Virus record (IMG/VR): IMGVR_UViG_3300045988_157791
From: a virus
Taxonomy: Duplodnaviria > Heunggongvirae > Uroviricota > Caudoviricetes
Strand: one strand, 5' to 3'
Length of the DNA: 64,000 nucleotides
Shown here: positions 1-64,000 of the stretch, one piece after another
Numbering within the stretch: position 1 is the first letter of the stretch
Layout of the letters: every line of letters starts with the position of its first letter
The notes under the pieces: model-generated
What the model saw: only the letters and a program-made list of their open reading frames with translations
What the model was told of the DNA's origin: nothing
Database searches by the model: none
Made by a program: the position numbers and the translations under genes

Positions 1-1
1 A

Positions 2-625
2 TCCATCGTTGAAGCTGCTTCCATTGTATCCGATGAACTGCGCGAAAAAGCAGATCTGGCAACTCAAACATATAACGAACATTATAAAAATGGTACGCAC
101 ACTAAAGCAGACAAAGCAAATATGCAAGCTGCGACCACTAAACTTGCTTACTTCATCAACAACGTTGTAAACGCTGTAGAAGAAGAAAAATTATGCTCTG
201 TTTTCTACTATGCGATCAAAGCAAGTAAACAAGCGCCAGAAGCATTTTTCCGTGATGCAATGGCTAACAGTTATTCTCTGGAAAAACTGGTTTATCTGGT
301 CAAATCAATTAAATCTGGTAAATGCGTTTATTCCGTCGCTGATATGTCAGGATCTCGTGTATTCGCTTTAATCGATATGATTAACGACGAGATCGACACG
401 TTCACCAATGGCGCTGTTTTCGATTTAATGAATGAAGCAAAAAAAGCGTGCGAAATTAAATTGGACGCTGGCTATACTCAAGCCAACCAGTTGATCAATC
501 TTTGCGAACGTCTCGGACTTGTTGAAAAAGTCAAAGGAGCTGGGAGCGCGAAAGCTGGTACTCAGCAATATCGCTTCATTAAAAATGATTTCTATAACTA
601 TCTGGCTGATGCTTTTAAAGCGTAA
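2..625 (+). CDS. hypothetical protein, 5' end outside window
   Basis: Frame is open from position 2 to the stop at 623-625; the ATG at 122 has no convincing SD; followed by a hairpin terminator. Confidence 0.45.
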   Translation, partial: SIVEAASIVSDELREKADLATQTYNEHYKNGTHTKADKANMQAATTKLAYFINNVVNAVEEEKLCSVFYYAIKASKQAPEAFFRDAMANSYSLEKLVYLVKSIKSGKCVYSVADMSGSRVFALIDMINDEIDTFTNGAVFDLMNEAKKACEIKLDAGYTQANQLINLCERLGLVEKVKGAGSAKAGTQQYRFIKNDFYNYLADAFKA

Positions 626-637
626 TTAATGGAATCT

Positions 638-660
638 GGCGCCCACTATGGGCGCTTTTA
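638..660 (+). terminator. rho-independent terminator
   Basis: Hairpin GGCGCCCA-cta-TGGGCGC followed by a T-run. Confidence 0.7.
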
Positions 661-673
661 AGGAGTTTTAATC

Positions 674-904
674 ATGTATGTTCTTATCGCTGGCGTTAAC
701 GTGCGCAATGAATATTTTGTTAATCGCATCGCTGGGATCGCTGGCTACGCTGGGCGCTCAGTCGAGTTTATCGATGAAACAACGCGTAAAATTGACTTAT
801 TGAACGACCAGGAGCGAAAAAAAGCTGAGGTGAACGACGCTGATATATTTTTAATGTTAAAAGCGTTTGTAGAAATGGGATTTGAAATCAGTTTACATAA
901 ATAA
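674..904 (+). CDS. hypothetical protein (76 aa)
   Basis: ATG preceded by AAGGAG SD; followed by terminator. Confidence 0.55.
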   Translation: MYVLIAGVNVRNEYFVNRIAGIAGYAGRSVEFIDETTRKIDLLNDQERKKAEVNDADIFLMLKAFVEMGFEISLHK

Positions 905-909
905 AATCG

Positions 910-935
910 AGCGCCCACTATGGGCGCTTTTTTCG
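910..935 (+). terminator. rho-independent terminator (same stem as 638-660)
   Basis: Hairpin GCGCCCActaTGGGCGC plus T6. Confidence 0.7.
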
Positions 936-954
936 TTTCCAATACTTCCACAAT

Positions 955-980
955 AACGCGCCATTGATGGCGCGTTTTTT
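955..980 (+). terminator. rho-independent terminator
   Basis: Hairpin CGCGCCAttgaTGGCGCG plus T6. Confidence 0.65.
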
Positions 981-1399
981 ATTGTCTTTGACTCACTCCA
1001 ACAACATAAAAATAAGCGCCAAAATAACGCCATAAACGCGCTTTTATATCCTTGCCAGTACATACCCATTACTTAACACATTAACGCGCTTAAAATGCGT
1101 TATATTGCGCTATAACGTATGGCTAATCATTGGCTTTTAGTCTTGCTATGTGATCCGCGTTTATTTGTCGGCGCGGATCGGCATTTTGTGTTGTTTTGTA
1201 TCCGCTCGCATATGATTGCCACGTTGGGCAACGTGTACGCGCTTACAGTGATTTACCCACGGATTCACATAATCACATAGCGAAAGCTATCTGGATGGCC
1301 CAGGGGCTGAAACCCCCACCAGCGATACCCCAGCGCCGCTACGCAATTTCTGGCGCGATTCCGGGTTTCTCCCGCTCAGTTTTCTACATAAAGGCGAAT

Positions 1400-1480
1400 G
1401 CAGCCGTTTCCCGAAAAAATCCTGGCCGTTTCCCGTCGGCTCATGAATGCGTTCCTCGCCGTTTCTGAAAATTTCCCTGC
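1400..1480. repeat. iteron-like direct repeats (GCCGTTTCCCG-like, 3 copies)
   Basis: Copies at about 1403, 1425 and 1457; same unit as the 5000-5140 array. Confidence 0.5.
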
Positions 1481-1528
1481 GGCAGCTGGTGGCTATAGAG
1501 AAAGGGCCGTTTCTGGCCCTCTTCTCAG

Positions 1529-2011
1529 TTACACGCCATCAAGGATGTGGATGCGGTTGCTTGCGTATACATTCAGCATAAAGTTAGCGCAAAACAGTTT
1601 CCATGTGTCAACGCCAGCGGTATACGTAATGTTTTTGCATTTAATTGCATTGTTGGCGATCCGCATCCCCTGCGATACTGCTTCATCGTCGGAAAATTTG
1701 AACGACGATTGAGTTTTAATCCAGACAGAAATCTGCGTAGCGAACTCAATCAGCTTGGACTGGCAGAATCGCCCGGAGCGCACCGGAAAGACGAACGTTC
1801 CGAATCCAGAATTTACCACATATGCTTTCTCAAATACCCGCGAGTAACGACGATTGCCAATGATGTTGCGTACAATAATGCATTTTTCTTGTTCTGACAG
1901 TTCTACCGTCTCATTGTGACGCCAGGCACCAAGTACTCGTTTTTCAATGTCAGAGAACGTTACAGCGATATTGCCATGTGCGGGTGCGTTTACAGTAGCG
2001 ATAAAATTCAT
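1529..2011 (-). CDS. hypothetical protein (160 aa)
   Basis: ORF with AAGGAA SD; conserved promoter/leader motif immediately upstream. Confidence 0.55.
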   Translation of the reverse strand: MNFIATVNAPAHGNIAVTFSDIEKRVLGAWRHNETVELSEQEKCIIVRNIIGNRRYSRVFEKAYVVNSGFGTFVFPVRSGRFCQSKLIEFATQISVWIKTQSSFKFSDDEAVSQGMRIANNAIKCKNITYTAGVDTWKLFCANFMLNVYASNRIHILDGV

Positions 2012-2022
2012 GATTAATTCCT

Positions 2023-2076
2023 TATCGTAAATAACAAATTGTTTTCTTGTTGGCGTTAATTATCGTTGTACGAATA
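2023..2076 (-). promoter_or_regulatory. conserved early-type promoter/leader motif (copy a)
   Basis: Minus-strand reading TTGACG-N15/17-GATAAT followed by a near-palindromic AACAAnTTGTT core just 5' of the RBS. Confidence 0.55.
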
Positions 2077-2215
2077 AGGCGTCAAAGTGGAAAGTTGCGG
2101 TAGCCGGACGGGAACAGGTGGGTTTGTCGGTTGCCTGGAGGTAAGAGGTTGGTGTTTTTAGCCTGAGGGAAACAGGATGGTCATTTAAGGCCACCAGCAT
2201 TGGTGGCCTTAGTCT

Positions 2216-2497
2216 TTAGTGGAGCAGACCGATGTCGATGGTATCCCCTGAATCACCCACACGGATCATCAGCATGGCGAAGGCGTTTAGTGGATAACTG
2301 GCGTGCCATTCAGGGAAGCGGTCATCTCGCATGAAGTCGGCAATGTCGTAAACGCAGCCCTCAAAGTGGAAGAATCGCGTGCTTACCTGCTCGTCATATT
2401 CCACATGATCCATTTCTTGCTGTTCTGTTTCCGGCAAGTCCAGCCATGATTCAAGGAATACATTTTGTGCTTTAGGGGTAATGGTGAAATCAGTCAT
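2216..2497 (-). CDS. hypothetical protein (93 aa)
   Basis: Start re-placed to the ATG with GAGGA SD (MTDFTITPK...), because the motif at 2515-2572 lies inside the longer track ORF. Confidence 0.5.
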   Translation of the reverse strand: MTDFTITPKAQNVFLESWLDLPETEQQEMDHVEYDEQVSTRFFHFEGCVYDIADFMRDDRFPEWHASYPLNAFAMLMIRVGDSGDTIDIGLLH

Positions 2498-2514
2498 GAG
2501 CATATCCTCACTGC

Positions 2515-2572
2515 GTAAACATGTTGTTTTCTTGTTGGTGTAATTATCGCAGTGTAGATAAGGCATAAAAGA
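2515..2572 (-). promoter_or_regulatory. conserved promoter/leader motif (copy b)
   Basis: AAACATGTTGTTTTCTTGTTGGTGTAATTATCGC, same architecture as the other copies. Confidence 0.55.
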
Positions 2573-2832
2573 AGTTAATACAGGCTGAATACACAAGAAA
2601 GGTTCTGGAAGTTGATAACCAGGTTTCAAACTAACCTTCGGTTATTAAAAGTCATTTAAGGCCACCAATGCTGGTGGCCTTAATAATTATCGCCCGATTA
2701 CGCTAAGGATCTTTTCCTCAACTGATTTGTTGTTGCGACTAAACTGCCTTGCGTATCTGATGACAGAAGAGGCGTTTTGCTTTCTGACCATCTCGGCTCT
2801 TTCCTTCAGGCGTTTCTTGAAATCGCCCATAT

Positions 2833-3207
2833 TTACCACCAGGCACGGAACGTCAGTCTATTATTGTGAAAGTCGTGGTTCTTAATCAGATCTTCCACAA
2901 GCTCTTTCAACTCCCCCACATCATGCCAGTAACCTTCATCGTACTCCTGACTGCCGAAGAAAAAACCTTCCCGGGTAGGCAAGTACTCTTCGCAATTACT
3001 TTCGTTTATGTGCATCAAATGAGCCTTCAGAAAACAAATGTCATTCATCGTTAATTCTAAAAGCTCACAATTTTCGACTTCACCTACGTTGCGCTCCATC
3101 CACCCAACGAGCGCATTGAACTTACGGAAGTAAGCAACCTGCTTTCTGGATGCCTCGTTATTCAGATCGTTTTTAGGCTGCGTCTCGATATAGATATCAA
3201 GTCCCAT
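2833..3207 (-). CDS. hypothetical protein (124 aa)
   Basis: ATG with AAGGAAA SD (MGLDIYIE...). Confidence 0.5.
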   Translation of the reverse strand: MGLDIYIETQPKNDLNNEASRKQVAYFRKFNALVGWMERNVGEVENCELLELTMNDICFLKAHLMHINESNCEEYLPTREGFFFGSQEYDEGYWHDVGELKELVEDLIKNHDFHNNRLTFRAWW

Positions 3208-3324
3208 GATGGTTTCCTTATTAAGTTGCTTCAGTGAAATCATTTTCACAAATCAGATAAGGCAGAAAACAGATTGTTATCGGGCATAAGAAAATGGCGC
3301 GGTTTACGCGCCATTCAAAGAGGA

Positions 3325-3720
3325 TTAAGCGAATACGCTTTCAGGGATTAAGGTGTCAGCAGGAATGCCGGAGGTAATGCGCAGGCCGTACTGACCAATC
3401 CAGGTAGTGTTGGTATTCAGGCTGGAGGCGAATACGGTGTTAACCATATTCATCATGGTTTCAAACACCTCTTCATCAACCTGGCGGAAGTAGTTCTCGA
3501 TTTTCAGCAGCAGCGGGTCAGTTGCATCGAAAATAGACTGGTATTGAGTCGCGTACTCGCCGCCGGAGGCATCACCTTTACGCACGATCGTACTGGCCTG
3601 GACTTCGGCACCAGTTTCGGTGTTGTACGTAACAACGGTGATTTTTGCCACATTCTTACCTTCGGCGGTTTCAGAGGCATAGTAAACATCAACTGTCAGT
3701 TTTTCGCGTTTAACGGTCAT
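3325..3720 (-). CDS. hypothetical protein (131 aa)
   Basis: ATG with GGAGAG SD (MTVKREKL...). Confidence 0.5.
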   Translation of the reverse strand: MTVKREKLTVDVYYASETAEGKNVAKITVVTYNTETGAEVQASTIVRKGDASGGEYATQYQSIFDATDPLLLKIENYFRQVDEEVFETMMNMVNTVFASSLNTNTTWIGQYGLRITSGIPADTLIPESVFA

Positions 3721-3782
3721 TTCACTCTCCGTAGTGTATTGGTTATTTTTATATTCTATGATCGTAAGTATGTACTTACAAT

Positions 3783-3812
3783 ACAAAAAAGCCCCGTAAG
3801 GATGGCGGGGCT
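3783..3812 (-). terminator. rho-independent terminator
   Basis: Hairpin GCCCCGtaaggatggCGGGGC followed by a U-run on the minus strand. Confidence 0.6.
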
Positions 3813-3846
3813 GTCGTACGGTCGACTAATTACCACTTGCACATTA

Positions 3847-4158
3847 TCAGGCTATTGCCATCACTGATGCTCTCTGAATCTCTTGCTGGGCCACGCGGTT
3901 AACTTCCATCAAAGCCAGTTCGAGCTGATGTTCCGGCCACATTCTTTGAAATGCCACCCAGCCTTTTCCACGCTGGCGACGAACATTCATTACATAACGA
4001 GTAAAGGTGTTTTTATCGAAAGACACCGCTGTTTCACGGAATAGACGAATAGAGGTTCCATTGGCAACGATATCCAGCAAAGTTAATTGAGCAACCAGTG
4101 CAGGCTTCTCTTTTCTCTTCTGGTCTTTGTCCAGACCAAGAACCAATGATTTTTTCAT
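3847..4158 (-). CDS. hypothetical protein (103 aa)
   Basis: Track ORF begins at a TTG; ATG with GGAG SD chosen (MKKSLVLG...). Confidence 0.45.
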   Translation of the reverse strand: MKKSLVLGLDKDQKRKEKPALVAQLTLLDIVANGTSIRLFRETAVSFDKNTFTRYVMNVRRQRGKGWVAFQRMWPEHQLELALMEVNRVAQQEIQRASVMAIA

Positions 4159-4165
4159 CACAACT

Positions 4166-4215
4166 CCGTAAACAACTTGTTTTCTCAATGGCGTAAATAA
4201 TACCAGTAAGAAAAC
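4166..4215 (-). promoter_or_regulatory. conserved promoter/leader motif (copy c, variant)
   Basis: AAACAACTTGTTTTCTCAATGG. Confidence 0.45.
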
Positions 4216-4311
4216 GGCTACAAAGCATATTGATCAGGTGCATGAGCGATATGCAGGTTCTTCCCTGCGGCTATAGAGAAATTAAGCCAGCAAAGCTGGC
4301 TTTGGTTGGGG

Positions 4312-4641
4312 TTACTCGAATACTTCAAGAAACTCCTGAACGTCCCAATGCTGGACGAGGTGAAGATAGACCTTAGAAATCACGTCATTTTCGCTATCGC
4401 ATGTGAAGTAGTACTTCTGGCTGCGGTTGTATGTGTCCACACAAAATTCGCTCATATCCATAAAGTCAGCATCTTCACCCATGTCGCAAATCATCAAAGC
4501 AGGTGCGTCATCACGAGTCATCAGCTCAAGCACCCACCGCGAATTGATCAGAGTGGAAGACCAACCTTCTAACTCATAAAACTGATCAAACTCTTTTTGA
4601 GTTAATTTCTTGATTTGGTTGATGTCGATATTTGCAAACAT
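4312..4641 (-). CDS. hypothetical protein (109 aa)
   Basis: ATG start (MFANIDINQ...) directly downstream of motif copy d. Confidence 0.5.
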   Translation of the reverse strand: MFANIDINQIKKLTQKEFDQFYELEGWSSTLINSRWVLELMTRDDAPALMICDMGEDADFMDMSEFCVDTYNRSQKYYFTCDSENDVISKVYLHLVQHWDVQEFLEVFE

Positions 4642-4651
4642 AAAGCAACCC

Positions 4652-4708
4652 TTAAACAACATGTTTTCTTATTGGTGTTATTATCGCAATAACGCATAGG
4701 CGAAAAAG
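4652..4708 (-). promoter_or_regulatory. conserved promoter/leader motif (copy d)
   Basis: AAACAACATGTTTTCTTATTGGTGTTATTATCGC...GGCGAAAAAGG. Confidence 0.55.
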
Positions 4709-4999
4709 GATTTTATTCCGGTGAATGTGGTTTTGGCAGTGAGTTTTCAGGTTCAGTACCGAGTACACTTTTTACATTATTCTGATTTAGTAGCCGAAGG
4801 TGGCTGGTGGGCAGAATAATCATCTCCCCGAAAACCTACTGAAATCGATTGTGACCCGTTGGCTGTCTGGCACAATTACGCTGTAGCTGGGCATTCAGAG
4901 GGAATCCAGCGGTAAGTAAGTTCGCCTGCACGTGAGCGCCTCTCTTCTTCCCGCACATTACAGGTGGGTAGCCGCAACTCTCCCTCTCGCTATACCGGT

Positions 5000-5140
5000 A
5001 CGCCGCCGTTCCTGAACCGGCATCGAGCCTTTTCCCGAAATCCACACAGGCAACTCGACCGTTTCCCTGAAAACCTCCAGCCGTTCCCCGAAGGCAACCC
5101 AGCCGTTTCTGTAGCGGGATGCAGCCTTTTCCCTGTATGG
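5000..5140. repeat. iteron-like array, six GCCGTT(T)CCC-GAA units at about 22-bp spacing
   Basis: Units at about 5004, 5027, 5059, 5080, 5102 and 5124; no credible ORF. Confidence 0.55.
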
Positions 5141-5289
5141 ACCGAAGGCTGACCGTAGGGGTGTTACGGGGGATAAAATCAGGAGTTGAATAAATACGAA
5201 AAAGGAGGCGACACCCCTCCTTCCCTCCCAACTTATACATACCTGTCTTGTTCGCTATACATGTTGTGTTTTCTTCGTGTTTTATCTGT

Positions 5290-6110
5290 TTCAACCTCTC
5301 TATAGGCGTTAATGCTCACTCCTTCCAGAACGTTCTATACGGCGACTATTTCTGTTGGTGAATTGGGTGTGTTGTTTTCCCTGTCGGTGTATGTGGTTTC
5401 GTTCGTTTTGCGATGGTTCTTCTATGGGGTGTTCTCGTCGTTTTGGTGATTGTTCTTCTCCGTGTATGGAGTAATGGCAGGTGGGCGATTCCTTTCGTTA
5501 TTGTGTTTGAGTTGTTTGTCTGGAGTGCGTGAAGGGCTTTTGTAGTTATTCGTGTATTGGGTAATGGCGTTTCCCGTGATTGTTATGTTTCGTGTCTTTT
5601 GGGATTGAGAGAAACCTTGCGGTTACAGGCTTCGTTGGGGTTTCAGTGATTCTGATGTTTCTTCGCTGTTTGGGTAATGGCGTGTCGTGGGTATCGCGCG
5701 TATGAATGTTTTCGGATTGCCTGTGAAAGTTAGGTTGGTTGTCCGGTAGCCTGGGAAGAAGAGGTGGGTCTTTTCGGTAGCCTGCCATAAAGAGGTTGGT
5801 TGTTTTTGGTAATGGCATATGTGTTATTTAGTTGTTTTGTTATACCTGAAAATAAGTTGTTTATATGGTTATGTAACGCAACGGGAGCGATTTTGAGCGT
5901 GTGTTTTTGTTGGTAGTGTGTTGGGTCGTCTGTGGTGAAAATTGGACGCTGTGGCGCTGTCTGCTGCGTAGAGTTACGGGTATAAGAAGTGATGTGTGAA
6001 AACGTCAATTTTTTAGACCAAATCGGGTGAAAGCGTTGACGTTTCGTTGATCTGTTATTTAGTTGTTTTCTTATTTGTATAAACAACCATAACCTATTGA
6101 TATTTAATGA
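5290..6110. repeat. strongly GT-skewed non-coding region with degenerate ~100-bp repeats (GGGTAATGGCG cores)
   Basis: Top strand depleted in A and C; GGGTAATGGCG-like cores near 5476, 5562, 5668 and 5805; track ORFs here are low-complexity. Confidence 0.5.
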
Positions 6111-6205
6111 TGTGATTGCTGGTATGGGAGGGGAGTAGTGGCGATCAACGGATTCTTATAGAAAAGAATCAAATTGTGACCGCCATTATCAATGAGTTGC
6201 AACCG

Positions 6206-6775
6206 TTAGTTGTTCAGATAAACATTTGGAACACGGACGTAGAAGTTCCTGTCGCCGGTAAGTTCCAGAGTAATGTTAATGTCATTACCATTGTCTAGTG
6301 TAGCCGTTGCTCTATAGAACTTATCCGTCACCTTGTCCTCTATTGTCACCTTCATACATTTTGGTGCAGTCGAACCGTTATTCTCTTTCAGAATAGTTGT
6401 CACGAGAGGGCAGGCTGCTTCTTCAAGAGCAACCTCGTCCTTGTGTGGGATGCCGATGAAGATAACCCAAGCCAGCGACGCAACGATTATGATAAATGGC
6501 ACTCTGCTGCCTTTTGTAATAGTCGCGCGCTTCCAGAGATAGACAGGCAGGAGGAATACCCCCCATAGAATTGAAGGTGGTTCACAGCCAGACTCCGATA
6601 GAGCCATTCTGTCAGCTACTAACAAACCGATGGTAGTTACACCCCCAATTATAATAGCGTAATTGGTATACTCTTCCGGCGATACTCCAAAGAAGAAAGG
6701 CATGAACGCTAGAATCCACGCATAAATGTTATTCAGAGGTTTTGTTTGTTGGTTCTGGGTTTCCATCACATCCAT
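6206..6775 (-). CDS. membrane protein, about four predicted N-terminal TM helices (189 aa)
   Basis: Long hydrophobic N-terminal segments followed by a soluble C-terminal domain. Confidence 0.5.
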   Translation of the reverse strand: MDVMETQNQQTKPLNNIYAWILAFMPFFFGVSPEEYTNYAIIIGGVTTIGLLVADRMALSESGCEPPSILWGVFLLPVYLWKRATITKGSRVPFIIIVASLAWVIFIGIPHKDEVALEEAACPLVTTILKENNGSTAPKCMKVTIEDKVTDKFYRATATLDNGNDINITLELTGDRNFYVRVPNVYLNN

Positions 6776-6927
6776 TCCATCACATAAAAATCGCGTTTAT
6801 ATATTATCAATTTTCTCACTTGTATAACCTAAATACGCATCCGTTTATCAATCCACCTTCCACAAACATCAGCTTTAGCTATGAAAAATAACAATCTCAA
6901 AGTGAAAACCATTATCATAGGAAACGA

Positions 6928-7113
6928 TTAGATGAGATGGTCTAATTCATCATCTATCATTGCTTTAACACTTGAGTCATTAACCCCGTATTGATTTATG
7001 AACCGTTTCAGCTCCGGTGAAAACTGAAGGTAGATATCGTGAGCGTTTTTCACTGTAGGTTCAACGCCACGCATTTCAAGCGCCTTTAGTAGATATGAGT
7101 CTTCTTTAAGCAT
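6928..7113 (-). CDS. hypothetical protein (61 aa)
   Basis: ORF only. Confidence 0.3.
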   Translation of the reverse strand: MLKEDSYLLKALEMRGVEPTVKNAHDIYLQFSPELKRFINQYGVNDSSVKAMIDDELDHLI

Positions 7114-7149
7114 AAATTCTCCGTTGTCTAGTATGAAGCGATTGCCGGA

Positions 7150-7449
7150 TTACCATTGCCAGCACTCTAGCCCTTCAACGACCGGTGCACCACAATCAAA
7201 ATGTACAGAGTCAAAGCCTACATCAAGTACTTTCTGAATGTTCGCAATCGCGCCCTCGGATATACCATATCGACGCAACTCATCTTTCCAGTCATCGTCC
7301 TGTAACCCGGCGTGGACAATGCAACCGTACTCAATTTGTGAAACCCAATCCAGCTCATTGCTTGCGATCATGAATCGGCGAGCATCTTCCTCTGATGTAT
7401 GAGATGAGCTGATCAATGCCACCTGGTAGGCTTGGGTAATGTTCAACAT
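7150..7449 (-). CDS. hypothetical protein (99 aa)
   Basis: ATG with GGAG SD; motif copy e upstream. Confidence 0.45.
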   Translation of the reverse strand: MLNITQAYQVALISSSHTSEEDARRFMIASNELDWVSQIEYGCIVHAGLQDDDWKDELRRYGISEGAIANIQKVLDVGFDSVHFDCGAPVVEGLECWQW

Positions 7450-7460
7450 TTCAACCACTC

Positions 7461-7525
7461 CAAAACAAGTTGTTTTCTTATGTGGTTTATTATCTCCATC
7501 AACAAAAGGCAGAAAACAAATTGTT
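7461..7525 (-). promoter_or_regulatory. conserved promoter/leader motif (copy e, with a second partial core)
   Basis: AAACAAGTTGTTTTCTTATGTGG plus downstream AAAACAAATTGTTTT. Confidence 0.5.
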
Positions 7526-7565
7526 TTAGGTACTGTGTAAATCAGAAGGGATTGTGTCTATATGA

Positions 7566-7592
7566 AAATGCCCGGCGTGTTGCCGGGCATTG
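7566..7592 (-). terminator. metG rho-independent terminator
   Basis: Hairpin GCCCGGCgtgttGCCGGGC with a U-run on the minus strand, just 3' of the metG stop. Confidence 0.7.
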
Positions 7593-7610
7593 CGAAGAGA
7601 GGTTGTTTAA

Positions 7611-9644
7611 TTACTTAACCTGGTGGCCAGGTTTAGCACCAGCATCCGGGCTTAACAGGAAGATATCTTTCCCGCCGGGGCCAGCAGCCATCACCATGCC
7701 TTCAGAGATACCGAAGCGCATTTTACGTGGTGCCAGGTTAGCCACCATAATGGTGTGACGACCAATCAGTGCCTGCGGATCCGGGTAGGCAGAACGAATA
7801 CCGGAGAAGACATTGCGTTTTTCACCGCCGAGATCCAGTGTCAGGCGCAGCAGTTTGTCAGAACCTTCAACAAACTCTGCGTTTTCGATCAGCGCTACGC
7901 GCAGGTCAACTTTGGCGAAGTCGTCAAAGGTGATGGTTTCCTGAATCGGATCATCTGCCAGTGGGCCAGTAACTGGCGCGGCAGCTGCTTTCACTTCTTC
8001 TTTAGACGCTTCCACCAGTGCTTCAACCTGCTTCATATCGATGCGGTTATACAGTGCCTTGAACGGATTTACTTTATGGCCCAGCAGCGGTTGCTGGATA
8101 CCATCCCAGGTCAGTTCTGTATTCAGGAATGCTTCTGCACGTTCAGTCAGTTTCGGCAGTACCGGCTTCAGGTACGTCATCAGCACGCGGAACAGGTTAA
8201 TGCCCATAGAGCAAATCGCCTGCAGATCGGCATCGCGTCCTTCCTGCTTCGCCACCACCCACGGAGCCTGTTCATCGACATAGCGGTTAGCCAGGTCAGC
8301 CAGTGCCATGATTTCACGGATAGCTTTACCAAATTCGCGGCTTTCCCACGCTTCACCAATCACTTCAGCGGCATCAGTGAAGGTTTTGTACAACTGCGGG
8401 TCAGCCAGCTCGCTTGCCAGCACACCGTCAAAACGCTTATTGATAAAGCCAGCGTTACGGGACGCCAGGTTAACCACTTTGTTCACGATATCGGCATTCA
8501 CACGCTGAACGAAATCCTCCAGGTTGAGATCGATATCATCAATGCGCGAAGAGAGTTTCGCAGTGTAGTAGTAACGCAGGCTGTCAGCGTCAAAATGATT
8601 CAGCCAGGTGCTGGCTTTAATAAAGGTGCCGCGAGACTTGGACATCTTCGCGCCGTTCACCGTCACATAGCCATGAACAAACAGGTTGGTCGGCTTGCGG
8701 AAGTTGCTGCCTTCCAGCATGGCAGGCCAGAACAGGCTGTGGAAGTAAACGATATCTTTACCGATGAAGTGGTACAGCTCGGCGGTGGAGTCTTTCTTCC
8801 AGTATTCATCGAAGCTTACGCTGTCGCCGCGCTTGTCGCACAGATTCTTGAAAGAACCCATGTAGCCAATCGGTGCGTCCAGCCAGACGTAGAAATATTT
8901 GCCCGGCGCGTTCGGAATTTCAAAACCGAAGTAAGGGGCGTCGCGGGAGATATCCCACTGTTGCAGGCCAGATTCAAACCACTCCTGCATTTTATTTGCC
9001 ACCTGCTCCTGCAACGCACCGCTGCGGGTCCATGCCTGCAACATTTCGCTGAAAGAGGGCAGATCAAAGAAGAAGTGTTCAGAATCACGCATTACCGGCG
9101 TAGCACCAGAAACCACCGATTTCGGTTCAATCAGTTCAGTCGGGCTGTAGGTCGCGCCGCAGACTTCACAGTTATCGCCGTATTGATCTGGCGCTTTACA
9201 TTTCGGGCAGGTGCCTTTCACAAAACGGTCCGGCAGGAACATGCCTTTTTCCGGATCGTACAGCTGAGAGATGGTGCGGTTTTTAATAAAACCGTTTTCT
9301 TTCAGGCGAGAGTAGATAAGTTCTGACAACTGGCGGTTCTCTTCGCTGTGCGTCGAGTGATAGTTGTCATAGCTGATGTTAAAGCCTGCGAAATCAGTCT
9401 GATGTTCCTGACTCATTTCGCCAATCATCTGCTCCGGTGTGATACCAAGCTGCTGAGCTTTAAGCATGATCGGCGTGCCGTGGGCATCGTCGGCGCAGAT
9501 GAAGTTGACCTCGTGGCCGCGCATTCGCTGGTAACGGACCCAGACATCAGCCTGGATGTGCTCCAGCATATGGCCGAGGTGGATTGAGCCGTTAGCGTAC
9601 GGCAGCGCGCACGTCACCAGAATTTTCTTCGCGACTTGGGTCAT
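7611..9644 (-). CDS. metG: methionine--tRNA ligase (677 aa)
   Basis: Start at [26 protein letters not shown] (HIGH-type motif), KMSKS present, zinc knuckles CPKC/CEVC, C-terminal tRNA-binding domain; I recognise it as enterobacterial MetG. Confidence 0.95.
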
Positions 9645-9801
9645 AGTAGGCATTACTTCTTTGTAGTGAAAAGGGGCTTGATAGTAACAAAATGGCCTTA
9701 TGTCTGCCATGTGATAACAGCATTTCTCATAAATGATTAAATGTCGTAGCTGGAGTACACTACAAGGCGACAATTGCGCAAATTAAAATAAAGGAGACGG
9801 G
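9645..9801. promoter_or_regulatory. divergent metG / apbC promoter region
   Basis: 157-bp AT-rich interval between divergent starts. Confidence 0.5.
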
Positions 9802-10902
9802 ATGAGCGAGTCCAAATCGCCGGATGCCCTGAGAGCAATGGTAGCCGGTACGCTGGCTAATTTTCAGCACCCAACCCTGAAACACAACCTGACTACGCTT
9901 AAAGCGTTACACCATGTTGCGTTGATGGATGACACACTGCATGTCGAACTAATCATGCCTTTCGTGTGGAATAAGCCTTTTGAAGACCTGAAAGAGCAAT
10001 GTAGTGGTGATCTGCTCCGTATCACTGGCGCAAAGGCTATTGACTGGAAGCTGTCGTACAACATTGCCACGCTTAAGCGCGTCAAAAACCAACCAGGCAT
10101 TAATGGCGTTAAGAACATTATCGCCGTCAGCTCAGGCAAGGGCGGCGTAGGTAAATCCTCCACGGCGGTAAATCTGGCACTGGCGTTGGCTGCTGAAGGT
10201 GCGAAAGTTGGTATTTTGGATGCCGATATCTATGGTCCATCAATTCCAACCATGCTGGGCGCGGAAAACCAACGTCCAACCTCACCGGACGGTACTCACA
10301 TGGCACCTATCATGTCTCATGGCCTGGCAACCAACTCTATTGGTTATCTGGTCACCGACGACAATGCAATGGTGTGGCGTGGACCGATGGCCAGCAAGGC
10401 GCTGATGCAGATGTTGCAGGAAACTCTATGGCCTGATCTGGACTATCTCGTTCTCGATATGCCGCCGGGCACTGGTGATATTCAGTTGACGCTGGCGCAG
10501 AACATTCCTGTAACTGGTGCGGTTGTGGTAACTACGCCGCAAGACATCGCGCTGATCGATGCGAAGAAAGGCATTGTGATGTTCGAAAAAGTCGAAGTGC
10601 CGGTACTGGGTATCGTCGAAAACATGAGTGTGCATATTTGCAGTAACTGCGGTCATCACGAGCCAATTTTTGGCACCGGTGGCGCACAGAAACTGGCCGA
10701 GAAATACAACACGCAGTTGTTAGGCCAAATGCCACTTCATATCTCTCTTCGTGAAGATCTGGATAACGGAACACCAACCGTTATTAGTCGTCCAGATAGC
10801 GAATTTACGGCTATTTATCGTGACCTCGCAGATCGCGTTGCTGCCCAAATGTATTGGCAAGGTGAAGTAATACCTGGCGAAATCGCATTCCGCGCAGTGT
10901 GA
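9802..10902 (+). CDS. apbC: Fe-S cluster carrier ATPase Mrp/ApbC (366 aa)
   Basis: P-loop SSGKGGVGKSS and CSNCGHH motif; Mrp/NBP35 family; divergent from metG as I recall for enterobacterial chromosomes. Confidence 0.9.
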   Translation: MSESKSPDALRAMVAGTLANFQHPTLKHNLTTLKALHHVALMDDTLHVELIMPFVWNKPFEDLKEQCSGDLLRITGAKAIDWKLSYNIATLKRVKNQPGINGVKNIIAVSSGKGGVGKSSTAVNLALALAAEGAKVGILDADIYGPSIPTMLGAENQRPTSPDGTHMAPIMSHGLATNSIGYLVTDDNAMVWRGPMASKALMQMLQETLWPDLDYLVLDMPPGTGDIQLTLAQNIPVTGAVVVTTPQDIALIDAKKGIVMFEKVEVPVLGIVENMSVHICSNCGHHEPIFGTGGAQKLAEKYNTQLLGQMPLHISLREDLDNGTPTVISRPDSEFTAIYRDLADRVAAQMYWQGEVIPGEIAFRAV

Positions 10903-10905
10903 TAA

Positions 10906-10930
10906 AAAGGCGGTGCAATGCACCGCCTAA
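10906..10930. terminator. hairpin terminator after apbC
   Basis: AAAAAGGCGGTGCAatgCACCGCCtaatc. Confidence 0.6.
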
Positions 10931-10939
10931 TCAGTTCTC

Positions 10940-11329
10940 CTACATCACGGGACAATCATCAAACTCGCCACTTCTTGCGTCGTTGATAATGTGAGTGATC
11001 ACACCAAACACGGCATTGCTGCCCGTGCATCCATCGTCATCCTTTGGCAATGCTTCCTTCTTACCGGTTCTTAAATCCTCCAGATGCTGACGTGGGTACT
11101 TCCGGTATCTTTTTACGCGATATTCCCCATCCAGAGCGCATACAAGCAGAGAACCATCAACTGGGGTAAGTGAGGAATCAACCACCAGCAATGCACCCTG
11201 TAATATTCCCTCACGATGATGACTATCAGCTGCCCGCATGAAGTAGGTCGCTGAAGGATGTCTGATTAGTTGCTGATCAAGAGAAATACGGCTCTCTGCA
11301 TAATCCGCCGCAGGAGAAGGGAAGCCCAT
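10940..11329 (-). CDS. UmuD-prime-like S24 peptidase-domain protein, natively truncated (129 aa)
   Basis: Begins M-GFPSPAADY, the residues just after the UmuD Cys24-Gly25 self-cleavage site; Ser (ADSH) and Lys (RVKR) dyad positions retained; stop upstream in frame; no umuC nearby. Confidence 0.75.
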   Translation of the reverse strand: MGFPSPAADYAESRISLDQQLIRHPSATYFMRAADSHHREGILQGALLVVDSSLTPVDGSLLVCALDGEYRVKRYRKYPRQHLEDLRTGKKEALPKDDDGCTGSNAVFGVITHIINDARSGEFDDCPVM

Positions 11330-11428
11330 AGCGTTTTACCTCAATGATACTGTTTATTCATACAGTATACATTGAAAAGGCATAGTTTGTGAAAGCGGGG
11401 TTTGCAGGCGCGCCACGCTGGGGGCTAA

Positions 11429-11821
11429 TCACATTGGTGGCGTGAACTTGCCATTCATATATTGCAAAATGCTTGACTCAATTTTTTCATTAAAATCAGA
11501 ATGATGCTCCTCAAGGACAAAGCGCGCCTTATTGTTGCGCACAATAACCTCCGCCAACGGACTAACCAGAGATGTGGAGTTAGAGATTTTCTCGGCGCGC
11601 TCTACATCGCTTTTAAACGTTACGATGAAGTGCTGGTGGCCTGGTGACCGGCGACACAACATGCGTCGCACTTCCACGGTATCTTCACGGCCTTGAGTAT
11701 GTACAGGAAAGCTATCGACCACCGCTGTATTGGTGCGGATTGTCTGCATAGAACGCGTGTTGTCGTGATAGTTAAGCATGTTTAATGTCTTCCCCATCTT
11801 GCCGTTATTTTCTTGGTGCAT
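11429..11821 (-). CDS. hypothetical protein (start ambiguous)
   Basis: ORF; three candidate ATGs, the third has the best SD. Confidence 0.4.
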
Positions 11822-12056
11822 CCTCGTTCTGATACACCGGATGGCTTCCTTTTGGCAACTGGAGGCTTAACTGCCGGTAGTGCCGTAACCGTTCCATGAA
11901 ATAGGTGCGCAGGTTCTCTGGTTGCTCGCGGGCTACCTGTTCAGCTATGACAGGTATGTTCAATCGCTCTTTGTACGCCACACCGCTGGCAGCCAGATCA
12001 ACGTTAACCTTATCCCGTTCTTCCTGACTTTTAGCTGCAATATTCCAGTCGCTCAT
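11805..12056 (-). CDS. hypothetical protein (83 aa)
   Basis: ORF overlapping the downstream gene by 17 nt (possible translational coupling). Confidence 0.4.
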
Positions 12057-12058
12057 AT

Positions 12059-12331
12059 TTAAGGCTCACATTTCCAGATGGTATTCTGAACACCCGAACC
12101 GGGCGCAAGATTAGGGTTAGCGTTCGCGCTATGCTGATATACTGCTTTAGACTTCCCATATTGCTGACAGGCTTTATCTGCGGTTTTTTGCAGGCTATCC
12201 AGGCCATACCAACCATCTGACTGTATGCTTACCTTTTCACCGTCGTTGTATTGCACCATTGCACACCCAGATATAGCCAGTATCGCGCCGACAATAACGC
12301 TTTTCCATAAAACTCTATGCAACATATACAA
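12059..12331 (-). CDS. putative lipoprotein (90 aa)
   Basis: Signal peptide with lipobox LAISGC. Confidence 0.45.
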
Positions 12332-12370
12332 AAATCCCCTCTGTGAATTGAGGGGATTTTAGCATGGTGA

Positions 12371-13129
12371 TCAGATATCGGCCTTATTCGGAATTTTATC
12401 AGCCACCAGCGGCAATAAAGCCTTCGCCATTTCATGAACCAACATGGCATCAATGACGCCTAGCGTATGGACCGGCTTAATCTTTAATGCGGCCTCAAGA
12501 TAGCCTCTTTCCAGAGTGGTTTTTACGCTTTTCTTGGGCGATTGTTGGGAACTATCCGGAAAATCCGGATGGTTGCCAGCCAGTCTACGCAAAACGGCCT
12601 TAACAGCCTCAATACGGTCATCATCAACTTTTTCTACAATATTGGAATTTAAATACTTCGAAGCCTTGCTATGCCAATCGCTGGTTTTAGGGTCTTGTCC
12701 ATCCATCAAACGCCAAGCTTCAGCGATTAACTCATAGCCAGTAACAGTGGCTTCCTGCGCATCACCAATCAGTTGTGTGATCTCTCTTTCAAGCATGCTT
12801 AGAGCGTTAGGCATTGGTTTTTCTTCCGGTACTACTGGCACTGGAGGGGCGGCGTATACTTCAATTGTCCCATTATCAATAGGCCATTCTCCATCCTTGA
12901 GGTAGTCACTTGTGCCGTCAACTTGCTGTTCTGCAATGTGGAATGCACCTATTGGTTTTGCCTCAAGCGAGGCCAGTGCAATTCGTGCCAGTTTTAGATC
13001 TCGTGCAACCATCTCAATAACAACTTTGCAGTCCGCACCTTCTTTACTAACACGTCCTTTCAAGTCTTCCAGATAACTAACGCTTTCGCGTGCATGGGAG
13101 ATTAACTGTTCTTTGGTTAAGGTGGTCAT
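12371..13129 (-). CDS. hypothetical protein (252 aa)
   Basis: ORF with coding-like composition. Confidence 0.5.
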   Translation of the reverse strand: MTTLTKEQLISHARESVSYLEDLKGRVSKEGADCKVVIEMVARDLKLARIALASLEAKPIGAFHIAEQQVDGTSDYLKDGEWPIDNGTIEVYAAPPVPVVPEEKPMPNALSMLEREITQLIGDAQEATVTGYELIAEAWRLMDGQDPKTSDWHSKASKYLNSNIVEKVDDDRIEAVKAVLRRLAGNHPDFPDSSQQSPKKSVKTTLERGYLEAALKIKPVHTLGVIDAMLVHEMAKALLPLVADKIPNKADI

Positions 13130-13314
13130 TAGGCAGCTCTCTCAACAACAAGCAATTCGTCGTAGTCATAATCCGTTTCGGAACCATCCGTACCGAACAG
13201 AGTCACTTTGTCACCTTCCATCCAGAAAGATTTAACCGCACATCGTTTGCCTTTAGATGTTATGACCACATCACCTTGGGTTACATCTTCAGCGCGAACT
13301 TCTACTGTTCTCAT
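13129..13314 (-). CDS. hypothetical protein (61 aa)
   Basis: ATG with AAGAGGG SD. Confidence 0.35.
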   Translation of the reverse strand: MRTVEVRAEDVTQGDVVITSKGKRCAVKSFWMEGDKVTLFGTDGSETDYDYDELLVVERAA

Positions 13315-13855
13315 AATGCTGACCCTCTTTGGTGAAAACGCCTGATGCAATACTGTTTATGATGCTGTCAGTACAGGGAGTAGAAAGCTGGGCATCTCCA
13401 GCTATTTTCATGACTTCGACATTCGCATATCGAATACCGAGGTGTATCAGACCTGCTATACCTGACTTAAGTCGAACATTTTCCATAAACAGATCCTTTT
13501 CCCGCTGTTTAACGGTCTCCAGCTCAACACGCAGTTTCTCAAGCGTTAGGGCCATCTCTACGTTCTCCTGCTCAAGACGTCGGATGTGTTGCTGTCTTTT
13601 ATCCAGTTCGTCCAGCAGTGCAATCACATCGGGATCACTATCATCAACTACTGTTACGCGTGATTTTTCATAATGTTCATCTGCAAAAGTACGCCCTATC
13701 TTAAAATATCCGTCATCACTCTCACCGGAACAGGCATAAACAACATGTGCTCCAGATATGCGCTGTATTGACATTTCCTCGCCACAAACAGAGCATTTAG
13801 GCGCTGGTTTTGGTGAATAACGTTCACGTAACGTCAGGTAGTAAATCTCATTCAC
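13289..13855 (-). CDS. hypothetical coiled-coil protein with N-terminal CxxC (188 aa)
   Basis: Heptad-rich central region (LLDELDKRQQHIRRLEQENVEMALTLEKL). Confidence 0.45.
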   Translation of the reverse strand: MNEIYYLTLRERYSPKPAPKCSVCGEEMSIQRISGAHVVYACSGESDDGYFKIGRTFADEHYEKSRVTVVDDSDPDVIALLDELDKRQQHIRRLEQENVEMALTLEKLRVELETVKQREKDLFMENVRLKSGIAGLIHLGIRYANVEVMKIAGDAQLSTPCTDSIINSIASGVFTKEGQHYENSRSSR

Positions 13856-14307
13856 TGTTTATTTCCTGTACGAAGCTCAGCGGCAAAAGCTACTGCGTGA
13901 TCATGATGTTCAAGTGTGTATGCGCACTCAGCAAACATCTCCACGCCCTGCGCACGTACTTCAGCCAGAAAAGCATCGGTGGCTGGAGTCTCCGTTAATT
14001 CGCTAACCCAATTATCTCCGTGTTCCTCGGCACACATCGCATCGAATGCTCGCTCAGATTCTTTCAGGGCTGCATTCTCCGCCGCTAATGCGTCTCTCTG
14101 CGCCCGCAACTTCTCAATTTCAGCAGCCATGTAGTAACCAACCATAGCGAAGACGGCAAAAGAGTTGTCTGCCTCATCAGGCGACACTGAGGCCATTAGC
14201 AGGCCATCGTAAAAATCGTGACTCCCATTGGTGATCGCCACCGCATAGGAGTCGTGGTTCTCGCGCTTGTGAATGAGAACTACGGGATTTTCGATTTTGT
14301 TACTCAT
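13852..14307 (-). CDS. possible Ead/Ea22-like lambdoid early protein (151 aa)
   Basis: Coiled-coil plus C-terminal FLAEVRAQGVEMFAECAY-type segment, recalled from Ead/Ea22-like proteins; conserved GGAAAAACAC-ATG initiation context. Confidence 0.4.
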   Translation of the reverse strand: MSNKIENPVVLIHKRENHDSYAVAITNGSHDFYDGLLMASVSPDEADNSFAVFAMVGYYMAAEIEKLRAQRDALAAENAALKESERAFDAMCAEEHGDNWVSELTETPATDAFLAEVRAQGVEMFAECAYTLEHHDHAVAFAAELRTGNKQ

Positions 14308-14445
14308 GTGTTTTTCTCTTCTTTGCTGTTACATAAGCACTACCAAGTGCTGGTTTATTTTCACAAATAAGAAAATGTAGAAAACAATTTATTTAAGGCC
14401 ATAAGTCATGGCCTTTATTTATTCATGCAGAAGGATTTGTAGCGC

Positions 14446-14826
14446 CTAATTGCCGTATAAAATGGGTTGAGGCGCTTGCCAGTAAGCTCCACCGTCCCAT
14501 GTGAACCCCATGCGAATAAGAGTGTTTATTGCGGCTTTGGTAGACTCTGATTCGACGCTGACTTTTCGAAACTCTTGAACCTCTTTCGCCAACTTGTATG
14601 TAATTGTGCAGGGGACGATTGCAGCCCAGCCTTTCTCATGACTGTTAATGACCATCTGGATGTGACCATCCAGAATAGGTTGATCAGGCATGTTATTGAA
14701 AACGTCTGCCTGTTTTTGAATGTGAAGAAAAAGCCTTGCCAGCTCCATTTGCTCACTACGAGACAAGGGATTATCAAGAGGGCTTTTTGCAAAAGCGGCT
14801 ATACGCTGTGCGTCAATGCCAAACAT
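14446..14826 (-). CDS. hypothetical protein (126 aa)
   Basis: ORF. Confidence 0.45.
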   Translation of the reverse strand: MFGIDAQRIAAFAKSPLDNPLSRSEQMELARLFLHIQKQADVFNNMPDQPILDGHIQMVINSHEKGWAAIVPCTITYKLAKEVQEFRKVSVESESTKAAINTLIRMGFTWDGGAYWQAPQPILYGN

Positions 14827-15530
14827 CAGCGCACCTCACCATCTTTATGGCTGGAGTTAACTTCCGTCATTAAATGTCTGACGTAATCGACAAGAGAGCC
14901 GCCTGGTGGAATCTGGCATTCCTCAACTAACTGGAAGTAGATATCCGCTGCATTACGTGTATTGCTACCCGCGCATATTCTTTCTTCCCGAAGTGCATGA
15001 AGCTCGTTGATCAAACGGTCACACTCTCCGTTACGCTGATCCACAACAGCCTCAAGTTCTGCGACGCGTTCACCTGGCGTCTTACCTTCTTTGCGTTGGA
15101 TGGTAACGACGAAATCGCCAATTGCAGGGACGTTGTAATCCAGCTCAAGGTAGTTTTTGGCACCGCTGCGGACGAACTCACCCGCGAACATGGTGGCGAA
15201 CATCGCAGAGGCCACTTCGCCGTTGAAAAGTGACTCCAGATCTAACGGAGTCCCGGCATCAAGAGCCTCTTTTGCTGTATCCATTGCATCCATGAACCGA
15301 TCAAACTCATTGGCGCGCTTTTCCAAGTTTTTCCATTGCTCGCTCCAACGTTTGGCAACGAAGTCTATGAATGTTTTCGCGGATTCATCAAAATCCCCCT
15401 CAAACTTAACGATGCCTTTATCAATAATGATCTGGCCTACCGCATCCTCTGCATAACCTTTCAATGTAAACTTGAAAGGAAAATCAGAATGGCCTGTGAC
15501 GTTAAAATGCTCTAACTGGAGGTTGTTCAT
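14826..15530 (-). CDS. hypothetical protein (234 aa)
   Basis: ORF with conserved initiation context CATGTGTTTTTCTC. Confidence 0.5.
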   Translation of the reverse strand: MNNLQLEHFNVTGHSDFPFKFTLKGYAEDAVGQIIIDKGIVKFEGDFDESAKTFIDFVAKRWSEQWKNLEKRANEFDRFMDAMDTAKEALDAGTPLDLESLFNGEVASAMFATMFAGEFVRSGAKNYLELDYNVPAIGDFVVTIQRKEGKTPGERVAELEAVVDQRNGECDRLINELHALREERICAGSNTRNAADIYFQLVEECQIPPGGSLVDYVRHLMTEVNSSHKDGEVR

Positions 15531-15591
15531 GTGTTTTTCTCTTATCGTTTAGTAACTACATTCTTACACAAATTAGGTAAGTATTTACCTA

Positions 15592-17277
15592 TCATTTAAC
15601 GCGTTTGAAAACGTATACGCTGACTGTGATCCCTGTGTCTTCAAACTCGTTGGTAAACGACTTCCCTCTGGCATAAACGTAATTATCCATCGTCATCCAG
15701 TCCAGTATTGGCGCAGTGCCCGGCAATACTGCTACAAGACGCCCGCCGACTTTCAGATGCCCCAGCGCAGCCAGCGTGTGCTCTCTATGACGACCAAGCG
15801 AGTACGGCGGGTTCATAACGATTTTGTCGAACTGATAACCTACGTTGTCCTCAGACCACTTTATGAAGTCGCAGCAAATCGTGTTCGTATACCCTTTTCC
15901 GCGCAGGATATCAGCGAAGAGAGGTGCGATTTCTATGCAGGTAACATCTTCCAGATCGGCGTTGATATAGGCCAGAAGATCCCCACGTCCGGCTTGAGGC
16001 TCCAGCAGCTTCTCACCAGACTTCAATTCAGTGGCTCTGGCAACGTACTCAGCAATCAAGCGTGGGGTAGGGTAGAACTGGTGTGATTTTGTATCCGGTA
16101 TTAATCCGGTAGCCACAATCGTATTTAGCGTATGGCCGATCTCATACGGGAACTGCCAGTGCTTTTTCTCCTGCACGCCGCCAATGAAGCTCAGTGTGCG
16201 CTCAAGCTCTTCCACCTGCGACTTCTGGAGAGCTGAATCAGAGAAGTACCATACGCCTTTGTCTTTGCTTAATCGCCCGTCACGAAGCGCAGTGCGAACC
16301 GGCACGGAGATCGTCTTCTGGATTAACCCGAACTGCTTTGGTGCCCGTGTTTTTGGCGCGGTGCGACATGGCGCGGGGATTGCAGCAGGCATACTGTAAG
16401 CCAGCACCTCATTCAACTTCCAGGCCACGTCAGGATGTATTTCAAAGTGAACGTTGCCGTTCTTGAACATCTTCACGCGCATTAGATTTCCATCGACGTT
16501 CATCCAGTCACCGGTCTGGCAGTCGTTTGCCCGATACGCAGCTGATAGCACCTCAGCAGTGCGGTTGATGGTAATAAATTCTTTGTGCGCGAAGAAATGA
16601 AGCAAGACACGCAGATCGTCGATATAGTCCTCTTTGCGATAGTTCACACTAACGCTGTCCCGCCAGAAATCAGAAATGCAGTCAGCGATTATCAGACGTT
16701 CGCTGAAACCGTTTGTCTTATTTGTCTTGTGCGCAGGACTCAGCGCCTTAAACAAGCCATACACGCGCTCAGAGAGATATTTGTGCCTGTCATTCAGCAA
16801 ATTAAGCATCGTGGGTATGACCGTTTCTGCTTTGAACTCCGGTACACCAACGAACTCTTTAACCTTCATCTGGTAGCCGGTTCTGTCAGTTTTGATGACT
16901 TCCTGTTTGCCCTCTATAAACTGCTCGCGCCACTCATCTCGACGGGAAGCTGGCATGATCAGCAAAACGTTAGTCATGTCCGTGACCTTCCTCCAGTACT
17001 CGGCCCAAATATTCTGTTTCACCCATTCCAGATCGACTTTATCCAACCAACCTCGATTTAAACGCGAGCGATCTTCATCTGGTCGATGGTTTAGTCTCAG
17101 CAGGCGATTAATCATGTTGTGGCGTTCGTCGCCATAAACGAAGTCGTGTACCTGATACATGAAGGCGATCTCTTTCTCGCACTCGGCCACAATTTCGTGG
17201 ATGACGTTCATTTCCTGCCGATAGTCGATAGCAGTGTTTGAGTTGGCATCGTCGATGATGGAAAGGGCTGTATTCAT
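15592..17277 (-). CDS. fusion protein: uncharacterised N-terminal domain plus C-terminal N6-adenine DNA methyltransferase (561 aa)
   Basis: C-terminal FYPTP...EPQAGRGDLL (SAM-binding-like) and NPPY catalytic motif; roughly 380-aa N-terminal region without recognisable motifs. Confidence 0.7.
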   Translation of the reverse strand: MNTALSIIDDANSNTAIDYRQEMNVIHEIVAECEKEIAFMYQVHDFVYGDERHNMINRLLRLNHRPDEDRSRLNRGWLDKVDLEWVKQNIWAEYWRKVTDMTNVLLIMPASRRDEWREQFIEGKQEVIKTDRTGYQMKVKEFVGVPEFKAETVIPTMLNLLNDRHKYLSERVYGLFKALSPAHKTNKTNGFSERLIIADCISDFWRDSVSVNYRKEDYIDDLRVLLHFFAHKEFITINRTAEVLSAAYRANDCQTGDWMNVDGNLMRVKMFKNGNVHFEIHPDVAWKLNEVLAYSMPAAIPAPCRTAPKTRAPKQFGLIQKTISVPVRTALRDGRLSKDKGVWYFSDSALQKSQVEELERTLSFIGGVQEKKHWQFPYEIGHTLNTIVATGLIPDTKSHQFYPTPRLIAEYVARATELKSGEKLLEPQAGRGDLLAYINADLEDVTCIEIAPLFADILRGKGYTNTICCDFIKWSEDNVGYQFDKIVMNPPYSLGRHREHTLAALGHLKVGGRLVAVLPGTAPILDWMTMDNYVYARGKSFTNEFEDTGITVSVYVFKRVK

Positions 17278-17380
17278 AATTGCACCATTAAGAAGTGATT
17301 TGTTTAATGGTGCAATTATTTCAAAAATGAAAAGGTACTAAATAGAAATAAACAGGCAATCCTTCAAATAAAGGCATTGG

Positions 17381-18279
17381 CTAATCATACTTGGAGGTAT
17401 TTATCACCAGAATTTTGTTTGTATAAATCTTCTTAATATCCCATGTGACATTACCGGAATACCATTGACCGTTATATACTTGGTTTCCAGTTGCACCTGT
17501 CATTGTTACATAGACAGGTCTGTCGTAATCGGTTCGTCTATAGTTATATACCCCAACCATAGCAGGCATTACCGCACATGGATACCCCATATCTATTGTA
17601 AATTGAGGGTCAGAAATAGTGATAAGTTTCGCATCAAGGGGCATCATCTCACCGTGATACACCATTGCGCCTGCGCTGTTATACATGGCAATGCCATAGC
17701 CAGAATGTGGTAACACCATATCAGAAAAAGCATAAACTGTTATTGTTCCGGGGCTACCATTTACCTGATGCAATCTGAGAGCATTGTATCCGTTACTATG
17801 CTCATGAATAAACATCATGTTCGCCTTATTACTGCTTTTTATGAAGAAAAAGCATGATTTGTTTGATGGGATTGATGTTTGAAAAACAGAACCTTTAGAT
17901 GTAGACATTGTCCCTTTATTAATCAGATTTTGCGGAGTAAATTCTGGACTCATCCACAAACTTCCATCTGATTGAGTAATTGACATCCCGAACATAATTA
18001 TCCCCAGTATGTGTATATGTAAGAACCAAGCCCCGTATATAAATTTGACCAACTAACCGTATTTCCATTAATAGTAACTGTTGGAACAGGTAAATTAATG
18101 TAGTTGTCGTTGTTAAGAGGCATCAATGACCACACGGCATGTAGCGATTTACCCGGTGGCGGATTGGAGTACGTCTTAGAGCCTGATGACGCAGTAAATC
18201 GATCAAGAAAAAAAATAGGAGTAAGGAAGCCAGTAACGTTAATTCCTTTATTGTTGTAAATCCCTGTACCGTATGCCAT
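17381..18279 (-). pseudogene. frameshifted gene for a Tyr/Asn/Gly/Thr-rich protein (two overlapping ORFs of 93 and 223 aa)
   Basis: ORFs 17998-18279 and 17381-18052 overlap in different frames with similar unusual composition; AT-rich. Confidence 0.4.
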
Positions 18280-18334
18280 TTTTCATCCTTGTTTTTTATC
18301 AACACAATATGGCCGATCATGCGGCCATATCAGA

Positions 18335-18904
18335 TCAATTAGAGCTTTGAAAGGCTTTGTGTGGCTGTGTTGCGAGGTTATGTCGATGGCTTAACTCACG
18401 CATCATGTCTTCAAGCCGACTCTTTGTGTCGTCGAGTTGGTCGGCCATTGCTCCCAAAAGCTGACGAACGGCCATCGGATCATCGCTGTTTAGTGATGGC
18501 ATTTTATAACCCGCCTGAGAAGACATAAGATTGAACGCAGACATCAACATCGTTAGAGAGGATTTAAGCCCAGCAATTTCACGATCTTTGCTGGCAATAA
18601 TCGCCTCACTCTTGTTAGTGTCATCAGTTCGTTGAGTCTCGCTCACCATATCCAAAGTCGCCTGCAACTTATCAGCGCGCTCTTTTTCAGCAAGATAATG
18701 AACACCGAAATGATGTGCTAAAGCTACAACCTGAGTTGGCTCTTCAAAGGTGGACTCAAAATTAAGTGCTGTAACCACTCTCTCAAATATGGAAACGTCT
18801 TCTATTCCTCGAAGAATGGCTAACATTTTGACCAGTTCATTAGCATCCATTTCTTCGAATAAGGCGTTTTGTTCATCAGCTATCGCTTTGCATTTCTTGC
18901 ACAT
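18335..18904 (-). CDS. hypothetical protein (189 aa)
   Basis: ORF with conserved initiation context; motif copy f upstream. Confidence 0.5.
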   Translation of the reverse strand: MCKKCKAIADEQNALFEEMDANELVKMLAILRGIEDVSIFERVVTALNFESTFEEPTQVVALAHHFGVHYLAEKERADKLQATLDMVSETQRTDDTNKSEAIIASKDREIAGLKSSLTMLMSAFNLMSSQAGYKMPSLNSDDPMAVRQLLGAMADQLDDTKSRLEDMMRELSHRHNLATQPHKAFQSSN

Positions 18905-18918
18905 GTGTTTTTCCTAAT

Positions 18919-18970
18919 GCTTAAACAAGTTGTTTTCTTATTGGCTTTATTGTGATGTGGCATAAAAGGG
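18919..18970 (-). promoter_or_regulatory. conserved promoter/leader motif (copy f)
   Basis: TTAAACAAGTTGTTTTCTTATTGG...GGCATAAAAGG. Confidence 0.55.
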
Positions 18971-19201
18971 GAGCAAGCTAAACGTAAAGGTGCAAACTCT
19001 CTATTTCGGTCAACGAAACACAAGGGCCATTTGGCCCTTGTCATTAACACGTTGCTTTACGGACTAGCGGATAAGCGAAGTAGATCGCCAGACCAATGAG
19101 GACGCCATCAGAAATGACAGACATCATCTTTCCCGTAAAATCCACCAACACCGCCATCACCAGAAGAGCAATGACGGTCACAAGCCGGAATCTCTCAAGC
19201 A

Positions 19202-19627
19202 TTAGAGATAAGCATCCAGTGACAACTGAAGCGCCTGTGCGATCTTTTTCAGGGCCAGCTCTTCTTGTTCGCCAATACCGTCTTGGTCGGCAATATCAAG
19301 GCACAGACACAGTACATCTACTGCATCATTAGTCCCGGCCACATCAGCCAGCTCACGTAAAGCCTGGGCATTAGCGCGGCGCGGTGAGGCTTCGTATTGA
19401 GCACGGATATTGGCGCTCATTTGGGCAATCTCACCAGCAAACGGAGAAAACGCAGGCAGAGCTGCAATTGTTTTCTCAAGAATGGAAATTTCCTTTGCGT
19501 CGCATGTGCCATCGGCATAGGAGATCATGTACGCGCCCCACACGGTGGCTTCAACCGCATCTCGGTTCTCCATTTTTTTGACCTCGATAACAGCTTTACG
19601 AGTTTTCTTTTTGAATAAACCTAACAT
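19202..19627 (-). CDS. TerB-like domain protein (141 aa)
   Basis: All-alpha protein with acidic DxxDG/EQEE pattern typical of the TerB fold (by recollection). Confidence 0.5.
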   Translation of the reverse strand: MLGLFKKKTRKAVIEVKKMENRDAVEATVWGAYMISYADGTCDAKEISILEKTIAALPAFSPFAGEIAQMSANIRAQYEASPRRANAQALRELADVAGTNDAVDVLCLCLDIADQDGIGEQEELALKKIAQALQLSLDAYL

Positions 19628-19647
19628 GTGCTTTCCTTTTGTTATTT

Positions 19648-19700
19648 GTTAAAACAAGTTGTTTTCTAGTTACATGAATTGCTTACGAAAAGACGGTCAA
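19648..19700 (-). promoter_or_regulatory. conserved promoter/leader motif (copy g)
   Basis: TTAAAACAAGTTGTTTTCTAG. Confidence 0.5.
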
Positions 19701-19720
19701 TGCATATGCACTAACAACCG

Positions 19721-19918
19721 TCAGAAATAACCAAGTACCGAACCGACTGGAAAAACAAAAATCCCAACAACACGAGCCAAGGTCATACCAGCCTGAAACT
19801 GGAGATCACCAGAGCAAACGAGTTTTACAATGTTCGATACCCAACCGGCGGCCATGAGAGCTATGAAAGCCAGAATCGCCAGCCAAGTTTTTCCAAAGTG
19901 ATTTGAAAACCAGTTCAT
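19721..19918 (-). CDS. small membrane protein, two predicted TM helices (65 aa)
   Basis: Two hydrophobic helices. Confidence 0.4.
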   Translation of the reverse strand: MNWFSNHFGKTWLAILAFIALMAAGWVSNIVKLVCSGDLQFQAGMTLARVVGIFVFPVGSVLGYF

Positions 19919-20133
19919 ACAACCGCCTTAGTCACAGCATGATCCTGAGTAACTGGATGAACTTGAGGTATCGCATCCACCGTCATCCCATCCAGAGTGA
20001 CAGGACGCTCTACTGGAGTGGTGGTAATTGTCGTCGACGGAGGTGTGGTGATGGATGAACCCGGCATCAAAAGGCTCTGGCCGGCTGGAACGGCTATCGT
20101 CGCCAGTGAAACTATAATGAGAACGTAGGCCAT
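19915..20133 (-). CDS. small exported/signal-anchored Thr/Pro-rich protein (72 aa)
   Basis: ATG with AGAGG SD; N-terminal hydrophobic segment MAYVLIIVSLATIAVPAG. Confidence 0.35.
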   Translation of the reverse strand: MAYVLIIVSLATIAVPAGQSLLMPGSSITTPPSTTITTTPVERPVTLDGMTVDAIPQVHPVTQDHAVTKAVV

Positions 20134-20422
20134 TGGTTTCAGCCTCTTTCTTTGAAAATTTTCCATTCGAACTGTCCTTGTTGTTTTTCTCCTTCACTAA
20201 AGGCCGTGTACTTTTCGCTTCGCGTGAAGAACCAGAGGTAACAATCGCCCCCACGTTCGCAACAACTGACGCTTGCTTATCTAAACGTTCATTCAGCAAC
20301 CGAACGGCAGTCTCTAGTTCATCAAGACGTGACAGAACACGACCGCTAAATAATTCGGCCAAAATTTGACGTAGTGAACGAGGACGTTTAGTTGCAGAAG
20401 TGAAATAGGTTTGACGTGCCAT
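19928..20422 (-). CDS. hypothetical protein; C-terminal half overlaps the previous gene in another frame
   Basis: N-terminal about 90 aa looks protein-like; C-terminal Ser/Cys/His-rich part may be out-of-frame read-through. Confidence 0.3.
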   Translation of the reverse strand: MARQTYFTSATKRPRSLRQILAELFSGRVLSRLDELETAVRLLNERLDKQASVVANVGAIVTSGSSREAKSTRPLVKEKNNKDSSNGKFSKKEAETNGLRSHYSFTGDDSRSSRPEPFDAGFIHHHTSVDDNYHHSSRASCHSGWDDGGCDTSSSSSYSGSCCD

Positions 20423-20567
20423 GTGGACTCCATCCAGTGTCAGAAAGAGTTGCGGCTGGCGATTGCCAGCCGCCTTTCTCGTTCCATCCTGGAACTGTGT
20501 CTTACCGACACATTGTCATCCTGACGCCGATAAGATACATGATTTAAAATGATAGGTAAACACTTAC

Positions 20568-21161
20568 TTACTGTTTGTTGTAAACAAAACCAATATCTTT
20601 CTTGTGAGGCATATCTGCTGCGGAAAAAGCTGCGATCTTCGCGAGTCGATCACATATTTCATTTTCACGATGCCCGGCGTGACCTTTAACCCACTTCCAG
20701 CGAACATTATGTCGACTTGCAGCCTCATCCAGACGCTTCCACAGATCAACATTCTTTACCGGTTTTTTGTCAGAAGTCACCCATCCATTGCGTTTCCACC
20801 ATTTCATCCACTGTGTCATGCCGTTTTTCAGATACTGGCTATCAGAGTGCAAAATAACGTTGCATGGATATTTCAAACGCTCCAGCCCGATAAGTGCCCC
20901 CATCATCTCCATGCGGTTATTGGTGGTGCTATGAAAACCATCTGAGAACTCGCGTTCCTCACCACGATACTGGAGAACTATACCGTAACCGCCCGGGCCA
21001 CCCGGATTTTTAAGGCAAGAGCCATCACTGAAGATTTTCACGGTTTTAAGCTGGGGATTGAACTCTACGACAGGCGTTGTGGAATTGGTGCGGGGAGAAT
21101 TTTTGTTTTTGGCTTTTTTGCGAGTTTTTTCTTGCGATCGGGCTGGTGTCTTCGTCGTCAT
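20568..21161 (-). CDS. ribonuclease H (RnhA-like) with basic N-terminal extension
   Basis: Aligns with E. coli RNase HI as I recall it ([37 protein letters not shown]); ATG with AGGAG SD. Confidence 0.8.
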
Positions 21162-21164
21162 ATA

Positions 21165-21745
21165 AACTCCTGAATCAAGCGCCGCGCCGATTTTTTTCCT
21201 CGCGCGTGCGCACACGCGTGCGTGTTAATAATTATTAAAATAAACAAATTACTTCCCAGAACAGGTTTTTATAAACCTGAACTGAACGAACGAAGTGAGT
21301 GAAGTTCACCTCGAACGAAGTGAGAGGTTGTCTTTTCAGGTAATACTCTCCCAGGGAGGTGAGTATAAAAATCCCTCACCAACCTGGTCGTTTCATAACC
21401 TGAAAAGTTATGGCCTAAGTCTACTGCCAGCTTAGACTTGGGAAGTTATGGATGACAGCACCCCAGAACCGAGATCTTCCCACACTTTATGAAGGGGAGT
21501 ACTGGATTCAACCTCTCGAAACACCCCAGACTCGACAATCATAAAGTGACCCTTGTCTCCGCTCACTTTGGTTCCCCCTTCCCCGACACCTAAACGGCAC
21601 CGGTTCTACGCTGGTAGTGAGCTTTTTTAAACCTGACGCCAGTGACGCTTACCCCCACCCATCAGGTCGAGTCTCCAGTCTACGACTGGAAACTATCAGA
21701 TCTTAGCACTTACAATTCACTTTATGAATAGTTTGTACTTATCTA
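21165..21745. other. 0.58-kb ORF-free region dense in hairpins and short direct repeats (candidate structured RNA or cis-acting site)
   Basis: No ORF of 60 aa or more; palindromes CACGCGTG, CAGGTTTtataAAACCTG, GTGAAGTTCAC, CTCCCAGGGAG, GGTGAG..CTCACC, CCAGTCtacGACTGG; GAACGAAGTGAG x2. Confidence 0.4.
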
Positions 21746-21976
21746 TCATTTCGATTGATTATTTTCTCGACCATGTAGTTGAACATTCAAGGCAAACACC
21801 TCGTTAATCAACTCACCTAAAAGCTGTTCAACAAGTTCGCGATGCTCCCCAAGATGCAAGCACTTAATTGCCCATTCGTACAAGTTGAAAGCCTGCTCGC
21901 GATCTTTCATCATTTCACGGGCCTGGGCCAGAAAATCGCTCTCTACGAGCGCAACGACATTAGTCGGGTATGACAT
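21746..21976 (-). CDS. hypothetical protein (76 aa)
   Basis: ATG with AAGGAAA SD. Confidence 0.4.
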   Translation of the reverse strand: MSYPTNVVALVESDFLAQAREMMKDREQAFNLYEWAIKCLHLGEHRELVEQLLGELINEVFALNVQLHGRENNQSK

Positions 21977-22161
21977 GTTAGTTTCCTTAAAGTGATTCAT
22001 AAAATCGATTTTAAAGCGTCTGGGAAGGGGTTCTAGTGGATTCTGTAGTGATGTTCAGGTCTGGAGTCTCTGATACAAAACAGCCTGCTTCCGTATATTA
22101 ATAATTAATATGTAGTTATTTATATATACAGAAGCAGGCTAATTACAGACGCCAGAACAAA

Positions 22162-22755
22162 CTAAGCAGCCTTCTTTGATGGTCTTTTTTTCCTGATCAC
22201 ATTCGCAGGATCATACCCTCCCAGACTTTTCATGACGTCCAAAGGGATCTTGCTTATAGAGTGCCCAGCGTCCTGACAGAATCCTCGAAAAACAACGAGC
22301 ATACTGCCACCTGGGTTGATGTTTACTTCTACCTGACCCAGATTGACGTCAGGCTCGACAAACGCTACGCGGCCACCAGACAGAATAATCGTCTCATTCG
22401 CACACTCTGTTGCACGCTCATACCACTTTGTATCTAGGGATTGAGGAATTAGCATCACTGTTGTAACTCCGCGAGCCTGCTCACGTATAGCCGCATCAAT
22501 CCAGGGGGAGATTTTGGAGTAGGGTGGATTGAGGAAGGCAATTGTACCTGGCTGTCCCCATTCAGATTTCAAAGCATCACGCTCAACGCCTATGAAATTA
22601 GGCAGCTTTGCATTGTCCTTGTTGCAGGCAACGTCAACATCAAATGTCACTCCAAGATAACGTTGAATGGCAGAAAACAGCCAGTCAGGTGTTCTCCAGA
22701 GGTCACGAAGAGAGTTGTCGCGCTTTCGCTGTTTGATTTTTTCGGCTGCAATCAT
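22162..22755 (-). CDS. phage-type DNA N6-adenine methyltransferase (Dam-like, 197 aa)
   Basis: NPPY catalytic motif (IAFLNPPYSK) in a small phage Dam-family architecture. Confidence 0.7.
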   Translation of the reverse strand: MIAAEKIKQRKRDNSLRDLWRTPDWLFSAIQRYLGVTFDVDVACNKDNAKLPNFIGVERDALKSEWGQPGTIAFLNPPYSKISPWIDAAIREQARGVTTVMLIPQSLDTKWYERATECANETIILSGGRVAFVEPDVNLGQVEVNINPGGSMLVVFRGFCQDAGHSISKIPLDVMKSLGGYDPANVIRKKRPSKKAA

Positions 22756-22831
22756 CTTCTTTCTCGATAGGTAAGTAAATACCTATTTTTGCATTTGATT
22801 TTATGTCTGGCAATCAAATAAAACGCGCCAG

Positions 22832-22900
22832 AAATGCAAACGAGAAGCTCTCTGGCGCGTTTTTGTGGTGCTGGGTATGTGATTGGCTTACCCAGCACTA
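22832..22900 (-). terminator. tandem hairpins, the distal one a rho-independent terminator
   Basis: CGCGCCAGAG...TCTGGCGCG followed by a U-run on the minus strand; second hairpin GTGCTGGGTA...TACCCAGCAC. Confidence 0.6.
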
Positions 22901-22938
22901 TAAAGCTCTCTATGGGCTTTATTTTCAGTAGGGGAACG

Positions 22939-23748
22939 TCATCCAATAGTGTACTCCGCGACAAACTTCTTAACGATCGGTGATTCTTCGTTCAATGTTA
23001 GATTTCCACCGCCTCTAACGGCAATTCCTGTCGCTGGAAATACAGCCATCATTTGCCCAGCCTGAGTTGACGCAGTGTTAAGCGGATACGGTTTTTCTGG
23101 ATTGCTCATTAAAGCAATCTTAATACTATTACTTGTAGCCTTCTTTTCTGTGAGAAGGTGTCTCATGGAAATTACCGTGTAAACACTAATATCTGGACCT
23201 CCGCTAAACCAATTAAGAAGGTTTAATATCTTATCCTTTGCTTTGACAGGCGCGTTATCGTAAGCGTCTAAGAAAATATCTTTTTCTAAGCCCGCTTTAT
23301 TGAAAAACGAATCATCTTTATCACTTAAAGTAAAACGAGGACCTCTTGCAGTACGAGCTTTTTTATTTGTATTGCTATCATTTGACTGTTGAACTTTTAA
23401 TTCATCATTAACCTCAACACACTCTTCAACCTCAATAAATCCCAATTGTTCTGGCTCGTTTTCGGCAGCTTCAACACTTTCAGCGTTAATTACGTTTATA
23501 GGCTCATGCGCTAACTCCAACTCATTTAAAGCAGAGCTGAAATCACCTGCTTTTTCTTCATTGAACAGTTCTTCGGCAACATCATCAGAACTCATGGCTA
23601 CGCCAGCATCTAGGCCGAGCAGCAGATCGTCAATATCATCAGTATTTTCAACCTGTGCAGCTTTTTTTACTGGTTCATCAAGTGATTGCAACATGGCTGT
23701 CAGCTCGTCCAGATCATCATTTGTCATTACATTTTCAACCGAACTCAT
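22939..23748 (-). CDS. acidic hypothetical protein (269 aa)
   Basis: ORF; Asp/Glu-rich N-terminal half. Confidence 0.5.
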   Translation of the reverse strand: MSSVENVMTNDDLDELTAMLQSLDEPVKKAAQVENTDDIDDLLLGLDAGVAMSSDDVAEELFNEEKAGDFSSALNELELAHEPINVINAESVEAAENEPEQLGFIEVEECVEVNDELKVQQSNDSNTNKKARTARGPRFTLSDKDDSFFNKAGLEKDIFLDAYDNAPVKAKDKILNLLNWFSGGPDISVYTVISMRHLLTEKKATSNSIKIALMSNPEKPYPLNTASTQAGQMMAVFPATGIAVRGGGNLTLNEESPIVKKFVAEYTIG

Positions 23749-23906
23749 GTAAGTCTCCTTCTGTTTGGTTACATTTGCGTTTCGATGGCTACATTTTGAC
23801 TAAACCTATCAGGCGGAAAAGTATTAAATACAGGCAGGAAATGATTGAAAGGCGACTGTTCTTTAAAAGAAAGCCTACTTTAAACTTTTTAAAGTAGGCT
23901 TTTGTT

Positions 23907-24464
23907 TTACACAATTTCAGAGGGTAATTTAAAAAATCCGTACTTATTACGTGCCTTAAAGAAGCATTGCATCATTAAGTTTGTGTCATATAAGGCACTA
24001 TGTGCTTTGGCATGATCGTATATAAAGCCAAGAGAGAAGGCCAACTCTTCAAGGCGGGGACGTTTACCGTCTTCTGTGGCCCACAATCCCGATAACATAG
24101 TATCTATAACAGGAACTTCTGGCAGTCTTACTCCATACCCTGAAAACTCGTGTCGAATAAATGGTATATCAAATGCTTCGCCGTTATGAGCAACCCACAC
24201 ACTACATGCCCCCATATAAGCGCCAATTTCGCTGGCATGATTTGACAACAAAGGTTCAGCTGCGAGCTGTTCCAATGAAATGCCATGAACGGCTTGAGCT
24301 TTCGGATCTATGTTTCTGCGAGGGTTAAAACGCATCTCCAGACTATCAATATGTCTCTGTGTCTCCAGTTCATAGCGGGTAATTGCGATTTCAATAATTT
24401 TATGACCAGCAAGGAAATCCAGTCCCGTAGACTCGATATCGATGCCTGCAACAATCGTTGTCAT
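23907..24464 (-). CDS. DnaQ-like 3'-5' exonuclease (DEDDh)
   Basis: Exo motifs DIESTG, HNGEAFD, HSALYD. Confidence 0.7.
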   Translation of the reverse strand: MTTIVAGIDIESTGLDFLAGHKIIEIAITRYELETQRHIDSLEMRFNPRRNIDPKAQAVHGISLEQLAAEPLLSNHASEIGAYMGACSVWVAHNGEAFDIPFIRHEFSGYGVRLPEVPVIDTMLSGLWATEDGKRPRLEELAFSLGFIYDHAKAHSALYDTNLMMQCFFKARNKYGFFKLPSEIV

Positions 24465-24473
24465 CAGAACTCC

Positions 24474-24893
24474 TTACAACTTCTTAGCGCCCTTAAGTAG
24501 TGCGCTACGTACAAATTGAGCCGCTTTTTTCAAAGTTTCTTCACTGGTTTCACAGACAATCGGATCTTTCCACTTACCTGACACAGTGTTGAGAATATTG
24601 ATTTGGTTGCTATCCAGACAAACAGAGATATAAAGCACCGAGCCACCAGCCAGCATCAAATGCATAGGAAACAGAGGCTTTTTACTGCCTTCACTGAACT
24701 GAGACATGGCGATGTTAATGGCTTCACCCACTTGTGTACCAACAAGCCCCTGCGCAGTTTCGAATATGGCACGAATAGCCAGACGAGCCTCTCGATCGCT
24801 CATAAGCGACCGGGAATGTTCGTCCGCTACACGAATCAAAGCCTCTGTTGTTTTCCGATCCAGTTCATCTTCAAGCAACATTTCACTAAACAT
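24474..24893 (-). CDS. hypothetical protein (139 aa)
   Basis: ORF. Confidence 0.45.
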   Translation of the reverse strand: MFSEMLLEDELDRKTTEALIRVADEHSRSLMSDREARLAIRAIFETAQGLVGTQVGEAINIAMSQFSEGSKKPLFPMHLMLAGGSVLYISVCLDSNQINILNTVSGKWKDPIVCETSEETLKKAAQFVRSALLKGAKKL

Positions 24894-24954
24894 TTTTTAT
24901 CCTTAACCCATTTTGAGAGTTTTATTGTCGCAATGTCGAAGAGGCGAACAATTT

Positions 24955-25599
24955 CTAATGAACGGTCACTCGGCCACAGAACCGGTTTTCTATCTTTTCT
25001 ACAGCGTTATCTAGCATTCTCATCACTGATCTGGCTCTTGCTTCAACCGTGCGATATCGGTTGGAAACGACGAAGGTTTGCAGATCTCCCCTTTGCGGAT
25101 GCAGGTGAATTTTTGTCAGTTCCCCGCACATCAACGCATCAATACGAGCGACATACAGACGGTCTAATGATGCTCGTTGTGATCGCAAGTAATCTCGCTC
25201 TGAGAGAGCGACTCCCGGGCGTAAGCCAGCAATGGCGTTAAAGTTTGAAATAGCAGTTTTGTGGCAAAACTTTTCGATATCGAGGGCTAACTCAATACAC
25301 CGATCTTCATTTGTATGGCCGACCAAATCCAACGTGTAGGCCATAACATCAGCAGGTGTGCGATCGATAACAAAGCCTTCAACACCACGCGTAAGTAGCT
25401 CTATATGCTTTGCTATTTCCATTTGAATCTGAAGCCGCTCATATAGAGGCATAGAATCACCTACTCGAACACCGAGGCGGCTCATCAAACTTCCGACACC
25501 AGCATCCACGTAAGGGATTCCGTAATGTTTGTCGATATATTTAGCCAGGGTTGTTTTCCCACTGCCCTGAGCACCAGTGATCCCAATCCGGTAATCCAT
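24955..25599 (-). CDS. P-loop NTPase, putative nucleoside/nucleotide kinase
   Basis: Walker A GITGAQGSGKTT at the N-terminus; located in the nucleotide-metabolism block. Confidence 0.5.
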   Translation of the reverse strand: MDYRIGITGAQGSGKTTLAKYIDKHYGIPYVDAGVGSLMSRLGVRVGDSMPLYERLQIQMEIAKHIELLTRGVEGFVIDRTPADVMAYTLDLVGHTNEDRCIELALDIEKFCHKTAISNFNAIAGLRPGVALSERDYLRSQRASLDRLYVARIDALMCGELTKIHLHPQRGDLQTFVVSNRYRTVEARARSVMRMLDNAVEKIENRFCGRVTVH

Positions 25600-26075
25600 T
25601 ACGACCTTCTGTATACGATCTGCGAAAAGCCAGGCTCTTCCTCGCTGGCTCGTTGGGTATAAGCTGTTTCAACAGGCACAAAGCCTAAATTACGCATCAT
25701 GCTTGCCGGGAAGAATGCATCGGCGTTTGGCACATCAACGCCGATGTGGGAGAGCCAAATCTCTTCAACATGCGGCATGAATAGCGAGTAAATTTGTTCC
25801 CCGCCAATCACCCACACAGGCTCTGGTAATCGCAACACATCATCCACACCAGCAGGGTAGAATCCATTTGGTACAAAGCCATGAGAGCGCGTCAAAACGA
25901 GGTTATGACGCTCTGGAAGAGGGCGTTTGAGACTTTCCATCGTTTTACGCCCCATAACGACAGTGGCGTTTTTGGTGAGTCTCTTAAATAGCTTCAGATC
26001 GGTAGAACAACGCCAGGGGAGTTCATTCGCTATGCCGATCTCATAGTTACGGCCAACAGCAGCGATCATCTTCAT
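25599..26075 (-). CDS. dihydrofolate reductase
   Basis: MIAAVGRNYEIGIANELPW, VMGRKTMESL, VIGGEQIY align to E. coli FolA as I recall it. Confidence 0.8.
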   Translation of the reverse strand: MKMIAAVGRNYEIGIANELPWRCSTDLKLFKRLTKNATVVMGRKTMESLKRPLPERHNLVLTRSHGFVPNGFYPAGVDDVLRLPEPVWVIGGEQIYSLFMPHVEEIWLSHIGVDVPNADAFFPASMMRNLGFVPVETAYTQRASEEEPGFSQIVYRRS

Positions 26076-26485
26076 TTGCTCACCTCATAGATGACCGGTC
26101 GATGGTGAGAGTCGGCTAAAGCGGCACGGAGTCGAGGATCGTGCACCAGCGCAGCGATAAGCAGATCGCCTTTATGCTCCGCTAATGTGCGCTTAATATG
26201 CTTCTCATAACTGGTGCCATTCGGTACGAGATGAAGCCAGTCATAATCAACGCCAAAATCTTTCAGCCATCGTTTAGTTGGCGCTTCAAGAGTTTCAGAG
26301 CGGCTACTGATAAGCACCACTTCAGCCCCTGAGCGAGCAAAACCACGCAACATACGGCTGGTGGGGAAAATGAGTTCATCACCGGCAATGAGCTGGCCTG
26401 CATCCGCGTCAGATACTGATTTACGATGGCTGGCATTTGCCAGCACACCTTCAATTTCGCATAAGACATACATACCTCTTGCCAT
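26072..26485 (-). CDS. hypothetical protein, weak HAD-like pattern
   Basis: Start placed at MARGMYVL; a DxDG-like position reads EIEG, so catalytic competence is doubtful. Confidence 0.3.
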   Translation of the reverse strand: MARGMYVLCEIEGVLANASHRKSVSDADAGQLIAGDELIFPTSRMLRGFARSGAEVVLISSRSETLEAPTKRWLKDFGVDYDWLHLVPNGTSYEKHIKRTLAEHKGDLLIAALVHDPRLRAALADSHHRPVIYEVSK

Positions 26486-26486
26486 A

Positions 26487-27590
26487 TCACACCGCCACTG
26501 GAACCTTGATCCACGATAGAGGGTCATAGCCAAGAATTAAAACCTCGTCCCATTTGAAATCATCCAACTCTGACCATTCATGAGGGAAAATAACGACCGG
26601 ATCTGAATGCTCTGGAGCCTGTCGTTTCATTAGCTCACACACACCTTCCATGTGGTTGTTGTACAAATGCACGTCAAAGCCAAAATGCACAAATGCACCG
26701 GCCATGTGACCCGTAATCTTCGCGAGAAAATGAGTGAGAATGCCATAGCCAGCAATATTGAATGGCATACCAACAAAAGTGTCTACGCTACGCTGTACGA
26801 GGCAGGAGTTGAGGATGCGTTTGGGGATTCCAAGTTCATCCAGTTCAGCTTCAGTAACACTGCCGTCCATCTCCAGATCGTATAGCATCTTGGTGTAGAT
26901 AGACTCGTAACCGAGGCGACTGTGTTGAAGACCAATGTCAGTTGCCATCGTTAAACGGGTTTCAAAATCCAGCTCACGACTCCACAAAGAGAAGACAAAG
27001 TGGCAAGGTGGCAGTTTCATATCCTCAAGCTCGCCTACGTTCCATGCGTTAAGCATGATGCGACGATCGGTAGGGTTCGTGCGCAGTGTATCGACAATAC
27101 GCTGTAGCTGATCGATTTCACGGGACAGCACTACGCGATCTTCACTGATACCCAGGTATCCCTCGACTTTGTACCCGCGTTCACGGAAAGTAGCGATCTT
27201 GCTCAGATATTCACTATGGCTCACGATGCGGGTATCTTCCCATCGACGCCACTGCTTACCGTAAACCGGCCCCAAATCGCCATTCTCATCGGCCCATGCA
27301 TCCCAAATCTTAACGCCGTTATCCTTGAGAAATTGGATGTTGCCCGTGCCTTTCAGATACCACTCAAGTTCGACAAGCAGTGGCTTAAGATTTACCGCCT
27401 TTCCAGAAATAAGCGGCACAGTCCCACCAGTAAGCATGTAGTAAGAGGGAACGTAGCAGGTGCTTAAAGTACCAGTGCCTGTGCGATCATCAGCCTGCAC
27501 GCCGCTTTTAAGCACCGTCTCAATAACTTTTGCATACGATGCGTTTGTTACCTGACCGTTCGTATGCTCACGATTCAAAAGGAGTGACAC
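26487..27590 (-). CDS. thymidylate synthase family enzyme with two large insertions (start uncertain, probably GTG)
   Basis: DRTGTGT, WADENGDLGPVYGKQWR, AWNVGELEDMKLPPCHF (catalytic Cys), QRSVDTFVGMPFNIAGY, GYDP..IK.PVAV; about 100 residues more than E. coli ThyA. Confidence 0.8.
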   Translation of the reverse strand: MSLLLNREHTNGQVTNASYAKVIETVLKSGVQADDRTGTGTLSTCYVPSYYMLTGGTVPLISGKAVNLKPLLVELEWYLKGTGNIQFLKDNGVKIWDAWADENGDLGPVYGKQWRRWEDTRIVSHSEYLSKIATFRERGYKVEGYLGISEDRVVLSREIDQLQRIVDTLRTNPTDRRIMLNAWNVGELEDMKLPPCHFVFSLWSRELDFETRLTMATDIGLQHSRLGYESIYTKMLYDLEMDGSVTEAELDELGIPKRILNSCLVQRSVDTFVGMPFNIAGYGILTHFLAKITGHMAGAFVHFGFDVHLYNNHMEGVCELMKRQAPEHSDPVVIFPHEWSELDDFKWDEVLILGYDPLSWIKVPVAV

Positions 27591-27761
27591 AAAAACCTCA
27601 CAAAGATAAGTAACCACTTATTCATTGCGTGAGTTTACATTTATTGAGAGAACAAGACCAGATAGATAAAAAAATGGTGGCCATAGGCCACCAAAAACGA
27701 ATAGTTGTTTCAGAAATTTAACGCGCCAACGCAATATACACAGATAGATAACTACCTACAA

Positions 27762-28631
27762 TTATTTTTTGATCATTCCGTACATTGCTGAGGCTTTAGC
27801 TTGCTCAACAAAGGAGGATAAATCGACATCACTATAGGTTGGAGACTTCAGAATCTTTCCATCGGAAATTCGAAAACCGATCATCTTATCGGTGCCATCA
27901 GCATGGCGGAATCCCAGATCTGAAGAGTCGTATTTGCAGTTGGCCACAGCCTGGCGACGTTCCTCAACATCAGCAGGCCATAATTTTGTCATGTTAGACC
28001 GATGAATTTCGCCAACCAGCTCGACTACATTGATACCGAGGAAATCAGCCAGTCGATAGGTCATCATGCACGCCACATAGATTTTGTTCATGACACGGCG
28101 CAGTTCCTGAATCAGCTCAGAATCCTTAACAGTCTTGTTCTCAAGTTTATCTGCCAGCTCTTCGAGCATACATGACGCCTCACGAGCTTCCTGAAATGGC
28201 ATTGCCATATCATCGAAAACAGTGTTACCGGGCACAAAAATTGTCTGCATAAAGCGATCAATGCTCTGTTCCTGCGTGTAATAGGTCATGCCGGTAGAAA
28301 TACCACCTTTGATGGCGACCATCGTACCAACACCAACGTATAAAAAGTCGGCCATTGCATCCAGCAGTTGCTCAATATCCCCATTCATTGCGGCTGGAAT
28401 ACCTTCCACTACAGCTTCTTCATGAATCAGGCTTGCACGGAGACGAAGCAGCTCTGGTGTCGGCATAACGCGTCTCGGATGCTGGAAGAGTTCATGAAAC
28501 TGATCGACCATCTTGTAAATACTTTCAGTAGCTACACCATGACCTTCATGCAACTCATATGGTTCTGGCTTAAATCCAATGAGTCGATCGGTGGCAAGTT
28601 TCAGGTGGTCAGTCAGTTTGGTAAAGTTCAT
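27762..28631 (-). CDS. hypothetical protein (289 aa)
   Basis: ORF in the nucleotide-metabolism block. Confidence 0.45.
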   Translation of the reverse strand: MNFTKLTDHLKLATDRLIGFKPEPYELHEGHGVATESIYKMVDQFHELFQHPRRVMPTPELLRLRASLIHEEAVVEGIPAAMNGDIEQLLDAMADFLYVGVGTMVAIKGGISTGMTYYTQEQSIDRFMQTIFVPGNTVFDDMAMPFQEAREASCMLEELADKLENKTVKDSELIQELRRVMNKIYVACMMTYRLADFLGINVVELVGEIHRSNMTKLWPADVEERRQAVANCKYDSSDLGFRHADGTDKMIGFRISDGKILKSPTYSDVDLSSFVEQAKASAMYGMIKK

Positions 28632-28708
28632 GCTAGTTTTGTTCCTTCTTAATTCTTGTGATCCATTGTGGCCCAGCGTTGCCAGGCCACATAATGCTTT
28701 GTATCGGT

Positions 28709-29851
28709 TTACAGGTCAGCAAACTGGCTTAGAGAAGCCTTATCCACGGTAGAATCGATCTGACCTACCAGATATGTGCTTTGCTCTGCCTCTTGTGGTG
28801 CAATTTGCAGTGTGTCGGTTAACAACCACTTGTTCATCCAGACCAGCGGATCGGTGGTAACCTCTGGAAATAAAGCCTTCAGGCCAAGACGATTCATAGC
28901 CAGATTGGTGCGGTATTTTACATAGGTTTTGAGAATATCCGCGTTTAAACCAATCATCGAACCGTCTTTGAAGAGATAGTCTGCCCAGTTCATTTCTTGT
29001 TCGGCGACTGATTTCATGGTGTCGTAAATGACGTTTTCTTCATCAGCAGCAATCTCTTTCCACAATAAACCTTCGCGACCGGTACGCATGAAGCGGATCA
29101 TGCGTTCAGTTCCTTCGCAATGCAGAGCTTCATCACGGGCAATAAAGCGCATAATTTTGGTGTTACCCTCAAGCAACTTCCGTTCGCCAAAGGCAAACGT
29201 ACATGCAAAACTTACATAGAAACGGATCGCCTCAAGCGCATTAATGGACACCAACGTGCGGAAAAGCTGACGGTGCAAAGGGTATGGCTCCCAGCCATAT
29301 TCATTTACGTACAGACGTTCAAACTCCTTCTCACCTAACGACTGGCGCTCGCAGGTCATCCCATAAAGCCTGTCATATTCAGCAGAGATACTGATCGCTC
29401 GGTTGATGATTTCTTCATCCGTAACAATACCGTCAAAAACAATGCTCGGATCGTCCACCATGCCACGAATAATGTGGGTGTAGCTGCGGCTATGGATAGT
29501 CTCAGAGAAAGACCATGTTTCAACCCACGTTTCCAGTTCAGGAATAGAGATAAGCGGCAGCAGCGTTGCATTTGGGCTACGTCCCTGAACTGAATCGAGT
29601 AACGTTTGATAACGGAGATTGCTCAGAAAAATGTGACGTTCGTGGTCCCGCAGCTTCGTGTTGAAGTCGATACGATCGCTCGAAATATCAACTTCTTCCG
29701 GCCGCCAGAAGAAAGACAATTGACGTTCAATCAACTTTTCAAAATCACGGTATTTTTGCTGATCGTAACGTGCCACGTTGACAGATTGTCCGAGGAACAT
29801 AGGCTCTTTGGTTGCATCATTAGCACCCAAACGGAACGTTGAATATGACAT
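28709..29851 (-). CDS. nrdB: ribonucleotide reductase class Ia beta subunit
   Basis: Near-collinear with E. coli NrdB as I recall it ([66 protein letters not shown]). Confidence 0.9.
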
Positions 29852-29878
29852 GTGTTTTTCCTTTTTCTTTTTTGGTGC

Positions 29879-29925
29879 GTTTAAACAAGTTGTTATCTTA
29901 TGTGTTTAAACAAGGCTTACAAATC
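29879..29925 (-). promoter_or_regulatory. conserved promoter/leader motif (copy h)
   Basis: TTTAAACAAGTTGTTATCTTATGTG. Confidence 0.5.
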
Positions 29926-29957
29926 AAAGAGAAGGTGGGGATATCCCCCACCATATG

Positions 29958-32273
29958 TCAGATTTTGCAGGCTCCGTCGCACTCATCTTCTGGCTCGACG
30001 GCTACAGCTTGCGTCAGTGGATTCTGCGGTTCGTCGTCATCACGCTTTCCTGCCCCATCTCTGGTGTTGTGGTAGTAAAGCGTTTTAACTCCCATCTTGT
30101 AGGCGAGAAGCAAATCTGACAGTAGCGTCATCATTGGGACTTTATCGCCTTCAAAGCGAGAAGGGTCATAGTTGGTATTGGCTGAAATAGCCTGGTCAAA
30201 GAACTTCTGGATGATCGCCACCTTTGTCAGATAGCCGCGGTTGTCCGGCATATCCCACAGGTATTCATACTGTTCCTTCAGTTTTTCAAACTCAGGCACG
30301 ACCATCTTAACGATGCCGTCCTTAGAAGATTTCACCGACACCGGTCCACGAGGCGGTTCGATGCCGTTGGTGGAATTAGTGATCTGGCTGGAAGTCTCGC
30401 ATGGCATTTGTGCCGTCAGTGTGGAGTTGCGAAGTCCGTATTTTGCAATACGTTCACGCAGTTCTTCCCACGGCATCTTTAACTCAAAGTTGGTTTCGCC
30501 ACTTTCGTCTAATGAAGAACGGTAATGGTCGATCGGCAACTGACCAATTGCGTACTTGGTCTGCTCAAACCAGTCACACTCACCTTTTGCTTCAGCAAGT
30601 CGGCAGCTGGCATCAAGAAGGTAATACTGGATAGCTTCGAACGTTTCATGCACCAGTTTATTGCCAGCGGTATCAGAATAACGAACGCCATTCTTTGCCA
30701 GGTAATAAGCAAAGTTGGTTACACCAATTCCCAAGCTACGACGAGCTTTGGCAGGCACTTCGGCTGCCTCCATCGGATAGTCTTGATAATCCAGTAACGA
30801 ATCCAGTGCAGCAACGGCATAGAACGCCACCTCTTTAAGAGACTCCAGTGAACGGATGGCTCCGAGGTTAAAAGCGGATAAAGTGCATAGCGCGATCTCA
30901 CCGTTCGGGTCGTCGGTAAATGCCAGTGGACGAGTGGGTAGAGTGATCTCCATGCACAGGTTTGACTGGCGAACAGGTGCAAGAGCAGGAATGAAAGCGC
31001 CATGCTCGTTAATATGATCGACGTTCGCAATATAAATTCGGCCCGTGGACGCTCGTTCCTGCATCAGAGATGAGAACAGCTCAATGGCAGGTACTGACTT
31101 CTTGCGAATTGAATCATCGGCTTCGTATTTATGGTACAGCTTTTCAAACAGCTCCTGGTCTGTGAAGAAGGCTTCGTACATATCAGGCACATCATGCGGG
31201 CTGAACAGAGTGATGTTCTCGCTTCTGACGAGTCGACGGTACATTAGACGGTTACTCATGACGCCGTAATCAAGATGGCGAACGCGGTTTTCATCAATAC
31301 CACGGTTATTTTTCACCACCAGCAGACTTTCAACTTCAAGATGCCAGATCGGGTAAAACGCTGTTGCTGCGCCACCACGAACACCACCTTGCGAACAAGA
31401 TTTAACAGCCGTCTGGAAATGCTTCAGGAATGGAATAACTCCAGTATGGGTGGCTTCACCATTGCGGATCTCGCTGCCCAGCGCACGGATACGGCCAAAA
31501 CCAATACCAATTCCAGCACGACGTGAAACGTAGTCGATAATTGCGGCTGAAGCTGCACTAATCCCTTTCAGACTATCGCCAGACTCAATCAGCACACAAC
31601 TGGAGAACTGACGGGTTGGAGTACGGACGCCGGCCATGATTGGTGTGGGCAGAGACAGTTTGAACGTACTTGTAACGTCATAGAAACCTTTGACCATCTC
31701 CATACGTGTTTTGCCAGCGCAGTCGTCTTCCCAATTCTGGAACAGACACATGCCTACCAGCATATAGATATGTTGCGGCCCCTCATGAATCTCACCAGTA
31801 ACACGGTTTTGAACGAGGTATTTGCTTTGCAACTGCACCGTAGCTGCATAGCCAAAAAGATCGTCACGTTTCGGCTTAATGTAATTGCCGAGTTCTTCGA
31901 TCTCTTCAAACGAATAATGTGTCAGCAAATCCTTGTCATAAACGCCCTTGTTAACGTTCTTGACAATGTGTTGGTAGAAGTTCGGATAGTCGTAACGACC
32001 GAAGGCATCTTTGCGGATTTTAAAAATGTTCAGGCGGGCAGCCACCTGTGAGTAATTTGGTGCTTCTGGTGAGATCAAATCAGCGGCAGATTTAACCAAA
32101 GCCTCATGCAACTGGCTGGTGGTAATCCCATCAAAAATGCTGGCCGCAGCTCCCATTGCTACAGCGGATGCGCTTACACCACGAATGCCTTCTACGCCAT
32201 ACATTACGACGCGGTTGTATTTTTCTTCGGATAACGGCTCTGTTTGGCCGTTACGTTTTACGATGCTTATCAT
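29958..32273 (-). CDS. nrdA: ribonucleotide reductase class Ia alpha subunit
   Basis: Collinear with E. coli NrdA as I recall it (QNRVTGEI, PTPIM.GVRTPTRQFSSCVLIE, NLC.EI.LPT, C-terminal CxxC tail). Confidence 0.92.
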   Translation of the reverse strand: MISIVKRNGQTEPLSEEKYNRVVMYGVEGIRGVSASAVAMGAAASIFDGITTSQLHEALVKSAADLISPEAPNYSQVAARLNIFKIRKDAFGRYDYPNFYQHIVKNVNKGVYDKDLLTHYSFEEIEELGNYIKPKRDDLFGYAATVQLQSKYLVQNRVTGEIHEGPQHIYMLVGMCLFQNWEDDCAGKTRMEMVKGFYDVTSTFKLSLPTPIMAGVRTPTRQFSSCVLIESGDSLKGISAASAAIIDYVSRRAGIGIGFGRIRALGSEIRNGEATHTGVIPFLKHFQTAVKSCSQGGVRGGAATAFYPIWHLEVESLLVVKNNRGIDENRVRHLDYGVMSNRLMYRRLVRSENITLFSPHDVPDMYEAFFTDQELFEKLYHKYEADDSIRKKSVPAIELFSSLMQERASTGRIYIANVDHINEHGAFIPALAPVRQSNLCMEITLPTRPLAFTDDPNGEIALCTLSAFNLGAIRSLESLKEVAFYAVAALDSLLDYQDYPMEAAEVPAKARRSLGIGVTNFAYYLAKNGVRYSDTAGNKLVHETFEAIQYYLLDASCRLAEAKGECDWFEQTKYAIGQLPIDHYRSSLDESGETNFELKMPWEELRERIAKYGLRNSTLTAQMPCETSSQITNSTNGIEPPRGPVSVKSSKDGIVKMVVPEFEKLKEQYEYLWDMPDNRGYLTKVAIIQKFFDQAISANTNYDPSRFEGDKVPMMTLLSDLLLAYKMGVKTLYYHNTRDGAGKRDDDEPQNPLTQAVAVEPEDECDGACKI

Positions 32274-32346
32274 GTATCACCAAATAAAGAGGGCCACTAA
32301 ATATAGTGGCCCATGTTAATAGATAAGCACTTACCTATCAATGAAA

Positions 32347-32916
32347 TCAAATGAGAGACTTAAGAACATCGCGCACCTGGCGGAACTGATCTGTTTGCAT
32401 ACCGGTATGGATGGCAGCCACCGCATCAGCCAAATGTTCGTTTTTGTTCACGAGAACATCCTGTCCAGATTGCTTACGACGCAGCCACGGTGCTTTAGGG
32501 TGTTTTTTCGTAGCCCACTGGATAATCTCTTCTTTCGATGTAGTAAGTTTATTGCCGACAAAATGCTTGATTTCGTTTGGAGTAACCTGGATCAATGGCT
32601 TATCCACACACGCAAGTACACCGATACAAATACCGTAAGACGTCTGCGAACGAGAGTTTTGGCTCCCAACCGGTAGCTCACAAAAAACCATATTTGCCTT
32701 ATCAATGATTGGCTTCGCAACACGCCATATTTCACTGGCGCGGCGCAGATCGTCACTGTTCACACGAACGGTCTTTTTGTTACTCCCCGCTTTAGTCTCA
32801 ACAAGAGTAAGGCCGTGAATCTCAAGTTCGTCCGTCTCAAGGTCTAAAGTGCCCACAGCAAGCCCAAAGTTGCTCATTGAGGGATCAACACCAACTACGC
32901 TGATTTTTTTACTCAT
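32347..32916 (-). CDS. putative RuvC-like Holliday junction resolvase
   Basis: N-terminal VVGVDPSMSNFG resembles the RuvC-fold first catalytic Asp region. Confidence 0.4.
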   Translation of the reverse strand: MSKKISVVGVDPSMSNFGLAVGTLDLETDELEIHGLTLVETKAGSNKKTVRVNSDDLRRASEIWRVAKPIIDKANMVFCELPVGSQNSRSQTSYGICIGVLACVDKPLIQVTPNEIKHFVGNKLTTSKEEIIQWATKKHPKAPWLRRKQSGQDVLVNKNEHLADAVAAIHTGMQTDQFRQVRDVLKSLI

Positions 32917-32925
32917 ATAGTCTCC

Positions 32926-33669
32926 TTACCATGTTCCCCATATAGGGTTTTCCAATAATCTCGCCTCCAACGAATTGGCTACTATTGCCGTTTGCAACGT
33001 TGGTTGGGGATAGTTTGCAAAGTCTGAATACTCATTTTCCTGCGTGACACGTTTATCTGCGGCATGTTTAACACCACTTGCTATGAAATGACGCATGATG
33101 CCCAATAGCCTCCGACTGTCTGCACTATCGTTTGCTAAAACATGAGGGAGCTGAAGTTCGATTTCTACCATTTCTCCATACTTACCAACAAACTGTAGTT
33201 TGTCCGCACTGTACTTTTTATCCCTCCTTTGGATAAGGAAACCAGTAAAAGCATCACCTGGCGATGCCAAACTATCCACCCGCTTATTGGCAAGTCGAAT
33301 AAGGTTCGTGAAAGCCATACAGTGATGCGCACCCATTCCCCCAAAGAACCCTTCGCTATTAATGTTAAGATCTTCAGTTTCATGGGATGCAATAAACCCA
33401 GGCCCGACGTTGGGAAGATATCCCCCCTCAACAAAAGGATTAATCAGGATCGGCGCAATACATCCAGGTGGTAGTGATTTCAAACTTTGCATCAATGGCG
33501 TCTCGGATATTAGACCAAGCAACGCGGCGAATTGTACTCCGTCAATATTGTTGCTGCCCCACAGAATACGTGGAGCCGCACCATTGGAAGTATGCCCATT
33601 GATCAGTTTTATCGACTGCATCACTGCAAATACCTGCAAAAACTGCGAGCGGCTTAATTTAAACGACAT
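32926..33669 (-). CDS. hypothetical protein (247 aa)
   Basis: ORF. Confidence 0.45.
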   Translation of the reverse strand: MSFKLSRSQFLQVFAVMQSIKLINGHTSNGAAPRILWGSNNIDGVQFAALLGLISETPLMQSLKSLPPGCIAPILINPFVEGGYLPNVGPGFIASHETEDLNINSEGFFGGMGAHHCMAFTNLIRLANKRVDSLASPGDAFTGFLIQRRDKKYSADKLQFVGKYGEMVEIELQLPHVLANDSADSRRLLGIMRHFIASGVKHAADKRVTQENEYSDFANYPQPTLQTAIVANSLEARLLENPIWGTW

Positions 33670-35575
33670 AGCTGCGCCCCTCTTTAACTTCCAGCGTAAT
33701 AGTTTCCCGGAACCATGACTTCATCTCTTTATGGGAGATAATCAGCACAGTACCTCGCTCGCGAGCTTTGGACTCCAGAATACCCATGAGGCGTTCAAGA
33801 CCGGCTGTATCGAGTGCATCGTCAATTTCGTCGCCGATAAACAAATCGATGTTTTTACTCGCCCGGTTACTAACCAGATCCTGCAATGCCAAAGAACACG
33901 CAATGCGAACCTTCCGCTTCTCACCACCAGAGAGGGTCTGGAACGACTTACTTGAACCTTTCTTCTGCACACTAATGTTGAATTTGTCGCGATACTCACC
34001 TTTTTTAGTGACATCCATCGTCGACCACTCAGCAGTAATATTCCCGTCAGACAACGTATTGAGATACTCGGCAGTGCGTGTATTCAGGAAAGGCGTAACA
34101 GACGTCAAAATATGAGAACGCACCCCGGCAGGAGAGTAGACCTGACGAGCTTTTTCCAATAGCAACGTTTGTTCCTGAATAGCCTTCAACTCATCTTTTA
34201 AGGACTTGAAGGTAGACTTACTGGATACCAGGTTATCTTCGTGTCTGGCGATAAGAGCAATAAACGGATTAATCTCTTTTGATATACGATCGACCTCAGT
34301 ACGAGCACGAGTCACAAGAGACTCAATAGCAACAACCTCCTTCTCACGATGACGCAAAGATGAGAGTTGTTTCGTAAGCTCTTCAATCCGGGCAATGATA
34401 GCCGTTACATCAGGTGTCGTTTTAACAAGGGCAGACTCAATGCTTAACGCTTTCTCAAGATTCGTTTTGTGTTTAGCCATTGCCTCTGCAAGTGTCTTCG
34501 CCTGACCAATTTCATGACGTGCTTGTTCAATGAAACTCTCCTTCACCGTTGATAGATCTTCTTCGCAGTAGGCTTTGCCACAAGTAGGGCATGGTGATCC
34601 CACTTTAGTACCAACCTCTTCTGCTTTGGTCTTAAAATTACGCGCGCGGTTCATTGCATCAGCCTGACTATTTTCTGTAGCTTTGATGCTTGCCCGAATA
34701 TCAGTTATCGCACCACGAACTTTGAGCAACTTGGCGTCATGTTCTTCTTTTGAGGCTAACTTTTTGCGCTCACTTTCGATTGCCTTCTCGGTATCACGTA
34801 TCTGTTCGGGAAGAGTGCGGATCTCAAGTTCAACTTCCGTTAACTCAACTTCGGCACTGGCCAGCCCAGCCAGGGCATCGTCATAACGTTTAGAACGCTC
34901 TTGCTCCCATGATTCAGAGGAGGCTTTCGCTGACTCAATTTCTGACTGTGTTGCCTCAATGGTCGAGATTGTCGACTCCAATTTGGTTTTAACCACATCC
35001 ATACGTGCGGCAGCTGCATTAGCTCGCTCACGAGCAATAGCGTAGGCGCGTGTCAGTCTGTCAACGCCAGCGGCTTCTTCTACGATGGTTTTGAGGTTTT
35101 TGTCGGACATTCCAGGTAAATCTGGCATAGCTTCTTGGCTCGCATAGATGGAAGCCATGAAAACCTCTTTAGATGCACCGATCAGACGCTCGACGAACTC
35201 CTGCGTCAGCGCATCTTTGCCTTTCGTCATATCGCCATCTTCACCACGAACGATAAGACGATTTTTGAACTCTTTGTGTTTACGGTGACGAATGATTGCG
35301 TATCTCTTGCCTTCATCCTCGATGGTTACTGCAACACGACAGTTCTTTTCATGGTCGGTAGACAACACATCGTCACCCTTCACACCATGAGCTGTTTCGC
35401 CATAAAGACACCACATCAGGCTATTCATTAGAGTTGACTTTCCAGAGCCATTACTTGATGCGGAACTATCATCACTATTAACACCCTGAATAAGCACTAA
35501 ACCACGCTGATCTAACTCGACCTCCGCGCTGGCGATAGCCATAAAATTCTCAACCTGGAGCTTTAAAAACTTCAT
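33659..35575 (-). CDS. SbcC/Rad50-like ATPase (gp46-like)
   Basis: N-terminal Walker A GVNSDDSSASSNGSGKST, long coiled-coil centre, C-terminal signature/Walker B (LSGGE...LFIGDE). Confidence 0.7.
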   Translation of the reverse strand: MKFLKLQVENFMAIASAEVELDQRGLVLIQGVNSDDSSASSNGSGKSTLMNSLMWCLYGETAHGVKGDDVLSTDHEKNCRVAVTIEDEGKRYAIIRHRKHKEFKNRLIVRGEDGDMTKGKDALTQEFVERLIGASKEVFMASIYASQEAMPDLPGMSDKNLKTIVEEAAGVDRLTRAYAIARERANAAAARMDVVKTKLESTISTIEATQSEIESAKASSESWEQERSKRYDDALAGLASAEVELTEVELEIRTLPEQIRDTEKAIESERKKLASKEEHDAKLLKVRGAITDIRASIKATENSQADAMNRARNFKTKAEEVGTKVGSPCPTCGKAYCEEDLSTVKESFIEQARHEIGQAKTLAEAMAKHKTNLEKALSIESALVKTTPDVTAIIARIEELTKQLSSLRHREKEVVAIESLVTRARTEVDRISKEINPFIALIARHEDNLVSSKSTFKSLKDELKAIQEQTLLLEKARQVYSPAGVRSHILTSVTPFLNTRTAEYLNTLSDGNITAEWSTMDVTKKGEYRDKFNISVQKKGSSKSFQTLSGGEKRKVRIACSLALQDLVSNRASKNIDLFIGDEIDDALDTAGLERLMGILESKARERGTVLIISHKEMKSWFRETITLEVKEGRSYVV

Positions 35576-35804
35576 ATAACACCTCTGATACCGTGTGTTA
35601 GCTTTTGGCCTTCTTTCAATCTGAACTCCGTATGCGCCGGGAAGGATCTGCGCCTCAATACGCCTTTTCTTGTTAACCTTCCAAGATAAAACGCTACGGG
35701 ATTTCCTTGTGGCGGGTAGGGCTTGTGAAACATCACCGTCTGGCCTCGTTCAAGTCTTTTCATCGTGATGGCAAAGTCTCGAAAGCTCCCATAACGACTT
35801 TGCT

Positions 35805-36890
35805 TCACACAGCCTCCGAACTCTCCGCTTCGGTGAGGATTTCCTGACACAAAATATCCAATTTGCTCAGATCAAATCCGCCGTCAGTATCGTGGACAAT
35901 CTTGCAATAAGCAGATACCGACTCTCCCAGGCTATCGATTTTGCTGGTTTCAGTTGTGCTGGCTGTACCTTCCATCATTGATGACTTACGGATGAAGTTG
36001 CACACGACACCTTTTGCACCCATTGTTTTGAGGATGTTCTGGTACTTAATGCCTTCTTCATCGTTCTCAATTACGGCGCGGAAACGCACGTAGTTGCCGC
36101 GAATTTGGTCATCAGCAACATCATCTTCCAGGTTAATGAATTTAGGCGCACTGGTTTCGTAGTGACTGAAACTGCCGTCCGGGTTTACGATCATGTAGCC
36201 AGCCAGAGATCCAACATCTCCCCAATTTTGATGAGTCAGTGCACCGACACTGATAACTCCAGGAATGACCTCTTTGTGGTTGTGGTAATGCCCACTAAGC
36301 ACGAGACGAAAGCCGATATCCTTTAACTCCTGCGCATCGATACCGACGTCAGGCATTGTTGGAATGGCTTTGTTAATGGATGTATGGATAACAACGTCAT
36401 GATTATCACCTTCTACGCTCTTACGTAATGCTTTCAGATCGCTGATAAGCTCCGCATGATTGTTACGCCAGCTAATCAGGTGGACAGTCACATCACCAAT
36501 TTTTATTGAGTGTGGGCGCTTGCCACATACGATTACCACGCCGATAGAACTCAGCGATGCTGCTGCGTTGGCGCTATATACTGAATCGTTGGTTTCAAGA
36601 TCGTGATTACCGGCCAGCATTACTACTGTCAGATCAAGCTCGTTGATAATCCACTTGTACGTTTCAGTTACGTAATGCAAAACAGAAGGGGACACAGTTC
36701 CTCGGACGTGAAATGTATCACCGGCAACCAACATGTACTTACAACCGGCCTTCTTCATGGCGATGGCTGCTTCTTTCGTTGCTTCCAACTGTATTTCAAG
36801 TCTGGAGTTAAGCCCCTCAGCGTTCGTCGTGGAGAACGCATCCCATTTGTGGTAGTGGCAGTCAGAAATGACGCCGTATGGCAAAGTCAT
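35805..36890 (-). CDS. SbcD/Mre11-like nuclease (calcineurin-like phosphoesterase)
   Basis: Metallophosphatase motifs DCHYH, GDTFH, GNHD, GHYH. Confidence 0.75.
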   Translation of the reverse strand: MTLPYGVISDCHYHKWDAFSTTNAEGLNSRLEIQLEATKEAAIAMKKAGCKYMLVAGDTFHVRGTVSPSVLHYVTETYKWIINELDLTVVMLAGNHDLETNDSVYSANAAASLSSIGVVIVCGKRPHSIKIGDVTVHLISWRNNHAELISDLKALRKSVEGDNHDVVIHTSINKAIPTMPDVGIDAQELKDIGFRLVLSGHYHNHKEVIPGVISVGALTHQNWGDVGSLAGYMIVNPDGSFSHYETSAPKFINLEDDVADDQIRGNYVRFRAVIENDEEGIKYQNILKTMGAKGVVCNFIRKSSMMEGTASTTETSKIDSLGESVSAYCKIVHDTDGGFDLSKLDILCQEILTEAESSEAV

Positions 36891-37144
36891 GTGTTTTTCC
36901 TTTGTGGTTATTTTGATACAAATTCTAAGAGCAATGAGGAGGTAAACAACTATGCATAACGGTATGTTAGGAATGAAACGAGCGCCTTAATATACAAAAT
37001 TTATAAGTAAGTATATACCTATTTATCGTGGCGCAACTTTGCTTGTCTGTATGACTAAAAATAAGACAGGATCACTGTAGAACGCTATGAGAGCTATTTT
37101 GAGGGGGCGTAGATTCTATCTACGCCAATATACGATCTGGAGGG

Positions 37145-37789
37145 TTACAGCGCGTCAGTGGGCTTTTTACGCGCTGCATTTATGCTTATGACGCCAGCTT
37201 TAGGACGTGGATCGACAAGGTTCAGTTCTTCTTCGCTATGGTATTCAAGGTCGAACTCACGTTTTACATGTCTGATGTAGATTGCAGTGAGCAGGCTATC
37301 TTTGGTCAGGAAGTGTCCGTAGGATTTGCGGATCACTTCTTCAACCTTCTCGATTTTCTCACCACCCATGCAGAGGTGATTAAACCGGCTGTGTTTCCGC
37401 AACATCTCGTCAACTGGGCCTGAGTAAACCTTGTCTACTTTCCCAAAACGAATGATTTTTCCTGTATCTGCGGATACAAGGCAAATCAGTTTGTCTGGTG
37501 ATAAACGATCTCGCCACGTTACTCCTGAACGGAGTGTGTTGAAGTAGGGCGCATCCAATCCGATGATCGGTTTACGAAATGCGAGCAATGGAACGTACCT
37601 GATACAACTATTCAAATGAAAGTTCACACCAGCCTTATCAAGTTTAATTCTGGTTTCGTAGATCGGGCACTTCGCCGCTATACCGCAGATATCACAAAGT
37701 AACTTCTGCTTATTCAGGTTGGAATTTGATTCGATAGTGTAGGAGCCGTCCTCAAGACGACGAACCCAGCGCGTGCGTTTTAGATCCAT
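37145..37789 (-). CDS. hypothetical protein (214 aa)
   Basis: ORF. Confidence 0.45.
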   Translation of the reverse strand: MDLKRTRWVRRLEDGSYTIESNSNLNKQKLLCDICGIAAKCPIYETRIKLDKAGVNFHLNSCIRYVPLLAFRKPIIGLDAPYFNTLRSGVTWRDRLSPDKLICLVSADTGKIIRFGKVDKVYSGPVDEMLRKHSRFNHLCMGGEKIEKVEEVIRKSYGHFLTKDSLLTAIYIRHVKREFDLEYHSEEELNLVDPRPKAGVISINAARKKPTDAL

Positions 37790-37864
37790 AATCGTTTTTT
37801 CAGTAGTTATTGGCCGATGCTACGATAACTCATTAGGCATACCTTAATCTGCATTTGCCTGTTT

Positions 37865-38505
37865 TACTTATCCCAGTTATCCACTGGATAGATCCAAATA
37901 AGAGATCCCAAGTAAGATCAAATAGAAGATCCAAAGAGATCCCCGATCGCCTCTAGCCGTTGCGGTTACTGGTCTGAAAGGGTGTTGCCATCCACTATGG
38001 AGAGCAAAGAAACCTCTGTAGAGAGCTGAATAACCGCTATGAAGAGTAAAACAACCACTCTGGAGAGCTGTATATATCCACTGTAGAGAGTAGAGCACAT
38101 TGTCTTTTATGGATAACTTAATGACTTAATTCTTCATTAACATACTGATATACATAGATATATTTTAAACTCTACTCTTAGTCATGATTCTTATGTCCTT
38201 AAATATCCACAGAAGAGTAGAGTTACCTGTTCTTGAAATCCTCTGATTTTTATCCACAGGCCCGATCCAGTAATTCAGATCACAAAGAGAACCAAAGAGA
38301 CCCATAAAGACCCAATAAGATCCCCGCCCACCTCAAACCGTTGTGCCATCTGCCTTCAGACATGATCGATATCCACTATAGAGAGCGAATAATCCACTAT
38401 AGGGAGCAAAGCAACCACTATAGAGAGGAGAAAAACCACTATAGACGGTAGGATAACCGCTGTGATGAGTGCTACTATCCACTGTAATCAGCAAAGGCCA
38501 CCAAA
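37865..38505. repeat. plasmid-type replication origin: DnaA boxes, GATC cluster, AT-rich tract and about 11 iterons upstream of repA
   Basis: TTATCCACA at 38250-38262 and a near-copy at 37876; GATC clusters at 37900-37950 and 38277-38330; iterons (A/T)(T/A)CCACT(A/G)TAGAGAG at 37990-38090 and 38374-38490. Confidence 0.8.
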
Positions 38506-38532
38506 GCCGTCGAATAACAAGAGACATTTGGA

Positions 38533-39588
38533 ATGAGCGAAAACGGCAATAAAAACATAGCGATCGTTGAAGCATTTTCAGAAACAGATAAAAAGACAGG
38601 CGAAGTTGTTACGTTGGTTCCTAACACTAATAACACTGTTCAGCCTGTTGCTTTGATGCGTCTGGGCCTCTTCGTTCCGACGCTGAAATCGACATCCAGA
38701 GGAAGAAAGGGGCAAATGGTCTCTATGGATGCCTCTGCTGAACTCAAACAGCTGTCTCTGGCAAAAGCCGAAGGGTACGAAGACATAAGGATCTCTGGCC
38801 TTCGGCTTGATATGGATAACGACTTTAAAACGTGGGTGGGAATAATCCACGCGTTTGCCAAACACAAGGTCGTTGGCGATACTGTCACGTTGCCGTTCGT
38901 TGAGTTTGTAAGGCTGTGTGGCATTCCGACCGCCAGGTCATCAGCGAAGTTACGCAAACGCCTGGACAGTTCGCTAAGCCGTATTGCCACAAATACCATC
39001 TCGTTCCGTAGCAAAGGCTCTGATGAGTTTTACGTAACGCATCTTGTGCAAACGGCAAAATATAGTGTCAAGCACGATACGGTCGAACTGAAAGCAGATC
39101 CCAAGATTTTCGAACTCTACCAGTTCGACAAAAAGGTTCTTCTGCAACTCCGGGCTATAAACGAACTCTCAAGAAAAGAATCCGCTCAGGCGCTTTATAC
39201 TTTTATTGAAAGTTTGCCGCCTGATCCGGCACCAATATCACTAGCCCGTTTACGCGCCAGACTTAATCTGACAAGTCGCACTATTACTCAGAATGCGACG
39301 GTAAGAAAGGCTATGGAACAGCTGCGAGAGATAGGATATCTCGATTACACGGAAGTTAAGCGCGGAAACTCGGTCTACTTCGTCATCCACTATAGGCGGC
39401 CAAAGTTACGCCAGGCACAAATATCAACAAAAATCGATAATGATGAGACGGAATATAGCCTCCCAGATGAGAATCAAGATGACATTATCGACGTTGTGCC
39501 TGACGAAAAAGAAGGCAAAATGGTCATGTTGAGTAAAGAAGAACTGGCGCTTCTCGAAGAGTTGCGCAAGGCAAAGACTCGCAAATAG
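38533..39588 (+). CDS. repA: RepFIB-type replication initiator RepA
   Basis: Matches RepFIB RepA as I recall it ([60 protein letters not shown]...[43 protein letters not shown]); iterons on both sides. Confidence 0.85.
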
Positions 39589-39589
39589 C

Positions 39590-40075
39590 CCAACCACTGT
39601 AGTTAGTAGTAAGGCTCACTATCCACTGTAGTGAGCCTTACTTATATCTGTAATTCGCTATCCACTATAGTGAGTATCGTTATCTGTTGATAACCACTGT
39701 AGGCAGTAGAATGCAAATACTGAATTAAATGTTAGTGATCACTAACACTGATGAAACAAGGGCTGCGAGGTTAGTGGTCACTGGGTATCTTGGAAAATTT
39801 ACTGTCTATAGTGGTTGTTGTCGCCCTCATCTTTGAGCGTATCCACTGTGGCGAGTGGATATCCACTGAAAACAGCAAAGGCTTACTCACCATAGTGGAT
39901 ACCCGCTGGACATCTCACTCCAATACTCACCATAGTGGTTGTTTGATGCGAATGAAAGGCTGTCTACTCGCTACAGTGGTTAGCAGATATGTAGGAAGGT
40001 TTTGTTACTGACTACAGTGGATAATGAGCTGGATACGAATGCGGTGAGTAGTCTGCTCACCGCAGTGGTTGGTGC
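39590..40075. repeat. downstream iteron array in both orientations
   Basis: At least 12 copies of (T)ATCCACTGTAG / CTACAGTGGTT-like units. Confidence 0.8.
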
Positions 40076-40077
40076 TA

Positions 40078-40290
40078 TTAGTGTATTTTCTTCAACAGAC
40101 CCCAAAGTGTTCCGGCTTTTGTAGTCAGTTTTCCTGTTTCTGGATCGTACATACGCCATTCACGCCGCTGGTGGACGATATACCCATCTTCACGTTCCAG
40201 ACGCTCAAGAATGCCAGGCTGCTTGAAACCCTTAGCACGCCAGTAGCCGCTTGTTTTCTCGATTTCCAGACCTGCCAGTGTTAATGCCAT
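40078..40290 (-). CDS. hypothetical protein (70 aa)
   Basis: ORF. Confidence 0.4.
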   Translation of the reverse strand: MALTLAGLEIEKTSGYWRAKGFKQPGILERLEREDGYIVHQRREWRMYDPETGKLTTKAGTLWGLLKKIH

Positions 40291-40625
40291 TATCCAACCT
40301 CCTTGCAGTCATCGAAAAGGTAGCTTTGCTGAGAAGCGTGAACGCCATAGAAGCCCTTGTATTTGTTGTATACGAAGTGGTCTTCTCCGACGCCGGTTAA
40401 TTTGCCATTACGATTTGTGAGATATGGGGATGACAACACTCGATCGTCACGCACAACATAGAACTGGTCGCCGCTGTCTACGACCATCGCTCCATATGGT
40501 GCTTTTATGACGTCGGTAAGAGCGCCATTCTTAACGTCGGCTACAGACATTTCACACTGATAAACAGTGGTGTCGGCCACAACGATCGAAGAAAGGAACA
40601 ACAGCGCGAATAGGATGGCCTTCAT
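40290..40625 (-). CDS. secreted hypothetical protein (signal peptide, 111 aa)
   Basis: N-terminal MKAILFALLFLSSIVVA signal-like segment. Confidence 0.45.
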   Translation of the reverse strand: MKAILFALLFLSSIVVADTTVYQCEMSVADVKNGALTDVIKAPYGAMVVDSGDQFYVVRDDRVLSSPYLTNRNGKLTGVGEDHFVYNKYKGFYGVHASQQSYLFDDCKEVG

Positions 40626-40800
40626 GCTGCCACCTCTTTGATTACATCAAATGCTGAATTAAATACGAGCACGATAGCCAAAGCGTTTATGACTACGTCG
40701 TGCACCGGGGAAAAGACTTTACGAATGACACCAGTGAAAATGCAGTCGATGACAAAAGCTATTGAAACGATGAGTAACAAGTATTCAATAAAAATCTTCA
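40622..40800 (-). CDS. small membrane protein (58 aa, not in the ORF track)
   Basis: ATG at 40798-40800, two hydrophobic helices, stop overlaps the next gene's ATG. Confidence 0.35.
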
Positions 40801-40840
40801 TGATAGGTAGATACTAACTTATATAAATTTTACTGTAAAC

Positions 40841-41116
40841 TCACTCAAAAGTGCTGATGCTTAAAATACGCTCAAGATGTTCGGCATCTTCATCACTGAT
40901 TTGTTGAGTCTCTTCTACGTACCAACAGTTGCCGTTATGCCAACAAACACCATCATCATCAACCATCACTGAATCAGCGTCATGACCTGTATATTCAACG
41001 AGAATACGCTGGATCAGCGCGTCAGTTTCTTCGTCGTTAAGGCCATCGGCTTTGACCATAAAAAGCGGAAACACGTCATAGACAGTGCTGGTAACGATTC
41101 GAACTAAAACTCTCAT
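40841..41116 (-). CDS. hypothetical protein (91 aa)
   Basis: ORF with conserved initiation context. Confidence 0.4.
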   Translation of the reverse strand: MRVLVRIVTSTVYDVFPLFMVKADGLNDEETDALIQRILVEYTGHDADSVMVDDDGVCWHNGNCWYVEETQQISDEDAEHLERILSISTFE

Positions 41117-41171
41117 GTGTTTTTCCTTTTGTGGTTAGTGTTTACTTATTTTGTTAGTTATGAATAGGCGA

Positions 41172-41597
41172 TCAATCTTCTTGTTTAGGGAAAAACTGTT
41201 CAATAACTCTGTCAACGGCTGTGTCTATATGGAGTAGATGCCACACAACCATATCTTTGCTTCCCATGCCTTGTGTGAATATCACGTCATACTTACGCCA
41301 TGCGCAGTGGAACCAATATGCTGAGTCATCAATTGGTAAATCCTCTCCCGCCTCTTTGAAGTATTTCAGCAGCATTGCCTGCTCTGCCGTTGGCGTTGGA
41401 CCTATTTCCTGAGCGTACATACGGATGAATCGCTGCCAGTCTGTCTCGTCGGGGGTTGGATCTGGTGGGGTCATTTCTGCGATAGCGTTTCGTAGCTGAT
41501 GCGCCCAATCAGGTTCAGGAAAGCCTTTTGCTACTTCATCATCAATAACATCCAGAGCCACGTTTGCGGCATCGTAGAGTTTCTTAATAGCTGTCAT
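41172..41597 (-). CDS. hypothetical protein (141 aa)
   Basis: ORF; motif copy i upstream. Confidence 0.45.
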   Translation of the reverse strand: MTAIKKLYDAANVALDVIDDEVAKGFPEPDWAHQLRNAIAEMTPPDPTPDETDWQRFIRMYAQEIGPTPTAEQAMLLKYFKEAGEDLPIDDSAYWFHCAWRKYDVIFTQGMGSKDMVVWHLLHIDTAVDRVIEQFFPKQED

Positions 41598-41612
41598 GTT
41601 TTCTTATCCTTT

Positions 41613-41650
41613 TAAACAAATTGTTTTCTTAATAAGATAATTGCGATAAA
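41613..41650 (-). promoter_or_regulatory. conserved promoter/leader motif (copy i)
   Basis: TTTTAAACAAATTGTTTTCTTAATAAGATAATTGCGATAA. Confidence 0.5.
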
Positions 41651-41651
41651 A

Positions 41652-41672
41652 AAGGCGTCCAACTGGACGCCT
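41652..41672 (-). terminator. rho-independent terminator (GGCGTCC...GGACGCC family)
   Basis: Hairpin followed by a U-run on the minus strand, 3' of the SPFH gene. Confidence 0.6.
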
Positions 41673-41688
41673 GAACTTTTTAGGGGAG

Positions 41689-42519
41689 TTATTTCACTGT
41701 AATGAAAGGAGTGTTAGCCCCTTGAGTCATGTACTGCGGTAACTGGCCATTCCATTTATTGATGGCTTCCAGTTCCATAACGTTCGGGTTTTGACGCAGA
41801 GCTTCACCGCGCAGACGAATGGCGTCTGCTTCTGCTTGCGCACGAGCACGGATAGCATCAGCTTCACCATTAGCCTGTTCACGTAGCATATTCGCCTCAG
41901 CTTTACGTTGTTCAACTTCCTGCTGACGTTGCAGAGTACGCTGGTTAGCCGTTACTTTGGCGTTAATAGATTCAATGACAGTTTTTGGGTAATCAGGCTT
42001 TCCAACCCATGACAGGCTCAGTACCTCAATACCAACCGGAGACATCTCTTTCTGAATATCTTTCAGTGCGTTGTCCAGCAATTGTGCCTTACCACCGTCG
42101 ATAAATGAGTCAGTGGTCATACGGCTGGCCAAACGGTTTAGAGAGTCGGCAATTTTCTGACGCAGATCTGATTCGGTGATATCGTCTACGCCTTTGCGAT
42201 AGGTCTGGAACACCGTCGTTACCTTGTCACGATTAACCAGATACGCAACGCCAATTTTGTGACCAATAGCAGTACCGTCACTCATCTGGAATGTGAACGG
42301 CTCGTCGTAGGTCTTCATTTGTTTGAAGGTCGGGAATACGTAAAGTTCGGTGTTAAGACCTGTCCATTGGCGACCAACGCCAACCACTTCACCAATCCCT
42401 TTGTCTTCACCTAATTTGTTTACTTTGATGCCAACGTATCCAGGCTCCACGCGATCACAGCCAGTAAGACCCATTGTGCAAATAGCCGCCAGAGCAACTG
42501 CAAGTAAACCTTTCTTCAT
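41689..42519 (-). CDS. SPFH/band-7 (prohibitin/HflC-like) lipoprotein
   Basis: Lipobox LTGC; SPFH-like core followed by an Ala/Glu/Arg/Gln-rich coiled coil. Confidence 0.6.
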   Translation of the reverse strand: MKKGLLAVALAAICTMGLTGCDRVEPGYVGIKVNKLGEDKGIGEVVGVGRQWTGLNTELYVFPTFKQMKTYDEPFTFQMSDGTAIGHKIGVAYLVNRDKVTTVFQTYRKGVDDITESDLRQKIADSLNRLASRMTTDSFIDGGKAQLLDNALKDIQKEMSPVGIEVLSLSWVGKPDYPKTVIESINAKVTANQRTLQRQQEVEQRKAEANMLREQANGEADAIRARAQAEADAIRLRGEALRQNPNVMELEAINKWNGQLPQYMTQGANTPFITVK

Positions 42520-42522
42520 TAC

Positions 42523-42723
42523 TTATTTCCCCTTTGCTTTGATTAATGAGTTGATAAACTTACGACCAGCAATAAGACCGATTACAGGAGCACCAAAACC
42601 AACGATAACTCCAAACATGACGGCTAAATCACTCTTGGTAGAAATCAGCGACGGAACCAGTAAACCGTAGATGAGAGCCACTGAAAGGCCTGTGGCTACT
42701 GCCAATAGATAGATTTTGATCAT
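42523..42723 (-). CDS. small membrane protein (66 aa), likely co-transcribed with the SPFH gene
   Basis: Two hydrophobic helices; 3-nt gap to the downstream gene. Confidence 0.45.
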   Translation of the reverse strand: MIKIYLLAVATGLSVALIYGLLVPSLISTKSDLAVMFGVIVGFGAPVIGLIAGRKFINSLIKAKGK

Positions 42724-42789
42724 GTGTTTTCCTATGTGGTTGTTATGCGAAAATAATAAGTAAGTACTTATATATTTTCAAGAGATAAA

Positions 42790-42814
42790 CAAGGCGTCCT
42801 GTGGACGCCTTGTG
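42790..42814 (-). terminator. rho-independent terminator (GGCGTCC...GGACGCC family)
   Basis: CAAGGCGTCCtgtGGACGCCTTG followed by a U-rich tract on the minus strand. Confidence 0.6.
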
Positions 42815-42815
42815 T

Positions 42816-43889
42816 TTACTCTTCTACTGACTCGGTGGGGTTGTCTTTTGCTCTTCGGTCGTCGATTGCCTGCAAAGCCGCAATGATTTCAGCCAGTGGC
42901 TTCTCCCGATACATCTCAACGATCTGCGATTTGGTGTATTTCTTGTCACCAATTTCAACTCGCCCGCTGGCGTTCTTTGGCAGGTATCCTTCTTCCAGCA
43001 TGTACTCGACGAGCGATTCGATAACGTCGAGGCCACGAGTAGGATCGAAGTAGAATTTCCAGGTGCATTTGCCATACGGTGGTGCAACTTTGTTTTTGAT
43101 GCATTCTGCGCCTACGTCCTGGCCGATCTTCTCTTTACCATCCTTCATCACCGATGCACCAAGACGGATACGTACAGAAGCGTAGAACTTCGGTGAATCT
43201 CCACCTGGCGACGTAGTAGGGTCGCCAAACATTACACCGATTTTTGTGCGAACCTGATTCAAGAAGATGATGCAGGCGTTGTATTTGCGTGCCCACAAAG
43301 CCAGAGTAGGGAAGTTCGCACTCGTCGCACGAGCCAGTGCCGTATTGTCGTTCATGTTTAGCTGATCTTTGTCTTTGGCAGTGCCTTCAGCCATCTTTTC
43401 GAACTTCTCGGCTTTGGAGTTCGGAACCATAGACGCAAGAGAGTCAGCCACGATACAGATAGGTGCTGATTCGGGGATAAGCTCTTCATCACGAACCAAT
43501 TTAAGTATTGTGCCGATCAACTCTACAGAGTCTTCGAAGGTATCTGGCTGCTTGTATACCCACTGACCGTCATCCTCATCTGCGTTCAGGCCATTGGCTA
43601 CAGCCAGGCCAACGTCAAAACTGTTTTCATGATCGAGGAATACCGCCAGACCATCTTGTTTTTGAGCGGAGATCATCGCTGCTGTTGCAAGGAACGTTTT
43701 CCCTGCACTTGGAGGACCGAATACTTCGACGATACGACCACATGGGAAGCCGCCATCGTAACGACCAGAAATAGCTTTGTTTAACGGTGGAAAGCCTGTA
43801 TCAATCCAATGAGTTACTTTCTGAATTTCGTCGTTGCTACCGATTTTCTTTTTCAGAGCAAGTGCCAGTGCGGATTTTCCTTTTGCCAT
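42816..43889 (-). CDS. RecA/UvsX-like recombinase
   Basis: Walker A GRIVEVFGPPSAGKTFLA in a RecA-like N-terminal context. Confidence 0.7.
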   Translation of the reverse strand: MAKGKSALALALKKKIGSNDEIQKVTHWIDTGFPPLNKAISGRYDGGFPCGRIVEVFGPPSAGKTFLATAAMISAQKQDGLAVFLDHENSFDVGLAVANGLNADEDDGQWVYKQPDTFEDSVELIGTILKLVRDEELIPESAPICIVADSLASMVPNSKAEKFEKMAEGTAKDKDQLNMNDNTALARATSANFPTLALWARKYNACIIFLNQVRTKIGVMFGDPTTSPGGDSPKFYASVRIRLGASVMKDGKEKIGQDVGAECIKNKVAPPYGKCTWKFYFDPTRGLDVIESLVEYMLEEGYLPKNASGRVEIGDKKYTKSQIVEMYREKPLAEIIAALQAIDDRRAKDNPTESVEE

Positions 43890-43891
43890 GA

Positions 43892-44164
43892 TCAGGCTCC
43901 TTTTGTTTCGTTGATTCGTTTTAAAGCGGCGGATTCATCGAATACAATCGCATCGTGGTTAAGGAGTCTGGATACACGAGCGAGGATTTTTACGACCTGC
44001 TCGCTGACTAATCCAAACTCGCGATCTGTCGCTTTCATTCCGGCAGCGCCTAGAATTGACGGCAGTGCGATGACAGCGTACTCACCGTGATAAAAGACAA
44101 TCTCTTTTGCCAGTTGGGCAGGGGTGGTTGTAGCGCCATTGATAATCGATTTAAGCATTAGCAA
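43892..44164 (-). CDS. hypothetical protein (90 aa)
   Basis: ORF between the FEN and RecA-like genes. Confidence 0.4.
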   Translation of the reverse strand: MLMLKSIINGATTTPAQLAKEIVFYHGEYAVIALPSILGAAGMKATDREFGLVSEQVVKILARVSRLLNHDAIVFDESAALKRINETKGA

Positions 44165-45102
44165 TACCTTTCGAATGGAAGAACAAACACTTCAAGGTCT
44201 TCAAGGAACGAACGGAAATTCAGCTCGTAGCACAGTTGCTCGAATGCTTTCACGTCACGATTGCCTTTGATTGTTTCGATTTCGGTAGGCGGAAACTTCG
44301 TCTCAATCAGGTTCATTAGCGTGATGTTTCTCTTGAACGCTTCGAGCATTCGACAGCCTGTTTTCTCGTTGAAGGCATTCTTCGCTAGTTTGTTGAAGGC
44401 GGTCTTATGACGCCCTTTATTAACCACGATTGAGCCGTCGTTGATGCCGCGTACCATCGTTGCGACACTTCCCCATTCATGCAGCAGCTCTTTCGCACCG
44501 CCAGCACCAATGCCACCAACACCGCTAATGTTGTCCGAGTTATCGCCTTGTAATGCTTTTGCTTCCAAAAATGCGCGAGGCGTGGCGAATCCTGTCAGCT
44601 CCGCAAATTGCTCAAAATTAACCTGCTTGTTTTTGGCGTCTTCACGCAGGCTTACCCAGCTTACGTTTTCACGAACTAACTGAAGCCAGTCGCTATCGCC
44701 TGTTAACAGATAGATGTGTTCAACGGTTGGCTGCGGTGCCATGCGGGATACCAGCAGCCCGGCCAGATCATCCGCTTCTGCATCTTTTGCAATGAGTTGG
44801 GTAACTCCAAGCGCGGTCATCATTTTGAGGATGTATGGCTTCTGGATAGCAAAGCCTTCCTTCATCTTTTTCATATCAGGATCGTCGTCGCGATTTGCTT
44901 TGTAGTCCGGGTAAAAGTCGCGACGCTTGTCACTAAATCCATCCCAAAGAATCATAGGTCGGGCATGGAGGATGGAGGCATAACGACGGACGTTCTTAAC
45001 AAAGCCGAAAGCAGCCTGTACTTCCATTTCGCCGTTGTGCAATTTGTCAGATTGTTGGTGGTAATAACCCAGGCTATTGCCATCTACGAAGAGATAATTC
45101 AC
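44158..45102 (-). CDS. 5'-3' exonuclease / flap endonuclease (start re-placed to a GTG)
   Basis: FEN motifs FVDGNSLGY, EADD, GDSDWLQL, helix-hairpin-helix GVGGIG; the longer track ORF would run through the upstream terminator. Confidence 0.75.
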   Translation of the reverse strand: MNYLFVDGNSLGYYHQQSDKLHNGEMEVQAAFGFVKNVRRYASILHARPMILWDGFSDKRRDFYPDYKANRDDDPDMKKMKEGFAIQKPYILKMMTALGVTQLIAKDAEADDLAGLLVSRMAPQPTVEHIYLLTGDSDWLQLVRENVSWVSLREDAKNKQVNFEQFAELTGFATPRAFLEAKALQGDNSDNISGVGGIGAGGAKELLHEWGSVATMVRGINDGSIVVNKGRHKTAFNKLAKNAFNEKTGCRMLEAFKRNITLMNLIETKFPPTEIETIKGNRDVKAFEQLCYELNFRSFLEDLEVFVLPFERYC

Positions 45103-45126
45103 CGGTACATTCCTTCCAAAAAGTAA

Positions 45127-45150
45127 GGCGTCCGTAGACGCCTTACTGGT
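45127..45150 (-). terminator. rho-independent terminator (GGCGTCC...GGACGCC family)
   Basis: TAAGGCGTCcgtaGACGCCTTA followed by a U-run on the minus strand. Confidence 0.6.
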
Positions 45151-45162
45151 CACGTAATGGGA

Positions 45163-46191
45163 TTACAGAGAGTCCAGCTCTCTCAGTAGGTCATCCAGAC
45201 CTTCGTCTTCCGTCGCAGATGCGGCTGCTACAGATGTCGCTGCGACTGCTTCAGACTCTTTGACTGATACGGCAACGGCAGCGGAACTTGCTTCTGGTTT
45301 AAATTCAGTTTCAACGGCACGGAGGATTTCTTCATCAACCAGACTGGTTGGTTCAGAAGCTGGGGTGTGAGCGGTTGCTACAGCAGTCGCACCCTCCGTA
45401 TGACCAGTGACAGAGCCAAATCCAGGTAGTGCCGCAGCCGATGTTTTCGCGGTTGAGGAAATTGCTGGTGCAGATGCTGCGGCAGTTGGTGCAGCGATGC
45501 CAATCAGACGACCCATAGTGCGAACTGTCGACAGAAGACGAGTTTCATCAGCCTGATTTGCGTATGCGATCAGATCATGCTGGGTGTTCCAGAATTTATC
45601 TTCGATATCGCCTTTGTAGACTTTACGCTTAGGCGAGACGTCATATTTGGTATCGCGACCAGAGCCAGTACGTTTAATCAGGAATGCGTAGCCTTCCTCT
45701 TTGCTCAGTGGATTGCCGATATCATCAGCGATGTCTTCGGTGATTGCTTTGCAGATATCATCGAATACAGTAGACGGCAGCTCGATTAACTGGCATTTCT
45801 CAGCATCTGCGAAATCCTCACGAGCAGAAAGAATGCCGTTGACCAGGTAGCGAGGAGTGGCACGCATTTGACCGATGCGTTCTTCCATTGCTTTGTTACC
45901 CTTGTGACGAGCGCGACCTTCCATAACCATTTCGCATAGCTGACAAGCGCGACCGTGAGTATGTTGCTCACAAATATAAGCGTTGGTTGCTTCTTTACCT
46001 TCCTCGTTCTGATACTTAACGTAGTGCATACCGAAAGTCTGGAAGAACTTACCGTTTGGGTCGTCTTTATTCGGGAAGATGCGGATATAGTTGACGCCGT
46101 CTTTTAAGCGAGTCAGATCAACGTTGTTGCCACGTTTGGCGGCAATGTCTTCACGAGTTTTGTTAAGCAAATCAAGTAATGTCTTAGACAT
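45163..46191 (-). CDS. putative ssDNA-binding protein (gp32-like)
   Basis: Cys/His cluster CEQHTHGRACQLCE, Ala/Ser/Thr-rich linker, acidic C-terminal tail. Confidence 0.5.
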   Translation of the reverse strand: MSKTLLDLLNKTREDIAAKRGNNVDLTRLKDGVNYIRIFPNKDDPNGKFFQTFGMHYVKYQNEEGKEATNAYICEQHTHGRACQLCEMVMEGRARHKGNKAMEERIGQMRATPRYLVNGILSAREDFADAEKCQLIELPSTVFDDICKAITEDIADDIGNPLSKEEGYAFLIKRTGSGRDTKYDVSPKRKVYKGDIEDKFWNTQHDLIAYANQADETRLLSTVRTMGRLIGIAAPTAAASAPAISSTAKTSAAALPGFGSVTGHTEGATAVATAHTPASEPTSLVDEEILRAVETEFKPEASSAAVAVSVKESEAVAATSVAAASATEDEGLDDLLRELDSL

Positions 46192-46308
46192 GTGTTTCTC
46201 CTTGTTGTGATTTGGCCGATGGCGCTATGCGCGTTGGGCTTTCGTTCATTCGTGGCTCTTTCGAGCTGTTAAATGATAGATCAGTACTTACTTATTATCT
46301 ATCAAAAA

Positions 46309-46740
46309 TCAACGGGGAGTAATAAAGCGTTCAGAGCCTAATCGCTCTAATTCAACGATGGCCATCTTTGACGCCTGAACGATCATGTCTCGGCGATGCG
46401 AAAAGGCGGCGACAGCATGTTTGTATATGTCTGCGATGTGCCGTGCTTCATCCAACTTCTGCCGTTTAGACAGATACTGTGGGTTTGTTTTAACCTTAGC
46501 GTCCAGTACAGACTCGTTGAACTTAATGCCGTTCATACTCAAGTTCTTACGCTCTGTGTCGTATAGCTTTGCTTCAACAGCTTCAAGGTTAAGTTTTGCC
46601 TCTGCGACATCTCGATCTGCCTGCGCTAGTTTTGACCCATACTCCATTAAAAGCCGTGGCTGTTTACGCCATACTTCCTCAAGGTTGTCGCGGTCGAACT
46701 CCAGATCGGCCATGATTTTAGAAAAAATATCAGTGTTCAC
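46309..46740 (-). CDS. hypothetical protein (143 aa)
   Basis: ORF. Confidence 0.45.
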   Translation of the reverse strand: MNTDIFSKIMADLEFDRDNLEEVWRKQPRLLMEYGSKLAQADRDVAEAKLNLEAVEAKLYDTERKNLSMNGIKFNESVLDAKVKTNPQYLSKRQKLDEARHIADIYKHAVAAFSHRRDMIVQASKMAIVELERLGSERFITPR

Positions 46741-46994
46741 TCTAATAGGTTCCTACTTATAAAATCTGTATCAATTATATCAAACAGAGAACGGGTTTAT
46801 GGCGTCATGTCAACTTTGTTCAGGGGAAAATATTGAGATCACCGAAGATAATTAGTTGTCTTATTTTGGTAAGCTGTGCTGACCATCTTTAGGTCACATA
46901 CATGAGATGGATGGGGGTGTGGCATGAACGGATGAAATTCAGTCGCCGTTGACAGATGTCAACACTGTGAATAGAATACTATTATCGGAGGCGA

Positions 46995-47219
46995 ATGAAG
47001 CAACATCCGAATAAGCATATTCAAGCAGCCATTGACTATGCATTAAGTAAAGGCTGGATCTGGGTAGCAGCTGGTGGTGCTGCACATTGTTTTTGCAGAC
47101 TGCGATGCGGTAATCCAGAAGGTGAACACAAAACTCACCAAATGAGCGTATGGTCGACTCCGGGTAATCCCGAAAACCATGCCAAACAGATCAAACGAAT
47201 GGTTGATCGTTGTAAATGA
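46995..47219 (+). CDS. hypothetical small protein (74 aa)
   Basis: ORF followed by a hairpin terminator; a weak HicA-like resemblance was not accepted. Confidence 0.4.
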   Translation: MKQHPNKHIQAAIDYALSKGWIWVAAGGAAHCFCRLRCGNPEGEHKTHQMSVWSTPGNPENHAKQIKRMVDRCK

Positions 47220-47223
47220 TTTC

Positions 47224-47250
47224 AAGGCGGCATTAGCCGCCTTTTGCAGA
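47224..47250 (+). terminator. rho-independent terminator
   Basis: GGCGGCattaGCCGCC plus TTTT. Confidence 0.55.
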
Positions 47251-47279
47251 AACTGTCCAACTATCTTCAAAGGAAAACT

Positions 47280-47843
47280 ATGGCGCTTTATAACTTCACT
47301 CTGACGCTCTCAGGCGTATCGTATGAGACGGAAGGACTGGAAGACGCGCTGTACCAAAACGGCTGTGACGATGCGCTAATTTGCGCATATGGAAACTCCG
47401 TCTATGTAGAATTTGACCGCGAAGCACAATCACTTGATGCAGCTATCGCATCTGCGGTCGACAATATTGAATCAGCCGGTATCGGTGCAATTGTTGAATC
47501 CGTCGACTCGGCTCTTGTGGGCTTAAGCGATATCGCGGAACTGACAGACCTGTCTCGCCAGGCAGTGGCGTTGCTCAAAGACGGTAAGCGCGGAAGCGGC
47601 GACTTCCCTTGCCCTGTACAACGCATAAAAGGCCAGTCTCCTCTCTGGGATTGGGCTGATGTGGCTGAATGGCTCATGAATAACGGACGACTTAAAGAGG
47701 GCGATCAAATTGTCCAAAATGCCCGAACTTTGAGTAAATGGAATCTGGCGCTTCGAAACAGCGTCTCGAAAGATTTCAACGAAATAGAGCAAATTGCGGA
47801 GAAACTGATTAAACGCCGCAAAGATATTGCGAAATGCGCATAA
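47280..47843 (+). CDS. hypothetical protein (187 aa)
   Basis: ATG with AAGGAAA SD; terminator hairpin 47846-47872 downstream. Confidence 0.45.
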   Translation: MALYNFTLTLSGVSYETEGLEDALYQNGCDDALICAYGNSVYVEFDREAQSLDAAIASAVDNIESAGIGAIVESVDSALVGLSDIAELTDLSRQAVALLKDGKRGSGDFPCPVQRIKGQSPLWDWADVAEWLMNNGRLKEGDQIVQNARTLSKWNLALRNSVSKDFNEIEQIAEKLIKRRKDIAKCA

Positions 47844-48172
47844 TGATGCCCGCCAATTGGCGGGCATCTGTTCTCTGTAAAGGTGTCTGGCATCGTCTGG
47901 TTCGTTAACGTTTACTAAACCAATGGTGACAAAAATTAGTTATCTTTGAAAAATAAAGGTTGCATGAAAAGAAGGGGTATGCGTTAATAGCATCGTTGGT
48001 TTGCAAGACAGACCTTATGTAAGCAGTTTTAGTAAAGCAGTCTCAGTTCAGTGTTATCTTCTGATTTCCCTTCTTCGTGAGTCTCCTCCTTAAGTGCCTA
48101 AGTAAGTCCCAATCTATACAGATCAAATTCTCGCCGCACTATGTGGCTCACAAAATTAAGAAGGTAATATCT

Positions 48173-48388
48173 ATGTCTAATAAAATGACTGGTTTAGTAA
48201 AATGGTTTAACTCTGATAAAGGCTTTGGCTTTATTTCTCCTGCTGATGGCAGTAAAGATGTTTTTGTACATTTTTCGGCAATTCAGAGTAATAATTTCCG
48301 CACTTTGGAAGAAGGCCAGCAGGTCGAATTCTCTATCGAGAATGGGGCTAAAGGCCCAGCAGCAGCAAATGTCGTTGCTCTAAGCTGA
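48173..48388 (+). CDS. cold-shock protein (CspA family)
   Basis: [19 protein letters not shown]...[13 protein letters not shown]1/RNP2-like motifs, 71 aa. Confidence 0.85.
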
Positions 48389-48666
48389 TTCAACGCTGAT
48401 GATCCTCATTTCTACAATAACGAAGACGGTGTAAGCCTGAGTGGATAGATTTGCAGGATTGTACAAGTTGAATAAATTAGCATGGTAAGGCCATGCTAAT
48501 TAAATCGACACAACGGCCAGTTTATTCCATAAAAGTGAATTGCCCATTGTGGCGAAATGCGGGGTTGCCGCATGAATAGTCAAAGGCAGAAGCTAACTGC
48601 CGGCATGGCAAAACAAAGTGCGTAAGAGGAGTGACTTCCTCAACAAGCGCCATAATTCTTTATAAA

Positions 48667-48690
48667 CCCGCCAACAGGCGGGTTTTCTTT
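48667..48690 (+). terminator. rho-independent terminator
   Basis: CCCGCCaacaGGCGGG plus TTTTCTTT. Confidence 0.55.
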
Positions 48691-48691
48691 A

Positions 48692-51600
48692 TTACTTATT
48701 TATTGTCTCCGCGATATCAGCCAGAATGGCCTCCAGTCGCTCTCCTTCTTCCGGTCGGAAGTACAGGATATTCGGGTTAAATCCGTAGAAGACGGTTGCA
48801 TCAAGCTCTGGGAAGTACTCCTTACGACCAATCAGATCTGATGGTTTACTCTTATTGTTAAATAGTGCGGTTGAACGACTACCACACGTCAAAATGTAGG
48901 TTGGTCGTACAAGATTAATTTCTTCCCGCATAAAGTCTGTGAACTGGCCTATCTCGTCTTTGGTATAGTCTTTCTCTTTGTCCTTAACCTTCTTACAAAC
49001 ACCCGTGACATAAAGATCGCCCATGCGCAGATCTCCAACTGTCAGTAGTTTTGCCTTAAAGTCGTCGTATCCGTTCTCCATGAAGTAGCCGGTACGAGCG
49101 TCATTGCCGTTCGCATTGTCCAGAATGATCATGATTTTGGGTTTAATACCAATAGTCGGGCGTATCAACTCCTCACCCAAGCCCATTTCAGCCGCCATAC
49201 GTGTCATGAGTACGTTGATTTCGGCAGAACGCTTAGGATTCATTTCGAACGGACGTGATGCTTTAACAGCGTCAATGATGAGATTGCCCATCAGCTCAGC
49301 CTGGTCGCGCAGTCGTTCAGGATCAGTTGCTGGCAGACTGCCTGGCTCAATTGACGCAAAAGCCCCTACTTTATGAAGCGACTCGCGTACACGACTGTTA
49401 CATGCACGCTTCTCGACCGCTTCATCGAATTGTGCCACTGACTCGAATTTGCCACCAACTTTCTCACGCGCACGCATAATTGCCTGACAACCATTTTCAG
49501 AACAGCCTTTCACAGCAGAGAATGGCGCATACAGTGCCTGACTGCCGTCTTCGAGTGTGCGGATCTCAATTCGGTTAGATGACACATTAACGTCTGGTGG
49601 CAATACGCGAATGCCATAGGTCAGCGCATCCTTCACCAGCCCCTGATGCTTATCCTCGCCCAGAATGGTGAGCGCAGCTGCGAAGAACTCAGCAGGGTAG
49701 TGCGTCTTTAGCCACATAGACTGATAACTGATTAAAGAATAAGCAACGGAGTGTGATTTATTGAACTGATAGGCTCCGTTTTTCTCAAATGCGGTCCAGA
49801 TCTCCTTCGCTTTCATCTCTGATAGCCCTGGATGTGACGCTGTAACGCGTACTGCGTTTATAGGTAGTTTTGCGCCGTGCTCAAGTGCCTCTTCGACAGT
49901 TTTCAGAGTTCCGTCTTCGCATTTAAAATGTTCCGCACGGTGAATGCGCTGTGTAGTGCCATCTTCCAGCTCAACGTCTATCCAGCCAGCTTGAGCCTGA
50001 ACGATGAACTTCTCGCCCATGCTCTTCATTTTTTCCATGTTCTTCTTACCGATTGCGGAACGCACAGCGTCAGCTTCAGCCATTGTGAAGCCGGCAAGCA
50101 ATCGAGTCGCGTTCATCGTCTGTTCCTGATAGAGAATCACGCCATTTGTTTCCGCGGTAAGTTCATCAAGAACGGGGTGTAATGATTCCGGCGTCATAAA
50201 GCCTTTGGCGACAGAAACATAGTCATCCAACATGCCTGATTGAATTGGCCCCGGCCGGAAGAGCGCAGTTGTAGCGACGACCGTTTTAAAGCTCATTGGC
50301 TCAATTCCACCACCTAAATCTTTAAGCAGCTTGCGCATTGGGCCTGATTCAAGCTGGAAAACACCTTGAGTGTACCCAGCAGCAAAACCATCCAGCACCT
50401 TGCGATCTTCAAGAGAAATGGCATCAAGATTGATATCTTCACCTGTGTTCTCTTTTATGTAGCGTTTTGCACTATCGAGCAAATCGAGAGTTGCCAGGCC
50501 AAGCACGTCCAGCTTAATTAGGCCCATAGCCTCGCAGTAACGCTTGTCAAATGCGATACAACGCGCGTCACCACGGCGCTCAACCGGTGTACGTTCTGTC
50601 AGAGGAACACCTGCTACGATCATCCCTGCCGCATGTCTACCAAAGCCACGCATAAGGCTTTGTAACTTGCAGGCTGCATTGAATGCATCAGGATATTTTG
50701 TTGCGTATTTGTCGAGACTTGCCAGTTGTTCGCGCAGTTCTTCCAATGGAAGGCTATCATCCTCAGCGTTCTTCAGTTCTTTTGATACCGCCATATCTGC
50801 GGACTCCACACCATAAATACGAGCGGTGTCACGTAGTGCAGAGGCTGCGCCCAGGTAGGTGAAGTTCGGAATGCCTGCAACGTAATCTTCGCCGTAGCGT
50901 TCATTCAGATACTCGATCACCTCATGGCGACGTGCCTGGCTGAAGTCCAAATCCGCATCTGGCAAGTCGAGACGCTCAGGGTTGATGAAACGCTCAAACA
51001 GAAGACCGTGACGGATTGGGTCGACGTTGGTTATGCCTATGCACCACGCCACCAGAGAACCGGCAGAGGAACCACGACCAGGCCCAACGGGAATGCCAGT
51101 TTCACGACTATGATTCATCAGATCGCGCACCATCAGGAAGTAACCACAGAATCCCAGGCGAGTCAGCGTGTCCATTTCGTACTTTAGCCGCTCAACATAA
51201 ACCCTGTTCTCAGAAGCAGGTGGTGTGTATCCAAACTCTTTTGTGGTAAGACGTTTACGCAGCCCTGCAACAGCCAGTTTCATAAGCGTTGCAGGCTCGT
51301 CGTCTGCCATCTTTGGCAGTGCTGGCGGCAATTCATGCCAGCGCCATGTGCAGGCATCGATAATGGTATCCTGCGTTGTTGAGGCCATTGCAGCTGTTAC
51401 CGGCACATCCATGCGAACGGAGAAGGCTTTAAGCGCCTCAAGGAGATGGCGGCGACCATTGACGGCGTTATCTCGCTGGTGGGGGATACGCAGACGATGC
51501 GGCTGGTCGATTTTGATGTTGTTCGTAACCATGTGCGCAATGTCTTTAATGTCTGCATCGTCGATCGATTCGTAATAAGCGGGATAGAACGCCACTGGCT

Positions 51601-52210
51601 CTATTTTCAATGCGCTGGCGACTTTCATCGCCCGGACGTTAATCTGGTCGTAGAATGGGGTAGGGTGCGGATAAACCACACTATAGAAGTTGTCTTTTCC
51701 ACCCGCTGTAATCAGTGTGCTTATGATTTTTGCAAAATCGTTGCGTTGGAACACGCTACCGATGTCGGAAGTAAGCAGGATGATGTTGCCTTTGGCATAT
51801 GTAGAAACCAACTGTTCGAGCGAGAGACGCGGTACAAAGTAGAACTGTTCTCGTGTGTTGGCCGCCGTCATTAGTTCGCAGATGTCGCGATATCCTTGCT
51901 CATTTTTAATTAGAGCGGTAAACGAGTAGTTACGTCCCCGCTCTAATGATTCCATACATCTCATAGATTCTTTAGCAAGTTTAGCCCGGTGCTCGTATGT
52001 GGGATCATCAACAATGTTTAGTTTCACACCACAAATAACCGCCATGTCGTCACCAGCGGCACGTTGTAGTGGAATAACGCTCGCAATATTCATGCTATCT
52101 GCTGAAATTACAGCGGTGTAGCCAGCTTCTCTGGCAATCTTCACCGCGTTTTCTGCTTTTAGAGCCGACTCCCCAAGTGAGAAGTCAGTTCGAACCATCA
52201 GTGCCTTCAT
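48692..52210 (-). CDS. DNA polymerase III alpha subunit (DnaE-type, 1172 aa)
   Basis: N-terminal PHP domain; motif GYFLMVRDLMNHSRETGIPVGPGRGSSAGSLVAWCIGITNVDPI typical of DnaE. Confidence 0.85.
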   Translation of the reverse strand: MKALMVRTDFSLGESALKAENAVKIAREAGYTAVISADSMNIASVIPLQRAAGDDMAVICGVKLNIVDDPTYEHRAKLAKESMRCMESLERGRNYSFTALIKNEQGYRDICELMTAANTREQFYFVPRLSLEQLVSTYAKGNIILLTSDIGSVFQRNDFAKIISTLITAGGKDNFYSVVYPHPTPFYDQINVRAMKVASALKIEPVAFYPAYYESIDDADIKDIAHMVTNNIKIDQPHRLRIPHQRDNAVNGRRHLLEALKAFSVRMDVPVTAAMASTTQDTIIDACTWRWHELPPALPKMADDEPATLMKLAVAGLRKRLTTKEFGYTPPASENRVYVERLKYEMDTLTRLGFCGYFLMVRDLMNHSRETGIPVGPGRGSSAGSLVAWCIGITNVDPIRHGLLFERFINPERLDLPDADLDFSQARRHEVIEYLNERYGEDYVAGIPNFTYLGAASALRDTARIYGVESADMAVSKELKNAEDDSLPLEELREQLASLDKYATKYPDAFNAACKLQSLMRGFGRHAAGMIVAGVPLTERTPVERRGDARCIAFDKRYCEAMGLIKLDVLGLATLDLLDSAKRYIKENTGEDINLDAISLEDRKVLDGFAAGYTQGVFQLESGPMRKLLKDLGGGIEPMSFKTVVATTALFRPGPIQSGMLDDYVSVAKGFMTPESLHPVLDELTAETNGVILYQEQTMNATRLLAGFTMAEADAVRSAIGKKNMEKMKSMGEKFIVQAQAGWIDVELEDGTTQRIHRAEHFKCEDGTLKTVEEALEHGAKLPINAVRVTASHPGLSEMKAKEIWTAFEKNGAYQFNKSHSVAYSLISYQSMWLKTHYPAEFFAAALTILGEDKHQGLVKDALTYGIRVLPPDVNVSSNRIEIRTLEDGSQALYAPFSAVKGCSENGCQAIMRAREKVGGKFESVAQFDEAVEKRACNSRVRESLHKVGAFASIEPGSLPATDPERLRDQAELMGNLIIDAVKASRPFEMNPKRSAEINVLMTRMAAEMGLGEELIRPTIGIKPKIMIILDNANGNDARTGYFMENGYDDFKAKLLTVGDLRMGDLYVTGVCKKVKDKEKDYTKDEIGQFTDFMREEINLVRPTYILTCGSRSTALFNNKSKPSDLIGRKEYFPELDATVFYGFNPNILYFRPEEGERLEAILADIAETINK

Positions 52211-52388
52211 GTGTTTTTACCTTTCTGGTTTTTTTGATTTTGTCATTGGGGAAGCCTACGAACTTCCCATGCATCGAAATCGCAACTTCTTTTGCTGATT
52301 GGTGACAATCGGGCTTGTCTGGACACACCAGACAAGCCTTACCAGTTTCAGAAGCAGCGATAAGAGAGCCGAAACATCCTTTACGCAC
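52185..52388 (-). CDS. small Cys-rich protein (67 aa), uncertain
   Basis: CxxC-containing ORF overlapping the dnaE start by 26 nt. Confidence 0.3.
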   Translation of the reverse strand: MRKGCFGSLIAASETGKACLVCPDKPDCHQSAKEVAISMHGKFVGFPNDKIKKTRKVKTHEGTDGSN

Positions 52389-52390
52389 GA

Positions 52391-53626
52391 TTAACCAAAT
52401 ATTTTTTGAACAACTTCACGAGCCGCTTGCGCAGAAGCTGAAGGGAGTTTGTTAATGAAAGAACGCTCAATACCTGTCACAAAGTCGCCTCGCATCATTC
52501 CAATCTTGGCCGACAACAAAAGTTCACGAGGGCCAATTGGCTGACTGATAAGGTGTTCTTCGTATCCATCGCGAACGATACCGGCAAACTTAACCATCTT
52601 TTCTGCGTATTCATCCACGATACCGGCATTTATCAACATGTTGATCTCTGCCTCTTTGCTCATGTATTTCACATTCGAAACGATGCCAAAACGCGAAAAG
52701 TTCGCGGCGTTCTGGATGTTTGTACCCTGGTACAAGCCGGTTTCATCACCAGATCCGTTCGTGTTGCCAGTGCCAATGAAAGCAAACCGTTCATGCGGAG
52801 TAATGCGACGCCATTCTGGAGTCGCCTCTTTGATGACCAACGCTTCACCTTCCAGCACTGGCTGATACACGCCAAGAATCTGTGGAAACGCAAAGTCGTA
52901 TTCATCCGCGAGGTAAACCCAGCCATGCTTCATTGCGAGCGCAAGCAAGCCAGGCTCGAAATACGTAGAGCCATCACGCGCCAGAATTTGCCCCGTAACA
53001 TGTGCCTCTTCCATTGATGCTGTATGTTGGGCACGGATCAACGGACGATTGAGCAAAGCACATAGCTGTGTAGGCAATGACGATTTGCCTGTTCCTGCAT
53101 GACCCCACAAATAGCCAGGTATGCCAAGTTCAAGCATCATGAAAATATCTTTGATCAGTTCGAAGTCGCCATATACGTAGCCCTTCTTCACTTCTGGAAC
53201 GAACTCTGGATACGGCGTATTGACGTTGACGCTAACCATGAGCGGCGTCCCACGTTTTGTTCCGAGTTCTTCCACCGTTACGTTTAGCAGTTCGTGAGCT
53301 GCGACCAGATCTGTCTTGTACTCAACTGTGCCTGTGTAGCCTGGGCTACTGGTCAAGCCAGAAGATTTCGCCATTTCGCTTTTTTGCTCGGCACGTTTAG
53401 CTTGAATTGCATCAAGTGCCTTTTTCGATAGCGTTGGTTCATCTGGAAACTGCGTTGTGTACATTTTCAGTACGGTGTCAGGATCGGCATCTTTTACTGA
53501 CTCAGGAATGCCCTCGCAATTACCATTGGCTACATGGGACTTAAAATAGTGAAATGATTTGCCGCACCACTTGCAAACAAGGTAATCAGAAGGATTTTTA
53601 TCATTTTGCAGTGCAGTAGTAGTCAT
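52391..53626 (-). CDS. CobS-like AAA+ ATPase (MoxR family)
   Basis: Walker A GHAGTGKSSL in an AAA_5-like context; adjacent to a vWA protein as in phage CobS/CobT pairs. Confidence 0.6.
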   Translation of the reverse strand: MTTTALQNDKNPSDYLVCKWCGKSFHYFKSHVANGNCEGIPESVKDADPDTVLKMYTTQFPDEPTLSKKALDAIQAKRAEQKSEMAKSSGLTSSPGYTGTVEYKTDLVAAHELLNVTVEELGTKRGTPLMVSVNVNTPYPEFVPEVKKGYVYGDFELIKDIFMMLELGIPGYLWGHAGTGKSSLPTQLCALLNRPLIRAQHTASMEEAHVTGQILARDGSTYFEPGLLALAMKHGWVYLADEYDFAFPQILGVYQPVLEGEALVIKEATPEWRRITPHERFAFIGTGNTNGSGDETGLYQGTNIQNAANFSRFGIVSNVKYMSKEAEINMLINAGIVDEYAEKMVKFAGIVRDGYEEHLISQPIGPRELLLSAKIGMMRGDFVTGIERSFINKLPSASAQAAREVVQKIFG

Positions 53627-53721
53627 GCGCTTTTCCTTTGTTCTCTAATGAGCGTTCAAGTTCTTATATAAATATACCATTAACTATGGTAAGTAGTTAC
53701 TTATCATTAAGGCTGTTTTAA

Positions 53722-55830
53722 TTACTTCAAAATGATACGAGATAGTTCAGTAACTACAGATGAACCAAGACTATCAACACTAGTTACCAGGGCATGATTT
53801 GCGTAAAATCTCTCCGGTGCATCAGTCATGATGCCAATTGCCATCAAATCAATGTCAGTCTGCGTTTCAATTTGCTTCGTAACCGAACGCAAATGGGCGT
53901 CAAAACCTCTCCCAACAGCCCACGGCGCGCCATCGCTCAGAACAAGCATGATCTTCCTGTCCTCCAAGCGACCGGAAAATAACGATGCAAGGCTGGCTAT
54001 GCTTTCACCATCCACGTTATTAAGAAGTGGGAATGTGTAGCCTACGCACCCCATACGTGAGCGAACTTCGCGAGAATTTGCTTTTTCATTCCAATTTTTG
54101 ATGATAGGTAGCATTAAAGATTCAAAGCGAGAGAACTCATATTTGATAGCCTTAAGTTCTCCTGCTGCCATATGACTGCCAAATGTAGTGAAGCCGGTGA
54201 TAATGTTGGGAACATTTATTCGATCAAGTGCATCGGCGATGGTATATGCACTTGCAAGAGCTAGTTTTATCGTTTCGCCACTCATTGAACCCGATAAATC
54301 AATCACTTGTTGAACACAGGCGTTAACGGCTTTAGATTCTTCTTTTTTACGAAACACGCGATCATCATTCATTGTTAATCTGTAGATACTTGAACCATGA
54401 ATGCGCCCCCGACGCTGGCCAGGTATAAACTGAACTCTGTTTCTGCTTGCTATTGCACGTTCCAGGTCTTTTGCCAGCGTCGACGAAACACCTGACGAAA
54501 GGTGCTTTTCAATATATTTGTCGAAGAGTTGGTTGCCTTCAGGAACGATGCGATAACGGCTGATTGGATATCCACCTAAATCAATATCGGAGAATGTTTT
54601 AATAAGCCGTTTGATATGGGCTTCTGCCTGATCAATCGAGCCGATGAAGTCGTATGAGCGATTGTATGGCCTGTATTCGCTTTTCGAGCTTTCTGTTAAC
54701 TCGCTTTTAATCGTTTCGGATAGCGCATCTTCTGTCATGCCTCCGACTTCATCTTCCATGCTATCCAACTCCTCTAAAGCCTCTTCCAGACTCATTTTTG
54801 ACGGAGTTGGAATGTCTGAAGAGCCGTCTTCTGTCGTTTTTCTTTTTTCGTGGTCAGCGGTTAATGATTCTGACGCCGCGTTATCAGAAGCATCAGAATC
54901 TGATACCGCTTTATCATTTTCTGTATCATCGAATATTGTTTCTGATGATTCAGGATTATCTGAATCATCACTGTCGTTATTATCATGTTTGTGCTTACTA
55001 TGTGACTCTGATTTAATAGATTTGTGATTATCTAACGATGAGGGTGTCTCATGATCTTCGTTGTCTTCATTGTTTTCTCCAGAGGCATCCGTCTGGTCAG
55101 CGTCTGAAGGATCGGAAGTTTTTCCCGGAGCTGACTCCTTACCTTTGCTTTCACTTTCAGTGTCTTTGAGGATCTTAGCTATGGTCGCAGCCACCTTTAC
55201 ACAATCCTCGGTGCAAGACATGTTACGCACGGCCACATCGATACCATGTTCTTTTAATAATGAAATTGGTTTCTCAATGACAGGCCAATATTCATCCATG
55301 AAATCTACGAACGGTGCTTGGCCATCCCAGGCTCTTACAACCGGACAGAGAAAGAAGTTTAGAAAAAGCGCGCGCTGATCTTTGCCACAATAAGCAATAG
55401 CCTCTGAAGCCTTTGGTTTAAAGACTTTTTCGATTATAAGGCGCTGAGTTGCCATCAGATTACGTCTTGTTCCGTTAAAGACCTGACCCATTTTTCGCTC
55501 GATGAACACGTCTTCTAAGGCATTCCATAGCGACCAGGAAGGAACGCGTCCTTTTTCTCTCATTTTGTTGGACACACGAATATCGGTAAACAAAATGTGA
55601 GCAACCTCATGATCGAGAAATCCGCGCACAGCATTCATCAATGCCGGTGTTGCGTTATCCGGGATTGATGGGATGTTTACGAGAATTGGCTCTCCATCAT
55701 CGTTATAGCGTACATAAGCGTCGTCCCCTCGTTCTGCAACAGGGATGTTTTTACCTGAAAGGAGAGCGACTACTCGTTTTACACTGTCACGGAAGTCCTG
55801 AACCTCTTTGATGGAACGTTTTTTAGACAT
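53722..55830 (-). CDS. CobT-like protein with C-terminal von Willebrand A domain and acidic central region
   Basis: MIDAS motif DLSGSMSG; long Asp/Glu/Ser-rich low-complexity region. Confidence 0.55.
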   Translation of the reverse strand: MSKKRSIKEVQDFRDSVKRVVALLSGKNIPVAERGDDAYVRYNDDGEPILVNIPSIPDNATPALMNAVRGFLDHEVAHILFTDIRVSNKMREKGRVPSWSLWNALEDVFIERKMGQVFNGTRRNLMATQRLIIEKVFKPKASEAIAYCGKDQRALFLNFFLCPVVRAWDGQAPFVDFMDEYWPVIEKPISLLKEHGIDVAVRNMSCTEDCVKVAATIAKILKDTESESKGKESAPGKTSDPSDADQTDASGENNEDNEDHETPSSLDNHKSIKSESHSKHKHDNNDSDDSDNPESSETIFDDTENDKAVSDSDASDNAASESLTADHEKRKTTEDGSSDIPTPSKMSLEEALEELDSMEDEVGGMTEDALSETIKSELTESSKSEYRPYNRSYDFIGSIDQAEAHIKRLIKTFSDIDLGGYPISRYRIVPEGNQLFDKYIEKHLSSGVSSTLAKDLERAIASRNRVQFIPGQRRGRIHGSSIYRLTMNDDRVFRKKEESKAVNACVQQVIDLSGSMSGETIKLALASAYTIADALDRINVPNIITGFTTFGSHMAAGELKAIKYEFSRFESLMLPIIKNWNEKANSREVRSRMGCVGYTFPLLNNVDGESIASLASLFSGRLEDRKIMLVLSDGAPWAVGRGFDAHLRSVTKQIETQTDIDLMAIGIMTDAPERFYANHALVTSVDSLGSSVVTELSRIILK

Positions 55831-55928
55831 GGCTAATCCTTTGTTATGAAAACAAATTATTTACTAGTGTGTTTAATGTAGCACTGCGCGAACAGGGAAC
55901 TAAGCCATTCGCGCAGGGAGAAGAGGGG

Positions 55929-56141
55929 TTAACAGATTCTGACAGCTAAAGACCCGGAGCCGGTATTGAGAAGCGTGAAGCGTTTGTTGTTAAGTTCGAA
56001 TATAAATCCAGTTGTGTCATTCACACCAACCTGAATCTGCTCATTCGGTAGATCGGTGAGGATGTCAGCTACACACTCATCAGCTAATTTCTGTACGTGT
56101 CCGATCTCAAGAGCGATTAGGCTGGAAATAGTGGTGTTCAT
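55929..56141 (-). CDS. hypothetical protein (70 aa)
   Basis: ORF. Confidence 0.35.
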   Translation of the reverse strand: MNTTISSLIALEIGHVQKLADECVADILTDLPNEQIQVGVNDTTGFIFELNNKRFTLLNTGSGSLAVRIC

Positions 56142-56392
56142 TCAATCAATCCATTCTAACTTATACTATGGTAAGGAATACTACTAAAATTTGTATCAAT
56201 ACTGAATACATTCATATCATATGCAAGTTGATTTTCTTACCTGTTTTGGGCTAATTTTTCTCCGTGCAATGGCCTTTAACCGGTCTTTTAAGTGCCTATC
56301 GAAAAAAATGATAATAGCTTTACAACCCTAACCTTTGATGTAATATCGGTAAGCACTTACCAGAGAGAATTGAACGCGCAAAGGTTGTAACC

Positions 56393-56779
56393 ATGTCTGA
56401 TAACAAGATTGAATTTATAGAAAGTCGCTACGCTGCTTTTATCGCAGGGTTGATTGAATCCTCACCTATGAGCCAGGCCCAGATAGCCAAAACAATTGGG
56501 TATAAAAACGCCAACAACCTTTCTTTAATTAAAAGCGGCAAAATTCCTTTGCCTATCGATAAGGTTCGTCCGCTGGCGCTGGCACTGGGCATTGAGCCAA
56601 GTCGTCTTATGATGATGGTGCTGGAAGAACGCCAACCCGAACTCGCAGCATTTTTATACAAAGAAGGCACTGCTCCTCTTAACGAGGACGAAAAACAGGT
56701 TCTTGCTGCATATAACGAGCGATTCGGTAAAGAGAAAGGCGCATCACAAAAGGTTGTTGAGGCCATAAAGTCTCTATGA
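56393..56779 (+). CDS. XRE-family helix-turn-helix regulator
   Basis: HTH-like segment MSQAQIAKTIGYKNANNLSLIKSG. Confidence 0.55.
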   Translation: MSDNKIEFIESRYAAFIAGLIESSPMSQAQIAKTIGYKNANNLSLIKSGKIPLPIDKVRPLALALGIEPSRLMMMVLEERQPELAAFLYKEGTAPLNEDEKQVLAAYNERFGKEKGASQKVVEAIKSL

Positions 56780-57877
56780 AAAATTTACACGAATAAGCTC
56801 TGTTGATAGACGATCTCCCTTAAATTTGTGGTCAATTTCGTCTAAATCCGGTTGCTCTACGATTGATGCGATGTACGTCGAGAAACTTTCTAAGGCGTCT
56901 CGCATCTCGTCCATATAATCGTGCCGGTCGTAGACCCGATCTATCCCCTCAAGACTGTGGTTCATGATTTTACGTGATACCTCCTGGCTTATGCCTAATG
57001 CTGGGAAGTAACTACGCGCAGTACGGCGCAAATCTCGGGGTGTAAATGGCTCAAGCTCCATCAGTTCTGGTCGTTCCAGAATACGACGTAATGCCTGGGC
57101 TATTGCCACTTTAGACATAGGAAGGTCTTTCCCGATTTTTTTATTCGAAGGCACGAGCCACTGGCTGTCTTTACCATATTCGAACAACTCTTCAATACAA
57201 GTGCGCATTAATGAGCTTAAAGGCAGAGAATGCTCACGGGCAGATTTGTTCCTCTTGCCTTGATTCCAAACCCCACGCTTAAGATTGAACTCACTTTTTT
57301 TAGCCCGCAGTACTTCGTCAGGTCGTCTTGCGGATACAAGACATAGCCTGGCCGCCCATTTTGTACCAGCGCACACATTGAAGTAGTCCCATATATTCCA
57401 GAACACCCATACCTCTGCGTCGGTCAGCTTCCGCTCGCGAGGTGTGGGCTTTGCGCCACCGGCAACTTTGTTAAGTGACATATCGTTTAACGGTGACACG
57501 TCTATCATCCCCTGGAAGGCGCACCAGCTAAGGAACTGCTTCATCAGAGAGAAAACGCGGCGGCCCATAACAATTTTGCCATCCAGTATTAGTGGGTTGA
57601 CCAGTTGGTTCACCATGAACCTATTAATGTCACTTACTTTTACATCGGCAATGTGCGGCAAAACATGTATCAAAATACAATGAACAGCGATCTCTGGCCG
57701 ACGTCTGGTTATCAGCAGAGATAAGCGAGTGAATAACATGAATGCGTCCGAGAATCTCATGTCATTGCTGACCTGGGAGATCATAACGGCCTGCATTTGA
57801 GATGCTCTTTCGAGATACTCTATCGCCTCTTTTGAGGTGTTCTCCGCAGCGCGTGCTCTGTCAAAGCTATTTTTCAT
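56774..57877 (-). CDS. tyrosine recombinase / integrase
   Basis: C-terminal catalytic pattern TPRDLRRTA ... HSLEGIDRVYDRHDY (R, H-x-x-R, Y). Confidence 0.75.
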   Translation of the reverse strand: MKNSFDRARAAENTSKEAIEYLERASQMQAVMISQVSNDMRFSDAFMLFTRLSLLITRRRPEIAVHCILIHVLPHIADVKVSDINRFMVNQLVNPLILDGKIVMGRRVFSLMKQFLSWCAFQGMIDVSPLNDMSLNKVAGGAKPTPRERKLTDAEVWVFWNIWDYFNVCAGTKWAARLCLVSARRPDEVLRAKKSEFNLKRGVWNQGKRNKSAREHSLPLSSLMRTCIEELFEYGKDSQWLVPSNKKIGKDLPMSKVAIAQALRRILERPELMELEPFTPRDLRRTARSYFPALGISQEVSRKIMNHSLEGIDRVYDRHDYMDEMRDALESFSTYIASIVEQPDLDEIDHKFKGDRLSTELIRVNFS

Positions 57878-58050
57878 ATGACAATCACCGAGTTACGCCG
57901 ATGCACTGTATAAGTAAACAGTATATTAGGCATAGATTCTTATAGGATCAAGAGTAAAAGTAACTCATTTTCAGCAATGATTCCATACATAGTAGGTATG
58001 GAATCATTTAAGGGAGGAATTTAAATTCTGAGGCGTTATTAATATGATTG

Positions 58051-58461
58051 TTAAGGGTTAGTGAGAGCTTGAAATGCGGCCGCGTAGGTAGCGATATCGA
58101 CCATAATTTTTGGATCTTTCGCGTGCTGATGTGCGTTGTTAGGGAAGATTGCCAATAGGCTATACACATCTTGGAAATGTGCATGTTGACTGTAAACGAG
58201 TGCACGGTCGCTTGTGCAATTGAATCTGCTGCGGCTGCTGGTTCGTTCTTGCTTCGTGAACAAGAGATGAACGTGATAGACGCGGGAGGACACGATAGCA
58301 CCAGGAGCCGTATACGGGCCATCTTTGCCGAATATGGCTGGGTACATGCCTTGTTTAAACGACTTGAAATCGTTGAGTAACGTAATCTCTAAGTCAGGCT
58401 TTATATCGAAGGTCGGCTTTAAAAATTGGGCGTAACTATCACTGTTCCATGTGATCTTCAT
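58051..58461 (-). CDS. YafO-family toxin-like protein
   Basis: Aligns with E. coli YafO as I recall it (DF.S.K, FG.D, H.HL, LVY, LLAI..P..H, AEAF spacing). Confidence 0.55.
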   Translation of the reverse strand: MKITWNSDSYAQFLKPTFDIKPDLEITLLNDFKSFKQGMYPAIFGKDGPYTAPGAIVSSRVYHVHLLFTKQERTSSRSRFNCTSDRALVYSQHAHFQDVYSLLAIFPNNAHQHAKDPKIMVDIATYAAAFQALTNP

Positions 58462-58470
58462 CGTTCAACC

Positions 58471-59079
58471 TCAATGGAATGAGAAGTTGGCGAAGACGTC
58501 CTCATCAATGAGGCCAGTCTGCGATTCGATGACGTCTACGTCGTTAAAACACTGATTTAAAATCAATAGCAGATCAGAGATAGCTAAACGATACTCAGTT
58601 ACAGAATCGCTCAAGCGTTTCAAATATGGATGAGGTTGCTCAGAGTCGCGAATCAACTTGTTAACGAATCCCTCCAAACCACGAATGGTCAGGTCAACGT
58701 TCTTCAGTTCTTCGTAACGACTTTCACCGAAGTTGCTGCGAATCTTTTCCGCTTTCCATCCAGAGATGGCATGGGCTAAGCGAACGTGTTTCGCCGTCAA
58801 TTCTGCGAGCTTGCTTTCAATCTTTGCCAGCTGTGCCGCATCGCGGTTTTCTTGAACAGGAATAGCCGCAGTGCTCACATAGGTTTGTGTTTTGAATCCT
58901 GTGAATTTCGCAGAGGGCTTCATCGTGCCACGGAAGCGTCGATATCCACGCGGTTCAATAAAATCACGCCCAGATTTAGCTGTAGGCTTTGCGTTTGAAA
59001 AGCGTGAAGCGTTAGAGGTCACAGTAGCAAGGGCATTGCTAATGACACTCATATCTTCTAGGCAATTTTCTAAACGCAT
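58471..59079 (-). CDS. hypothetical protein, candidate non-canonical partner of the YafO-like toxin (202 aa)
   Basis: Ends 10 nt before the YafO-like start; no YefM/Phd-like features. Confidence 0.45.
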   Translation of the reverse strand: MRLENCLEDMSVISNALATVTSNASRFSNAKPTAKSGRDFIEPRGYRRFRGTMKPSAKFTGFKTQTYVSTAAIPVQENRDAAQLAKIESKLAELTAKHVRLAHAISGWKAEKIRSNFGESRYEELKNVDLTIRGLEGFVNKLIRDSEQPHPYLKRLSDSVTEYRLAISDLLLILNQCFNDVDVIESQTGLIDEDVFANFSFH

Positions 59080-59174
59080 AAAACCTCTTAACTACTCAAT
59101 GGCTCGTAACTAAGTGTACGCTGTGCTGATGAAAGCTACAAATAATAAATGGCCCCAAAAGGAGCCGTATTGTA

Positions 59175-59420
59175 TTACAGAGTGCTCGCAAAAGCAGCAA
59201 ATTCTGTGTATCCGCCAATCGGCTGGCCATCGATCAGCACTTGGGGGATAGTCTCTACCGGTTTACCAACAATTTCACTAAGTTTTTCCTTGTCGATACC
59301 GGCAGTGGTGATGTCGATGTACTCATAATCACTGTAGCCATGTCCCTTTAGTTGCTTCGCCAGCTCGACCGCACGTTTGCAGTATGAGCAGTTATCTCGT
59401 CCGTAGATAGTGATCGTCAT
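59175..59420 (-). CDS. glutaredoxin-like protein
   Basis: Thioredoxin-fold redox motif CSYC near the N-terminus, 81 aa. Confidence 0.7.
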   Translation of the reverse strand: MTITIYGRDNCSYCKRAVELAKQLKGHGYSDYEYIDITTAGIDKEKLSEIVGKPVETIPQVLIDGQPIGGYTEFAAFASTL

Positions 59421-59593
59421 AACTTAACAAATACCTTTATAAATATTGATTCGAACATATCAGACTATACTACAAACAGATTTTTTTGATAAGTATGTAG
59501 TAACTTATTGGTTAACTAGTAAACAATTGAAGTGATTACGACAATAGATTACAGTAAGGATTGCCTTGAAATGTACATTTTATAGAGGTTTTA

Positions 59594-60502
59594 ATGATTG
59601 GTAAGTTGTCTGATTCTTTGATTGAAAATAAATACAACGAATTTAGAGAAGAAATATCTTTACTTTTTGACTATTTAAATCAGATAAATGATACAACAAA
59701 GAAAAATATAAAACGTCTTCTTAAAGAAGTGGAGTATGCACAGAATCCAGATACTATTATTAATATTAATGAAACTATTAAGATTAAGTGTGGCACAACA
59801 TTAGCTCGCCATTTATGTTCAAACCCATATACAGGTTCAACATTAGAGATAGGTAACAGCGCCATTGATTTAGAAGAAAAGATAAGATTGTGTAATACTT
59901 TGAAAAATAAACAATATCAGTGGGTTATTACTGAAGCCTATGAGTTACTGGAAGACTATATTGAGGCAATATATGTCTATACTGTATGTGTTCGAAATGA
60001 TTTATGGTCCTCAAGTGATTTTGGTAAGGTTGAAGATGATGAAATTGGGAAAAGGGAAGTTTATTACAGATTATTAAAAGCAAAAAGTAACCCATCGAAA
60101 AAAATAACTAAAATTTTCAGAAATAAAATACCTGGCTTCAAAGAGATAGAAACAAACAACAAGATTGGCAAAAACTATCGCTTTAACATCAAGCTAATTG
60201 AACTACTAAGACATACAATAGTACATAATGGTGGACGATTCAACAACACAGAAAAATTTATAACTAAGGTCTTGGATGAATCTGAAATAAGCGGAAAAAA
60301 AAGAGTTATTGGAGAAAGAGTTGTTAGAAACTACATTGCTAAAGTACAAGAAGATGATATTGTAATGCTATTAGAAAGACCATCAGAAATTTTAGGTTCT
60401 TTTGGTTGGCATTTCAATAGAGCAAAATATTTACTAAGTGATATTTTAGAATACTCACTAATCATTAAAGAAGAACTAATATCATATCTAGATAATTATT
60501 AA
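59594..60502 (+). CDS. AT-rich hypothetical protein with an R-x4-H (HEPN-like) motif; possible abortive-infection protein
   Basis: About 30% GC gene in a 48-50% GC backbone; motif ELLRHTIVHNGG. Confidence 0.4.
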   Translation: MIGKLSDSLIENKYNEFREEISLLFDYLNQINDTTKKNIKRLLKEVEYAQNPDTIININETIKIKCGTTLARHLCSNPYTGSTLEIGNSAIDLEEKIRLCNTLKNKQYQWVITEAYELLEDYIEAIYVYTVCVRNDLWSSSDFGKVEDDEIGKREVYYRLLKAKSNPSKKITKIFRNKIPGFKEIETNNKIGKNYRFNIKLIELLRHTIVHNGGRFNNTEKFITKVLDESEISGKKRVIGERVVRNYIAKVQEDDIVMLLERPSEILGSFGWHFNRAKYLLSDILEYSLIIKEELISYLDNY

Positions 60503-60921
60503 TTAAAAGGGCAGAAGCTCCTTTGGTTATTGCGTTGGAAACTATATCATTACAATAATAAACGATGTTTTCAACGCATAAAACATCAGTGAATAAATTG
60601 ATGCTTGCTGTAACGATGGTACGCTACGTAATATCCGAGATTTATGAGGCTGATTACAGATAAGGACTTACATAGCACACAAAAACGTTGCGACTTATAA
60701 GAATATCTGCTGATATCAGACGCAACGTATGTTTTATATCAAATTATTACTTTATAGTAATAAACAATATTAAGTTGAAAAGCCATCATCAGCGGCAACC
60801 TTATTATGAACTTCAGCTAAATACTCAGCTGCCGCTATTTGTTGCTCTGCAAAAGAAGCGCCATGAGCTTCCATTGAACCAGCATAAAGCATTAGAGAAT
60901 GATGTAAATCTTTATTAAGCA

Positions 60922-61611
60922 TTATACGAGATAACACAATACTGGCACACCATTGCGTTCGGCTAATTTATTAACGCTGTAAAGAAACTCAACGACTTTG
61001 TCCTTATTCCCTGCCCACGATGGCAGCCGACCATTTCCAGAGGCGACATCCTTCGCTGAATGAATCTTATTCGCATGATGCATTCTGGTTTTAGCCTTAA
61101 TGTATCCCTGAAAGAACAGAAAGGCGATATACGCAATAATTGATATGCCTTTTGTTGGCCACGCAAAAAACAAAGCAGGAAAAAAGAGAAGAGTAGTTAT
61201 CATACCAATTTTTAGTGAAAGTTGAGCAATAATAAAAAGTATAAGCGCAATCCCGAGAGTCCACATAGTGAAAGGTACACCTTCAGTCTCTCCATTCAAG
61301 ATATACACACTATCGTCCATAGCTGCAAGGTGAACATATAAGAACACAACAGGGGTGATAAATGTTCGCACCTCTTTAAATCGTGTAATCATCTTGGCAA
61401 TCCAGTAAGCTAAAAGAACACTGGCAAATGACTCTGCAAGGATTTCGGCAACTATCGTGGATGTAACTTCAATAAAAATAAACGACAAGAGAAGATACAG
61501 GGTAATACAGTATCCAAAGTATATTGATTTATTGAATAGAATTTTCTTCACAAAAATTCCTGGTGAAAGAATCATTAATCGAAAATTATATAACAATCTA
61601 ATAACCTCCAA
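60922..61611 (-). CDS. multi-pass membrane protein (AT-rich)
   Basis: Several hydrophobic helices; low GC. Confidence 0.5.
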   Translation of the reverse strand: MEVIRLLYNFRLMILSPGIFVKKILFNKSIYFGYCITLYLLLSFIFIEVTSTIVAEILAESFASVLLAYWIAKMITRFKEVRTFITPVVFLYVHLAAMDDSVYILNGETEGVPFTMWTLGIALILFIIAQLSLKIGMITTLLFFPALFFAWPTKGISIIAYIAFLFFQGYIKAKTRMHHANKIHSAKDVASGNGRLPSWAGNKDKVVEFLYSVNKLAERNGVPVLCYLV

Positions 61612-61833
61612 ATTGTATCAACACAGTACGCTTCACCTCGCTGCTAGGCTGCAACTAGGAATAATCTCATTGTAAATCAAATGTAAAAATCCTTAAAGAT
61701 TCTTTTTAATTTGATTAAAATATGTCCTTGATAAACGGAAATTTCCTATACCTAAATGGAACACACTATATGCACGGATTAGTAATTGTAAGAAAATAAA
61801 CAATAATCAATGATGTTTTCATAAGGAAAGAAT

Positions 61834-62733
61834 ATGAACAAGGCCAGAAACCACCATTACCTTTCTCAATGCTATTTAAGAGGATTTACGAAAAATGGAG
61901 GGGTTAAATCAAATATAATAGCTTTTGATTTGAAGAAAAAAACAACTTTTGAGGCAAAGCCTCGAAATGTTGGCGGTATAAGAGATTTTAACAGAATAGA
62001 TATTGAGGGAGTCGATCAAAATATCCTTGAAAGTACATTGGCAAATTTCGAGGGTAATGTTGCAACTGAACTTAAAAACTTAAAACAGGGTATGCCTTTC
62101 TCTGGTCAAACTAAGGATATAATCCTTTCTTTCATTTCGTTACTGGCCGTCAGAACACCAGCTATGCGTGATCACATGGAATCACAAATAGTTAAAATGG
62201 TAGATATGGTCGCGAAAATGACAGCTTCAGATGAAGACAGATACAACGATACTATTCGAGAAGCTGCTTTTACTGTTGATGTATCATTTGAAAAGATAAA
62301 AAACTTTATTGGAGGCAGTCAATACTCTATTTCTGTCAAGCGTGAGTTTCTTATCGCTGCTGAAATGAAAATATCTCGAGCCATTGACAATGCACTTCAT
62401 TGTCGCGACTGGCGTCTCTTCCGTTCTACAGAAGAATCAGGAACTTTCATAACTTCAGATAATCCAGTAGGTCTGATGTGGACAGATGAAAGTGACGGAT
62501 CACCTGGTTTTTTGGTTGAAAATACATGTGTTCTTTTCCCTATATCCAAAGATATTATTTTGTTTGGAGACTACGGTGGTAGAACTGGTGAACATTATGC
62601 GAACAAAAATATAGCTTCACATTTTAATGCATGTGTCATTTCTAATGCAGTAGAAAGAGTATTTTCTGCAGATCGAACATTTAATTACATTAACGTAGAT
62701 GGTGTAATTAAGCAGGGAAATAACCTCGTGTAA
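61834..62733 (+). CDS. DUF4238-like protein (candidate single-gene antiphage protein)
   Basis: N-terminal HHYLSQCYLRGF resembles the HHY..Q.YL+.F signature I recall for DUF4238; low GC. Confidence 0.5.
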   Translation: MNKARNHHYLSQCYLRGFTKNGGVKSNIIAFDLKKKTTFEAKPRNVGGIRDFNRIDIEGVDQNILESTLANFEGNVATELKNLKQGMPFSGQTKDIILSFISLLAVRTPAMRDHMESQIVKMVDMVAKMTASDEDRYNDTIREAAFTVDVSFEKIKNFIGGSQYSISVKREFLIAAEMKISRAIDNALHCRDWRLFRSTEESGTFITSDNPVGLMWTDESDGSPGFLVENTCVLFPISKDIILFGDYGGRTGEHYANKNIASHFNACVISNAVERVFSADRTFNYINVDGVIKQGNNLV

Positions 62734-62764
62734 AAGTTTGATAGGGGCATATACGCCCCTATCA

Positions 62765-63319
62765 TTATTTTATTTTATCTTCTTCTAAACGAGAAAATTT
62801 AAATTGTTTATCGGTGATGGTGAGTAGTGTTACACCTTCCTTTTCGTGTAAAAAACCGGCACCGTTTGACACCATAATCAATCTATCCTTCCCTCGAAAG
62901 ATTTCATAATATTTACCACCTCCACAAGTTTTAGTTTCAATACAGTCCATGCCAGATACTGCTTCTCTGTTAAAAATACGATCTTTTGTAGCAACGGGTT
63001 TTCCGTACTCCTTTGTCAGCATTTCACTTATCTGGATGAATGTATACTTACCAACATTACTGGTTAATGACATTTCGACTTTTCCGTCGATCAGATTGCC
63101 ATTCGTATGCGGTTCTTTTTCAGTCGGGGTATTTTTATCTTGAAGAACAAACACTTCAACATTTTGTGTTAGCTTCTTGAATTGGGCTTTATAATTTTGT
63201 TCAAGTTCACTTTTATCTTTGCCTATTAACGTTAATTCATCTATTTCAGATTCGTTACACCCTGTTAGCGTTAACGCAATTATTAGAGATGCGAAAATAT
63301 TGAGATGGCACTTCTTCAT
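62765..63319 (-). CDS. lipoprotein (AT-rich, 184 aa)
   Basis: Signal peptide with lipobox LTGC. Confidence 0.5.
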   Translation of the reverse strand: MKKCHLNIFASLIIALTLTGCNESEIDELTLIGKDKSELEQNYKAQFKKLTQNVEVFVLQDKNTPTEKEPHTNGNLIDGKVEMSLTSNVGKYTFIQISEMLTKEYGKPVATKDRIFNREAVSGMDCIETKTCGGGKYYEIFRGKDRLIMVSNGAGFLHEKEGVTLLTITDKQFKFSRLEEDKIK

Positions 63320-63437
63320 TAATTTGTCTCCATGTTTAACTGCTGCGATCTAATCAGGAACATGAAGGCAGTCTAACGCTGCCTCTGATCAAAGCGATAA
63401 AACGATACGTGAATATAACTAAGTGTCAACAAAACAA

Positions 63438-63462
63438 AAAAGGGGCCGAAGCCCCTTTGAAT
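63438..63462. terminator. bidirectional hairpin terminator
   Basis: AGGGGCcgaaGCCCCT flanked by A-run and T-run. Confidence 0.6.
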
Positions 63463-63532
63463 TTTGCGCTGAAAAAAGTGTTGCTAGGATGTTAGCAAGC
63501 TATGGTTAAGAACGTCTGCCGTAATTGTCTAT

Positions 63533-63610
63533 CACAGCGTTGAGCGGTCTGGTTTATGTTAGCGGAGTCTTAATCTGGTTGATTAAAAGGCCAAACCGCT
63601 CAACGCTGTG
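63533..63610. other. perfect 16-bp inverted repeat enclosing a 46-nt loop, abutting the 3' end of tRNA-Ser
   Basis: CACAGCGTTGAGCGGT ... ACCGCTCAACGCTGTG. Confidence 0.5.
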
Positions 63611-63612
63611 TC

Positions 63613-63699
63613 TGGCGGAGAGTAATGGAATCGAACCATCATCGCTTGCGCAATGGGACGGTTTTCAAGACCGCTTGAGCACCATGCTCCCTACTCTCC
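63613..63699 (-). tRNA. tRNA-Ser (anticodon UGA), class II with long variable arm
   Basis: Folded by hand: 7-bp acceptor GGAGAGT/ACTCTCC, anticodon loop CUUGAAA, variable arm CATTGC-GCAA-GCGATG, T-loop GGTTCGATTCC, 3' GCCA; D-arm atypical. Confidence 0.6.
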
Positions 63700-63923
63700 G
63701 GCCGTTGTGGTGGCCGGTACTGAATCTCCGGCATACGGTGCAGCCAATTAGGACTACGGACGATCACCGCTCGCGAAAGGGAAGATTTGCGGCCGCATTT
63801 CCCTAACATCCAAGAAAGCTATCGCATCAGTCTGCGAATCCACCACAACGGTAAGATCACTACCTTTCGACCAGTCATTGTGCACATGAACGACGATTAA
63901 CCGTAATGATCTTATCGTTGTAT

Positions 63924-63999
63924 TGGTGCCGGTTAGCGGACTCGAACCGCTGACATCCTGCTTACAAGGCAGGCGCTCTACCAACTGAGCTAAACCGGC
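63924..63999 (-). tRNA. tRNA-Thr (anticodon UGU)
   Basis: Folded by hand: acceptor GCCGGTT/AACCGGC, D-arm GCTCAGTTGGTAGAGC, anticodon loop CUUGUAA, T-arm AGCGGTTCGAGTCCGCT, discriminator A plus CCA. Confidence 0.7.
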
Positions 64000-64000
64000 A

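Follow-up and report, generated by a model that had tools for sequence, protein, structure and literature searches.

In phage P1, a single repressor, C1, serves many operators scattered over a phage-plasmid genome of ~90-110 kb; many of these asymmetric 17-mers (ATTGCTCTAATAAATTT) lie at early, replication and accessory promoters. The gp71 stoperators of mycobacteriophage L5 are reportedly asymmetric 13-mers that are bound by monomers and silence the prophage. With omega (pSM19035), KorB (RK2) and the dispersed Sop sites of the phage-plasmid N15, a partition DNA-binding protein binds repeats both at its own promoter and at promoters elsewhere, coupling maintenance to gene silencing. At the RNA level, T4 RegA, which does not have an Sm fold, keeps many early mRNAs repressed; its A/U-rich sites are near the ribosome-binding site and overlap the start codon. 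Two further kinds of repeat are found close to phage genes: T4-type PeSL cassettes are repeated promoter/leader sequences flanking small ORFan genes in plastic regions, and the start-associated sequences of Cluster K mycobacteriophages are a conserved motif lying shortly before the start codons of many genes.

We describe a repeat from a 64,000-nt stretch of DNA (the window) belonging to an E. coli SSU5-like phage-plasmid (SSU5/pHCM2 type). A promoter-plus-leader unit of 55-70 bases, carrying the near-palindrome (A)GAAAACAAnTTGTTT(A), precedes about a dozen early, replication, nucleotide-metabolism and partition genes. We put the probability that this repeat is a cis-regulatory cassette defining a regulon at roughly 85%. 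As to how it works, the reading we favour, at a little short of even odds, is that the dyad acts at the DNA level as a dispersed operator for a repressor encoded by the element. No published description was found of a regulon marked by the (A)GAAAACAAnTTGTTT(A) unit.

Like the P1 C1 system, this is a phage-plasmid with scattered sites at early, replication and accessory promoters; unlike in P1, the site sequence is an unrelated one and no C1 homologue was seen in the SSU5-like element. The likeness to L5 stoperators lies in the many short sites, found in short intergenic gaps, oriented with transcription and placed both at the promoter and inside operons, whereas the present core is a dyad, some copies are inverted and upstream, and most copies keep a fixed distance from the -10. 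The element also carries T4-like early genes (gp32-like, UvsW, UvsY, nrd and pnk).

Copies of the repeat

A 25-nt weight matrix identified nine minus-strand sites in the window with scores of 23-39, the best score in shuffles being ~19 (Table 1). Their dyad centres agree with the nine copies listed in an earlier, sequence-only reading of this DNA, which had also placed them upstream of minus-strand genes: all nine are intergenic and in sense orientation, with 15-42 nt between dyad centre and start codon, and at 4176, 4660 and 7469 the Shine-Dalgarno site is the motif's own 3' flank. The string AACAANTTGTT occurs 8 times in the window versus 0.18 expected. Depending on the position, the arms (AAACAA n TTGTTT) are paired in 120-151 of the 153 distinct copies, the dyad symmetry of a dimeric-repressor operator. 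The repeat is specific to the element, the matrix giving 10 matches in the 64-kb window but not one in 818 kb of chromosomal DNA from 105 enterobacterial loci. An independent repeat search recovered a unit of 55-69 nt (families D1, D2 and D4), and the last five rows of Table 1 give further copies that were absent from the earlier list.

Table 1. Copies of the dyad motif in the window (the nine strong copies, then the further copies)
Feature	Position	Strand	Context
Motif, centre 2038	2028..2052	-	Before 160-aa gene 1529-2011; -10 GATAAT 2059-2064; TTGACG -35-like block upstream
Motif, centre 2523	2513..2537	-	Before gene 2216-2503; -10 GATAAT 2543-2548
Motif, centre 4176	4166..4190	-	Before gene 3847-4161; -10 TATTAT 4197-4202; 3' flank GGAG is the Shine-Dalgarno site
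Motif, centre 4660	4650..4674	-	Before gene 4312-4641; -10 GATAAT 4680-4685
Downstream copy, centre 7469	7459..7483	-	Before DUF5983 gene 7150-7458; -10 GATAAT 7489-7494
Motif, centre 18929, best score	18919..18943	-	Before 189-aa gene 18335-18904; -10-like CACAAT 18949-18954
Motif, centre 19658	19648..19672	-	Before TerB-family gene 19202-19627; no clear -10 at usual offset
Motif, centre 29889	29879..29903	-	In 106-nt nrdA-nrdB spacer, before nrdB 28709-29851 (PF00268); no -10
Motif, centre 41620	41610..41634	-	Before DUF7238 gene 41172-41597, directly past terminator hairpin; weak -10 candidates only
Inverted upstream copy, centre 7520	7506..7530	+	51 bp upstream of 7469 copy, over -35 position of same promoter
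Inverted upstream-type copy	14374..14398	+	Adjoins hairpin 14395-14415; over -35 position, promoter of gene 13852-14307 (-10-like GAAAAT)
Weak inverted upstream-type copy	3259..3283	+	Before gene 2833-3249; repeat family D4
Left-half-only copy, AAATAAGAAAACAAC without right arm	6052..6076	-	Found by matrix and in repeat families D7 and D9
Weak copy, GTAAATAATTTGTTTTC	55842..55870	-	Before cobT-like gene 53722-55830; SSU5 orthologue at 42721 scores higher

The sequence-only reading had counted a TerB-like gene and nrdA among the regulated genes. The former does stand behind a copy of the motif; the copy assigned to nrdA sits between nrdA and nrdB and precedes nrdB, and since it has no -10 it is probably operon-internal. 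Its SSU5 counterpart is at 70211, and that of the 14374-14398 copy is at 85598.

Promoter architecture

A sigma70-like promoter had been proposed at each copy. Its -10 stands at six of the nine, where a hexamer matching TAnnnT (at least 4/6 matches at a consistent position) reads GATAAT, TATTAT or CACAAT at one fixed offset; at 19658 and 29889 it is absent, and at 41620 there are weak candidates only. The distance from the -10 to GAAAACAA is 11-12 nt in these six copies, and this is also where the -10 peaks across 159 non-redundant family promoters. In the family set the positional peak is sharp (28 at the peak offset versus 0-10 elsewhere), and a second peak of 22 represents the same sites read in inverted orientation. 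The dyad centre falls 19-20 nt 3' of the -10, at about +13 from the inferred start.

The -35 fared less well. A generic sigma70 consensus scan called none of the nine copies because their -35 is poor: a -35 hexamer 16-18 bp upstream was not found, and TTGACG occurs only at the 2038 copy, with a spacer there of 15-16 bp. Over the -35, in the window, Cyrano, SSU5 and at several non-orthologous promoters, there can be an inverted second dyad exactly 51 bp upstream, a layout shared by many promoters of the family. In the sense direction this dyad is untranscribed because a terminator precedes it and transcription begins only downstream of it. A dyad overlapping the core promoter and an auxiliary dyad are both features of a dimeric-repressor operator. 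The promoter of gene 13852-14307 has the upstream-type copy only, without a downstream copy, and paired dyads 25 bp apart stand upstream of terS. A copy before the helicase gene resembles the one between nrdA and nrdB in having no -10; these two provide the L5-like case of operon-internal sites oriented with transcription, and the strong copies are all sense.

In the sense direction, the complete, modular cassette of the SSU5/pHCM2 family consists of the terminator hairpin of the preceding gene; an optional inverted dyad centred at about -38, whose promoter-proximal half (TTGTTTTnTGCC) is the apparent '-35'; a good -10, GATAAT or sometimes TGnGATAAT; the dyad (A)GAAAACAAnTTGTTT(A) centred at about +13; and then the Shine-Dalgarno site. 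Under the repressor reading, a DNA-binding protein encoded by the element would occupy the dyads. Bound at +13, and at -38 where that copy is present, it would block RNA polymerase binding or promoter clearance; copies without a promoter, like the one between nrdA and nrdB, would become roadblocks when bound. Some 15-20 early, replication, nucleotide-metabolism, accessory and partition units would be kept down in this way during the plasmid state.

Conservation and expression

Related phage-plasmids, which the sequence-only reading had suggested checking, keep the element family-wide. Its place before orthologous genes is shared by Cyrano, SSU5, Klebsiella and relatives further off, and it precedes non-orthologous genes as well, bearing out the claim that the core is conserved beyond what a promoter needs. 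In an orthologous footprint of gene 1529-2011, the -35 block, CGATAAT and the motif are invariant but the spacer leading to the ATG is not. The spacers of the unit are far less well kept than its dyad and -10. Since the dyad outlasts the spacers both in genomes that are ~81% identical and in distant relatives, we infer selection on the dyad itself. One aspect of the conservation counts against a DNA operator: it is asymmetric, with the left half and another 6-8 nt on its 5' side (CCAAnAAG) better kept than the right arm, in every case on the sense strand.

Gene-level RNA-seq values for the LF82 lysogen of Cyrano place 12 of 15 motif-led genes at background, at 5.7-12.9 versus a median of 9.8 (PMC9928086, S1 table). 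Despite their perfect dyads, the genes whose -35 is best do give transcripts in the lysogen (parA, 49.8; helicase, 21; the 1529-2011 orthologue, 25.5; PMC9928086), so the silence of the remaining motif-led genes may simply reflect weak promoters. The earlier proposal saw in the core a candidate operator through which a regulator encoded by the element controls a co-regulated gene set. The conservation, the fixed distance to the -10, the inverted copy at the -35 and the silent lysogen genes all speak in its favour; the inclusion of nrdA had to be given up.

Candidate DNA-binding proteins

The gene that directly follows parA (CYRAN_29 in Cyrano) encodes the best candidate for the binder, a small protein. 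It is 91-100% identical in 11 SSU5-like phages, with the segments KSRTMSxEDE and FTRSDVIRAAI invariant, and it is expressed in the LF82 lysogen (89; PMC9928086). Its ribbon-helix-helix-like character is assigned by sequence pattern alone: the protein has no Pfam or PDB match and one weak NCBIfam match, and its monomer model is poor (pLDDT 64). The parA promoter has the same dyad at +13, which would make CYRAN_29 a global regulator of the omega/KorB kind, linking partition to the silencing of phage genes; the dyad is kept there even in a plasmid whose CYRAN_29 homologue is only 48% identical. A dyad at the parA promoter and a conserved small-protein gene after parA are points in common with the omega/KorB/Sop type. 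Unlike in those systems, the parA dyad is single, with no type Ib centromere array seen in Cyrano, SSU5 or a divergent Klebsiella plasmid, and both the site and the candidate protein are unrelated to omega, KorB and SopB.

Other candidates are two small proteins whose sequences look winged-helix-like, CYRAN_123, encoded just upstream of the terS dyads, and CYRAN_37, both family-conserved and with weak matches. The sole annotated repressor, CYRAN_45, was rejected; it is absent from SSU5 and its own control region lacks the motif.

Leader RNA and the FljA-like protein

The sequence-only reading had offered a conserved 5' leader hairpin as a second explanation of the core, and for this we find no support. 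The folding energy of the core is just -0.3 to -1.0 kcal/mol, and one of the nine copies does not fold at all; leader structure does not exceed that of shuffled sequences (z -0.9 to +0.6); across 153 distinct copies, changes that erode the right arm are not matched by compensatory ones; and Rfam has no family match at these sites. The leaders thus lack the stable fold, covariation and known family of a structured cis-regulatory RNA.

An unstructured RNA site is the main rival, possible though less likely than not. The transcribed 5'-CCAAnAAGAAAACAAnUUGUUUAAGG, which reaches to the Shine-Dalgarno site or stops just short of it, would be an RNA operator bound by an FljA-family protein (PF03614; full length, E = 1e-80) whose gene lies ~320 bp outside the window. 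This protein is a core gene product of the SSU5/pHCM2 family, is ~40% identical to canonical FljA, and is modelled with an Sm/Hfq fold of two tandem Hfq-like domains; that the element has a core RNA-binding protein in need of a target counts against the DNA-operator reading. The motif lies between promoter and Shine-Dalgarno site, as the fliC 'operator' of Salmonella does, and three copies abut the latter. Binding would keep ribosomes off the mRNA and/or hasten its decay, the effect that FljA has on the fliC leader in Salmonella, and the FljA-like protein would repress early genes globally and post-transcriptionally, as a functional counterpart of T4 RegA. The parallel with RegA is a phage protein acting on many early mRNAs through A/U-rich sites, in an element with T4-like early genes; the differences are the modelled Sm fold and sites that lie before the start codon. 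The family would, on this tentative account, have turned the flagellin-phase-variation repressor FljA into a global silencer of early, replication and partition genes, acting post-transcriptionally through an A-rich/U-rich leader operator on ~20 mRNAs. If true, this would be a new class of phage lysogeny/plasmid-state control, and it would reveal the sequence recognised by the FljA family.

Several observations count against an RNA operator. The inverted upstream copies and the tandem terS copies would be in the wrong sense or outside the transcript, a protein that binds single strands would have no evident need of exact dyad symmetry, the hairpin shows neither stability nor covariation, and the fixed distance runs to the -10 and not to the start codon. 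Most of the putative targets have mRNA that is itself at background; there would be ~20 of them, none flagellar, versus one for FljA. The motif shares CCAATAA...CAAGTTGT with the Salmonella fliC leader, a marginal resemblance (p ~0.01-0.03) that is absent for the E. coli fliC leader by two-block matrix (p 0.47; 0.045 by local alignment). Finally, the motif stays constant even where the FljA-like protein has fallen to 53% identity, so that no link between the two can be drawn from this comparison.

Other explanations

An activator-dependent promoter class is improbable. Here the dyad, especially near -38, would bind a phage activator made after induction that compensates for the missing -35, as class II activators or the Mor and C proteins of Mu do. 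The poor -35 beside a good -10, the upstream dyad centred near -38, the silence of the genes in the lysogen and the presence of CYRAN_123 and CYRAN_37 all suit such an activator, but the near-universal copy stands at +13, a position from which activators do not work, most window promoters have a decayed upstream copy or none, and promoter-less copies exist.

We likewise give little credence to a promoter and A/U-rich translational enhancer cassette spread by recombination, with no dedicated regulator and an incidental dyad. The whole 55-70 nt unit is indeed repeated, not the dyad alone; it flanks small ORFan genes with their own terminators (identical 27-nt hairpins lie at 2185-2211 and 2657-2683), and the gene content between cassettes varies among relatives. 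Repeat units with terminator hairpins flanking small genes of unknown function recall PeSL cassettes, but these and start-associated sequences are unrelated in sequence and have no dyad operator at a fixed distance from a -10. A passively spread cassette also sits poorly with the promoter-less and inverted copies, and with a dyad and -10 much better kept than the spacers even at ~81% genome identity and beyond.

Least probable is a site for a host transcription factor or nucleoid protein recruited by the element, as the A/T-rich sequence and promoter location might suggest: no matching host consensus was found for the dyad, the matrix has no match in the chromosomal loci searched, and the motif stays the same across a host range that runs from Escherichia to Nissabacter.

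Identity of the element

Over its first 20 kb the window matches E. coli plasmids (pSCU-306-2 among them) at 98%, Cyrano (the phage-plasmid of strain LF82) at ~96%, and Salmonella phage SSU5 at ~81% in parts only, which identifies its 64 kb as belonging to a phage-plasmid of the SSU5/pHCM2 type. The minus strand of the window corresponds to the plus strand of Cyrano. The window begins just within the small-gene block by Cyrano gene 113 and extends via metG, nrdAB and repA to a tRNA cluster. Phage-plasmids of this type are common in E. coli, Salmonella (including Typhi), Klebsiella and Enterobacter; CYRAN_29, the product of the gene after parA (hereafter the par-linked protein), occurs at 90% identity or more in ~740 plasmid records. 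They are known to carry resistance genes (PMC9600943). Our literature search found no account of what decides between their plasmid state and lytic growth. The repeated motif described here supplies a testable regulon map of ~15-20 promoters, among them those of parA, nrdB, the replicative helicase gene and a cluster of small genes of unknown function, and reduces the search for the regulator to a short list of candidates.

Motif copies and the genes they precede

The sequence-only reading placed an element with a near-palindromic AACAAnTTGTT core (the dyad) before at least nine minus-strand genes. AACAANTTGTT occurs 8 times in the window against 0.18 expected, and a 25-nt weight matrix derived from the motif copies recovered nine minus-strand sites at the proposed positions, with scores of 23-39 against a shuffled-sequence maximum of ~19. 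All nine are intergenic and in sense orientation relative to the next gene, with the start codon 15-42 nt away; in three, the 3′ flank of the motif (AAGG or GGAG) is itself the Shine-Dalgarno site. The matrix has 10 matches in the window but 0, even at a lax threshold, in 818 kb of chromosomal sequence drawn from 105 enterobacterial genomes. A TerB-like gene had been counted in the set and does belong to it; nrdA had been counted too, and here the gene preceded is instead nrdB. The remaining downstream genes encode DUF5983, DUF7238 or proteins without a family.

Coordinates of motif copies and other features (window positions unless another record is named)
Feature	Position	Strand	Remark
Motif dyad centres	2038, 2523, 4176, 4660, 7469, 18929, 19658, 29889, 41620	-	weight matrix
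Motif copy in nrdA-nrdB spacer	29889	-	precedes nrdB (PF00268)
Upstream-type (inverted) copies	14374-14398 and 3259-3283		matrix/repeat anatomy
Left-half-only motif copy	6052-6076		inside repeat-rich stretch
GC-rich hairpins, 27 nt	2185-2211 and 2657-2683
Repeat-rich stretch, ~1.5 kb	~4800-6200
metG (methionyl-tRNA synthetase)	7611-9773	-
ApbC/MinD-like ATPase gene	9802-10902	+
cspA thermoregulator 5′ UTR match	47995-48413	+	Rfam, full length
Low-GC stretch	60001-62000		adjoins tRNA genes
tRNA-Ser(TGA)	63613-63699	-	right window edge
tRNA-Thr(TGT)	63924-63999	-	right window edge
FljA-like gene	Cyrano 100780-101301; L002:40781-41302	- (in L002)	~320 bp beyond window position 1

Cassette anatomy

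An independent repeat search returned a 55-69 nt unit that spans the dyad, the -10 and, furthest upstream, a ‘-35’ block. The proposal that every copy carries a sigma70-like promoter held in part: a -10-like hexamer (GATAAT four times, TATTAT, CACAAT) stands at one fixed offset in six of the nine, but 19658 and 29889 have none at that offset, 41620 has weak ones only, and the -35 is poor, with 0/9 copies called by a generic sigma70 scan. An alignment of 24 copies positions the -10 11-12 nt upstream of GAAAACAA; taking the start as ~7 nt after the -10, the dyad centre would fall near +13. The DUF5983 gene has a second, inverted dyad exactly 51 bp upstream (7520 vs 7469), with equal spacing in Cyrano and SSU5. 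Many non-orthologous promoters of the family share the order terminator hairpin, inverted dyad, -10, dyad, Shine-Dalgarno site, and where the full upstream dyad is missing the ‘-35 block’, TTTTnTGCC, is its promoter-proximal half.

Two GC-rich hairpins (TTAAGGCCACCAGCATTGGTGGCCTTA), perfect reverse complements of each other, bracket gene 2216-2503 and its motif promoter, as if the same terminator bounded the cassette both ways. The repeat-rich stretch, where the closest plasmid record has no annotated gene, holds many families of 25-37 nt direct repeats in 2-4 copies each, some also found near 1404 and 2124. For CYRAN_105 (95805), CYRAN_110 (97903) and window genes 4312-4641 and 2216-2503, the Cyrano annotation puts the start within the motif or upstream of it; the likelier start is the ATG that follows both motif and Shine-Dalgarno site, and these genes are probably annotated too long.

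Conservation in relatives

The motif is conserved in related phage-plasmids. These sites recur in Cyrano, which has further copies at the parA promoter, in front of the replicative helicase gene and, as a pair 25 bp apart, upstream of terS; this pair is the only occurrence in the structural-gene third of the genome. SSU5 has ~18 sites at corresponding genes. Several copies were found in each of 50 related viral contigs whose FljA-like protein (see below) is 74-99% identical, except four short loci, and also in relatives where it is 53-57% identical. At one orthologous promoter aligned across six relatives, the -35 block, CGATAAT and CCA..AA.AAAACAA.TTGTT are invariant and the stretch from dyad to ATG varies freely. 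Among the matches listed from a pattern scan of viral contigs, the multi-copy loci were all SSU5-like in composition, and the single matches in low-GC contigs look like chance.

In the distant Moellerella wisconsensis plasmid pW18-2-b (L288, 5090-5225; 40% GC), the region upstream of parA keeps AATAAGAAAACAA with the right arm absent and has two direct AAATAACAAGGC repeats immediately before the start; all that other leaders there retain is an A-rich TAAGAAAA-like stretch. The left half of the motif therefore looks older than the dyad.

Expression in the lysogen

The LF82 transcriptome lists all Cyrano genes, with a median of 9.8 in LB overnight culture (PMC9928086, S1 table). In the same data, motif-led genes have the values terS 7.1, cobT-like 7.8, gene 58 5.7, nrdB 12.9, tciA 7.0, gene 87 7.1, gene 93 6.3, gene 101 7.5, genes 105 and 106 ~12, gene 108 5.7 and gene 110 6.7, so that in the plasmid state the regulon is essentially silent. 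Three motif-led genes, those with the best -35, depart from this pattern: parA (49.8), the helicase (21) and gene 111 (25.5), the orthologue of window gene 1529-2011. From a strong promoter, RNA is made despite a perfect dyad.

DNA or RNA operator

We consider it highly probable (roughly 85%) that the element is a cis-regulatory cassette that defines a regulon; a search of the literature on SSU5, pHCM2, phage-plasmid regulation and FljA did not find the motif described. As to how it is read, a DNA operator is our leading candidate, held at a little under even odds. In its favor, the dyad is exact, terS has a tandem pair, and the inverted copy keeps a constant 51 bp, in a position untranscribed in the sense direction. 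Spacing is fixed relative to the -10 and not to the start codon, RNA structure is lacking, and autoregulation would be logical at parA. Operators dispersed in this way would be in line with the C1 operators of P1, the stoperators of L5 and global control of the omega/KorB type.

A less probable alternative, on the unlikely side, is an RNA operator bound by the FljA-like protein. A full-length gene of the FljA family (‘repressor of phase-1 flagellin’) is core in SSU5-like phage-plasmids, including those of non-flagellate Klebsiella, and in more distant relatives it shares an operon with the preceding genes for a UvsW-like helicase and a protein of 92-101 aa. The modeled fold is predicted to comprise two tandem Hfq-like Sm domains, and our literature search found no function described for the gene. 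Hfq-type proteins bind AAN triplets, and the one-sided extra conservation of the motif (CCAAnAAG) is readable as such triplets. Strict sense orientation, abutment on the Shine-Dalgarno site, promoter-less copies within operons, the transcripts present from stronger promoters and a core putative RNA-binding protein with no other evident target all agree with an RNA operator; the sense-untranscribed inverted copy, the lack of RNA structure and the spacing fixed to the -10 count for a DNA operator instead. In fliC leaders taken from genomes for comparison, that of Salmonella has CCCAATAACATCAAGTTGTAATTGATAAGG immediately before the start and shares CCAATAA and CAAGTTGT with the motif, a match marginally above chance (p ~0.01-0.03); for that of E. 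coli the outcome depended on the method (p 0.045 by local alignment, 0.47 with a two-block matrix). If the FljA-like protein is the binder, phage control of this kind would be new, and the FljA family would gain its first large set of targets.

The remaining probability is divided among an activator site, passive copying of an expression cassette, and a host factor; with 0 matches in the 818 kb of chromosomal loci, a host factor site is very improbable. The conserved 5′ leader hairpin that had been offered as an alternative is rejected on fold energy and covariation: the best core folds reach only -0.3 to -1.0 kcal/mol, with no fold in one copy, and the leaders are no more stable than shuffles. 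In 153 distinct copies GAAAACAA, the left half, hardly varies and the right arm decays (C-A 18 times, A-A 16-18 times) with zero compensatory pairs. Rfam has no match at the motif sites.

Candidate binders

For a DNA operator the leading candidate is the par-linked protein, which has 119 aa, is 91-100% identical in 11 SSU5-like phages and combines a disordered basic N-terminus with invariant KSRTMSxEDE and FTRSDVIRAAI segments. Judged by eye it looks like a ribbon-helix-helix protein; databases did not confirm that fold, and the monomer model was poor and unfit for structure search. Type Ib partition proteins normally act as repressors of their own promoter, and the motif is the sole dyad at the parA promoter, even in a plasmid with a 48% identical homologue. 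The gene is expressed in the LF82 lysogen (89; PMC9928086, S1 table). Binding by this protein would couple partition to phage silencing. Comparing motif and regulator in distant relatives was uninformative for both proteins: the motif is unchanged where the FljA-like protein is 53-57% or the par-linked protein 48% identical, and in the latter homologue the putative DNA-reading segment is itself conserved.

The annotated helix-turn-helix repressor CYRAN_45 is excluded: it is missing from SSU5, which retains the motif, and its own divergent control region has none. Genes 123 and 37 encode small proteins of winged-helix-like sequence and are further weak candidates; PHROGs and Pfam searches with 20 small conserved proteins gave no additional annotated regulators.

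Upstream of parA, Cyrano 29100-29270 contains four ANTTGT(T/G) half-site-like sequences in one orientation, ~40 or 80 bp apart, the last belonging to the motif; the series is possibly chance. SSU5 has no such series, its terminator lying close to the parA promoter. A par-module fragment in a 188-kb Klebsiella plasmid is IS-flanked debris and was uninformative.

Other features of the element

The Rfam match to the cspA thermoregulator 5′ UTR (185.7 bits, E = 2.4e-49) implies that the phage-plasmid carries a cold-shock-protein gene with its regulatory leader. The stretch adjoining the tRNA genes has 33.5% GC, against ~45% elsewhere. In the LF82 lysogen the ApbC/MinD-like ATPase gene is expressed, with a value of 92, and metG has 16, against the median of 9.8 (PMC9928086, S1 table).

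Follow-up and report, generated by a model that had tools for sequence, protein, structure and literature searches.

Replication origins with two separated sets of iterons exist in the phages P4 (ori and crr) and SPP1 (oriL and oriR), and the lytic origins of lambda and P1 depend on transcription that is controlled by a repressor. Some centromeres, for example parC of R1 and the dispersed sites of N15, resemble phased direct repeats in two clusters. Rho requires at least about 80 nt of RNA that is C-rich, G-poor, unstructured and untranslated. Clinical E. coli, Klebsiella, Salmonella and Enterobacter frequently carry SSU5-type phage-plasmids; the means by which these pass from the plasmid state to lytic replication have, to our knowledge, not been described, and the literature that we searched contains no account of a lytic origin or early control region for them.

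The window analysed here, a stretch of 64 kb to which all positions refer unless pLF82 is named, is an SSU5/pLF82 ("Cyrano")-type phage-plasmid. We describe one region of it, at 4700-6195, of which we found no description in the literature on SSU5, pHCM2 and Cyrano.

A conserved non-coding region

The region 4700-6195 (about 1.5 kb, hereafter module B) is free of genes and as conserved as the flanking genes across relatives from E. coli, Salmonella, Citrobacter, Enterobacter, Klebsiella, Kluyvera and Buttiauxella. Its identity to the relatives amounts to 64-74%, compared with 51-72% for the flanking genes, and the architecture persists down to 46% identity. Matches are present in 838 of the 72,556 plasmids of PLSDB, and in 251 of these 838 at least 80% of the region is covered. 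Module B is real and subject to purifying selection; from genus to genus its parts retain the same order, orientation and spacing, and it is the largest conserved non-coding element of the 108-kb genome. Motif scans of IMG/VR and GTDB genomes retrieved only the same phage-plasmid family and chance matches, the only new contexts being Yersinia pestis pMT1, Kluyvera and Buttiauxella. The region is in addition a specific sequence marker of the SSU5-type family.

A preliminary description had stated that no credible ORF exists here, and this was borne out by the lack of codon periodicity, the unconserved frames and an empty PGAP annotation. Substitutions in 4720-6200 show no 3-nt periodicity in any sub-region or relative (chi-square p 0.18-1.0), compared with p values mostly of 1e-4 to 1e-7 for the flanking control genes, of which one comparison in six gave p = 0.06. 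The boundaries of open frames across the region differ in every relative, indel lengths are not multiples of three, and RefSeq/PGAP has no annotation across it in nearly all matching plasmid records listed. The covariance models of Rfam 15 gave no match in 4700-6200 at E values up to 1. It is extremely unlikely that protein-coding genes are nevertheless hidden in the region, be they the frames annotated as CYRAN_103 and CYRAN_104 or small top-strand peptides starting from the ATG of GTAATGGC. The minus strand does hold open frames of 90-152 codons, two of which are annotated in the Cyrano record, but stop codons are few because T and G are rare on this strand; the periodicity, frame-boundary, indel and PGAP results all speak against coding, as does the expression of CYRAN_103, which is at the floor.

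A putative promoter/operator hub and the right boundary

The right third of the region (5830-6190), missed in the first reading, has the motif content of a conserved promoter/operator hub, and we infer that it acts as one. On the minus strand, a promoter-like element directed leftward (6014-5980) combines an A-tract (6014-6009), TTGACG (6008-6003), a 17-nt spacer and TTATAC (5985-5980). The two hexamers, set 17 nt apart, occur unchanged in 14 of 14 relatives, whereas the sequence of the spacer varies. The consensus scan missed this element because of its non-canonical -10, TTATAC, which is a poor match and lacks the conserved final T. Its layout suggests promoter activity.

The same strand carries the direct repeats GTCAACG and ATCAACG (6030-6054), which lie 11 nt apart and have an inverted copy in the -35 box (6003-6008), followed at 6056-6075 by an operator/5'-UTR motif, AATAAGAAAACAACTAAATA, that is common to the repeated promoter cassettes of the genome and is a full palindrome, AAAACAACTTGTTT, in the most distant relatives. 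Operator-like palindromes of the AAACAAnnTTGTTT type (5831-5866) occupy the most AT-rich conserved spot of the region. At the left end of module B, one of the repeated promoter/5'-UTR cassettes, on the minus strand (4653-4721), with the extended -10 TGCGATAAT and with AAGAAAACA, serves the next gene (4641-4312).

On the right, a boundary block (6139-6190; TTGATAATGGCGGTCAC..TTTCTATAAGA..CGTTGATCGCCAC on the minus strand) is the last conserved sequence before the variable accessory genes: it is more than 90% conserved in the alignment of the 14 diverse relatives, and right of about 6195 all similarity is lost. Accessory cargo starts there and differs in content between relatives, its genes reading toward module B in most of them and away from it in the Klebsiella elements. 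Module B sits exactly at the hotspot of accessory-cargo insertion, and it is the obvious place to seek the switch from plasmid to lytic replication.

The strand-skewed tract

Between about 5250 and 5960, the minus strand is composed of A (0.41), C (0.30), G (about 0.14) and T (about 0.15), which makes the top strand G+T-rich. In 200-nt windows over 5251-5850, G+T reaches 0.68-0.78, against a mean of 0.50 (sd 0.047) for the whole window. The top strand had been called almost devoid of A and C over about 800 bp; the skew stands, but the wording was too strong, A and C still making up 29% (each about 0.14-0.15). The tract is unique in the whole 108-kb pLF82 genome and was kept in all 14 relatives, with minus-strand A of 0.35-0.41, C of 0.26-0.32 and a length of 700-753 nt; composition and length hold even where identity has dropped to 46%. 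A conserved, genome-unique amino/keto skew of about 700 nt is unusual for bacterial or phage DNA. The minus strand has a C/G ratio of 1.3-2.2, only 2-6 AUG over these 700-753 nt and no Shine-Dalgarno sites; the most constant feature of the tract is the excess of A over U on the minus-strand RNA (2.3-3.0), not that of C.

Degenerate repeats with common cores had also been reported in the tract. Four cores are indeed present (GGGTAATGGCG type at 5469, 5559, 5672 and 5807; GCCATTAC(C/T)C on the minus strand, corresponding to top-strand GTAATGGC at 5471, 5561, 5674 and 5809), but their spacing is irregular, and neither a strong period nor a triplet (ARN) signal was found in the tract. The conserved motifs of the tract include GCCATTACCC and GCCAUUACCC. 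Two tandem 31-bp repeats on the plus strand (5741-5801), CGGTAGCCTG-N7-GAGGTGGGT, are nearly invariant in relatives; the family is present as well in Kluyvera, Buttiauxella and Y. pestis pMT1, and further copies form three tandem 30-bp repeats, CGGTAGCC...GAGGTGGGT, at 2095-2182 (plus strand) in the companion module A. At the left end of the tract, a polypurine run, GGGAGGGAAGGAGGGG, is accompanied by a hairpin (5199-5229, minus strand). The hairpin is terminator-like (5225 to 5199), with a U-run, in this lineage only; the relatives have not kept this terminator-like site.

Minus-strand RNA has a weak fold, at -126 kcal/mol over 801 nt, and neither strand has more structure than its shuffled versions (z -1.77 for minus and +0.82 for plus, within or near the shuffled range). 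The skew makes most sense on the minus strand, a point that the first reading had also missed: there it corresponds to an untranslated leader, rich in A and C, that follows the conserved promoter-like element. This strand has what is expected of a rut site, namely at least 80 nt of C-rich, G-poor, unstructured and untranslated RNA downstream of a promoter, here the promoter-like element. The skew suggests a polar Rho-loading leader or a sponge RNA as testable hypotheses.

A gene for a translational repressor of the FljA family (Pfam PF03614, 1e-80) lies just left of the window. On account of this gene we looked for mimicry of the fliC 5'-UTR, which was rejected, the local alignment score being 18 against 18.5 +/- 2.3 for shuffles.

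In gene-level RNA-seq, the region is silent in LF82 lysogens (PMC9928086, S1 table). Expression falls from about 57 at CYRAN_102 to the floor at CYRAN_103 (window 5730-6086), and no RNA from the tract could be detected, either in lysogens or over macrophage time-courses (PMC9928086). These data bear on whether the tract would be only an insulator or attenuator, i.e. a polar Rho-dependent terminator shielding the conserved early-gene island (4641-1529) from hub and cargo transcription, with the iterons and 31-bp repeats as regulator sites and no origin. We regard this as possible but rather doubtful. It would account for the drop from CYRAN_102 to CYRAN_103, for the cargo genes that read toward the tract in most relatives and for the rut-like composition, and it agrees with the lack of classical origin features beside the iterons and with a short A+C-rich stretch of the same 30-bp repeats that follows the gene upstream of 2182-2095. 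However, the drop in expression precedes the start of the tract, the tract is equally conserved in the Klebsiella elements whose cargo reads away from it, the conserved promoter-like element would fire straight into it, and 720 nt of conserved length far exceed what a rut site needs.

Two other proposals give the RNA itself a function. According to the first, which we consider improbable, the tract encodes a structure-free A/C-rich ncRNA of about 770 nt that is made at induction and acts in trans, e.g. as a sink for Rho, Hfq, ribosomal protein S1 or an RNA-binding protein of the phage. A promoter-like element lies directly upstream, in this lineage the tract closes with the terminator-like hairpin, its length and composition are conserved as are the GCCAUUACCC motifs, and no Rfam family matches; yet the terminator is not conserved, the RNA went undetected in lysogens and macrophage time-courses, and there is no triplet (ARN) periodicity. 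The second, a long shot in our judgement, would have the tract encode a phage RNA of a new kind, a structure-free, untranslatable A/C-rich sponge of about 720 nt. Produced at induction from a repressor-controlled promoter, it would soak up a host ssRNA-binding machine, most plausibly Rho, and lift the Rho-dependent silencing of the phage-plasmid and of other horizontally acquired genes; at the adjacent G-cluster/iteron block, this transcription would also open the lytic origin.

The iteron arrays

Left of the tract, array B (5005-5145, plus strand) comprises six GCCGTTTCCC-type units, (G/A)CC(G/T)TT(T/C)C(C/T), starting at 5005, 5027, 5058, 5080, 5102 and 5124. Their spacing of 22/31/22/22/22 confirms the period of about 22 bp given in the preliminary description, and self-comparison upheld the repeat structure, with autocorrelation peaks at lags 22 (z 5.7) and 44 (z 4.1) relative to shuffles. 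Lag 22 is the first or second peak in 12 of the 14 diverse relatives (z 4.2-5.7). Array A (1361-1510, plus strand) has the same motif and orientation and lies at a distance of 3.6 kb, where it follows the terminator of gene 2011-1529; the three further units announced near 1400-1480 are found at 1403, 1425 and 1458, along with weaker copies near 1361 and 1506. These are the only two arrays of the 108-kb genome, their units are on one strand and they are devoid of palindromes. Array A is located at the only point of convergent transcription of the genome, and in the window as in the relatives a set of 30-bp repeats accompanies each array at a distance of about 600-700 bp. Gene 2011-1529 has in module A the position that the tract has in module B; the tract was rejected as a decayed copy of this gene, tblastn and sensitive blastn finding only the repeat arrays in common.

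Array B, whose sequence, position and orientation are kept across genera, looks like a series of helically phased protein-binding sites. It consists of tandem direct repeats within the 17-22 bp range and in helical phase, as in origins of the iteron type. We rejected its identification as the RepA iterons of the plasmid, whose motif, ATCCACTATAGAGAG, differs from GCCGTTTCCC: these flank repA at 37989-40070, 33 kb from array B, and the only Rep gene of the element is a Rep_3 with different iterons. For the small proteins encoded by the flanking genes, matches in PHROGs are confined to families of unknown function, while Pfam, NCBIfam and PDB sequences gave nothing that informs on function, and no cognate initiator gene was recognised near the arrays in these comparisons. 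The iterons adjoin a conserved block of about 35 bp (5163-5198; CGTATTTATTCAA ... ATCCCCCGTAAC on the minus strand) that is moderately AT-rich (65-69%), no strong AT-rich unwinding element being found adjacent to them; the AT-richest conserved DNA is at 5825-5866 and 6035-6108, about 700 bp away. Inspection by eye for DnaA boxes gave a single weak candidate at 5039-5047, AAATCCACA, that the aligned relatives do not share, and the cumulative GC and TA skews of the whole genome are monotonic, with no origin signal.

The arrangement of the two arrays raises the question of whether they could be boundary or looping sites. Together with the 30-bp repeats they would bracket a 3.6-kb island of six small orphan genes, which a putative DNA-bridging or silencing protein of the phage, e.g. 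one of the two ParB-N-domain proteins, would silence in lysogeny or switch on as a block. Exactly two arrays in the same orientation flank the island, each about 600-700 bp from the repeats, and array A occupies the sole point of convergent transcription. We consider this unlikely, as Y. pestis pMT1 keeps array A alone and the strand skew would be left unexplained.

Among the functions put forward in the preliminary description, a non-coding region with an array resembling protein-binding sites has held up, while partition and packaging have not, given the distance of the corresponding genes and the case of pMT1. This plasmid is stably maintained. It entirely lacks array B and the tract, and retains array A; module B is thus dispensable for plasmid maintenance. 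A parS-like centromere of the plasmid prophage is very improbable on these grounds, although phased direct repeats in two clusters do resemble some centromeres; moreover, the genes for the ParA-like ATPase (pLF82 31744-32412) and for its small partner are about 40 kb distant and have an upstream region to themselves, and the arrays contain no palindromes. For packaging, the repeat-rich non-coding DNA and a nearby Chi site could be invoked. The Chi reported at 4803-4810 is an exact match, conserved in relatives within GGCTGGTGGGCAG (4802-4814, plus strand), but its presence alone is no signal because Chi is common here (15 in the window). With terminase genes about 13 kb away (pLF82 59.7-61.6 kb) and no orientation bias of Chi over the genome (12 vs 13 per strand), there is hardly any chance that the region is a pac site.

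A proposed module of lytic control

Tentatively, we propose that 4700-6195 is a conserved non-coding, cis-acting module of lytic control in which a promoter is followed by an A+C-rich Rho-loading leader and by the iterons, with possibly a phage origin. Its most likely role would be the control of early lytic transcription and replication, array B being a possible lytic origin. A regulated promoter (6014-5980, minus strand), amid operator-like palindromes and GTCAACG repeats, would fire leftward and produce about 720 nt of A+C-rich, G/U-poor transcript that, unable to fold or to be translated, would be a textbook target for Rho to load on. In this scheme the tract would be an attenuator or insulator, long and dependent on orientation, that shields the downstream DNA from hub and cargo transcription unless termination is overcome. 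The leader would end in the polypurine/G-cluster block and the six 22-bp-phased iterons, sites for a putative phage protein, and array B, with its twin 3.6 kb away, would most likely be a lytic origin or initiator-loading site activated by transcription from the hub.

Several observations argue for such a control module. First, the region is non-coding yet conserved and widespread, and its architecture is kept down to 46% identity. Second, the promoter-like signature is invariant, and the genome-unique tract, of conserved length and composition, would give an almost unstructured RNA. Third, the 22-bp period recurs in 12 of 14 relatives, with two arrays only and on one strand. Fourth, the element has its own replication genes (DnaE, a DnaB-like helicase and a DnaG-like primase) with no recognised origin, the RepA iterons being of another motif. 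Finally, pMT1 lacks module B, and the region is silent in LF82 lysogens. On the other side, the -10 is poor, the hairpin terminator and DnaA boxes are not conserved, some 700 bp separate the iterons from the AT-richest conserved DNA, the flanking genes are orphans among which no initiator gene was recognised, and the GC skew of the genome carries no origin signal. Rho loading needs far less than 720 nt, which leaves the GCCATTACCC and CGGTAGCC motifs and the fixed length unexplained, and a Rho-sensitive leader ahead of a transcription-activated origin is awkward unless an antiterminator intervenes; none was found.

Comparison with known systems

In the 31-bp repeats, CGGTAGCCTG matches positions 3-8 and 11-12 of the RfaH ops element, GGCGGTAGnnTG, but G1 and G2 are missing (two mismatches in the best copies) and the strand is opposite to that of the promoter-like element. 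We rejected an ops/JUMPstart identity as coincidence: three matches were found in the window for 0.98 expected, 7 of 100 shuffles reach three, and the orientation is wrong. The RepFIB-type RepA iterons of the same element resemble array B in being located in non-coding DNA and phased at about 21-22 bp, but their motif is unrelated and they flank repA, 33 kb from array B.

Compared with rut regions such as lambda tR1 and the long untranslated mgtA and corA leaders, the tract shares a minus-strand RNA that is unstructured, has more C than G, few start codons and no Shine-Dalgarno sites, and follows a promoter-like element. Unlike them, it is about ten times the length of a usual rut site, is dominated by the excess of A over U and has conserved motifs and length.

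With respect to iteron-type origins (P4 ori/crr, SPP1 oriL/oriR, lambda ori and RK2 oriV), array B differs in that no adjacent strong AT-rich element, DnaA or IHF boxes or neighbouring initiator gene were recognised, and by the 720-nt strand-skewed tract that precedes it, which has no counterpart in these systems. It resembles them in its five or six helically phased direct repeats of about 22 bp with conserved orientation, in the further array that repeats its motif within a few kb and in belonging to a phage with its own helicase, primase and polymerase. The regulated promoter predicted upstream of array B would extend this likeness to lambda ori and P1 oriL, which are activated by transcription.

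Identity, coding potential and distribution of the region

Window positions 4700–6110 share 98% identity with pLF82, the E. coli LF82 plasmid that is also on record as phage Cyrano, and ~72% with Salmonella phage SSU5; the window thus belongs to a phage-plasmid of the SSU5 supergroup. Adding 69631 to a window position gives the pLF82 coordinate, as far as position 6110. No RefSeq/PGAP annotation covers pLF82 74272–75828 and nearly all of the listed matching plasmid records have no annotated feature under the match, while the Cyrano record carries two "hypothetical proteins" there, CYRAN_103 and CYRAN_104. No description was found in the literature searched and, as far as could be searched, the region is undescribed.

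The region was aligned with nine diverged relatives from Escherichia, Salmonella, Citrobacter, Enterobacter and Klebsiella. Substitutions in two control genes (3325–3786 and 3847–4188) were concentrated at one codon position (chi-square p 1e-4 to 1e-7 in five of six comparisons); no such bias was found in any sub-region of 4720–6200 in any relative (p 0.18–1.0). Stop-free frames vary in position and phase between relatives, indel lengths are not multiples of three, and identity to the relatives (64–74%) is on a par with that of the flanking genes (51–72%). Judged from these alignments, the DNA at 4720–6200 is non-coding and under selection, in agreement with the preliminary description, which saw no credible ORF. 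The long open frames on the minus strand owe their existence to the scarcity there of T and G, which stop codons require. Hidden genes we regard as extremely unlikely. In LF82 transcriptomes (S1 table, PMC9928086), expression of CYRAN_103 lies at the detection floor and that of CYRAN_104 is low, in macrophages as well as in vitro, and even where the downstream CYRAN_105 rises; hence the region is silent in lysogens, and the next gene has its own promoter.

A sensitive search matched 838 plasmid records, 251 of them with at least 80% of the region covered, and 59 IMG/VR loci were retrieved with a flanking protein as bait. All the loci examined have an A+C-rich tract of 600–850 nt on the gene-sense (minus) strand followed by an array of GGGAA(A)CGG motifs, even where the bait protein is only 50% identical. 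In an alignment of 14 diverse representatives (46–94% identity to the window), similarity begins abruptly at ~6195, with unrelated accessory genes to the right. The feature first described at 4700–6110 is real and wider than proposed, reaching 6195 and having partner elements at 1361–1510 and 2095–2182. Positions 6195–11329 form an accessory-cargo hotspot directly adjoining the conserved region, with a full methionyl-tRNA synthetase (7611–9773, minus; Pfam 1e-165), an Mrp/ApbC-like ATPase (9802–10902, plus) and an S24 peptidase (10940–11329, minus). The same spot holds DUF262 and type I restriction-modification genes in Klebsiella, and a GIY-YIG nuclease, IS elements or an autotransporter in other relatives.

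Conserved layout and promoter-like element

Read along the minus strand from 6190 downward, the conserved parts begin with a boundary block (6190–6139), a copy of the AAGAAAACAAC motif (6075–6056), which many genes of this phage-plasmid carry in their 5' leaders, two GTCAACG repeats (6054–6030), and a promoter-like element on the minus strand composed of an A-tract, TTGACG, 17 nt and TTATAC (6014–5980). AT-rich palindromes of the AAACAAnnTTGTTT type (5866–5831) and two 31-bp CGGTAGCC...GAGGTGGGT repeats (5801–5741) lead to the skewed tract, after which come a polypurine run with a hairpin (5229–5199), a CGTATTTATTCAA...ATCCCCCGTAAC block (5198–5163), the iterons (5145–5005), a Chi site (4814–4802) and the promoter cassette of the next gene (4721–4653).

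Both hexamers and their 17-nt spacing are kept in all 14 representatives while 8–10 spacer positions vary, a pattern typical of sigma-70-type promoters. The -10 hexamer is weak (TTATAC, or TATACC at 18 nt) and the promoter was not called by a consensus scan. If active, the element would start transcription leftward near 5973, and the tract would be transcribed as an A+C-rich RNA. No opposite-direction promoter of comparable conservation was found; TTGAAT at 5186–5191 has no -10 partner in any lineage.

The cassette ahead of the next gene belongs to a repeated 55–69-nt promoter/5'-UTR element (extended -10 TGCGATAAT plus a AAGAAAACAAnnTTGTTT palindrome) that precedes many minus-strand genes (2033–2087, 2516–2584, 4171–4225, 4653–4721 and 7462–7530; also ~18923, 19652 and 41597–41622), as well as the ParA-like gene of pLF82. 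These copies look like a shared operator or leader regulon. A ~40-nt lineage-specific insertion in the tract (5256–5308), which the Salmonella, Klebsiella and Enterobacter relatives lack, is a degenerate copy of the cassette (TATACATGTTGTGTTTTCTT...).

The strand-skewed tract

In 200-nt windows over the 64 kb, the G+T fraction averages 0.50 (sd 0.047) and exceeds 0.68 only in 5251–5850, with a maximum of 0.78; the tract is likewise the sole one in the complete 108-kb pLF82. The skew noticed earlier is thus unique in the window, whereas a top strand "almost devoid" of A and C overstates what is a depletion (5250–5830: A 0.14, C 0.15, G 0.30, T 0.41). The reported GTAATGGC cores number four, at irregular spacing, and the tract has no strong period. 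Across the 14 representatives the tract measures 700–753 nt, with a gene-sense composition of A 0.35–0.41, C 0.26–0.32, G 0.14–0.20 and T 0.13–0.16 in every one, and A<->C is its commonest substitution class (28% vs 14% in neighbouring DNA).

Rho loads on untranslated, unstructured RNA with more C than G and longer than ~80 nt. The gene-sense RNA folds weakly (-126 kcal/mol for 801 nt, z -1.8) and has 2–6 AUG and few Shine-Dalgarno-like words; the opposite (top) strand has no excess RNA structure (z +0.8). Since the complementary G/U-rich RNA would not be a Rho substrate, any Rho effect of the tract would be orientation-dependent. Rho loading leaves unexplained, however, the GCCATTAC(C)C motifs, conserved at three to six per relative including the most distant ones, as well as the conserved length and the excess of A over U, the steadiest feature. 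That the transcript could act in trans as a sponge RNA we consider improbable. The pLF82 gene at 68797–69318, some 0.3 kb to the left of where the window starts, is annotated as a "transcriptional regulator", is conserved in all relatives and encodes an FljA-family protein (Pfam PF03614, E 1e-80) that also gives a sub-threshold Hfq-like match. FljA itself binds fliC mRNA and acts as a translational repressor; no similarity to the fliC leader was found within the studied region.

Iteron arrays and their partner module

The six GCCGTTTCCC-type units start at 5005, 5027, 5058, 5080, 5102 and 5124, and autocorrelation of 4990–5150 against shuffles peaks at lags 22 (z 5.7) and 44 (z 4.1), bearing out the ~22-bp spacing first noted. 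The three further units expected at 1400–1480 were found at 1403, 1425 and 1458, with weaker copies near 1361 and 1506. The 22-bp period holds in 12 of the 14 representatives; in the two most distant ones, the motif persists with spacings of 11, 17, 28 and 34 bp. An identity with the RepA iterons was rejected, the motif being unrelated to the repeats around the Rep_3-family RepA gene (38533–39588). The latter gene, on the plus strand, lies within the real plasmid replicon (37989–40070), between two sets of ~21-bp ATCCACTATAGAGAG iterons, of which the downstream set is partly inverted.

The motif forms only two arrays in the genome, both on the top strand, on either side of an island of six small orphan genes (4641–1529). 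They might serve as boundary or looping sites around this island, which we hold to be unlikely. Each array lies ~600–700 bp from a 30-bp repeat set in this window, Salmonella, Klebsiella and SSU5; the interval is filled by a 160-codon orphan gene in module A (array A and its repeats) and by the skewed tract in module B (promoter hub, tract and array B), with no detectable similarity between the two.

The Chi-like site described as single, at 4803–4810, is an exact Chi on the plus strand starting at 4803 and is conserved in relatives; its presence is not unusual, as the window holds 15. Six of these octamers fall in the first 5 kb (1316-, 1485+, 2191-, 2670+, 4803+ and others nearby), so Chi is enriched locally around the island (1316–4810), without orientation bias. 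Two copies of a perfect 27-nt hairpin (TTAAGGCCACCAGCATTGGTGGCCTTA; 2185–2211 and 2657–2683) follow consecutive genes; both contain a Chi octamer, the two facing opposite ways, and both lack a U-tract.

Yersinia pestis pMT1 keeps module A with iterons and 30-bp repeats (1036–3595 of the NCTC5923 contig, 75% identity to window 59–2570) and has neither the hub nor the skewed tract nor array B. Module B is thus dispensable for plasmid replication and partition, a finding that counts against both a centromere and a plasmid-mode origin and would fit a lytic-phase role; a centromere, the pLF82 ParA-like ATPase being ~40 kb away, is very improbable. The terminase genes lie 13 kb from the region, and a pac site is an even fainter prospect.

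Proposed role

Our first-ranked, still tentative, interpretation is of a module controlling the lytic phase: a regulated promoter hub would fire into a long Rho-loading leader, and this leader would end at an iteron array that may be the phage origin or an initiator-loading site. The analysis establishes that the region is conserved and does not code, that the skew is unique, that the iterons are phased and differ from those of RepA, and that pMT1 lacks module B; promoter activity, the direction of transcription, Rho action, protein binding and an origin function are inferences. The phage-plasmid encodes DnaE, a DnaB-like helicase, a DnaG-like primase, ligase and nucleotide-metabolism genes, so a phage-specific origin is expected. 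Three observations speak against a classical origin. The conserved DNA richest in AT sits 700 bp from the iterons, in the hub, conserved DnaA boxes are missing, and the surroundings of the arrays contain no recognisable initiator gene. It is possible, if doubtful, that the module acts solely as an insulator or attenuator, with the arrays being regulator sites. The types of parts are familiar, namely a promoter/operator cluster, an untranslated leader and iterons; their combination, and the conserved 700-nt amino/keto skew, are not.

Follow-up and report, generated by a model that had tools for sequence, protein, structure and literature searches.

A metG-apbC cassette in an SSU5-like phage-plasmid of Escherichia: a probable old capture with continuing gene conversion of metG

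Introduction

Why would a phage genome contain a complete gene for an essential aminoacyl-tRNA synthetase of its host, side by side with the gene's chromosomal neighbour? This question is raised by a 64,000-nucleotide stretch of viral DNA (IMG/VR record IMGVR_UViG_3300045988_157791; hereafter the window), in which metG and apbC (mrp) lie divergently. Aminoacyl-tRNA synthetase genes of large lytic phages and giant viruses usually form highly diverged viral lineages in lytic genomes, and for those of large phages a translation-boosting role in virion production has been proposed. The original prediction for the window left two choices: either a mobile element had captured an essential synthetase locus, or the contig was chimeric. 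Here we examine the identity of the element, the limits and age of the cassette, and what its two genes may do.

Results

The window belongs to an SSU5-like phage-plasmid

Nucleotide comparison places the window within an SSU5-like phage-plasmid from the Escherichia/Shigella clade, of the same type as pLF82/Cyrano, pECOH89 and pWPMR2. It spans about 60% of such an element, with 22-64 kb listed as ORFs only. Cyrano covers 85% of positions 1-20000 at 96.6% identity, and the backbone shared with this type of element is 95-97% identical to Cyrano over most of 1-22 kb; SSU5 covers 24% of positions 1-20000 at 81.5%, in collinear blocks. The pWPMR2, pLF82 and pECOH89 type also has the same metG-apbC-humD order and the same junctions. 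Cyrano is an inducible phage whose virion production has been measured and whose copy number is 5.5 (PMC9928086), and the pWPMR2 clade is treated in bioRxiv 10.1101/2025.09.12.675607.

Two backbone signatures had been predicted to recur around the cassette, and both do. The promoter motif placed at 7461-7525 corresponds to a minus-strand operator/promoter motif (7462-7527) upstream of a DUF5983 gene (7150-7449, minus strand); it comprises two palindromes AAAACAANTTGTTTT at 7462-7476 and 7513-7527, also found as an inverted repeat. With one mismatch allowed, AAAACAANTTGTTTT occurs seven times in the window (2031, 4169, 7462, 7513, 18922, 19651 and 41613) against 0.08 expected. The initiation context GGAAAAACACATG, predicted at 14307, 15530 and 18904, is present in eight copies with at most one mismatch (0.17 expected), including those at 14305, 15528 and 18902.

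The cassette sits in a variable slot (7531-14354) between two SSU5-conserved blocks: SSU5 homology ends at 7530 and resumes at 14355. The stretch 7463-7530 aligns with SSU5 at 82%, and the motif at 7462-7527 marks the left end of the conserved SSU5-type backbone. SSU5 and the SSU5-like elements of Klebsiella and Salmonella share the backbone blocks that flank the slot, and the operator motif too, but they lack metG-apbC; in SSU5 the equivalent slot holds five unrelated genes (SSU5_099-103).

Chromosomal homology runs from stop codon to stop codon

A complete MetRS gene and a divergent Mrp/ApbC gene lie inside the mobile backbone, as predicted; both ORFs are intact and pass equivalog models. 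Homology to the K-12 chromosome is present at 7610-10898 only, running from one stop codon to the other, with 89.9% overall identity to the K-12 locus over 3.3 kb; apbC is 82% identical in DNA. The K-12 locus mrp(apbC)-metG (b2113-b2114) has the same two genes in the same divergent layout, and the core metG promoter segment is conserved; the window differs from it in lacking yehE and yehF, and its downstream sequences and most of its intergenic region are unrelated.

By alignment, the 80 nt 3' of metG (7531-7610, minus strand) are a plasmid-specific spacer, to which neither the K-12 chromosome nor any of 80 species loci is homologous; this segment matched Cyrano only, at 100%. The sequence GCCCGGC-AACAC-GCCGGGC (7570-7588) within the spacer forms a terminator-like hairpin. 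On the minus strand ATTTT comes next, and with 4 T only the hairpin scored under the threshold of the terminator scan. The 37-nt spacer after apbC is likewise plasmid-specific. A repeat scan found no flanking repeats at the cassette edges, and IS remnants were likewise absent there. Another plasmid, H76, has an IS insertion between metG and apbC.

These junctions bear directly on the possibility of an assembly chimera, in which the assembler wrongly joined a chromosomal metG-apbC locus to a plasmid or phage contig, or collapsed it into one. The metG gene is indeed 96.6-97.0% identical to E. coli chromosomal metG, and the G+C content of the segment (0.50-0.52) is above that of its flanks. However, a 4.5-kb segment with both junctions was found in 209 of 5,426 complete E. 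coli genomes at 96.7-98% identity, on plasmids of about 110 kb (always about 100-126 kb). The cassette is carried by 208 PLSDB plasmids, comprising 191 from Escherichia (mostly E. coli, with E. albertii among them) and 6 from Shigella, and 203 of the 208 are non-mobilizable. The phage records Cyrano (pLF82) and PhiR41_1 contain it too, with the gene annotated as MetRS, and the S. sonnei plasmid p38 bears it at 97.1% identity. Identical junctions from so many laboratories and platforms, independent genomes and isolated phages speak against a chimera, as do the end of chromosome homology at the stop codons, the two plasmid-specific spacers and the apbC sequence, which matches no E. coli chromosome at more than about 82% and therefore cannot derive from the host chromosome. 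We thus reject the chimeric contig, to which we give practically no chance, and retain capture of the synthetase locus. As to fixation, the left flank is present in 186 PLSDB plasmids against 208 for the cassette; across the 5,426 E. coli genomes, metG matches fall at 5,424 chromosomal and 220 plasmid places.

The genes to the right form a separate module

The UmuD-prime-like gene predicted at 10940 is humD (10940-11329, minus strand), which encodes a UmuD'-type translesion polymerase subunit of P1/D6 type (NF051876, 219.7 bits, cut-off 120). A LexA box, TACTGTTTATTCATACAGTA, lies upstream of it by consensus match (11348-11367) and overlaps a promoter-like site (11393-11364), so that humD is probably under SOS regulation. 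Terminators had been proposed for the pair, and a G+C-rich hairpin does follow apbC, between the convergent apbC and humD (10908-10928, minus strand); since its T-run is on the minus strand, it would primarily be the humD terminator, and may act bidirectionally. Further right lies a homologue of DNA polymerase III theta like Hot of P1 (11805-12056, minus strand; PF06440, 116.5 bits), another host-like gene in the accessory slot that ends at about 14354. The window HumD and theta belong to the families of the P1/D6 humD-hot genes and are about 92% identical to D6 DNA, phage D6 being 91.7% identical over 10950-13992. The humD and theta genes share the accessory slot but are a separate module, outside the chromosomal capture.

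Both proteins resemble those of K-12

The metG gene (7611-9644, minus strand; equivalog model and K-12 alignment) encodes a complete methionine--tRNA ligase of 677 aa. A 720-aa ORF with a TTG start was rejected as overextended in favour of the 677-aa ORF. The protein shares 673 of 677 residues with K-12 MetRS and matches NF001100 over residues 4-677 (1019 bits, cut-off 587) and TIGR00398 (696.9 bits); the C-terminal EMAPII-like tRNA-binding/dimerisation domain is found at residues 543-677 (TIGR00399 metG_C_term, 162.9 bits, cut-off 116.65). Alignment with K-12 places the class I motifs HLGH (HIGH) at 22-25 and KMSKS at 333-337, and the cysteines of the Zn-binding knuckle at C146, C149, C159 and C162. 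A common chromosomal allele of E. coli encodes exactly the window protein, whose four substitutions, like every one in the common plasmid allele, occur in chromosomal Escherichia alleles. At the level of sequence the enzyme is thus unchanged relative to chromosomal forms, and because it equals a common chromosomal, and therefore functional, allele, it is predicted to aminoacylate tRNA-Met and tRNA-fMet.

The apbC gene (9802-10902, plus strand; equivalog model and K-12 alignment) encodes a 366-aa Fe-S cluster carrier P-loop NTPase that matches NF008669 over residues 2-366 (759.3 bits, cut-off 348). The deviant Walker A motif GKGGVGKS is at 112-119 and the cluster-ligating CXXC motif is C280-S-N-C283, as located on the K-12 alignment. 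The gene is 3 codons shorter than K-12 mrp and 82% identical to it in DNA, for 95% identity in protein. The description of the pair as host-type does not hold for apbC at the DNA level, where identity to Escherichia chromosomes is 81-84%.

apbC is a deeply diverged plasmid lineage

This range of 81-84% applies to every sampled Escherichia chromosome, with dS about 1.5, and among 484 species-level relatives none exceeded 95% protein identity. In the tree, the plasmid apbC clade branches outside crown Escherichia. Its GC3, 0.52, is shifted plasmid-ward from the 0.61-0.65 of chromosomal copies. Plasmid apbC copies are 93-100% identical among themselves: the window coding sequence is 100% identical to those of the SCU-306 and E03 plasmids, and one identical protein (WP_000004356.1) occurs in plasmids of S. 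sonnei, E. coli and E. albertii. By these comparisons apbC is a deeply diverged, plasmid-specific lineage.

The intergenic region (9645-9801, 157 nt, by alignment) is composite. Conservation with E. coli extends over about 55 nt adjoining metG, an extended -10 (TGTTACTAT) among them, and the rest aligns to the Citrobacter freundii complex (135-137 nt, about 77%) and not to Escherichia. The region is likely to act as the promoter region of both genes.

metG is a mosaic of plasmid and chromosomal tracts

The metG DNA is 92.5-96.6% identical to Escherichia chromosomal copies, and in the E. coli collection the best matches of the window metG are chromosomal alleles (97.0%), every plasmid allele being more distant. 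Relative to the pWPMR2/pLF82/pECOH89 type, it is at most 97% identical to any collection plasmid allele and has its own set of chromosome-type tracts. Informative sites fall into 25 runs over 116 sites (runs test, p<5e-5). The chromosome-type tract at CDS 492-828 (8817-9153, minus strand) comprises 22 consecutive K-12-type sites, and the 353 nt of CDS 541-893 (8752-9104) are 100% identical to K-12; informative sites define further such minus-strand tracts at 9219-9402 and 7776-7869. They also define a plasmid-type tract at CDS 1308-1613 (8032-8337, minus strand), and the 295 nt of CDS 1343-1637 show no difference from E03, the common phage-plasmid allele. Positions 7614-7683, at the 3' end, are plasmid-type as well; in all 11 phage-plasmid copies compared, this is the part that resembles Escherichia least. 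Finally, the ratio dS(apbC)/dS(metG) is 1.7-2.4 in chromosomal orthologue pairs as against 4.4-10.3 between plasmid and Escherichia copies.

These patterns fit a history in which the capture is old and host copies have gone on converting metG ever since. In an alternative and still plausible history, metG was replaced once by an Escherichia allele instead of undergoing many small conversions; the different mosaics of different plasmids favour repeated events. The metG of plasmid F404 groups with E. ruysiae.

If the present E. coli host had been the source of the pair in recent times, making it a young and possibly transient passenger, this would account for a MetRS protein equal to a common chromosomal E. 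coli allele and for metG tracts 100% identical to K-12. Such a history is hard to reconcile with apbC, whose dS to all Escherichia, branching outside the genus crown and plasmid-ward GC3 all point to an old lineage. The same junctions, moreover, recur in plasmids from E. coli, S. sonnei and E. albertii, between which apbC and metG have diverged (dS 0.14-0.26), and the intergenic region is for the most part unlike that of Escherichia. We therefore regard a recent pick-up as highly improbable and the capture, on sequence divergence, as apparently old rather than recent.

Both genes are maintained

Omega is about 0.01-0.02 for metG and apbC, with a full range of 0.005-0.027, comparisons between phage-plasmid lineages included, which indicates strong purifying selection on both, and both ORFs are intact in 11 of 12 sampled cassette copies. 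The copy on pAMPD01 is annotated as frameshifted. Several other ORFs in the same record are fragmented as well, which suggests a sequencing error.

Could the pair be a neutral hitch-hiker in a successful plasmid lineage, with metG conserved merely through re-copying from the chromosome? Conversion from a constrained chromosomal gene alone would hold metG dN/dS low, and the pAMPD01 frameshift and the IS between the genes in H76 would agree with a lack of constraint. But apbC, with little sign of conversion, still has an omega of 0.009-0.015 between plasmid lineages, has been retained over a dS of about 1.5 and encodes the identical WP_000004356.1 in plasmids of three species, and the frameshift looks like an error of sequencing. 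Neutral carriage is thus quite unlikely, and purifying selection (omega 0.009-0.027) speaks for retention of ApbC function, presumably Fe-S cluster binding and transfer.

Expression and role in the lysogen

In LF82, transcript values are about 92 for apbC and 16 for metG with a background of about 10 (PMC9928086). In stationary LB, plasmid metG thus exceeds the prophage background by a factor of about 1.6 (PMC9928086), a figure that multi-mapping to the 94%-identical chromosomal copy may distort. Strong constitutive over-expression of metG is not supported, because its transcript is only about 1.6 times background.

The genes might mainly serve the lytic cycle, by charging initiator and elongator Met-tRNA and supplying Fe-S clusters, and not be lysogenic-conversion cargo. 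The element is an inducible phage (PMC9928086) that also carries tRNA genes and other translation- or replication-related host homologues, and its metG transcript is low in the uninduced lysogen. Nevertheless, the cassette retains its own chromosomal-type promoter region, and apbC opposes the direction of the surrounding early genes, with a transcript about 9-fold above background in the lysogen. SSU5 and its Klebsiella and Salmonella relatives lack the cassette, which is therefore dispensable for the lytic cycle, and the phenotype reported in PMC12452169 is that of a lysogen. A mainly lytic role is accordingly unlikely, if somewhat less so than neutral carriage.

Discussion

Taken together, the evidence makes the following explanation, as a whole, very probable: an SSU5-like phage-plasmid with an old single capture, purifying selection, conversion of metG and autonomously expressed cargo. 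The cassette would be a 3.3-kb piece of an enterobacterial chromosome, namely the divergent metG and apbC with their shared promoter region, from a donor placed outside the crown group of Escherichia. One old event would account for its acquisition; as neither flanking repeats nor IS remnants are present, the mechanism was probably illegitimate recombination. The cassette would then have been fixed in the phage-plasmid clade, where purifying selection would keep both genes functional. The plasmid metG is close enough to the host copy for homologous recombination, presumably RecA-dependent, and the resident chromosomal allele may repeatedly overwrite it in patches, so that plasmid metG alleles become mosaic and unusually variable. 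At about 82% identity, apbC would have escaped conversion and drifted towards the lower G+C of the plasmid. As autonomously expressed cargo, the cassette would give a lysogen a second wild-type-like MetRS, together with ApbC, at plasmid copy number, and its mode of action would be one of dosage.

Both this metG and the synthetase genes of large phages are virus-borne, but the former is a near-host allele in a temperate phage-plasmid, still accompanied by its chromosomal neighbour and promoter and in sequence exchange with the host gene. In S. sonnei p38, ISEcp1-blaCTX-M-15 lies about 3 kb from the cassette; the window has no adjoining resistance gene.

The cassette is real and already known: phage-plasmid metG has been described and linked to antibiotic survival. 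According to PMC12452169, which cites Tam et al. 2024 (doi 10.1101/2024.10.27.24316207), metG of pWPMR2 helps Shigella sonnei to survive antimicrobials, and its expression from the phage-plasmid reportedly yields an antimicrobial-tolerant or persistent subpopulation of S. sonnei. This phenotype is taken from two citing papers and concerns S. sonnei, not the element of the window.

A further possibility, which we put forward tentatively and at somewhat less than even chances, is that plasmid metG is an infectious recombination partner of an essential host gene, shuttling alleles between Escherichia lineages and species, with apbC keeping the signature of the single capture. On this reading, plasmid metG could also donate tracts back to chromosomes. 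An E. ruysiae-like metG allele does sit on an E. coli plasmid. If true, shuttling would explain the 'highly variable' plasmid metG, unless the published pWPMR2 work has already analysed this point, and would offer a general model for the evolution of captured core genes on mobile elements.

That an infectious, plasmid-like phage carries an additional copy of an essential aminoacyl-tRNA synthetase matters clinically, since the cassette has been tied in the literature to the antimicrobial survival of epidemic S. sonnei, and 220 plasmid places in 5,426 complete E. coli genomes put the frequency of the element at about 4%. The locus also provides a worked example of how core-gene capture can be told from a chimera: the junctions recur, the neighbouring gene has diverged and GC3 has moved towards that of the plasmid. 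Finally, a homogenised metG and an isolated apbC on one 3.3-kb fragment constitute a natural experiment, and their contrast suggests that sequence identity gates recombination between mobile elements and the chromosome.

Element identity and accessory slot

Over its first 20 kb, the window matches the Escherichia phage-plasmid Cyrano (pLF82; 85% coverage at 96.6% identity), the Escherichia phages PhiR41_1 and CMS-2020a and, more distantly, the Salmonella phage SSU5 (24% coverage at 81.5% identity). These matches indicate that the window comes from an SSU5-like phage-plasmid within the Escherichia/Shigella clade. As an episome of ~108 kb, Cyrano is present at about 5.5 copies per chromosome; it forms virions, and ciprofloxacin induces it (PMC9928086). 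Within the SSU5 supergroup, the pWPMR2-like elements make up a conserved clade that is frequent in S. sonnei and occurs in E. coli CC131, CC23 and CC73 as well (2025 preprint, bioRxiv 10.1101/2025.09.12.675607).

In the alignment with SSU5, the segment 7463-7530 is conserved, and backbone homology ends at 7530 and restarts at 14355. SSU5 differs in harboring five unrelated genes in the interval that matches 7531-14354. This break in homology, together with the unrelated SSU5 genes, shows 7531-14354 to be a variable accessory slot. In the window it comprises metG, apbC, humD, a theta-subunit (Hot-like) homologue and Ead/Ea22-type genes, and part of it is ~92% identical to phage D6.

The 15-nt palindrome AAAACAANTTGTTTT is found in seven copies in the window (2031, 4169, 7462, 7513, 18922, 19651 and 41613; expected number 0.08), to the left and right of the cassette, and is also conserved in SSU5. 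The backbone promoter motif predicted at 7461-7525 corresponds to the pair of palindromes at 7462-7527, which brackets a promoter-like spacer; AAAACAANTTGTTTT looks like an operator for an element-encoded regulator. The repeated ATG start context was likewise recovered, as GGAAAAACACATG, with 8 occurrences in the window against 0.17 expected.

Elsewhere in the window, positions 5001-6000 show a strong local composition anomaly (GC skew +0.22, AT skew -0.33). Another host-type gene, a CspA-like cold-shock protein ORF with a regulatory 5'UTR, is located at 48173-48388 and is covered by the only Rfam cis-regulatory match in the window, a cspA thermoregulator at 47995-48413 on the plus strand (185.7 bits for a gathering score of 78). 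The only tRNA genes, tRNA-Ser(TGA) at 63613-63699 and tRNA-Thr(TGT) at 63924-63999, both on the minus strand, lie at the end of the window (63.6-64.0 kb). The tRNA and Rfam scans of the window thus revealed no tRNA-Met genes and no known RNA elements near the cassette.

Gene content and boundaries of the cassette

The metG gene (7611-9644, minus strand) encodes a 677-aa protein from an ATG, a 720-aa ORF starting at TTG being overextended. Its product is identical to K-12 MetRS at 673 of 677 residues, scores 1019 bits against the NCBIfam equivalog (cut-off 587), and contains the HLGH and KMSKS motifs together with all four cysteines of the zinc knuckle and a C-terminal domain for tRNA binding. 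The divergent apbC gene (9802-10902, plus strand) encodes 366 residues with 95% protein identity to K-12 Mrp, an ApbC equivalog score of 759 bits (cut-off 348), and the GKGGVGKS and CXXC motifs. ORFs, equivalog scores and signature motifs all fit the original prediction of a complete MetRS gene and a divergent Mrp/ApbC gene inside the backbone. The neighboring UmuD'-type gene, predicted at 10940, matches the HumD equivalog (10940-11329, minus strand). A textbook consensus LexA box at 11348-11367 overlaps a promoter-like site at humD, which adjoins a DNA polymerase III theta subunit homologue (10940-12056 for the two, minus strand). This humD/theta stretch, ~92% identical to phage D6, is a P1/D6-like SOS and replication module.

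The description from the sequence was accurate, with two small corrections that both concern the hairpins proposed as the pair's own terminators. The metG hairpin at 7570-7588 is present in the sequence and falls below the T-run threshold of the scan; the hairpin at 10908-10928 is primarily the terminator of humD, because its T-run is on the minus strand.

When the segment was compared with the E. coli chromosome, K-12 homology was confined to 7610-10898, from stop codon to stop codon, at 89.9% identity. The 80-nt spacer that separates the operator motif from the metG stop and the 37-nt spacer that separates apbC from humD are plasmid-specific, being identical in Cyrano and absent from 80 species loci. 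We searched the cassette flanks for direct or inverted repeats, IS remnants or ends, and att-like sites, and found none beyond chance-level short matches. Of the metG/apbC intergenic region, 135-137 nt can be aligned to the Citrobacter freundii complex, versus only the 47 nt adjoining metG to Escherichia.

In one plasmid (NZ_CP075739.1), a transposase is inserted between metG and apbC. The metG of pAMPD01 (NZ_CP058309.1) is annotated as frameshifted, in two pieces, which is probably a sequencing error since neighboring ORFs are also fragmented. In pZ1323HEC0016-2 (NZ_CP148383.1; L094:8124-9596) and two E. marmotae plasmids, which represent a divergent sub-lineage of the same phage-plasmids, der directly follows apbC and replaces humD; the pZ1323HEC0016-2 copy is ~91% identical to chromosomal E. 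coli der. Der (EngA) is an essential ribosome-biogenesis GTPase; besides metG, der is thus another essential gene related to translation that this slot has captured.

Distribution of the cassette

Two explanations had been offered for the cassette: either the element captured an aminoacyl-tRNA synthetase locus, or the contig is chimeric. The 4.5-kb stretch 7000-11500, which includes both junctions, was found in 209 of 5,426 complete E. coli genomes at 96.7-98% identity, always on plasmids of ~100-126 kb annotated with metG, apbC and HumD/S24 peptidase. When metG and apbC were searched separately in these genomes, each was found at 220 plasmid places. The cassette is also carried by 208 PLSDB plasmids, 191 from Escherichia (mostly E. 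coli, some E. albertii) and 6 from Shigella, 203 of the 208 being non-mobilizable, and by the isolated phages Cyrano and PhiR41_1. This recurrence rules out an assembly chimera and upholds capture by the element. The left backbone flank alone was detected in 186 PLSDB plasmids, compared with 208 for the cassette, which is therefore essentially fixed within the clade. Plasmid-type apbC integrated in a chromosome was sought as a sign of integration through cassette homology; none was seen in the E. coli collection, where identity bands allow a handful at most.

apbC has a separate history

We compared eleven phage-plasmid copies with eight Escherichia chromosomes. Among the plasmids, apbC identity is 93-100%; against any Escherichia chromosome it is only 81-84%. 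Between Escherichia species, chromosomal apbC is 89-93% identical, with the exceptions of E. coli and Shigella flexneri (98.8%) and the E. whittamii/E1V33 pair (95.6%). In an ungapped neighbor-joining tree, the plasmid clade forms a long branch outside crown Escherichia. The GC3 comparison also separates the two genes: plasmid apbC is at 0.52 versus 0.61-0.65 for chromosomal apbC, and plasmid metG, at 0.61-0.63, is chromosomal-like. The dS(apbC)/dS(metG) ratio is 1.7-2.4 for orthologous chromosomal pairs, 4.4-10.3 for plasmid versus Escherichia, and 0.56-1.14 between plasmid lineages. This is evidence for an old capture from outside crown Escherichia.

A search for the donor in a collection of 185,579 species, each represented by one genome, found none: of the 484 ApbC relatives at the species level, none exceeded 95% protein identity, and no ApbC relative surpassed ~84% DNA identity. 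Two records from this comparison stand out. The identities of the CP170191.1 metG and apbC (record labelled Enterobacter hormaechei B56) to the window are exactly those of K-12, which suggests that the record is mislabelled or contaminated. A locus labelled Salmonella enterica subsp. diarizonae CCUG 30040T shows an identity unusually high for Salmonella.

metG is a mosaic

Identities between plasmid metG and Escherichia chromosomes, at 92.5-96.6%, are inside the within-genus range. In the metG tree, where the placements of S. enterica, Kosakonia and Kluyvera are wrong (indels in an ungapped analysis) and are to be disregarded, the plasmid copies are nested in Escherichia, the window copy with K-12 and S. 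flexneri, and that of plasmid F404 with E. ruysiae. Within the E. coli collection, no plasmid allele comes as near to the window metG as chromosomal alleles do (97.0%).

Sliding windows along metG revealed patches 99-100% identical to K-12 where Cyrano differs from the window by 4-10%, and also the reverse. With K-12 and plasmid E03, which carries the common phage-plasmid allele, as parents, 116 informative sites fall into 25 runs (permutation p<5e-5), including 22 consecutive K-12-type sites at CDS 492-828 and 16 consecutive plasmid-type sites at CDS 1350-1613. Identity to K-12 is complete over CDS 541-893, and identity to E03 over CDS 1343-1637. The mosaics differ between plasmids, as seen with F404 against E. 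ruysiae. In 11 of 11 copies, resemblance to Escherichia is lowest at the extreme 3' end of metG, by the flank that lacks homology, as expected if a conversion tract requires homology at both of its ends.

The simplest reading is that the divergent pair was captured whole in a single old event, after which resident chromosomal alleles repeatedly converted metG. At ~82% identity, apbC would be too diverged for efficient homologous recombination and would record the original depth of the capture.

Selection and protein state

Both genes show omega values of 0.005-0.027, including between plasmid lineages at dS 0.14-0.26. An identical ApbC protein (WP_000004356.1) is found in S. sonnei, E. coli and E. 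albertii plasmids. The window MetRS is identical to a common chromosomal E. coli protein from the yeh-mrp-metG context, with DNA only 95.5-96.9% identical. The differences of the common plasmid MetRS from K-12, and the four of the window copy, are all present in chromosomal Escherichia alleles, and a search of the common plasmid allele for plasmid-specific changes that could mimic known tolerance alleles found no plasmid-specific substitution at all. A few private substitutions in single plasmid copies, for example N245D in Cyrano and E116K, T361A and A668V in RHBSTW905, are without chromosomal counterpart in the sample compared. Since the protein matches a chromosomal allele and its substitutions are not plasmid-specific, any effect of the window metG copy would more likely reflect its dosage or expression than a change in the enzyme.

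Relation to known functions

The plasmid family pLF82/pECOH89/Cyrano/pWPMR2 and the functional theme of phage-plasmid-borne metG are already known. According to the summary of Tam et al. (2024; doi 10.1101/2024.10.27.24316207) in PMC12452169, expressing the phage-plasmid metG gave rise to a subpopulation with a predisposition to acquire third-generation cephalosporin resistance. Chromosomal metG mutations and reduced metG transcription are both established routes to persistence (PMC11004401). In the LF82 transcriptome in stationary LB, levels are ~148 for humD, ~92 for apbC and ~16 for metG, with a prophage background near 10 (PMC9928086); thus, apbC is clearly expressed in the lysogen, and metG weakly in stationary LB. 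A transposon-mutagenesis paper in which metG is core essential does not report a plasmid copy making it non-essential. In S. sonnei p38 (NZ_CP099775.1; L084:10114-11410), the accessory region that holds apbC also contains ISEcp1-blaCTX-M-15, at a distance of ~3 kb, so that one infectious element physically links the tolerance-associated metG with an ESBL gene.

The present analysis adds the exact boundaries of the cassette and its accessory-slot context, as well as the evidence for an old capture from outside crown Escherichia. The mosaic provides a quantitative demonstration that metG, unlike apbC, is homogenised patchwise by host chromosomes, a point that Tam et al. (2024) may or may not already cover.

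Follow-up and report, generated by a model that had tools for sequence, protein, structure and literature searches.

The best-described counterpart of the gene reported here is humD of bacteriophage P1. HumD has been known since the 1990s and a curated NCBI family model exists for it, so that one more copy carries little weight as a discovery. The P1 protein was reported to be a functional homolog of UmuD′ that facilitates SOS mutagenesis (McLenigan et al., 1999, J Bacteriol 181:7005; PMC94175), the GenBank record of P1 characterizes it as "DNA repair; functionally complements E. coli UmuD'" and places a LexA site upstream of its gene, and it has further been described as an already-activated short UmuD (PMC7092418). 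In a CRISPRi screen, P1 humD proved dispensable for lytic growth, as expected for an accessory gene. E. coli UmuD′ itself is released by cleavage of a 139-aa precursor that is encoded in an operon with umuC, whereas HumD is a direct translation product and an orphan. MucA, RumA, ImpA, and SamA belong to the same S24/UmuD superfamily and are likewise SOS-linked mutagenesis accessories on mobile elements, but according to their description they are full-length proteins that depend on cleavage and have a UmuC-type polymerase of their own encoded alongside (PMC7092418), none of which is true of the present gene.

We analyzed a 64,000-nt stretch of DNA, hereafter called the window, in which a UmuD′-like gene occupies positions 10940..11329 on the minus strand. 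This ORF comprises 129 codons and a stop, and its identification as humD drew on the ORF list, the family model NF051876, its identity to the P1 and P7 genes, and dN/dS. Its translation reads MGFPSPAADYAESRISLDQQLIRHPSATYFMRAADSHHREGILQGALLVVDSSLTPVDGSLLVCALDGEYRVKRYRKYPRQHLEDLRTGKKEALPKDDDGCTGSNAVFGVITHIINDARSGEFDDCPVM. The 5′ codons are ATG-GGC-TTC-CCT, and the N-terminus is accordingly M-G-F-P-S-P-A-A-D-Y. On the coding strand, the bases preceding the ATG (...TTGAGGTAAAACGCT) include a Shine-Dalgarno GAGG at 11339-11342 that is directly followed by an in-frame TAA at 11336-11338, as identified from the upstream sequence and its translation (...LR*NA-M). Because this stop lies two codons before the ATG, the frame is not extendable, and inspection of the in-frame translation further upstream revealed nothing resembling the N-terminal arm of UmuD. 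The sequence-only reading, which had placed the ORF correctly on the coordinates while leaving out its strand, had held that the upstream stop bars a longer N-terminus, and had named the restoration of a full UmuD N-terminus upstream as the finding that would overturn it; the TAA and the lack of any arm-like sequence upstream bear out the former and speak against the latter.

When HumD was compared by HMMER with E. coli UmuD and with the crystallized UmuD′ (1UMU), G2 onward of HumD corresponded to Gly25 onward of UmuD and to residue 1 onward of 1UMU. The stretch M-GFPSPAADY was aligned to UmuD residues 25-33, and both the arm and the Cys-Gly cleavage site were missing, so that the start of the product just after the Cys24-Gly25 site, as previously noticed from the letters, was confirmed. 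Residues 2-118 matched the solved structure 1UMU with an E-value of 3.5e-23, and HumD could also be aligned to the solved structures 1I4V and 1AY9. Based on these matches to solved UmuD′ structures, the fold of HumD is predicted to be of the UmuD′ type. An AlphaFold2 model built with a 98-sequence family alignment was of poor quality (mean pLDDT 46.3, pTM 0.36), probably because every aligned sequence was at least 67% identical to the query, and this model was set aside.

The homology of the protein goes far beyond what chance would yield. HumD attained 219.7 bits (E 8.5e-66) against the NCBIfam equivalog NF051876, "HumD family translesion DNA polymerase," for which the curated cut-off is 120 bits, with residues 1-129 matching profile positions 1-129 of the 129 in the model. 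Its match to Pfam Peptidase_S24 had an E-value of 1.3e-09. Two other assignments were tried and rejected. With the model of UmuD proper (NF007621, the autoproteolytic subunit of Pol V), the score was 87.9 bits against a cut-off of 110, and the protein lacks the N-terminal arm as its element lacks umuC. With the lexA model TIGR00498, taken for a LexA or phage CI-type S24 repressor, the score of 27.9 bits stayed below the cut-off (110.95), and the match was confined to the C-terminal domain; HumD is devoid of any N-terminal (DNA-binding) domain.

Searches by tblastn placed the protein in a graded series of relatives. It was 99.2% identical to the copy of Escherichia phage Cyrano, 92-93% identical to HumD of phages P1, P7, SJ46, and RCS47, and 62-71% identical to N15 gp26, phiKO2 gp23, and the UmuD-like genes of HK140, HK639, and BTP1. 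On the E. coli plasmid NZ_JBUZKL010000003.1, a 99.5% identical gene already bears the RefSeq name "HumD family translesion DNA polymerase." Homologous truncated genes in other phage-plasmids, a search for which had been suggested alongside the sequence-only reading, were thereby found, for example in P1-type and phiKO2-like ones. The P1 and P7 proteins share with the present one the length of 129 aa and the M-GFPSPAADY start. The genes of N15, phiKO2, HK140, HK639, and BTP1 have the same start and agree with it in length, in the LexA box, and in the C-terminal tail. Those of N15, phiKO2, and the lambdoid and P22-like phages are likewise accessory genes that stand alone, bordering the late/tail region; they differ in residing on other backbones and in having sopAB, a DinI-like gene, or a tailspike gene as neighbors. 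Compared with E. coli UmuD′, the identity was 43% over the 119 residues from Gly25 to the C-terminus, with the Ser and Lys positions present in HumD, which in turn possesses a 10-residue C-terminal extension and an altered active-site motif. The equivalog score, the Gly25-equivalent start, the absence of umuC from the element, the LexA box, and the phage or phage-plasmid carrier are all those of the HumD family. We thus consider it highly probable that the gene in the window is humD, a member of the family of pre-truncated UmuD′ analogues, borne as an accessory gene by an E. coli phage-plasmid of the SSU5/Cyrano type. As such, it is an ordinary copy of a gene that has already been characterized, named, and annotated, and the earlier proposal of a stand-alone, already-cleaved UmuD′-type product coincides with the published description of P1 HumD.

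As for the carrier, the window was 98% identical to phage Cyrano and to circular plasmids of approximately 110 kb. With Salmonella phage SSU5, 75% of a 20-kb stretch could be aligned, at 80% identity. On the closest complete plasmid (109,854 bp), genes for terminase, portal, capsid, and tail proteins occur alongside repA and parB, and there are furthermore nrdAB, a thymidylate synthase gene, dfrA51, dnaE, recA, and genes for a ligase and a DnaB-like helicase. Judged by its sequence, the host element is a phage-plasmid of the SSU5/Cyrano type and not P1 (Punavirus). The label "P1-like phage-plasmid" was rejected, since the backbone is SSU5-type and few P1 pieces are shared: a comparison of the 9-17 kb part of the window with an 8.4-kb P1 segment returned humD with its LexA-box region at 10941-11382 (86%), hot at 11802-12058 (93%), and two short pieces. 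A prophage lying beside chromosomal metG and apbC was also rejected, because the whole window matches the ~110-kb circular plasmids and phage Cyrano.

The immediate surroundings of humD both resemble and differ from those of P1. In both elements, hot lies upstream of humD and no umuC is present. The hot gene of the window, which encodes a homolog of the Pol III theta subunit, is located at 11805..12056 on the minus strand (Pfam DNA_pol3_theta, 4.5e-34; 93% nucleotide identity to P1 hot). Between hot and humD, a 130-aa ORF from the ORF list, annotated by PGAP as a hypothetical protein and matching phrog_2594 (8.1e-35), lies upstream of humD at 11429..11821 on the same minus strand, while reference P1 has a divergent lxr in this gap. 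No DNA homology to P1 lxr, whose place the ORF takes, was detected in the 130-aa ORF region. Downstream of humD, phd-doc follows in P1, whereas apbC-metG follows in the window. Many P1-like E. coli plasmids matched the whole 10950-11900 stretch at 94-95%, and hence the hot / 130-aa ORF / humD cassette occurs in both P1-type and SSU5-type phage-plasmids, the documentation of which is one point that the present analysis adds to what is known of humD.

In the reference P1, lxr encodes 190 aa (locus L001, 3254-3826) and is situated between hot and humD, divergent from the latter; in the window as well as in many P1-like E. coli plasmids, the unrelated same-strand ORF of 130 aa (phrog_2594) sits in its place. 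Meanwhile, metG (methionyl-tRNA synthetase) and apbC/mrp at 7611-10902 of the window were both full-length and arranged divergently as on the E. coli chromosome, and the identity between the phage-plasmid and the chromosomal versions was no more than about 91-92%. Plasmid-borne metG/apbC were encountered at 223 places in the complete E. coli genomes. In the recent phage-plasmid literature that we examined, there was no mention of humD, umuD, metG, or apbC.

The region upstream of humD carries the marks of SOS regulation. A strong putative LexA (SOS) box was identified at 11348..11367 (TACTGTATGAATAAACAGTA on the gene strand), with 17 of 20 positions agreeing with TACTG(TA)5CAGTA; nowhere else in the 64 kb did a site come as close as 3 mismatches to this 20-mer, and 0.00 were expected from shuffled sequences. 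A consensus scan found a sigma-70-like promoter TTCACA-18 nt-TATACT at 11364..11393 on the minus strand with 10 of 12 matches, a pattern match only, and the −10 hexamer of this promoter-like site shares 4 nt with the LexA box. The P1 box (TACTGTATAAATGAACAGTA) lies at an equal distance from the ATG, and this homologous site carries a LexA binding site annotation in the P1 record. On the 3′ side, a terminator scan revealed an intrinsic-terminator-like hairpin at 10908..10928 on the minus strand, consisting of 9 pairs, 7 of them G-C, followed by TTTTAT; it is located 12 nt past the humD stop, between humD and the convergent apbC. An Rfam scan of 9000-13500 at E ≤ 0.1 gave no match.

Each of the seven HumD family members examined has an equivalent LexA box approximately 15-45 bases before its ATG; these members are those of the window, P1, N15, Hafnia phage Pocitis76, Pantoea phage G19, a Klebsiella phiKO2-like linear phage-plasmid, and an Enterobacter P22-like prophage. 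That the module brings its own LexA box across several temperate phage types is a second point added here. Because the box overlaps the promoter-like −10, expression of humD is predicted to be SOS-controlled rather than constitutive. The sequence-only reading had called the product constitutively active; this stands insofar as the RecA-stimulated cleavage step is bypassed, but it does not hold for expression, given the overlap of the LexA box with the promoter-like site.

Elsewhere in the window, a second LexA-box-like palindrome (CACTGTATAAGTAAACAGTA) was noted at 57904-57923, which agrees with the consensus at 16 of 20 positions. The distance from this palindrome, which is on the upstream side, to the ATG of an ORF of 367 aa (56774..57877, minus strand) is 27 bases, and the annotation of the closest plasmid has a tyrosine recombinase/integrase gene of equal length roughly where this ORF sits. 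The bare CTGT-N8-ACAG core is expected approximately once per window by chance.

The element does not appear to furnish a partner polymerase for the product of humD. When E. coli UmuC was used as the tblastn query for the window and for three loci covering the whole 109,854-bp closest complete plasmid, the best E-value was 0.72, and no Y-family polymerase was found among the 128 annotated features of that plasmid. The absence of a umuC partner, as claimed from the letters of the window, accordingly extends to the whole closest plasmid, and the umuC-like gene just outside the window that had been named as a possible refutation was found there neither by tblastn nor in the annotation. Of 5426 complete E. 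coli genomes, in turn, 5423 have a chromosomal umuC, and a UmuC partner would therefore almost always be available from the host. Since the closest plasmid encodes recA and humD and no Y-family polymerase, it supplies RecA and a UmuD′ analogue but not UmuC. The same plasmid encodes dnaE (Pol III alpha), RecA, hot (theta homolog), a 3′-5′ exonuclease, a ligase, and a DnaB-like helicase, with locations at 10602-14120 and 20176-21249 of locus L005 and at 21106-21357 and 33207-33764 of locus L003.

Taken together with the work on P1, these features suggest the following course of events. In the undamaged cell, host LexA bound to the box over the −10 of humD would keep the gene off. Upon DNA damage, cleavage of LexA would derepress humD along with the host umuDC. 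HumD would then be made directly in the UmuD′ form, and the slow RecA*-stimulated self-cleavage that delays the activation of UmuD would be skipped, because the protein has neither the N-terminal arm nor the Cys-Gly site. HumD is expected to dimerize and to join the SOS-induced host UmuC in a Pol V-like translesion polymerase, loading onto UmuC sooner than host UmuD′ becomes available. As the HumD-UmuC polymerase would still require RecA*, only one of several controls on Pol V would be bypassed. Both the host and the DNA of the element itself would thereby gain in damage tolerance and mutagenesis. Dimerization, binding to UmuC and the RecA filament, and substitution for UmuD′ are here inferred from P1 HumD, on the strength of 92-93% identity, and from the literature. 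The benefit to the element is likely to be damage tolerance for the lysogen and for its own ~110-kb replicon.

HumD might instead serve mainly as a decoy or titrator, forming inactive heterodimers with uncleaved UmuD or sequestering UmuC or the RecA filament, with the net effect of damping translesion synthesis or recombination. Heterodimers of UmuD and UmuD′ form preferentially and are inactive in mutagenesis, HumD possesses the UmuD′-type dimerization core and is made without a partner polymerase, and humD adjoins a DinI-family SOS modulator in phiKO2-like elements, all of which would fit such a role. We nevertheless regard it as unlikely, as P1 HumD, which is 92-93% identical to the present protein, was reported to complement UmuD′ and to facilitate SOS mutagenesis (McLenigan et al., 1999), with which a mainly damping role conflicts.

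The conception of HumD as a preformed UmuD′ analogue that supplies host UmuC does not account for every part of the protein. Residues 112-129 of HumD end in the 10-residue extension past the C-terminus of UmuD, in which E-F-D-D-C-P-V-M is almost invariant. The codons for the tail G-E-F-D-D-C-P-V-M (aa 121-129) are located at 10943..10969 on the minus strand, as delimited from the alignments and column counts. Across 121 sequences, the counts were 118 for E122, 117 for F123, 118 for D124, 113 for D125, 109 for C126, 116 for P127, and 110 for V128. The GEFDDCPVM tail is near-invariant in the HumD clade and absent from UmuD; among distant members it is kept, at 46% identity, in Hafnia phage Pocitis76 (SEFDDNPCM) and missing in Pantoea phage G19. 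Of the features of the family, this conserved acidic tail alone finds no explanation in a simple UmuD′-mimic model, and drawing attention to it is a third point of added value.

The tail shares with the tip of E. coli SSB (MDFDDDIPF), counted from the C-terminus, [D/E] at −8, F at −7, D at −6, D at −5, and a hydrophobic last residue. In principle, the tail might imitate the acidic tip at the SSB C-terminus and so act as a docking motif, but the resemblance was noticed post hoc and we give this idea little credence. If it were true, HumD or HumD2-UmuC could bind, or compete for, the proteins that bind the SSB tip at stalled forks, and HumD would have a function beyond UmuD′ mimicry, which could coexist with its principal role as a UmuD′ analogue.

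To what extent the active site of UmuD persists in HumD was evaluated across the family. In the window copy, Ser36 and Lys73 align with Ser60 and Lys97 of UmuD, as the sequence-only reading had stated in describing the Ser/Lys dyad as retained; this proved correct for the copy at hand but not across the family, in which Ser36 is often Thr. Of 121 sequences, 79 have Ser at position 36, 40 have Thr, and 2 have Ala; N15 gp26 carries Thr there, and the protein of Hafnia phage Pocitis76 carries Tyr. Lys73 was kept in 118 of the 121 close relatives; among the distant members, it is replaced by Arg in Pocitis76 and by Ala in Pantoea phage G19. In addition, the G-D-S-M motif of UmuD is replaced by A-D-S-H with a one-residue deletion in HumD, and family-wide by A-x-[ST]-H-[FYH]-R with the same one-residue deletion. 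Since the dyad is not a feature of the family, its retention here is not evidence of protease activity.

These substitutions bear directly on the notion that HumD is an active S24 serine protease cutting UmuD, LexA, or a phage repressor in trans by means of Ser36 and Lys73. The alignment of both residues in the window copy and the high conservation of Lys73 speak for it, but the nucleophile position tolerates Thr, Ala, and even Tyr, the lysine is replaced in distant members, and the G-D-S-M motif is lost. Moreover, UmuD′ is known to need no active site for mutagenesis. We therefore judge a protease role to be very improbable. The freely varying nucleophile is consistent with a protein that no longer needs to cut itself and argues against a role as a trans-acting protease, which is a fourth point that the family-wide comparison adds.

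The family has a uniform architecture. Among the best 120 cluster representatives, 106 exhibited the M-GFPSP start and 100 had a length of 126-130 aa; longer calls look like mis-called starts, because most of them keep a Met directly before GFPSP. DNA resembling humD was detected in 713 of 5426 complete E. coli genomes (~13%), and 634 of the 747 places were on plasmids. Between humD of the window and that of P1, dN was 0.039 and dS 0.73 (dN/dS = 0.053), demonstrating strong purifying selection on a gene that is therefore not a remnant. That humD might be a functionless, decaying, 5′-truncated leftover of umuDC, as the absence of the first 24 umuD codons and of umuC could suggest, is effectively refuted by this conservation and has next to no probability, for the ATG stands exactly at the equivalent of the cleavage site, the gene has its own Shine-Dalgarno sequence, LexA box, promoter-like site, and terminator, and the architecture with its length of 126-130 aa recurs in 100 of the best 120 representatives and in several phage types.

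Some arrangements of humD-type genes in other elements were also noted. In Klebsiella phiKO2-like linear phage-plasmids (locus L010, 4682-5384, and loci L011 and L012), humD is divergent from a gene for an 80-aa DinI-family SOS modulator, and the intergenic region between the two contains a perfect LexA box, TACTGTATGTATATACAGTA. In integrated prophages of Enterobacter (L013, L014) and in Hafnia phage Pocitis76 (L008), the humD-type gene is found at the very edge of the element, after tailspike or O-antigen conversion genes and beside the integrase gene or the chromosomal flank, where accessory "moron" genes typically lie.
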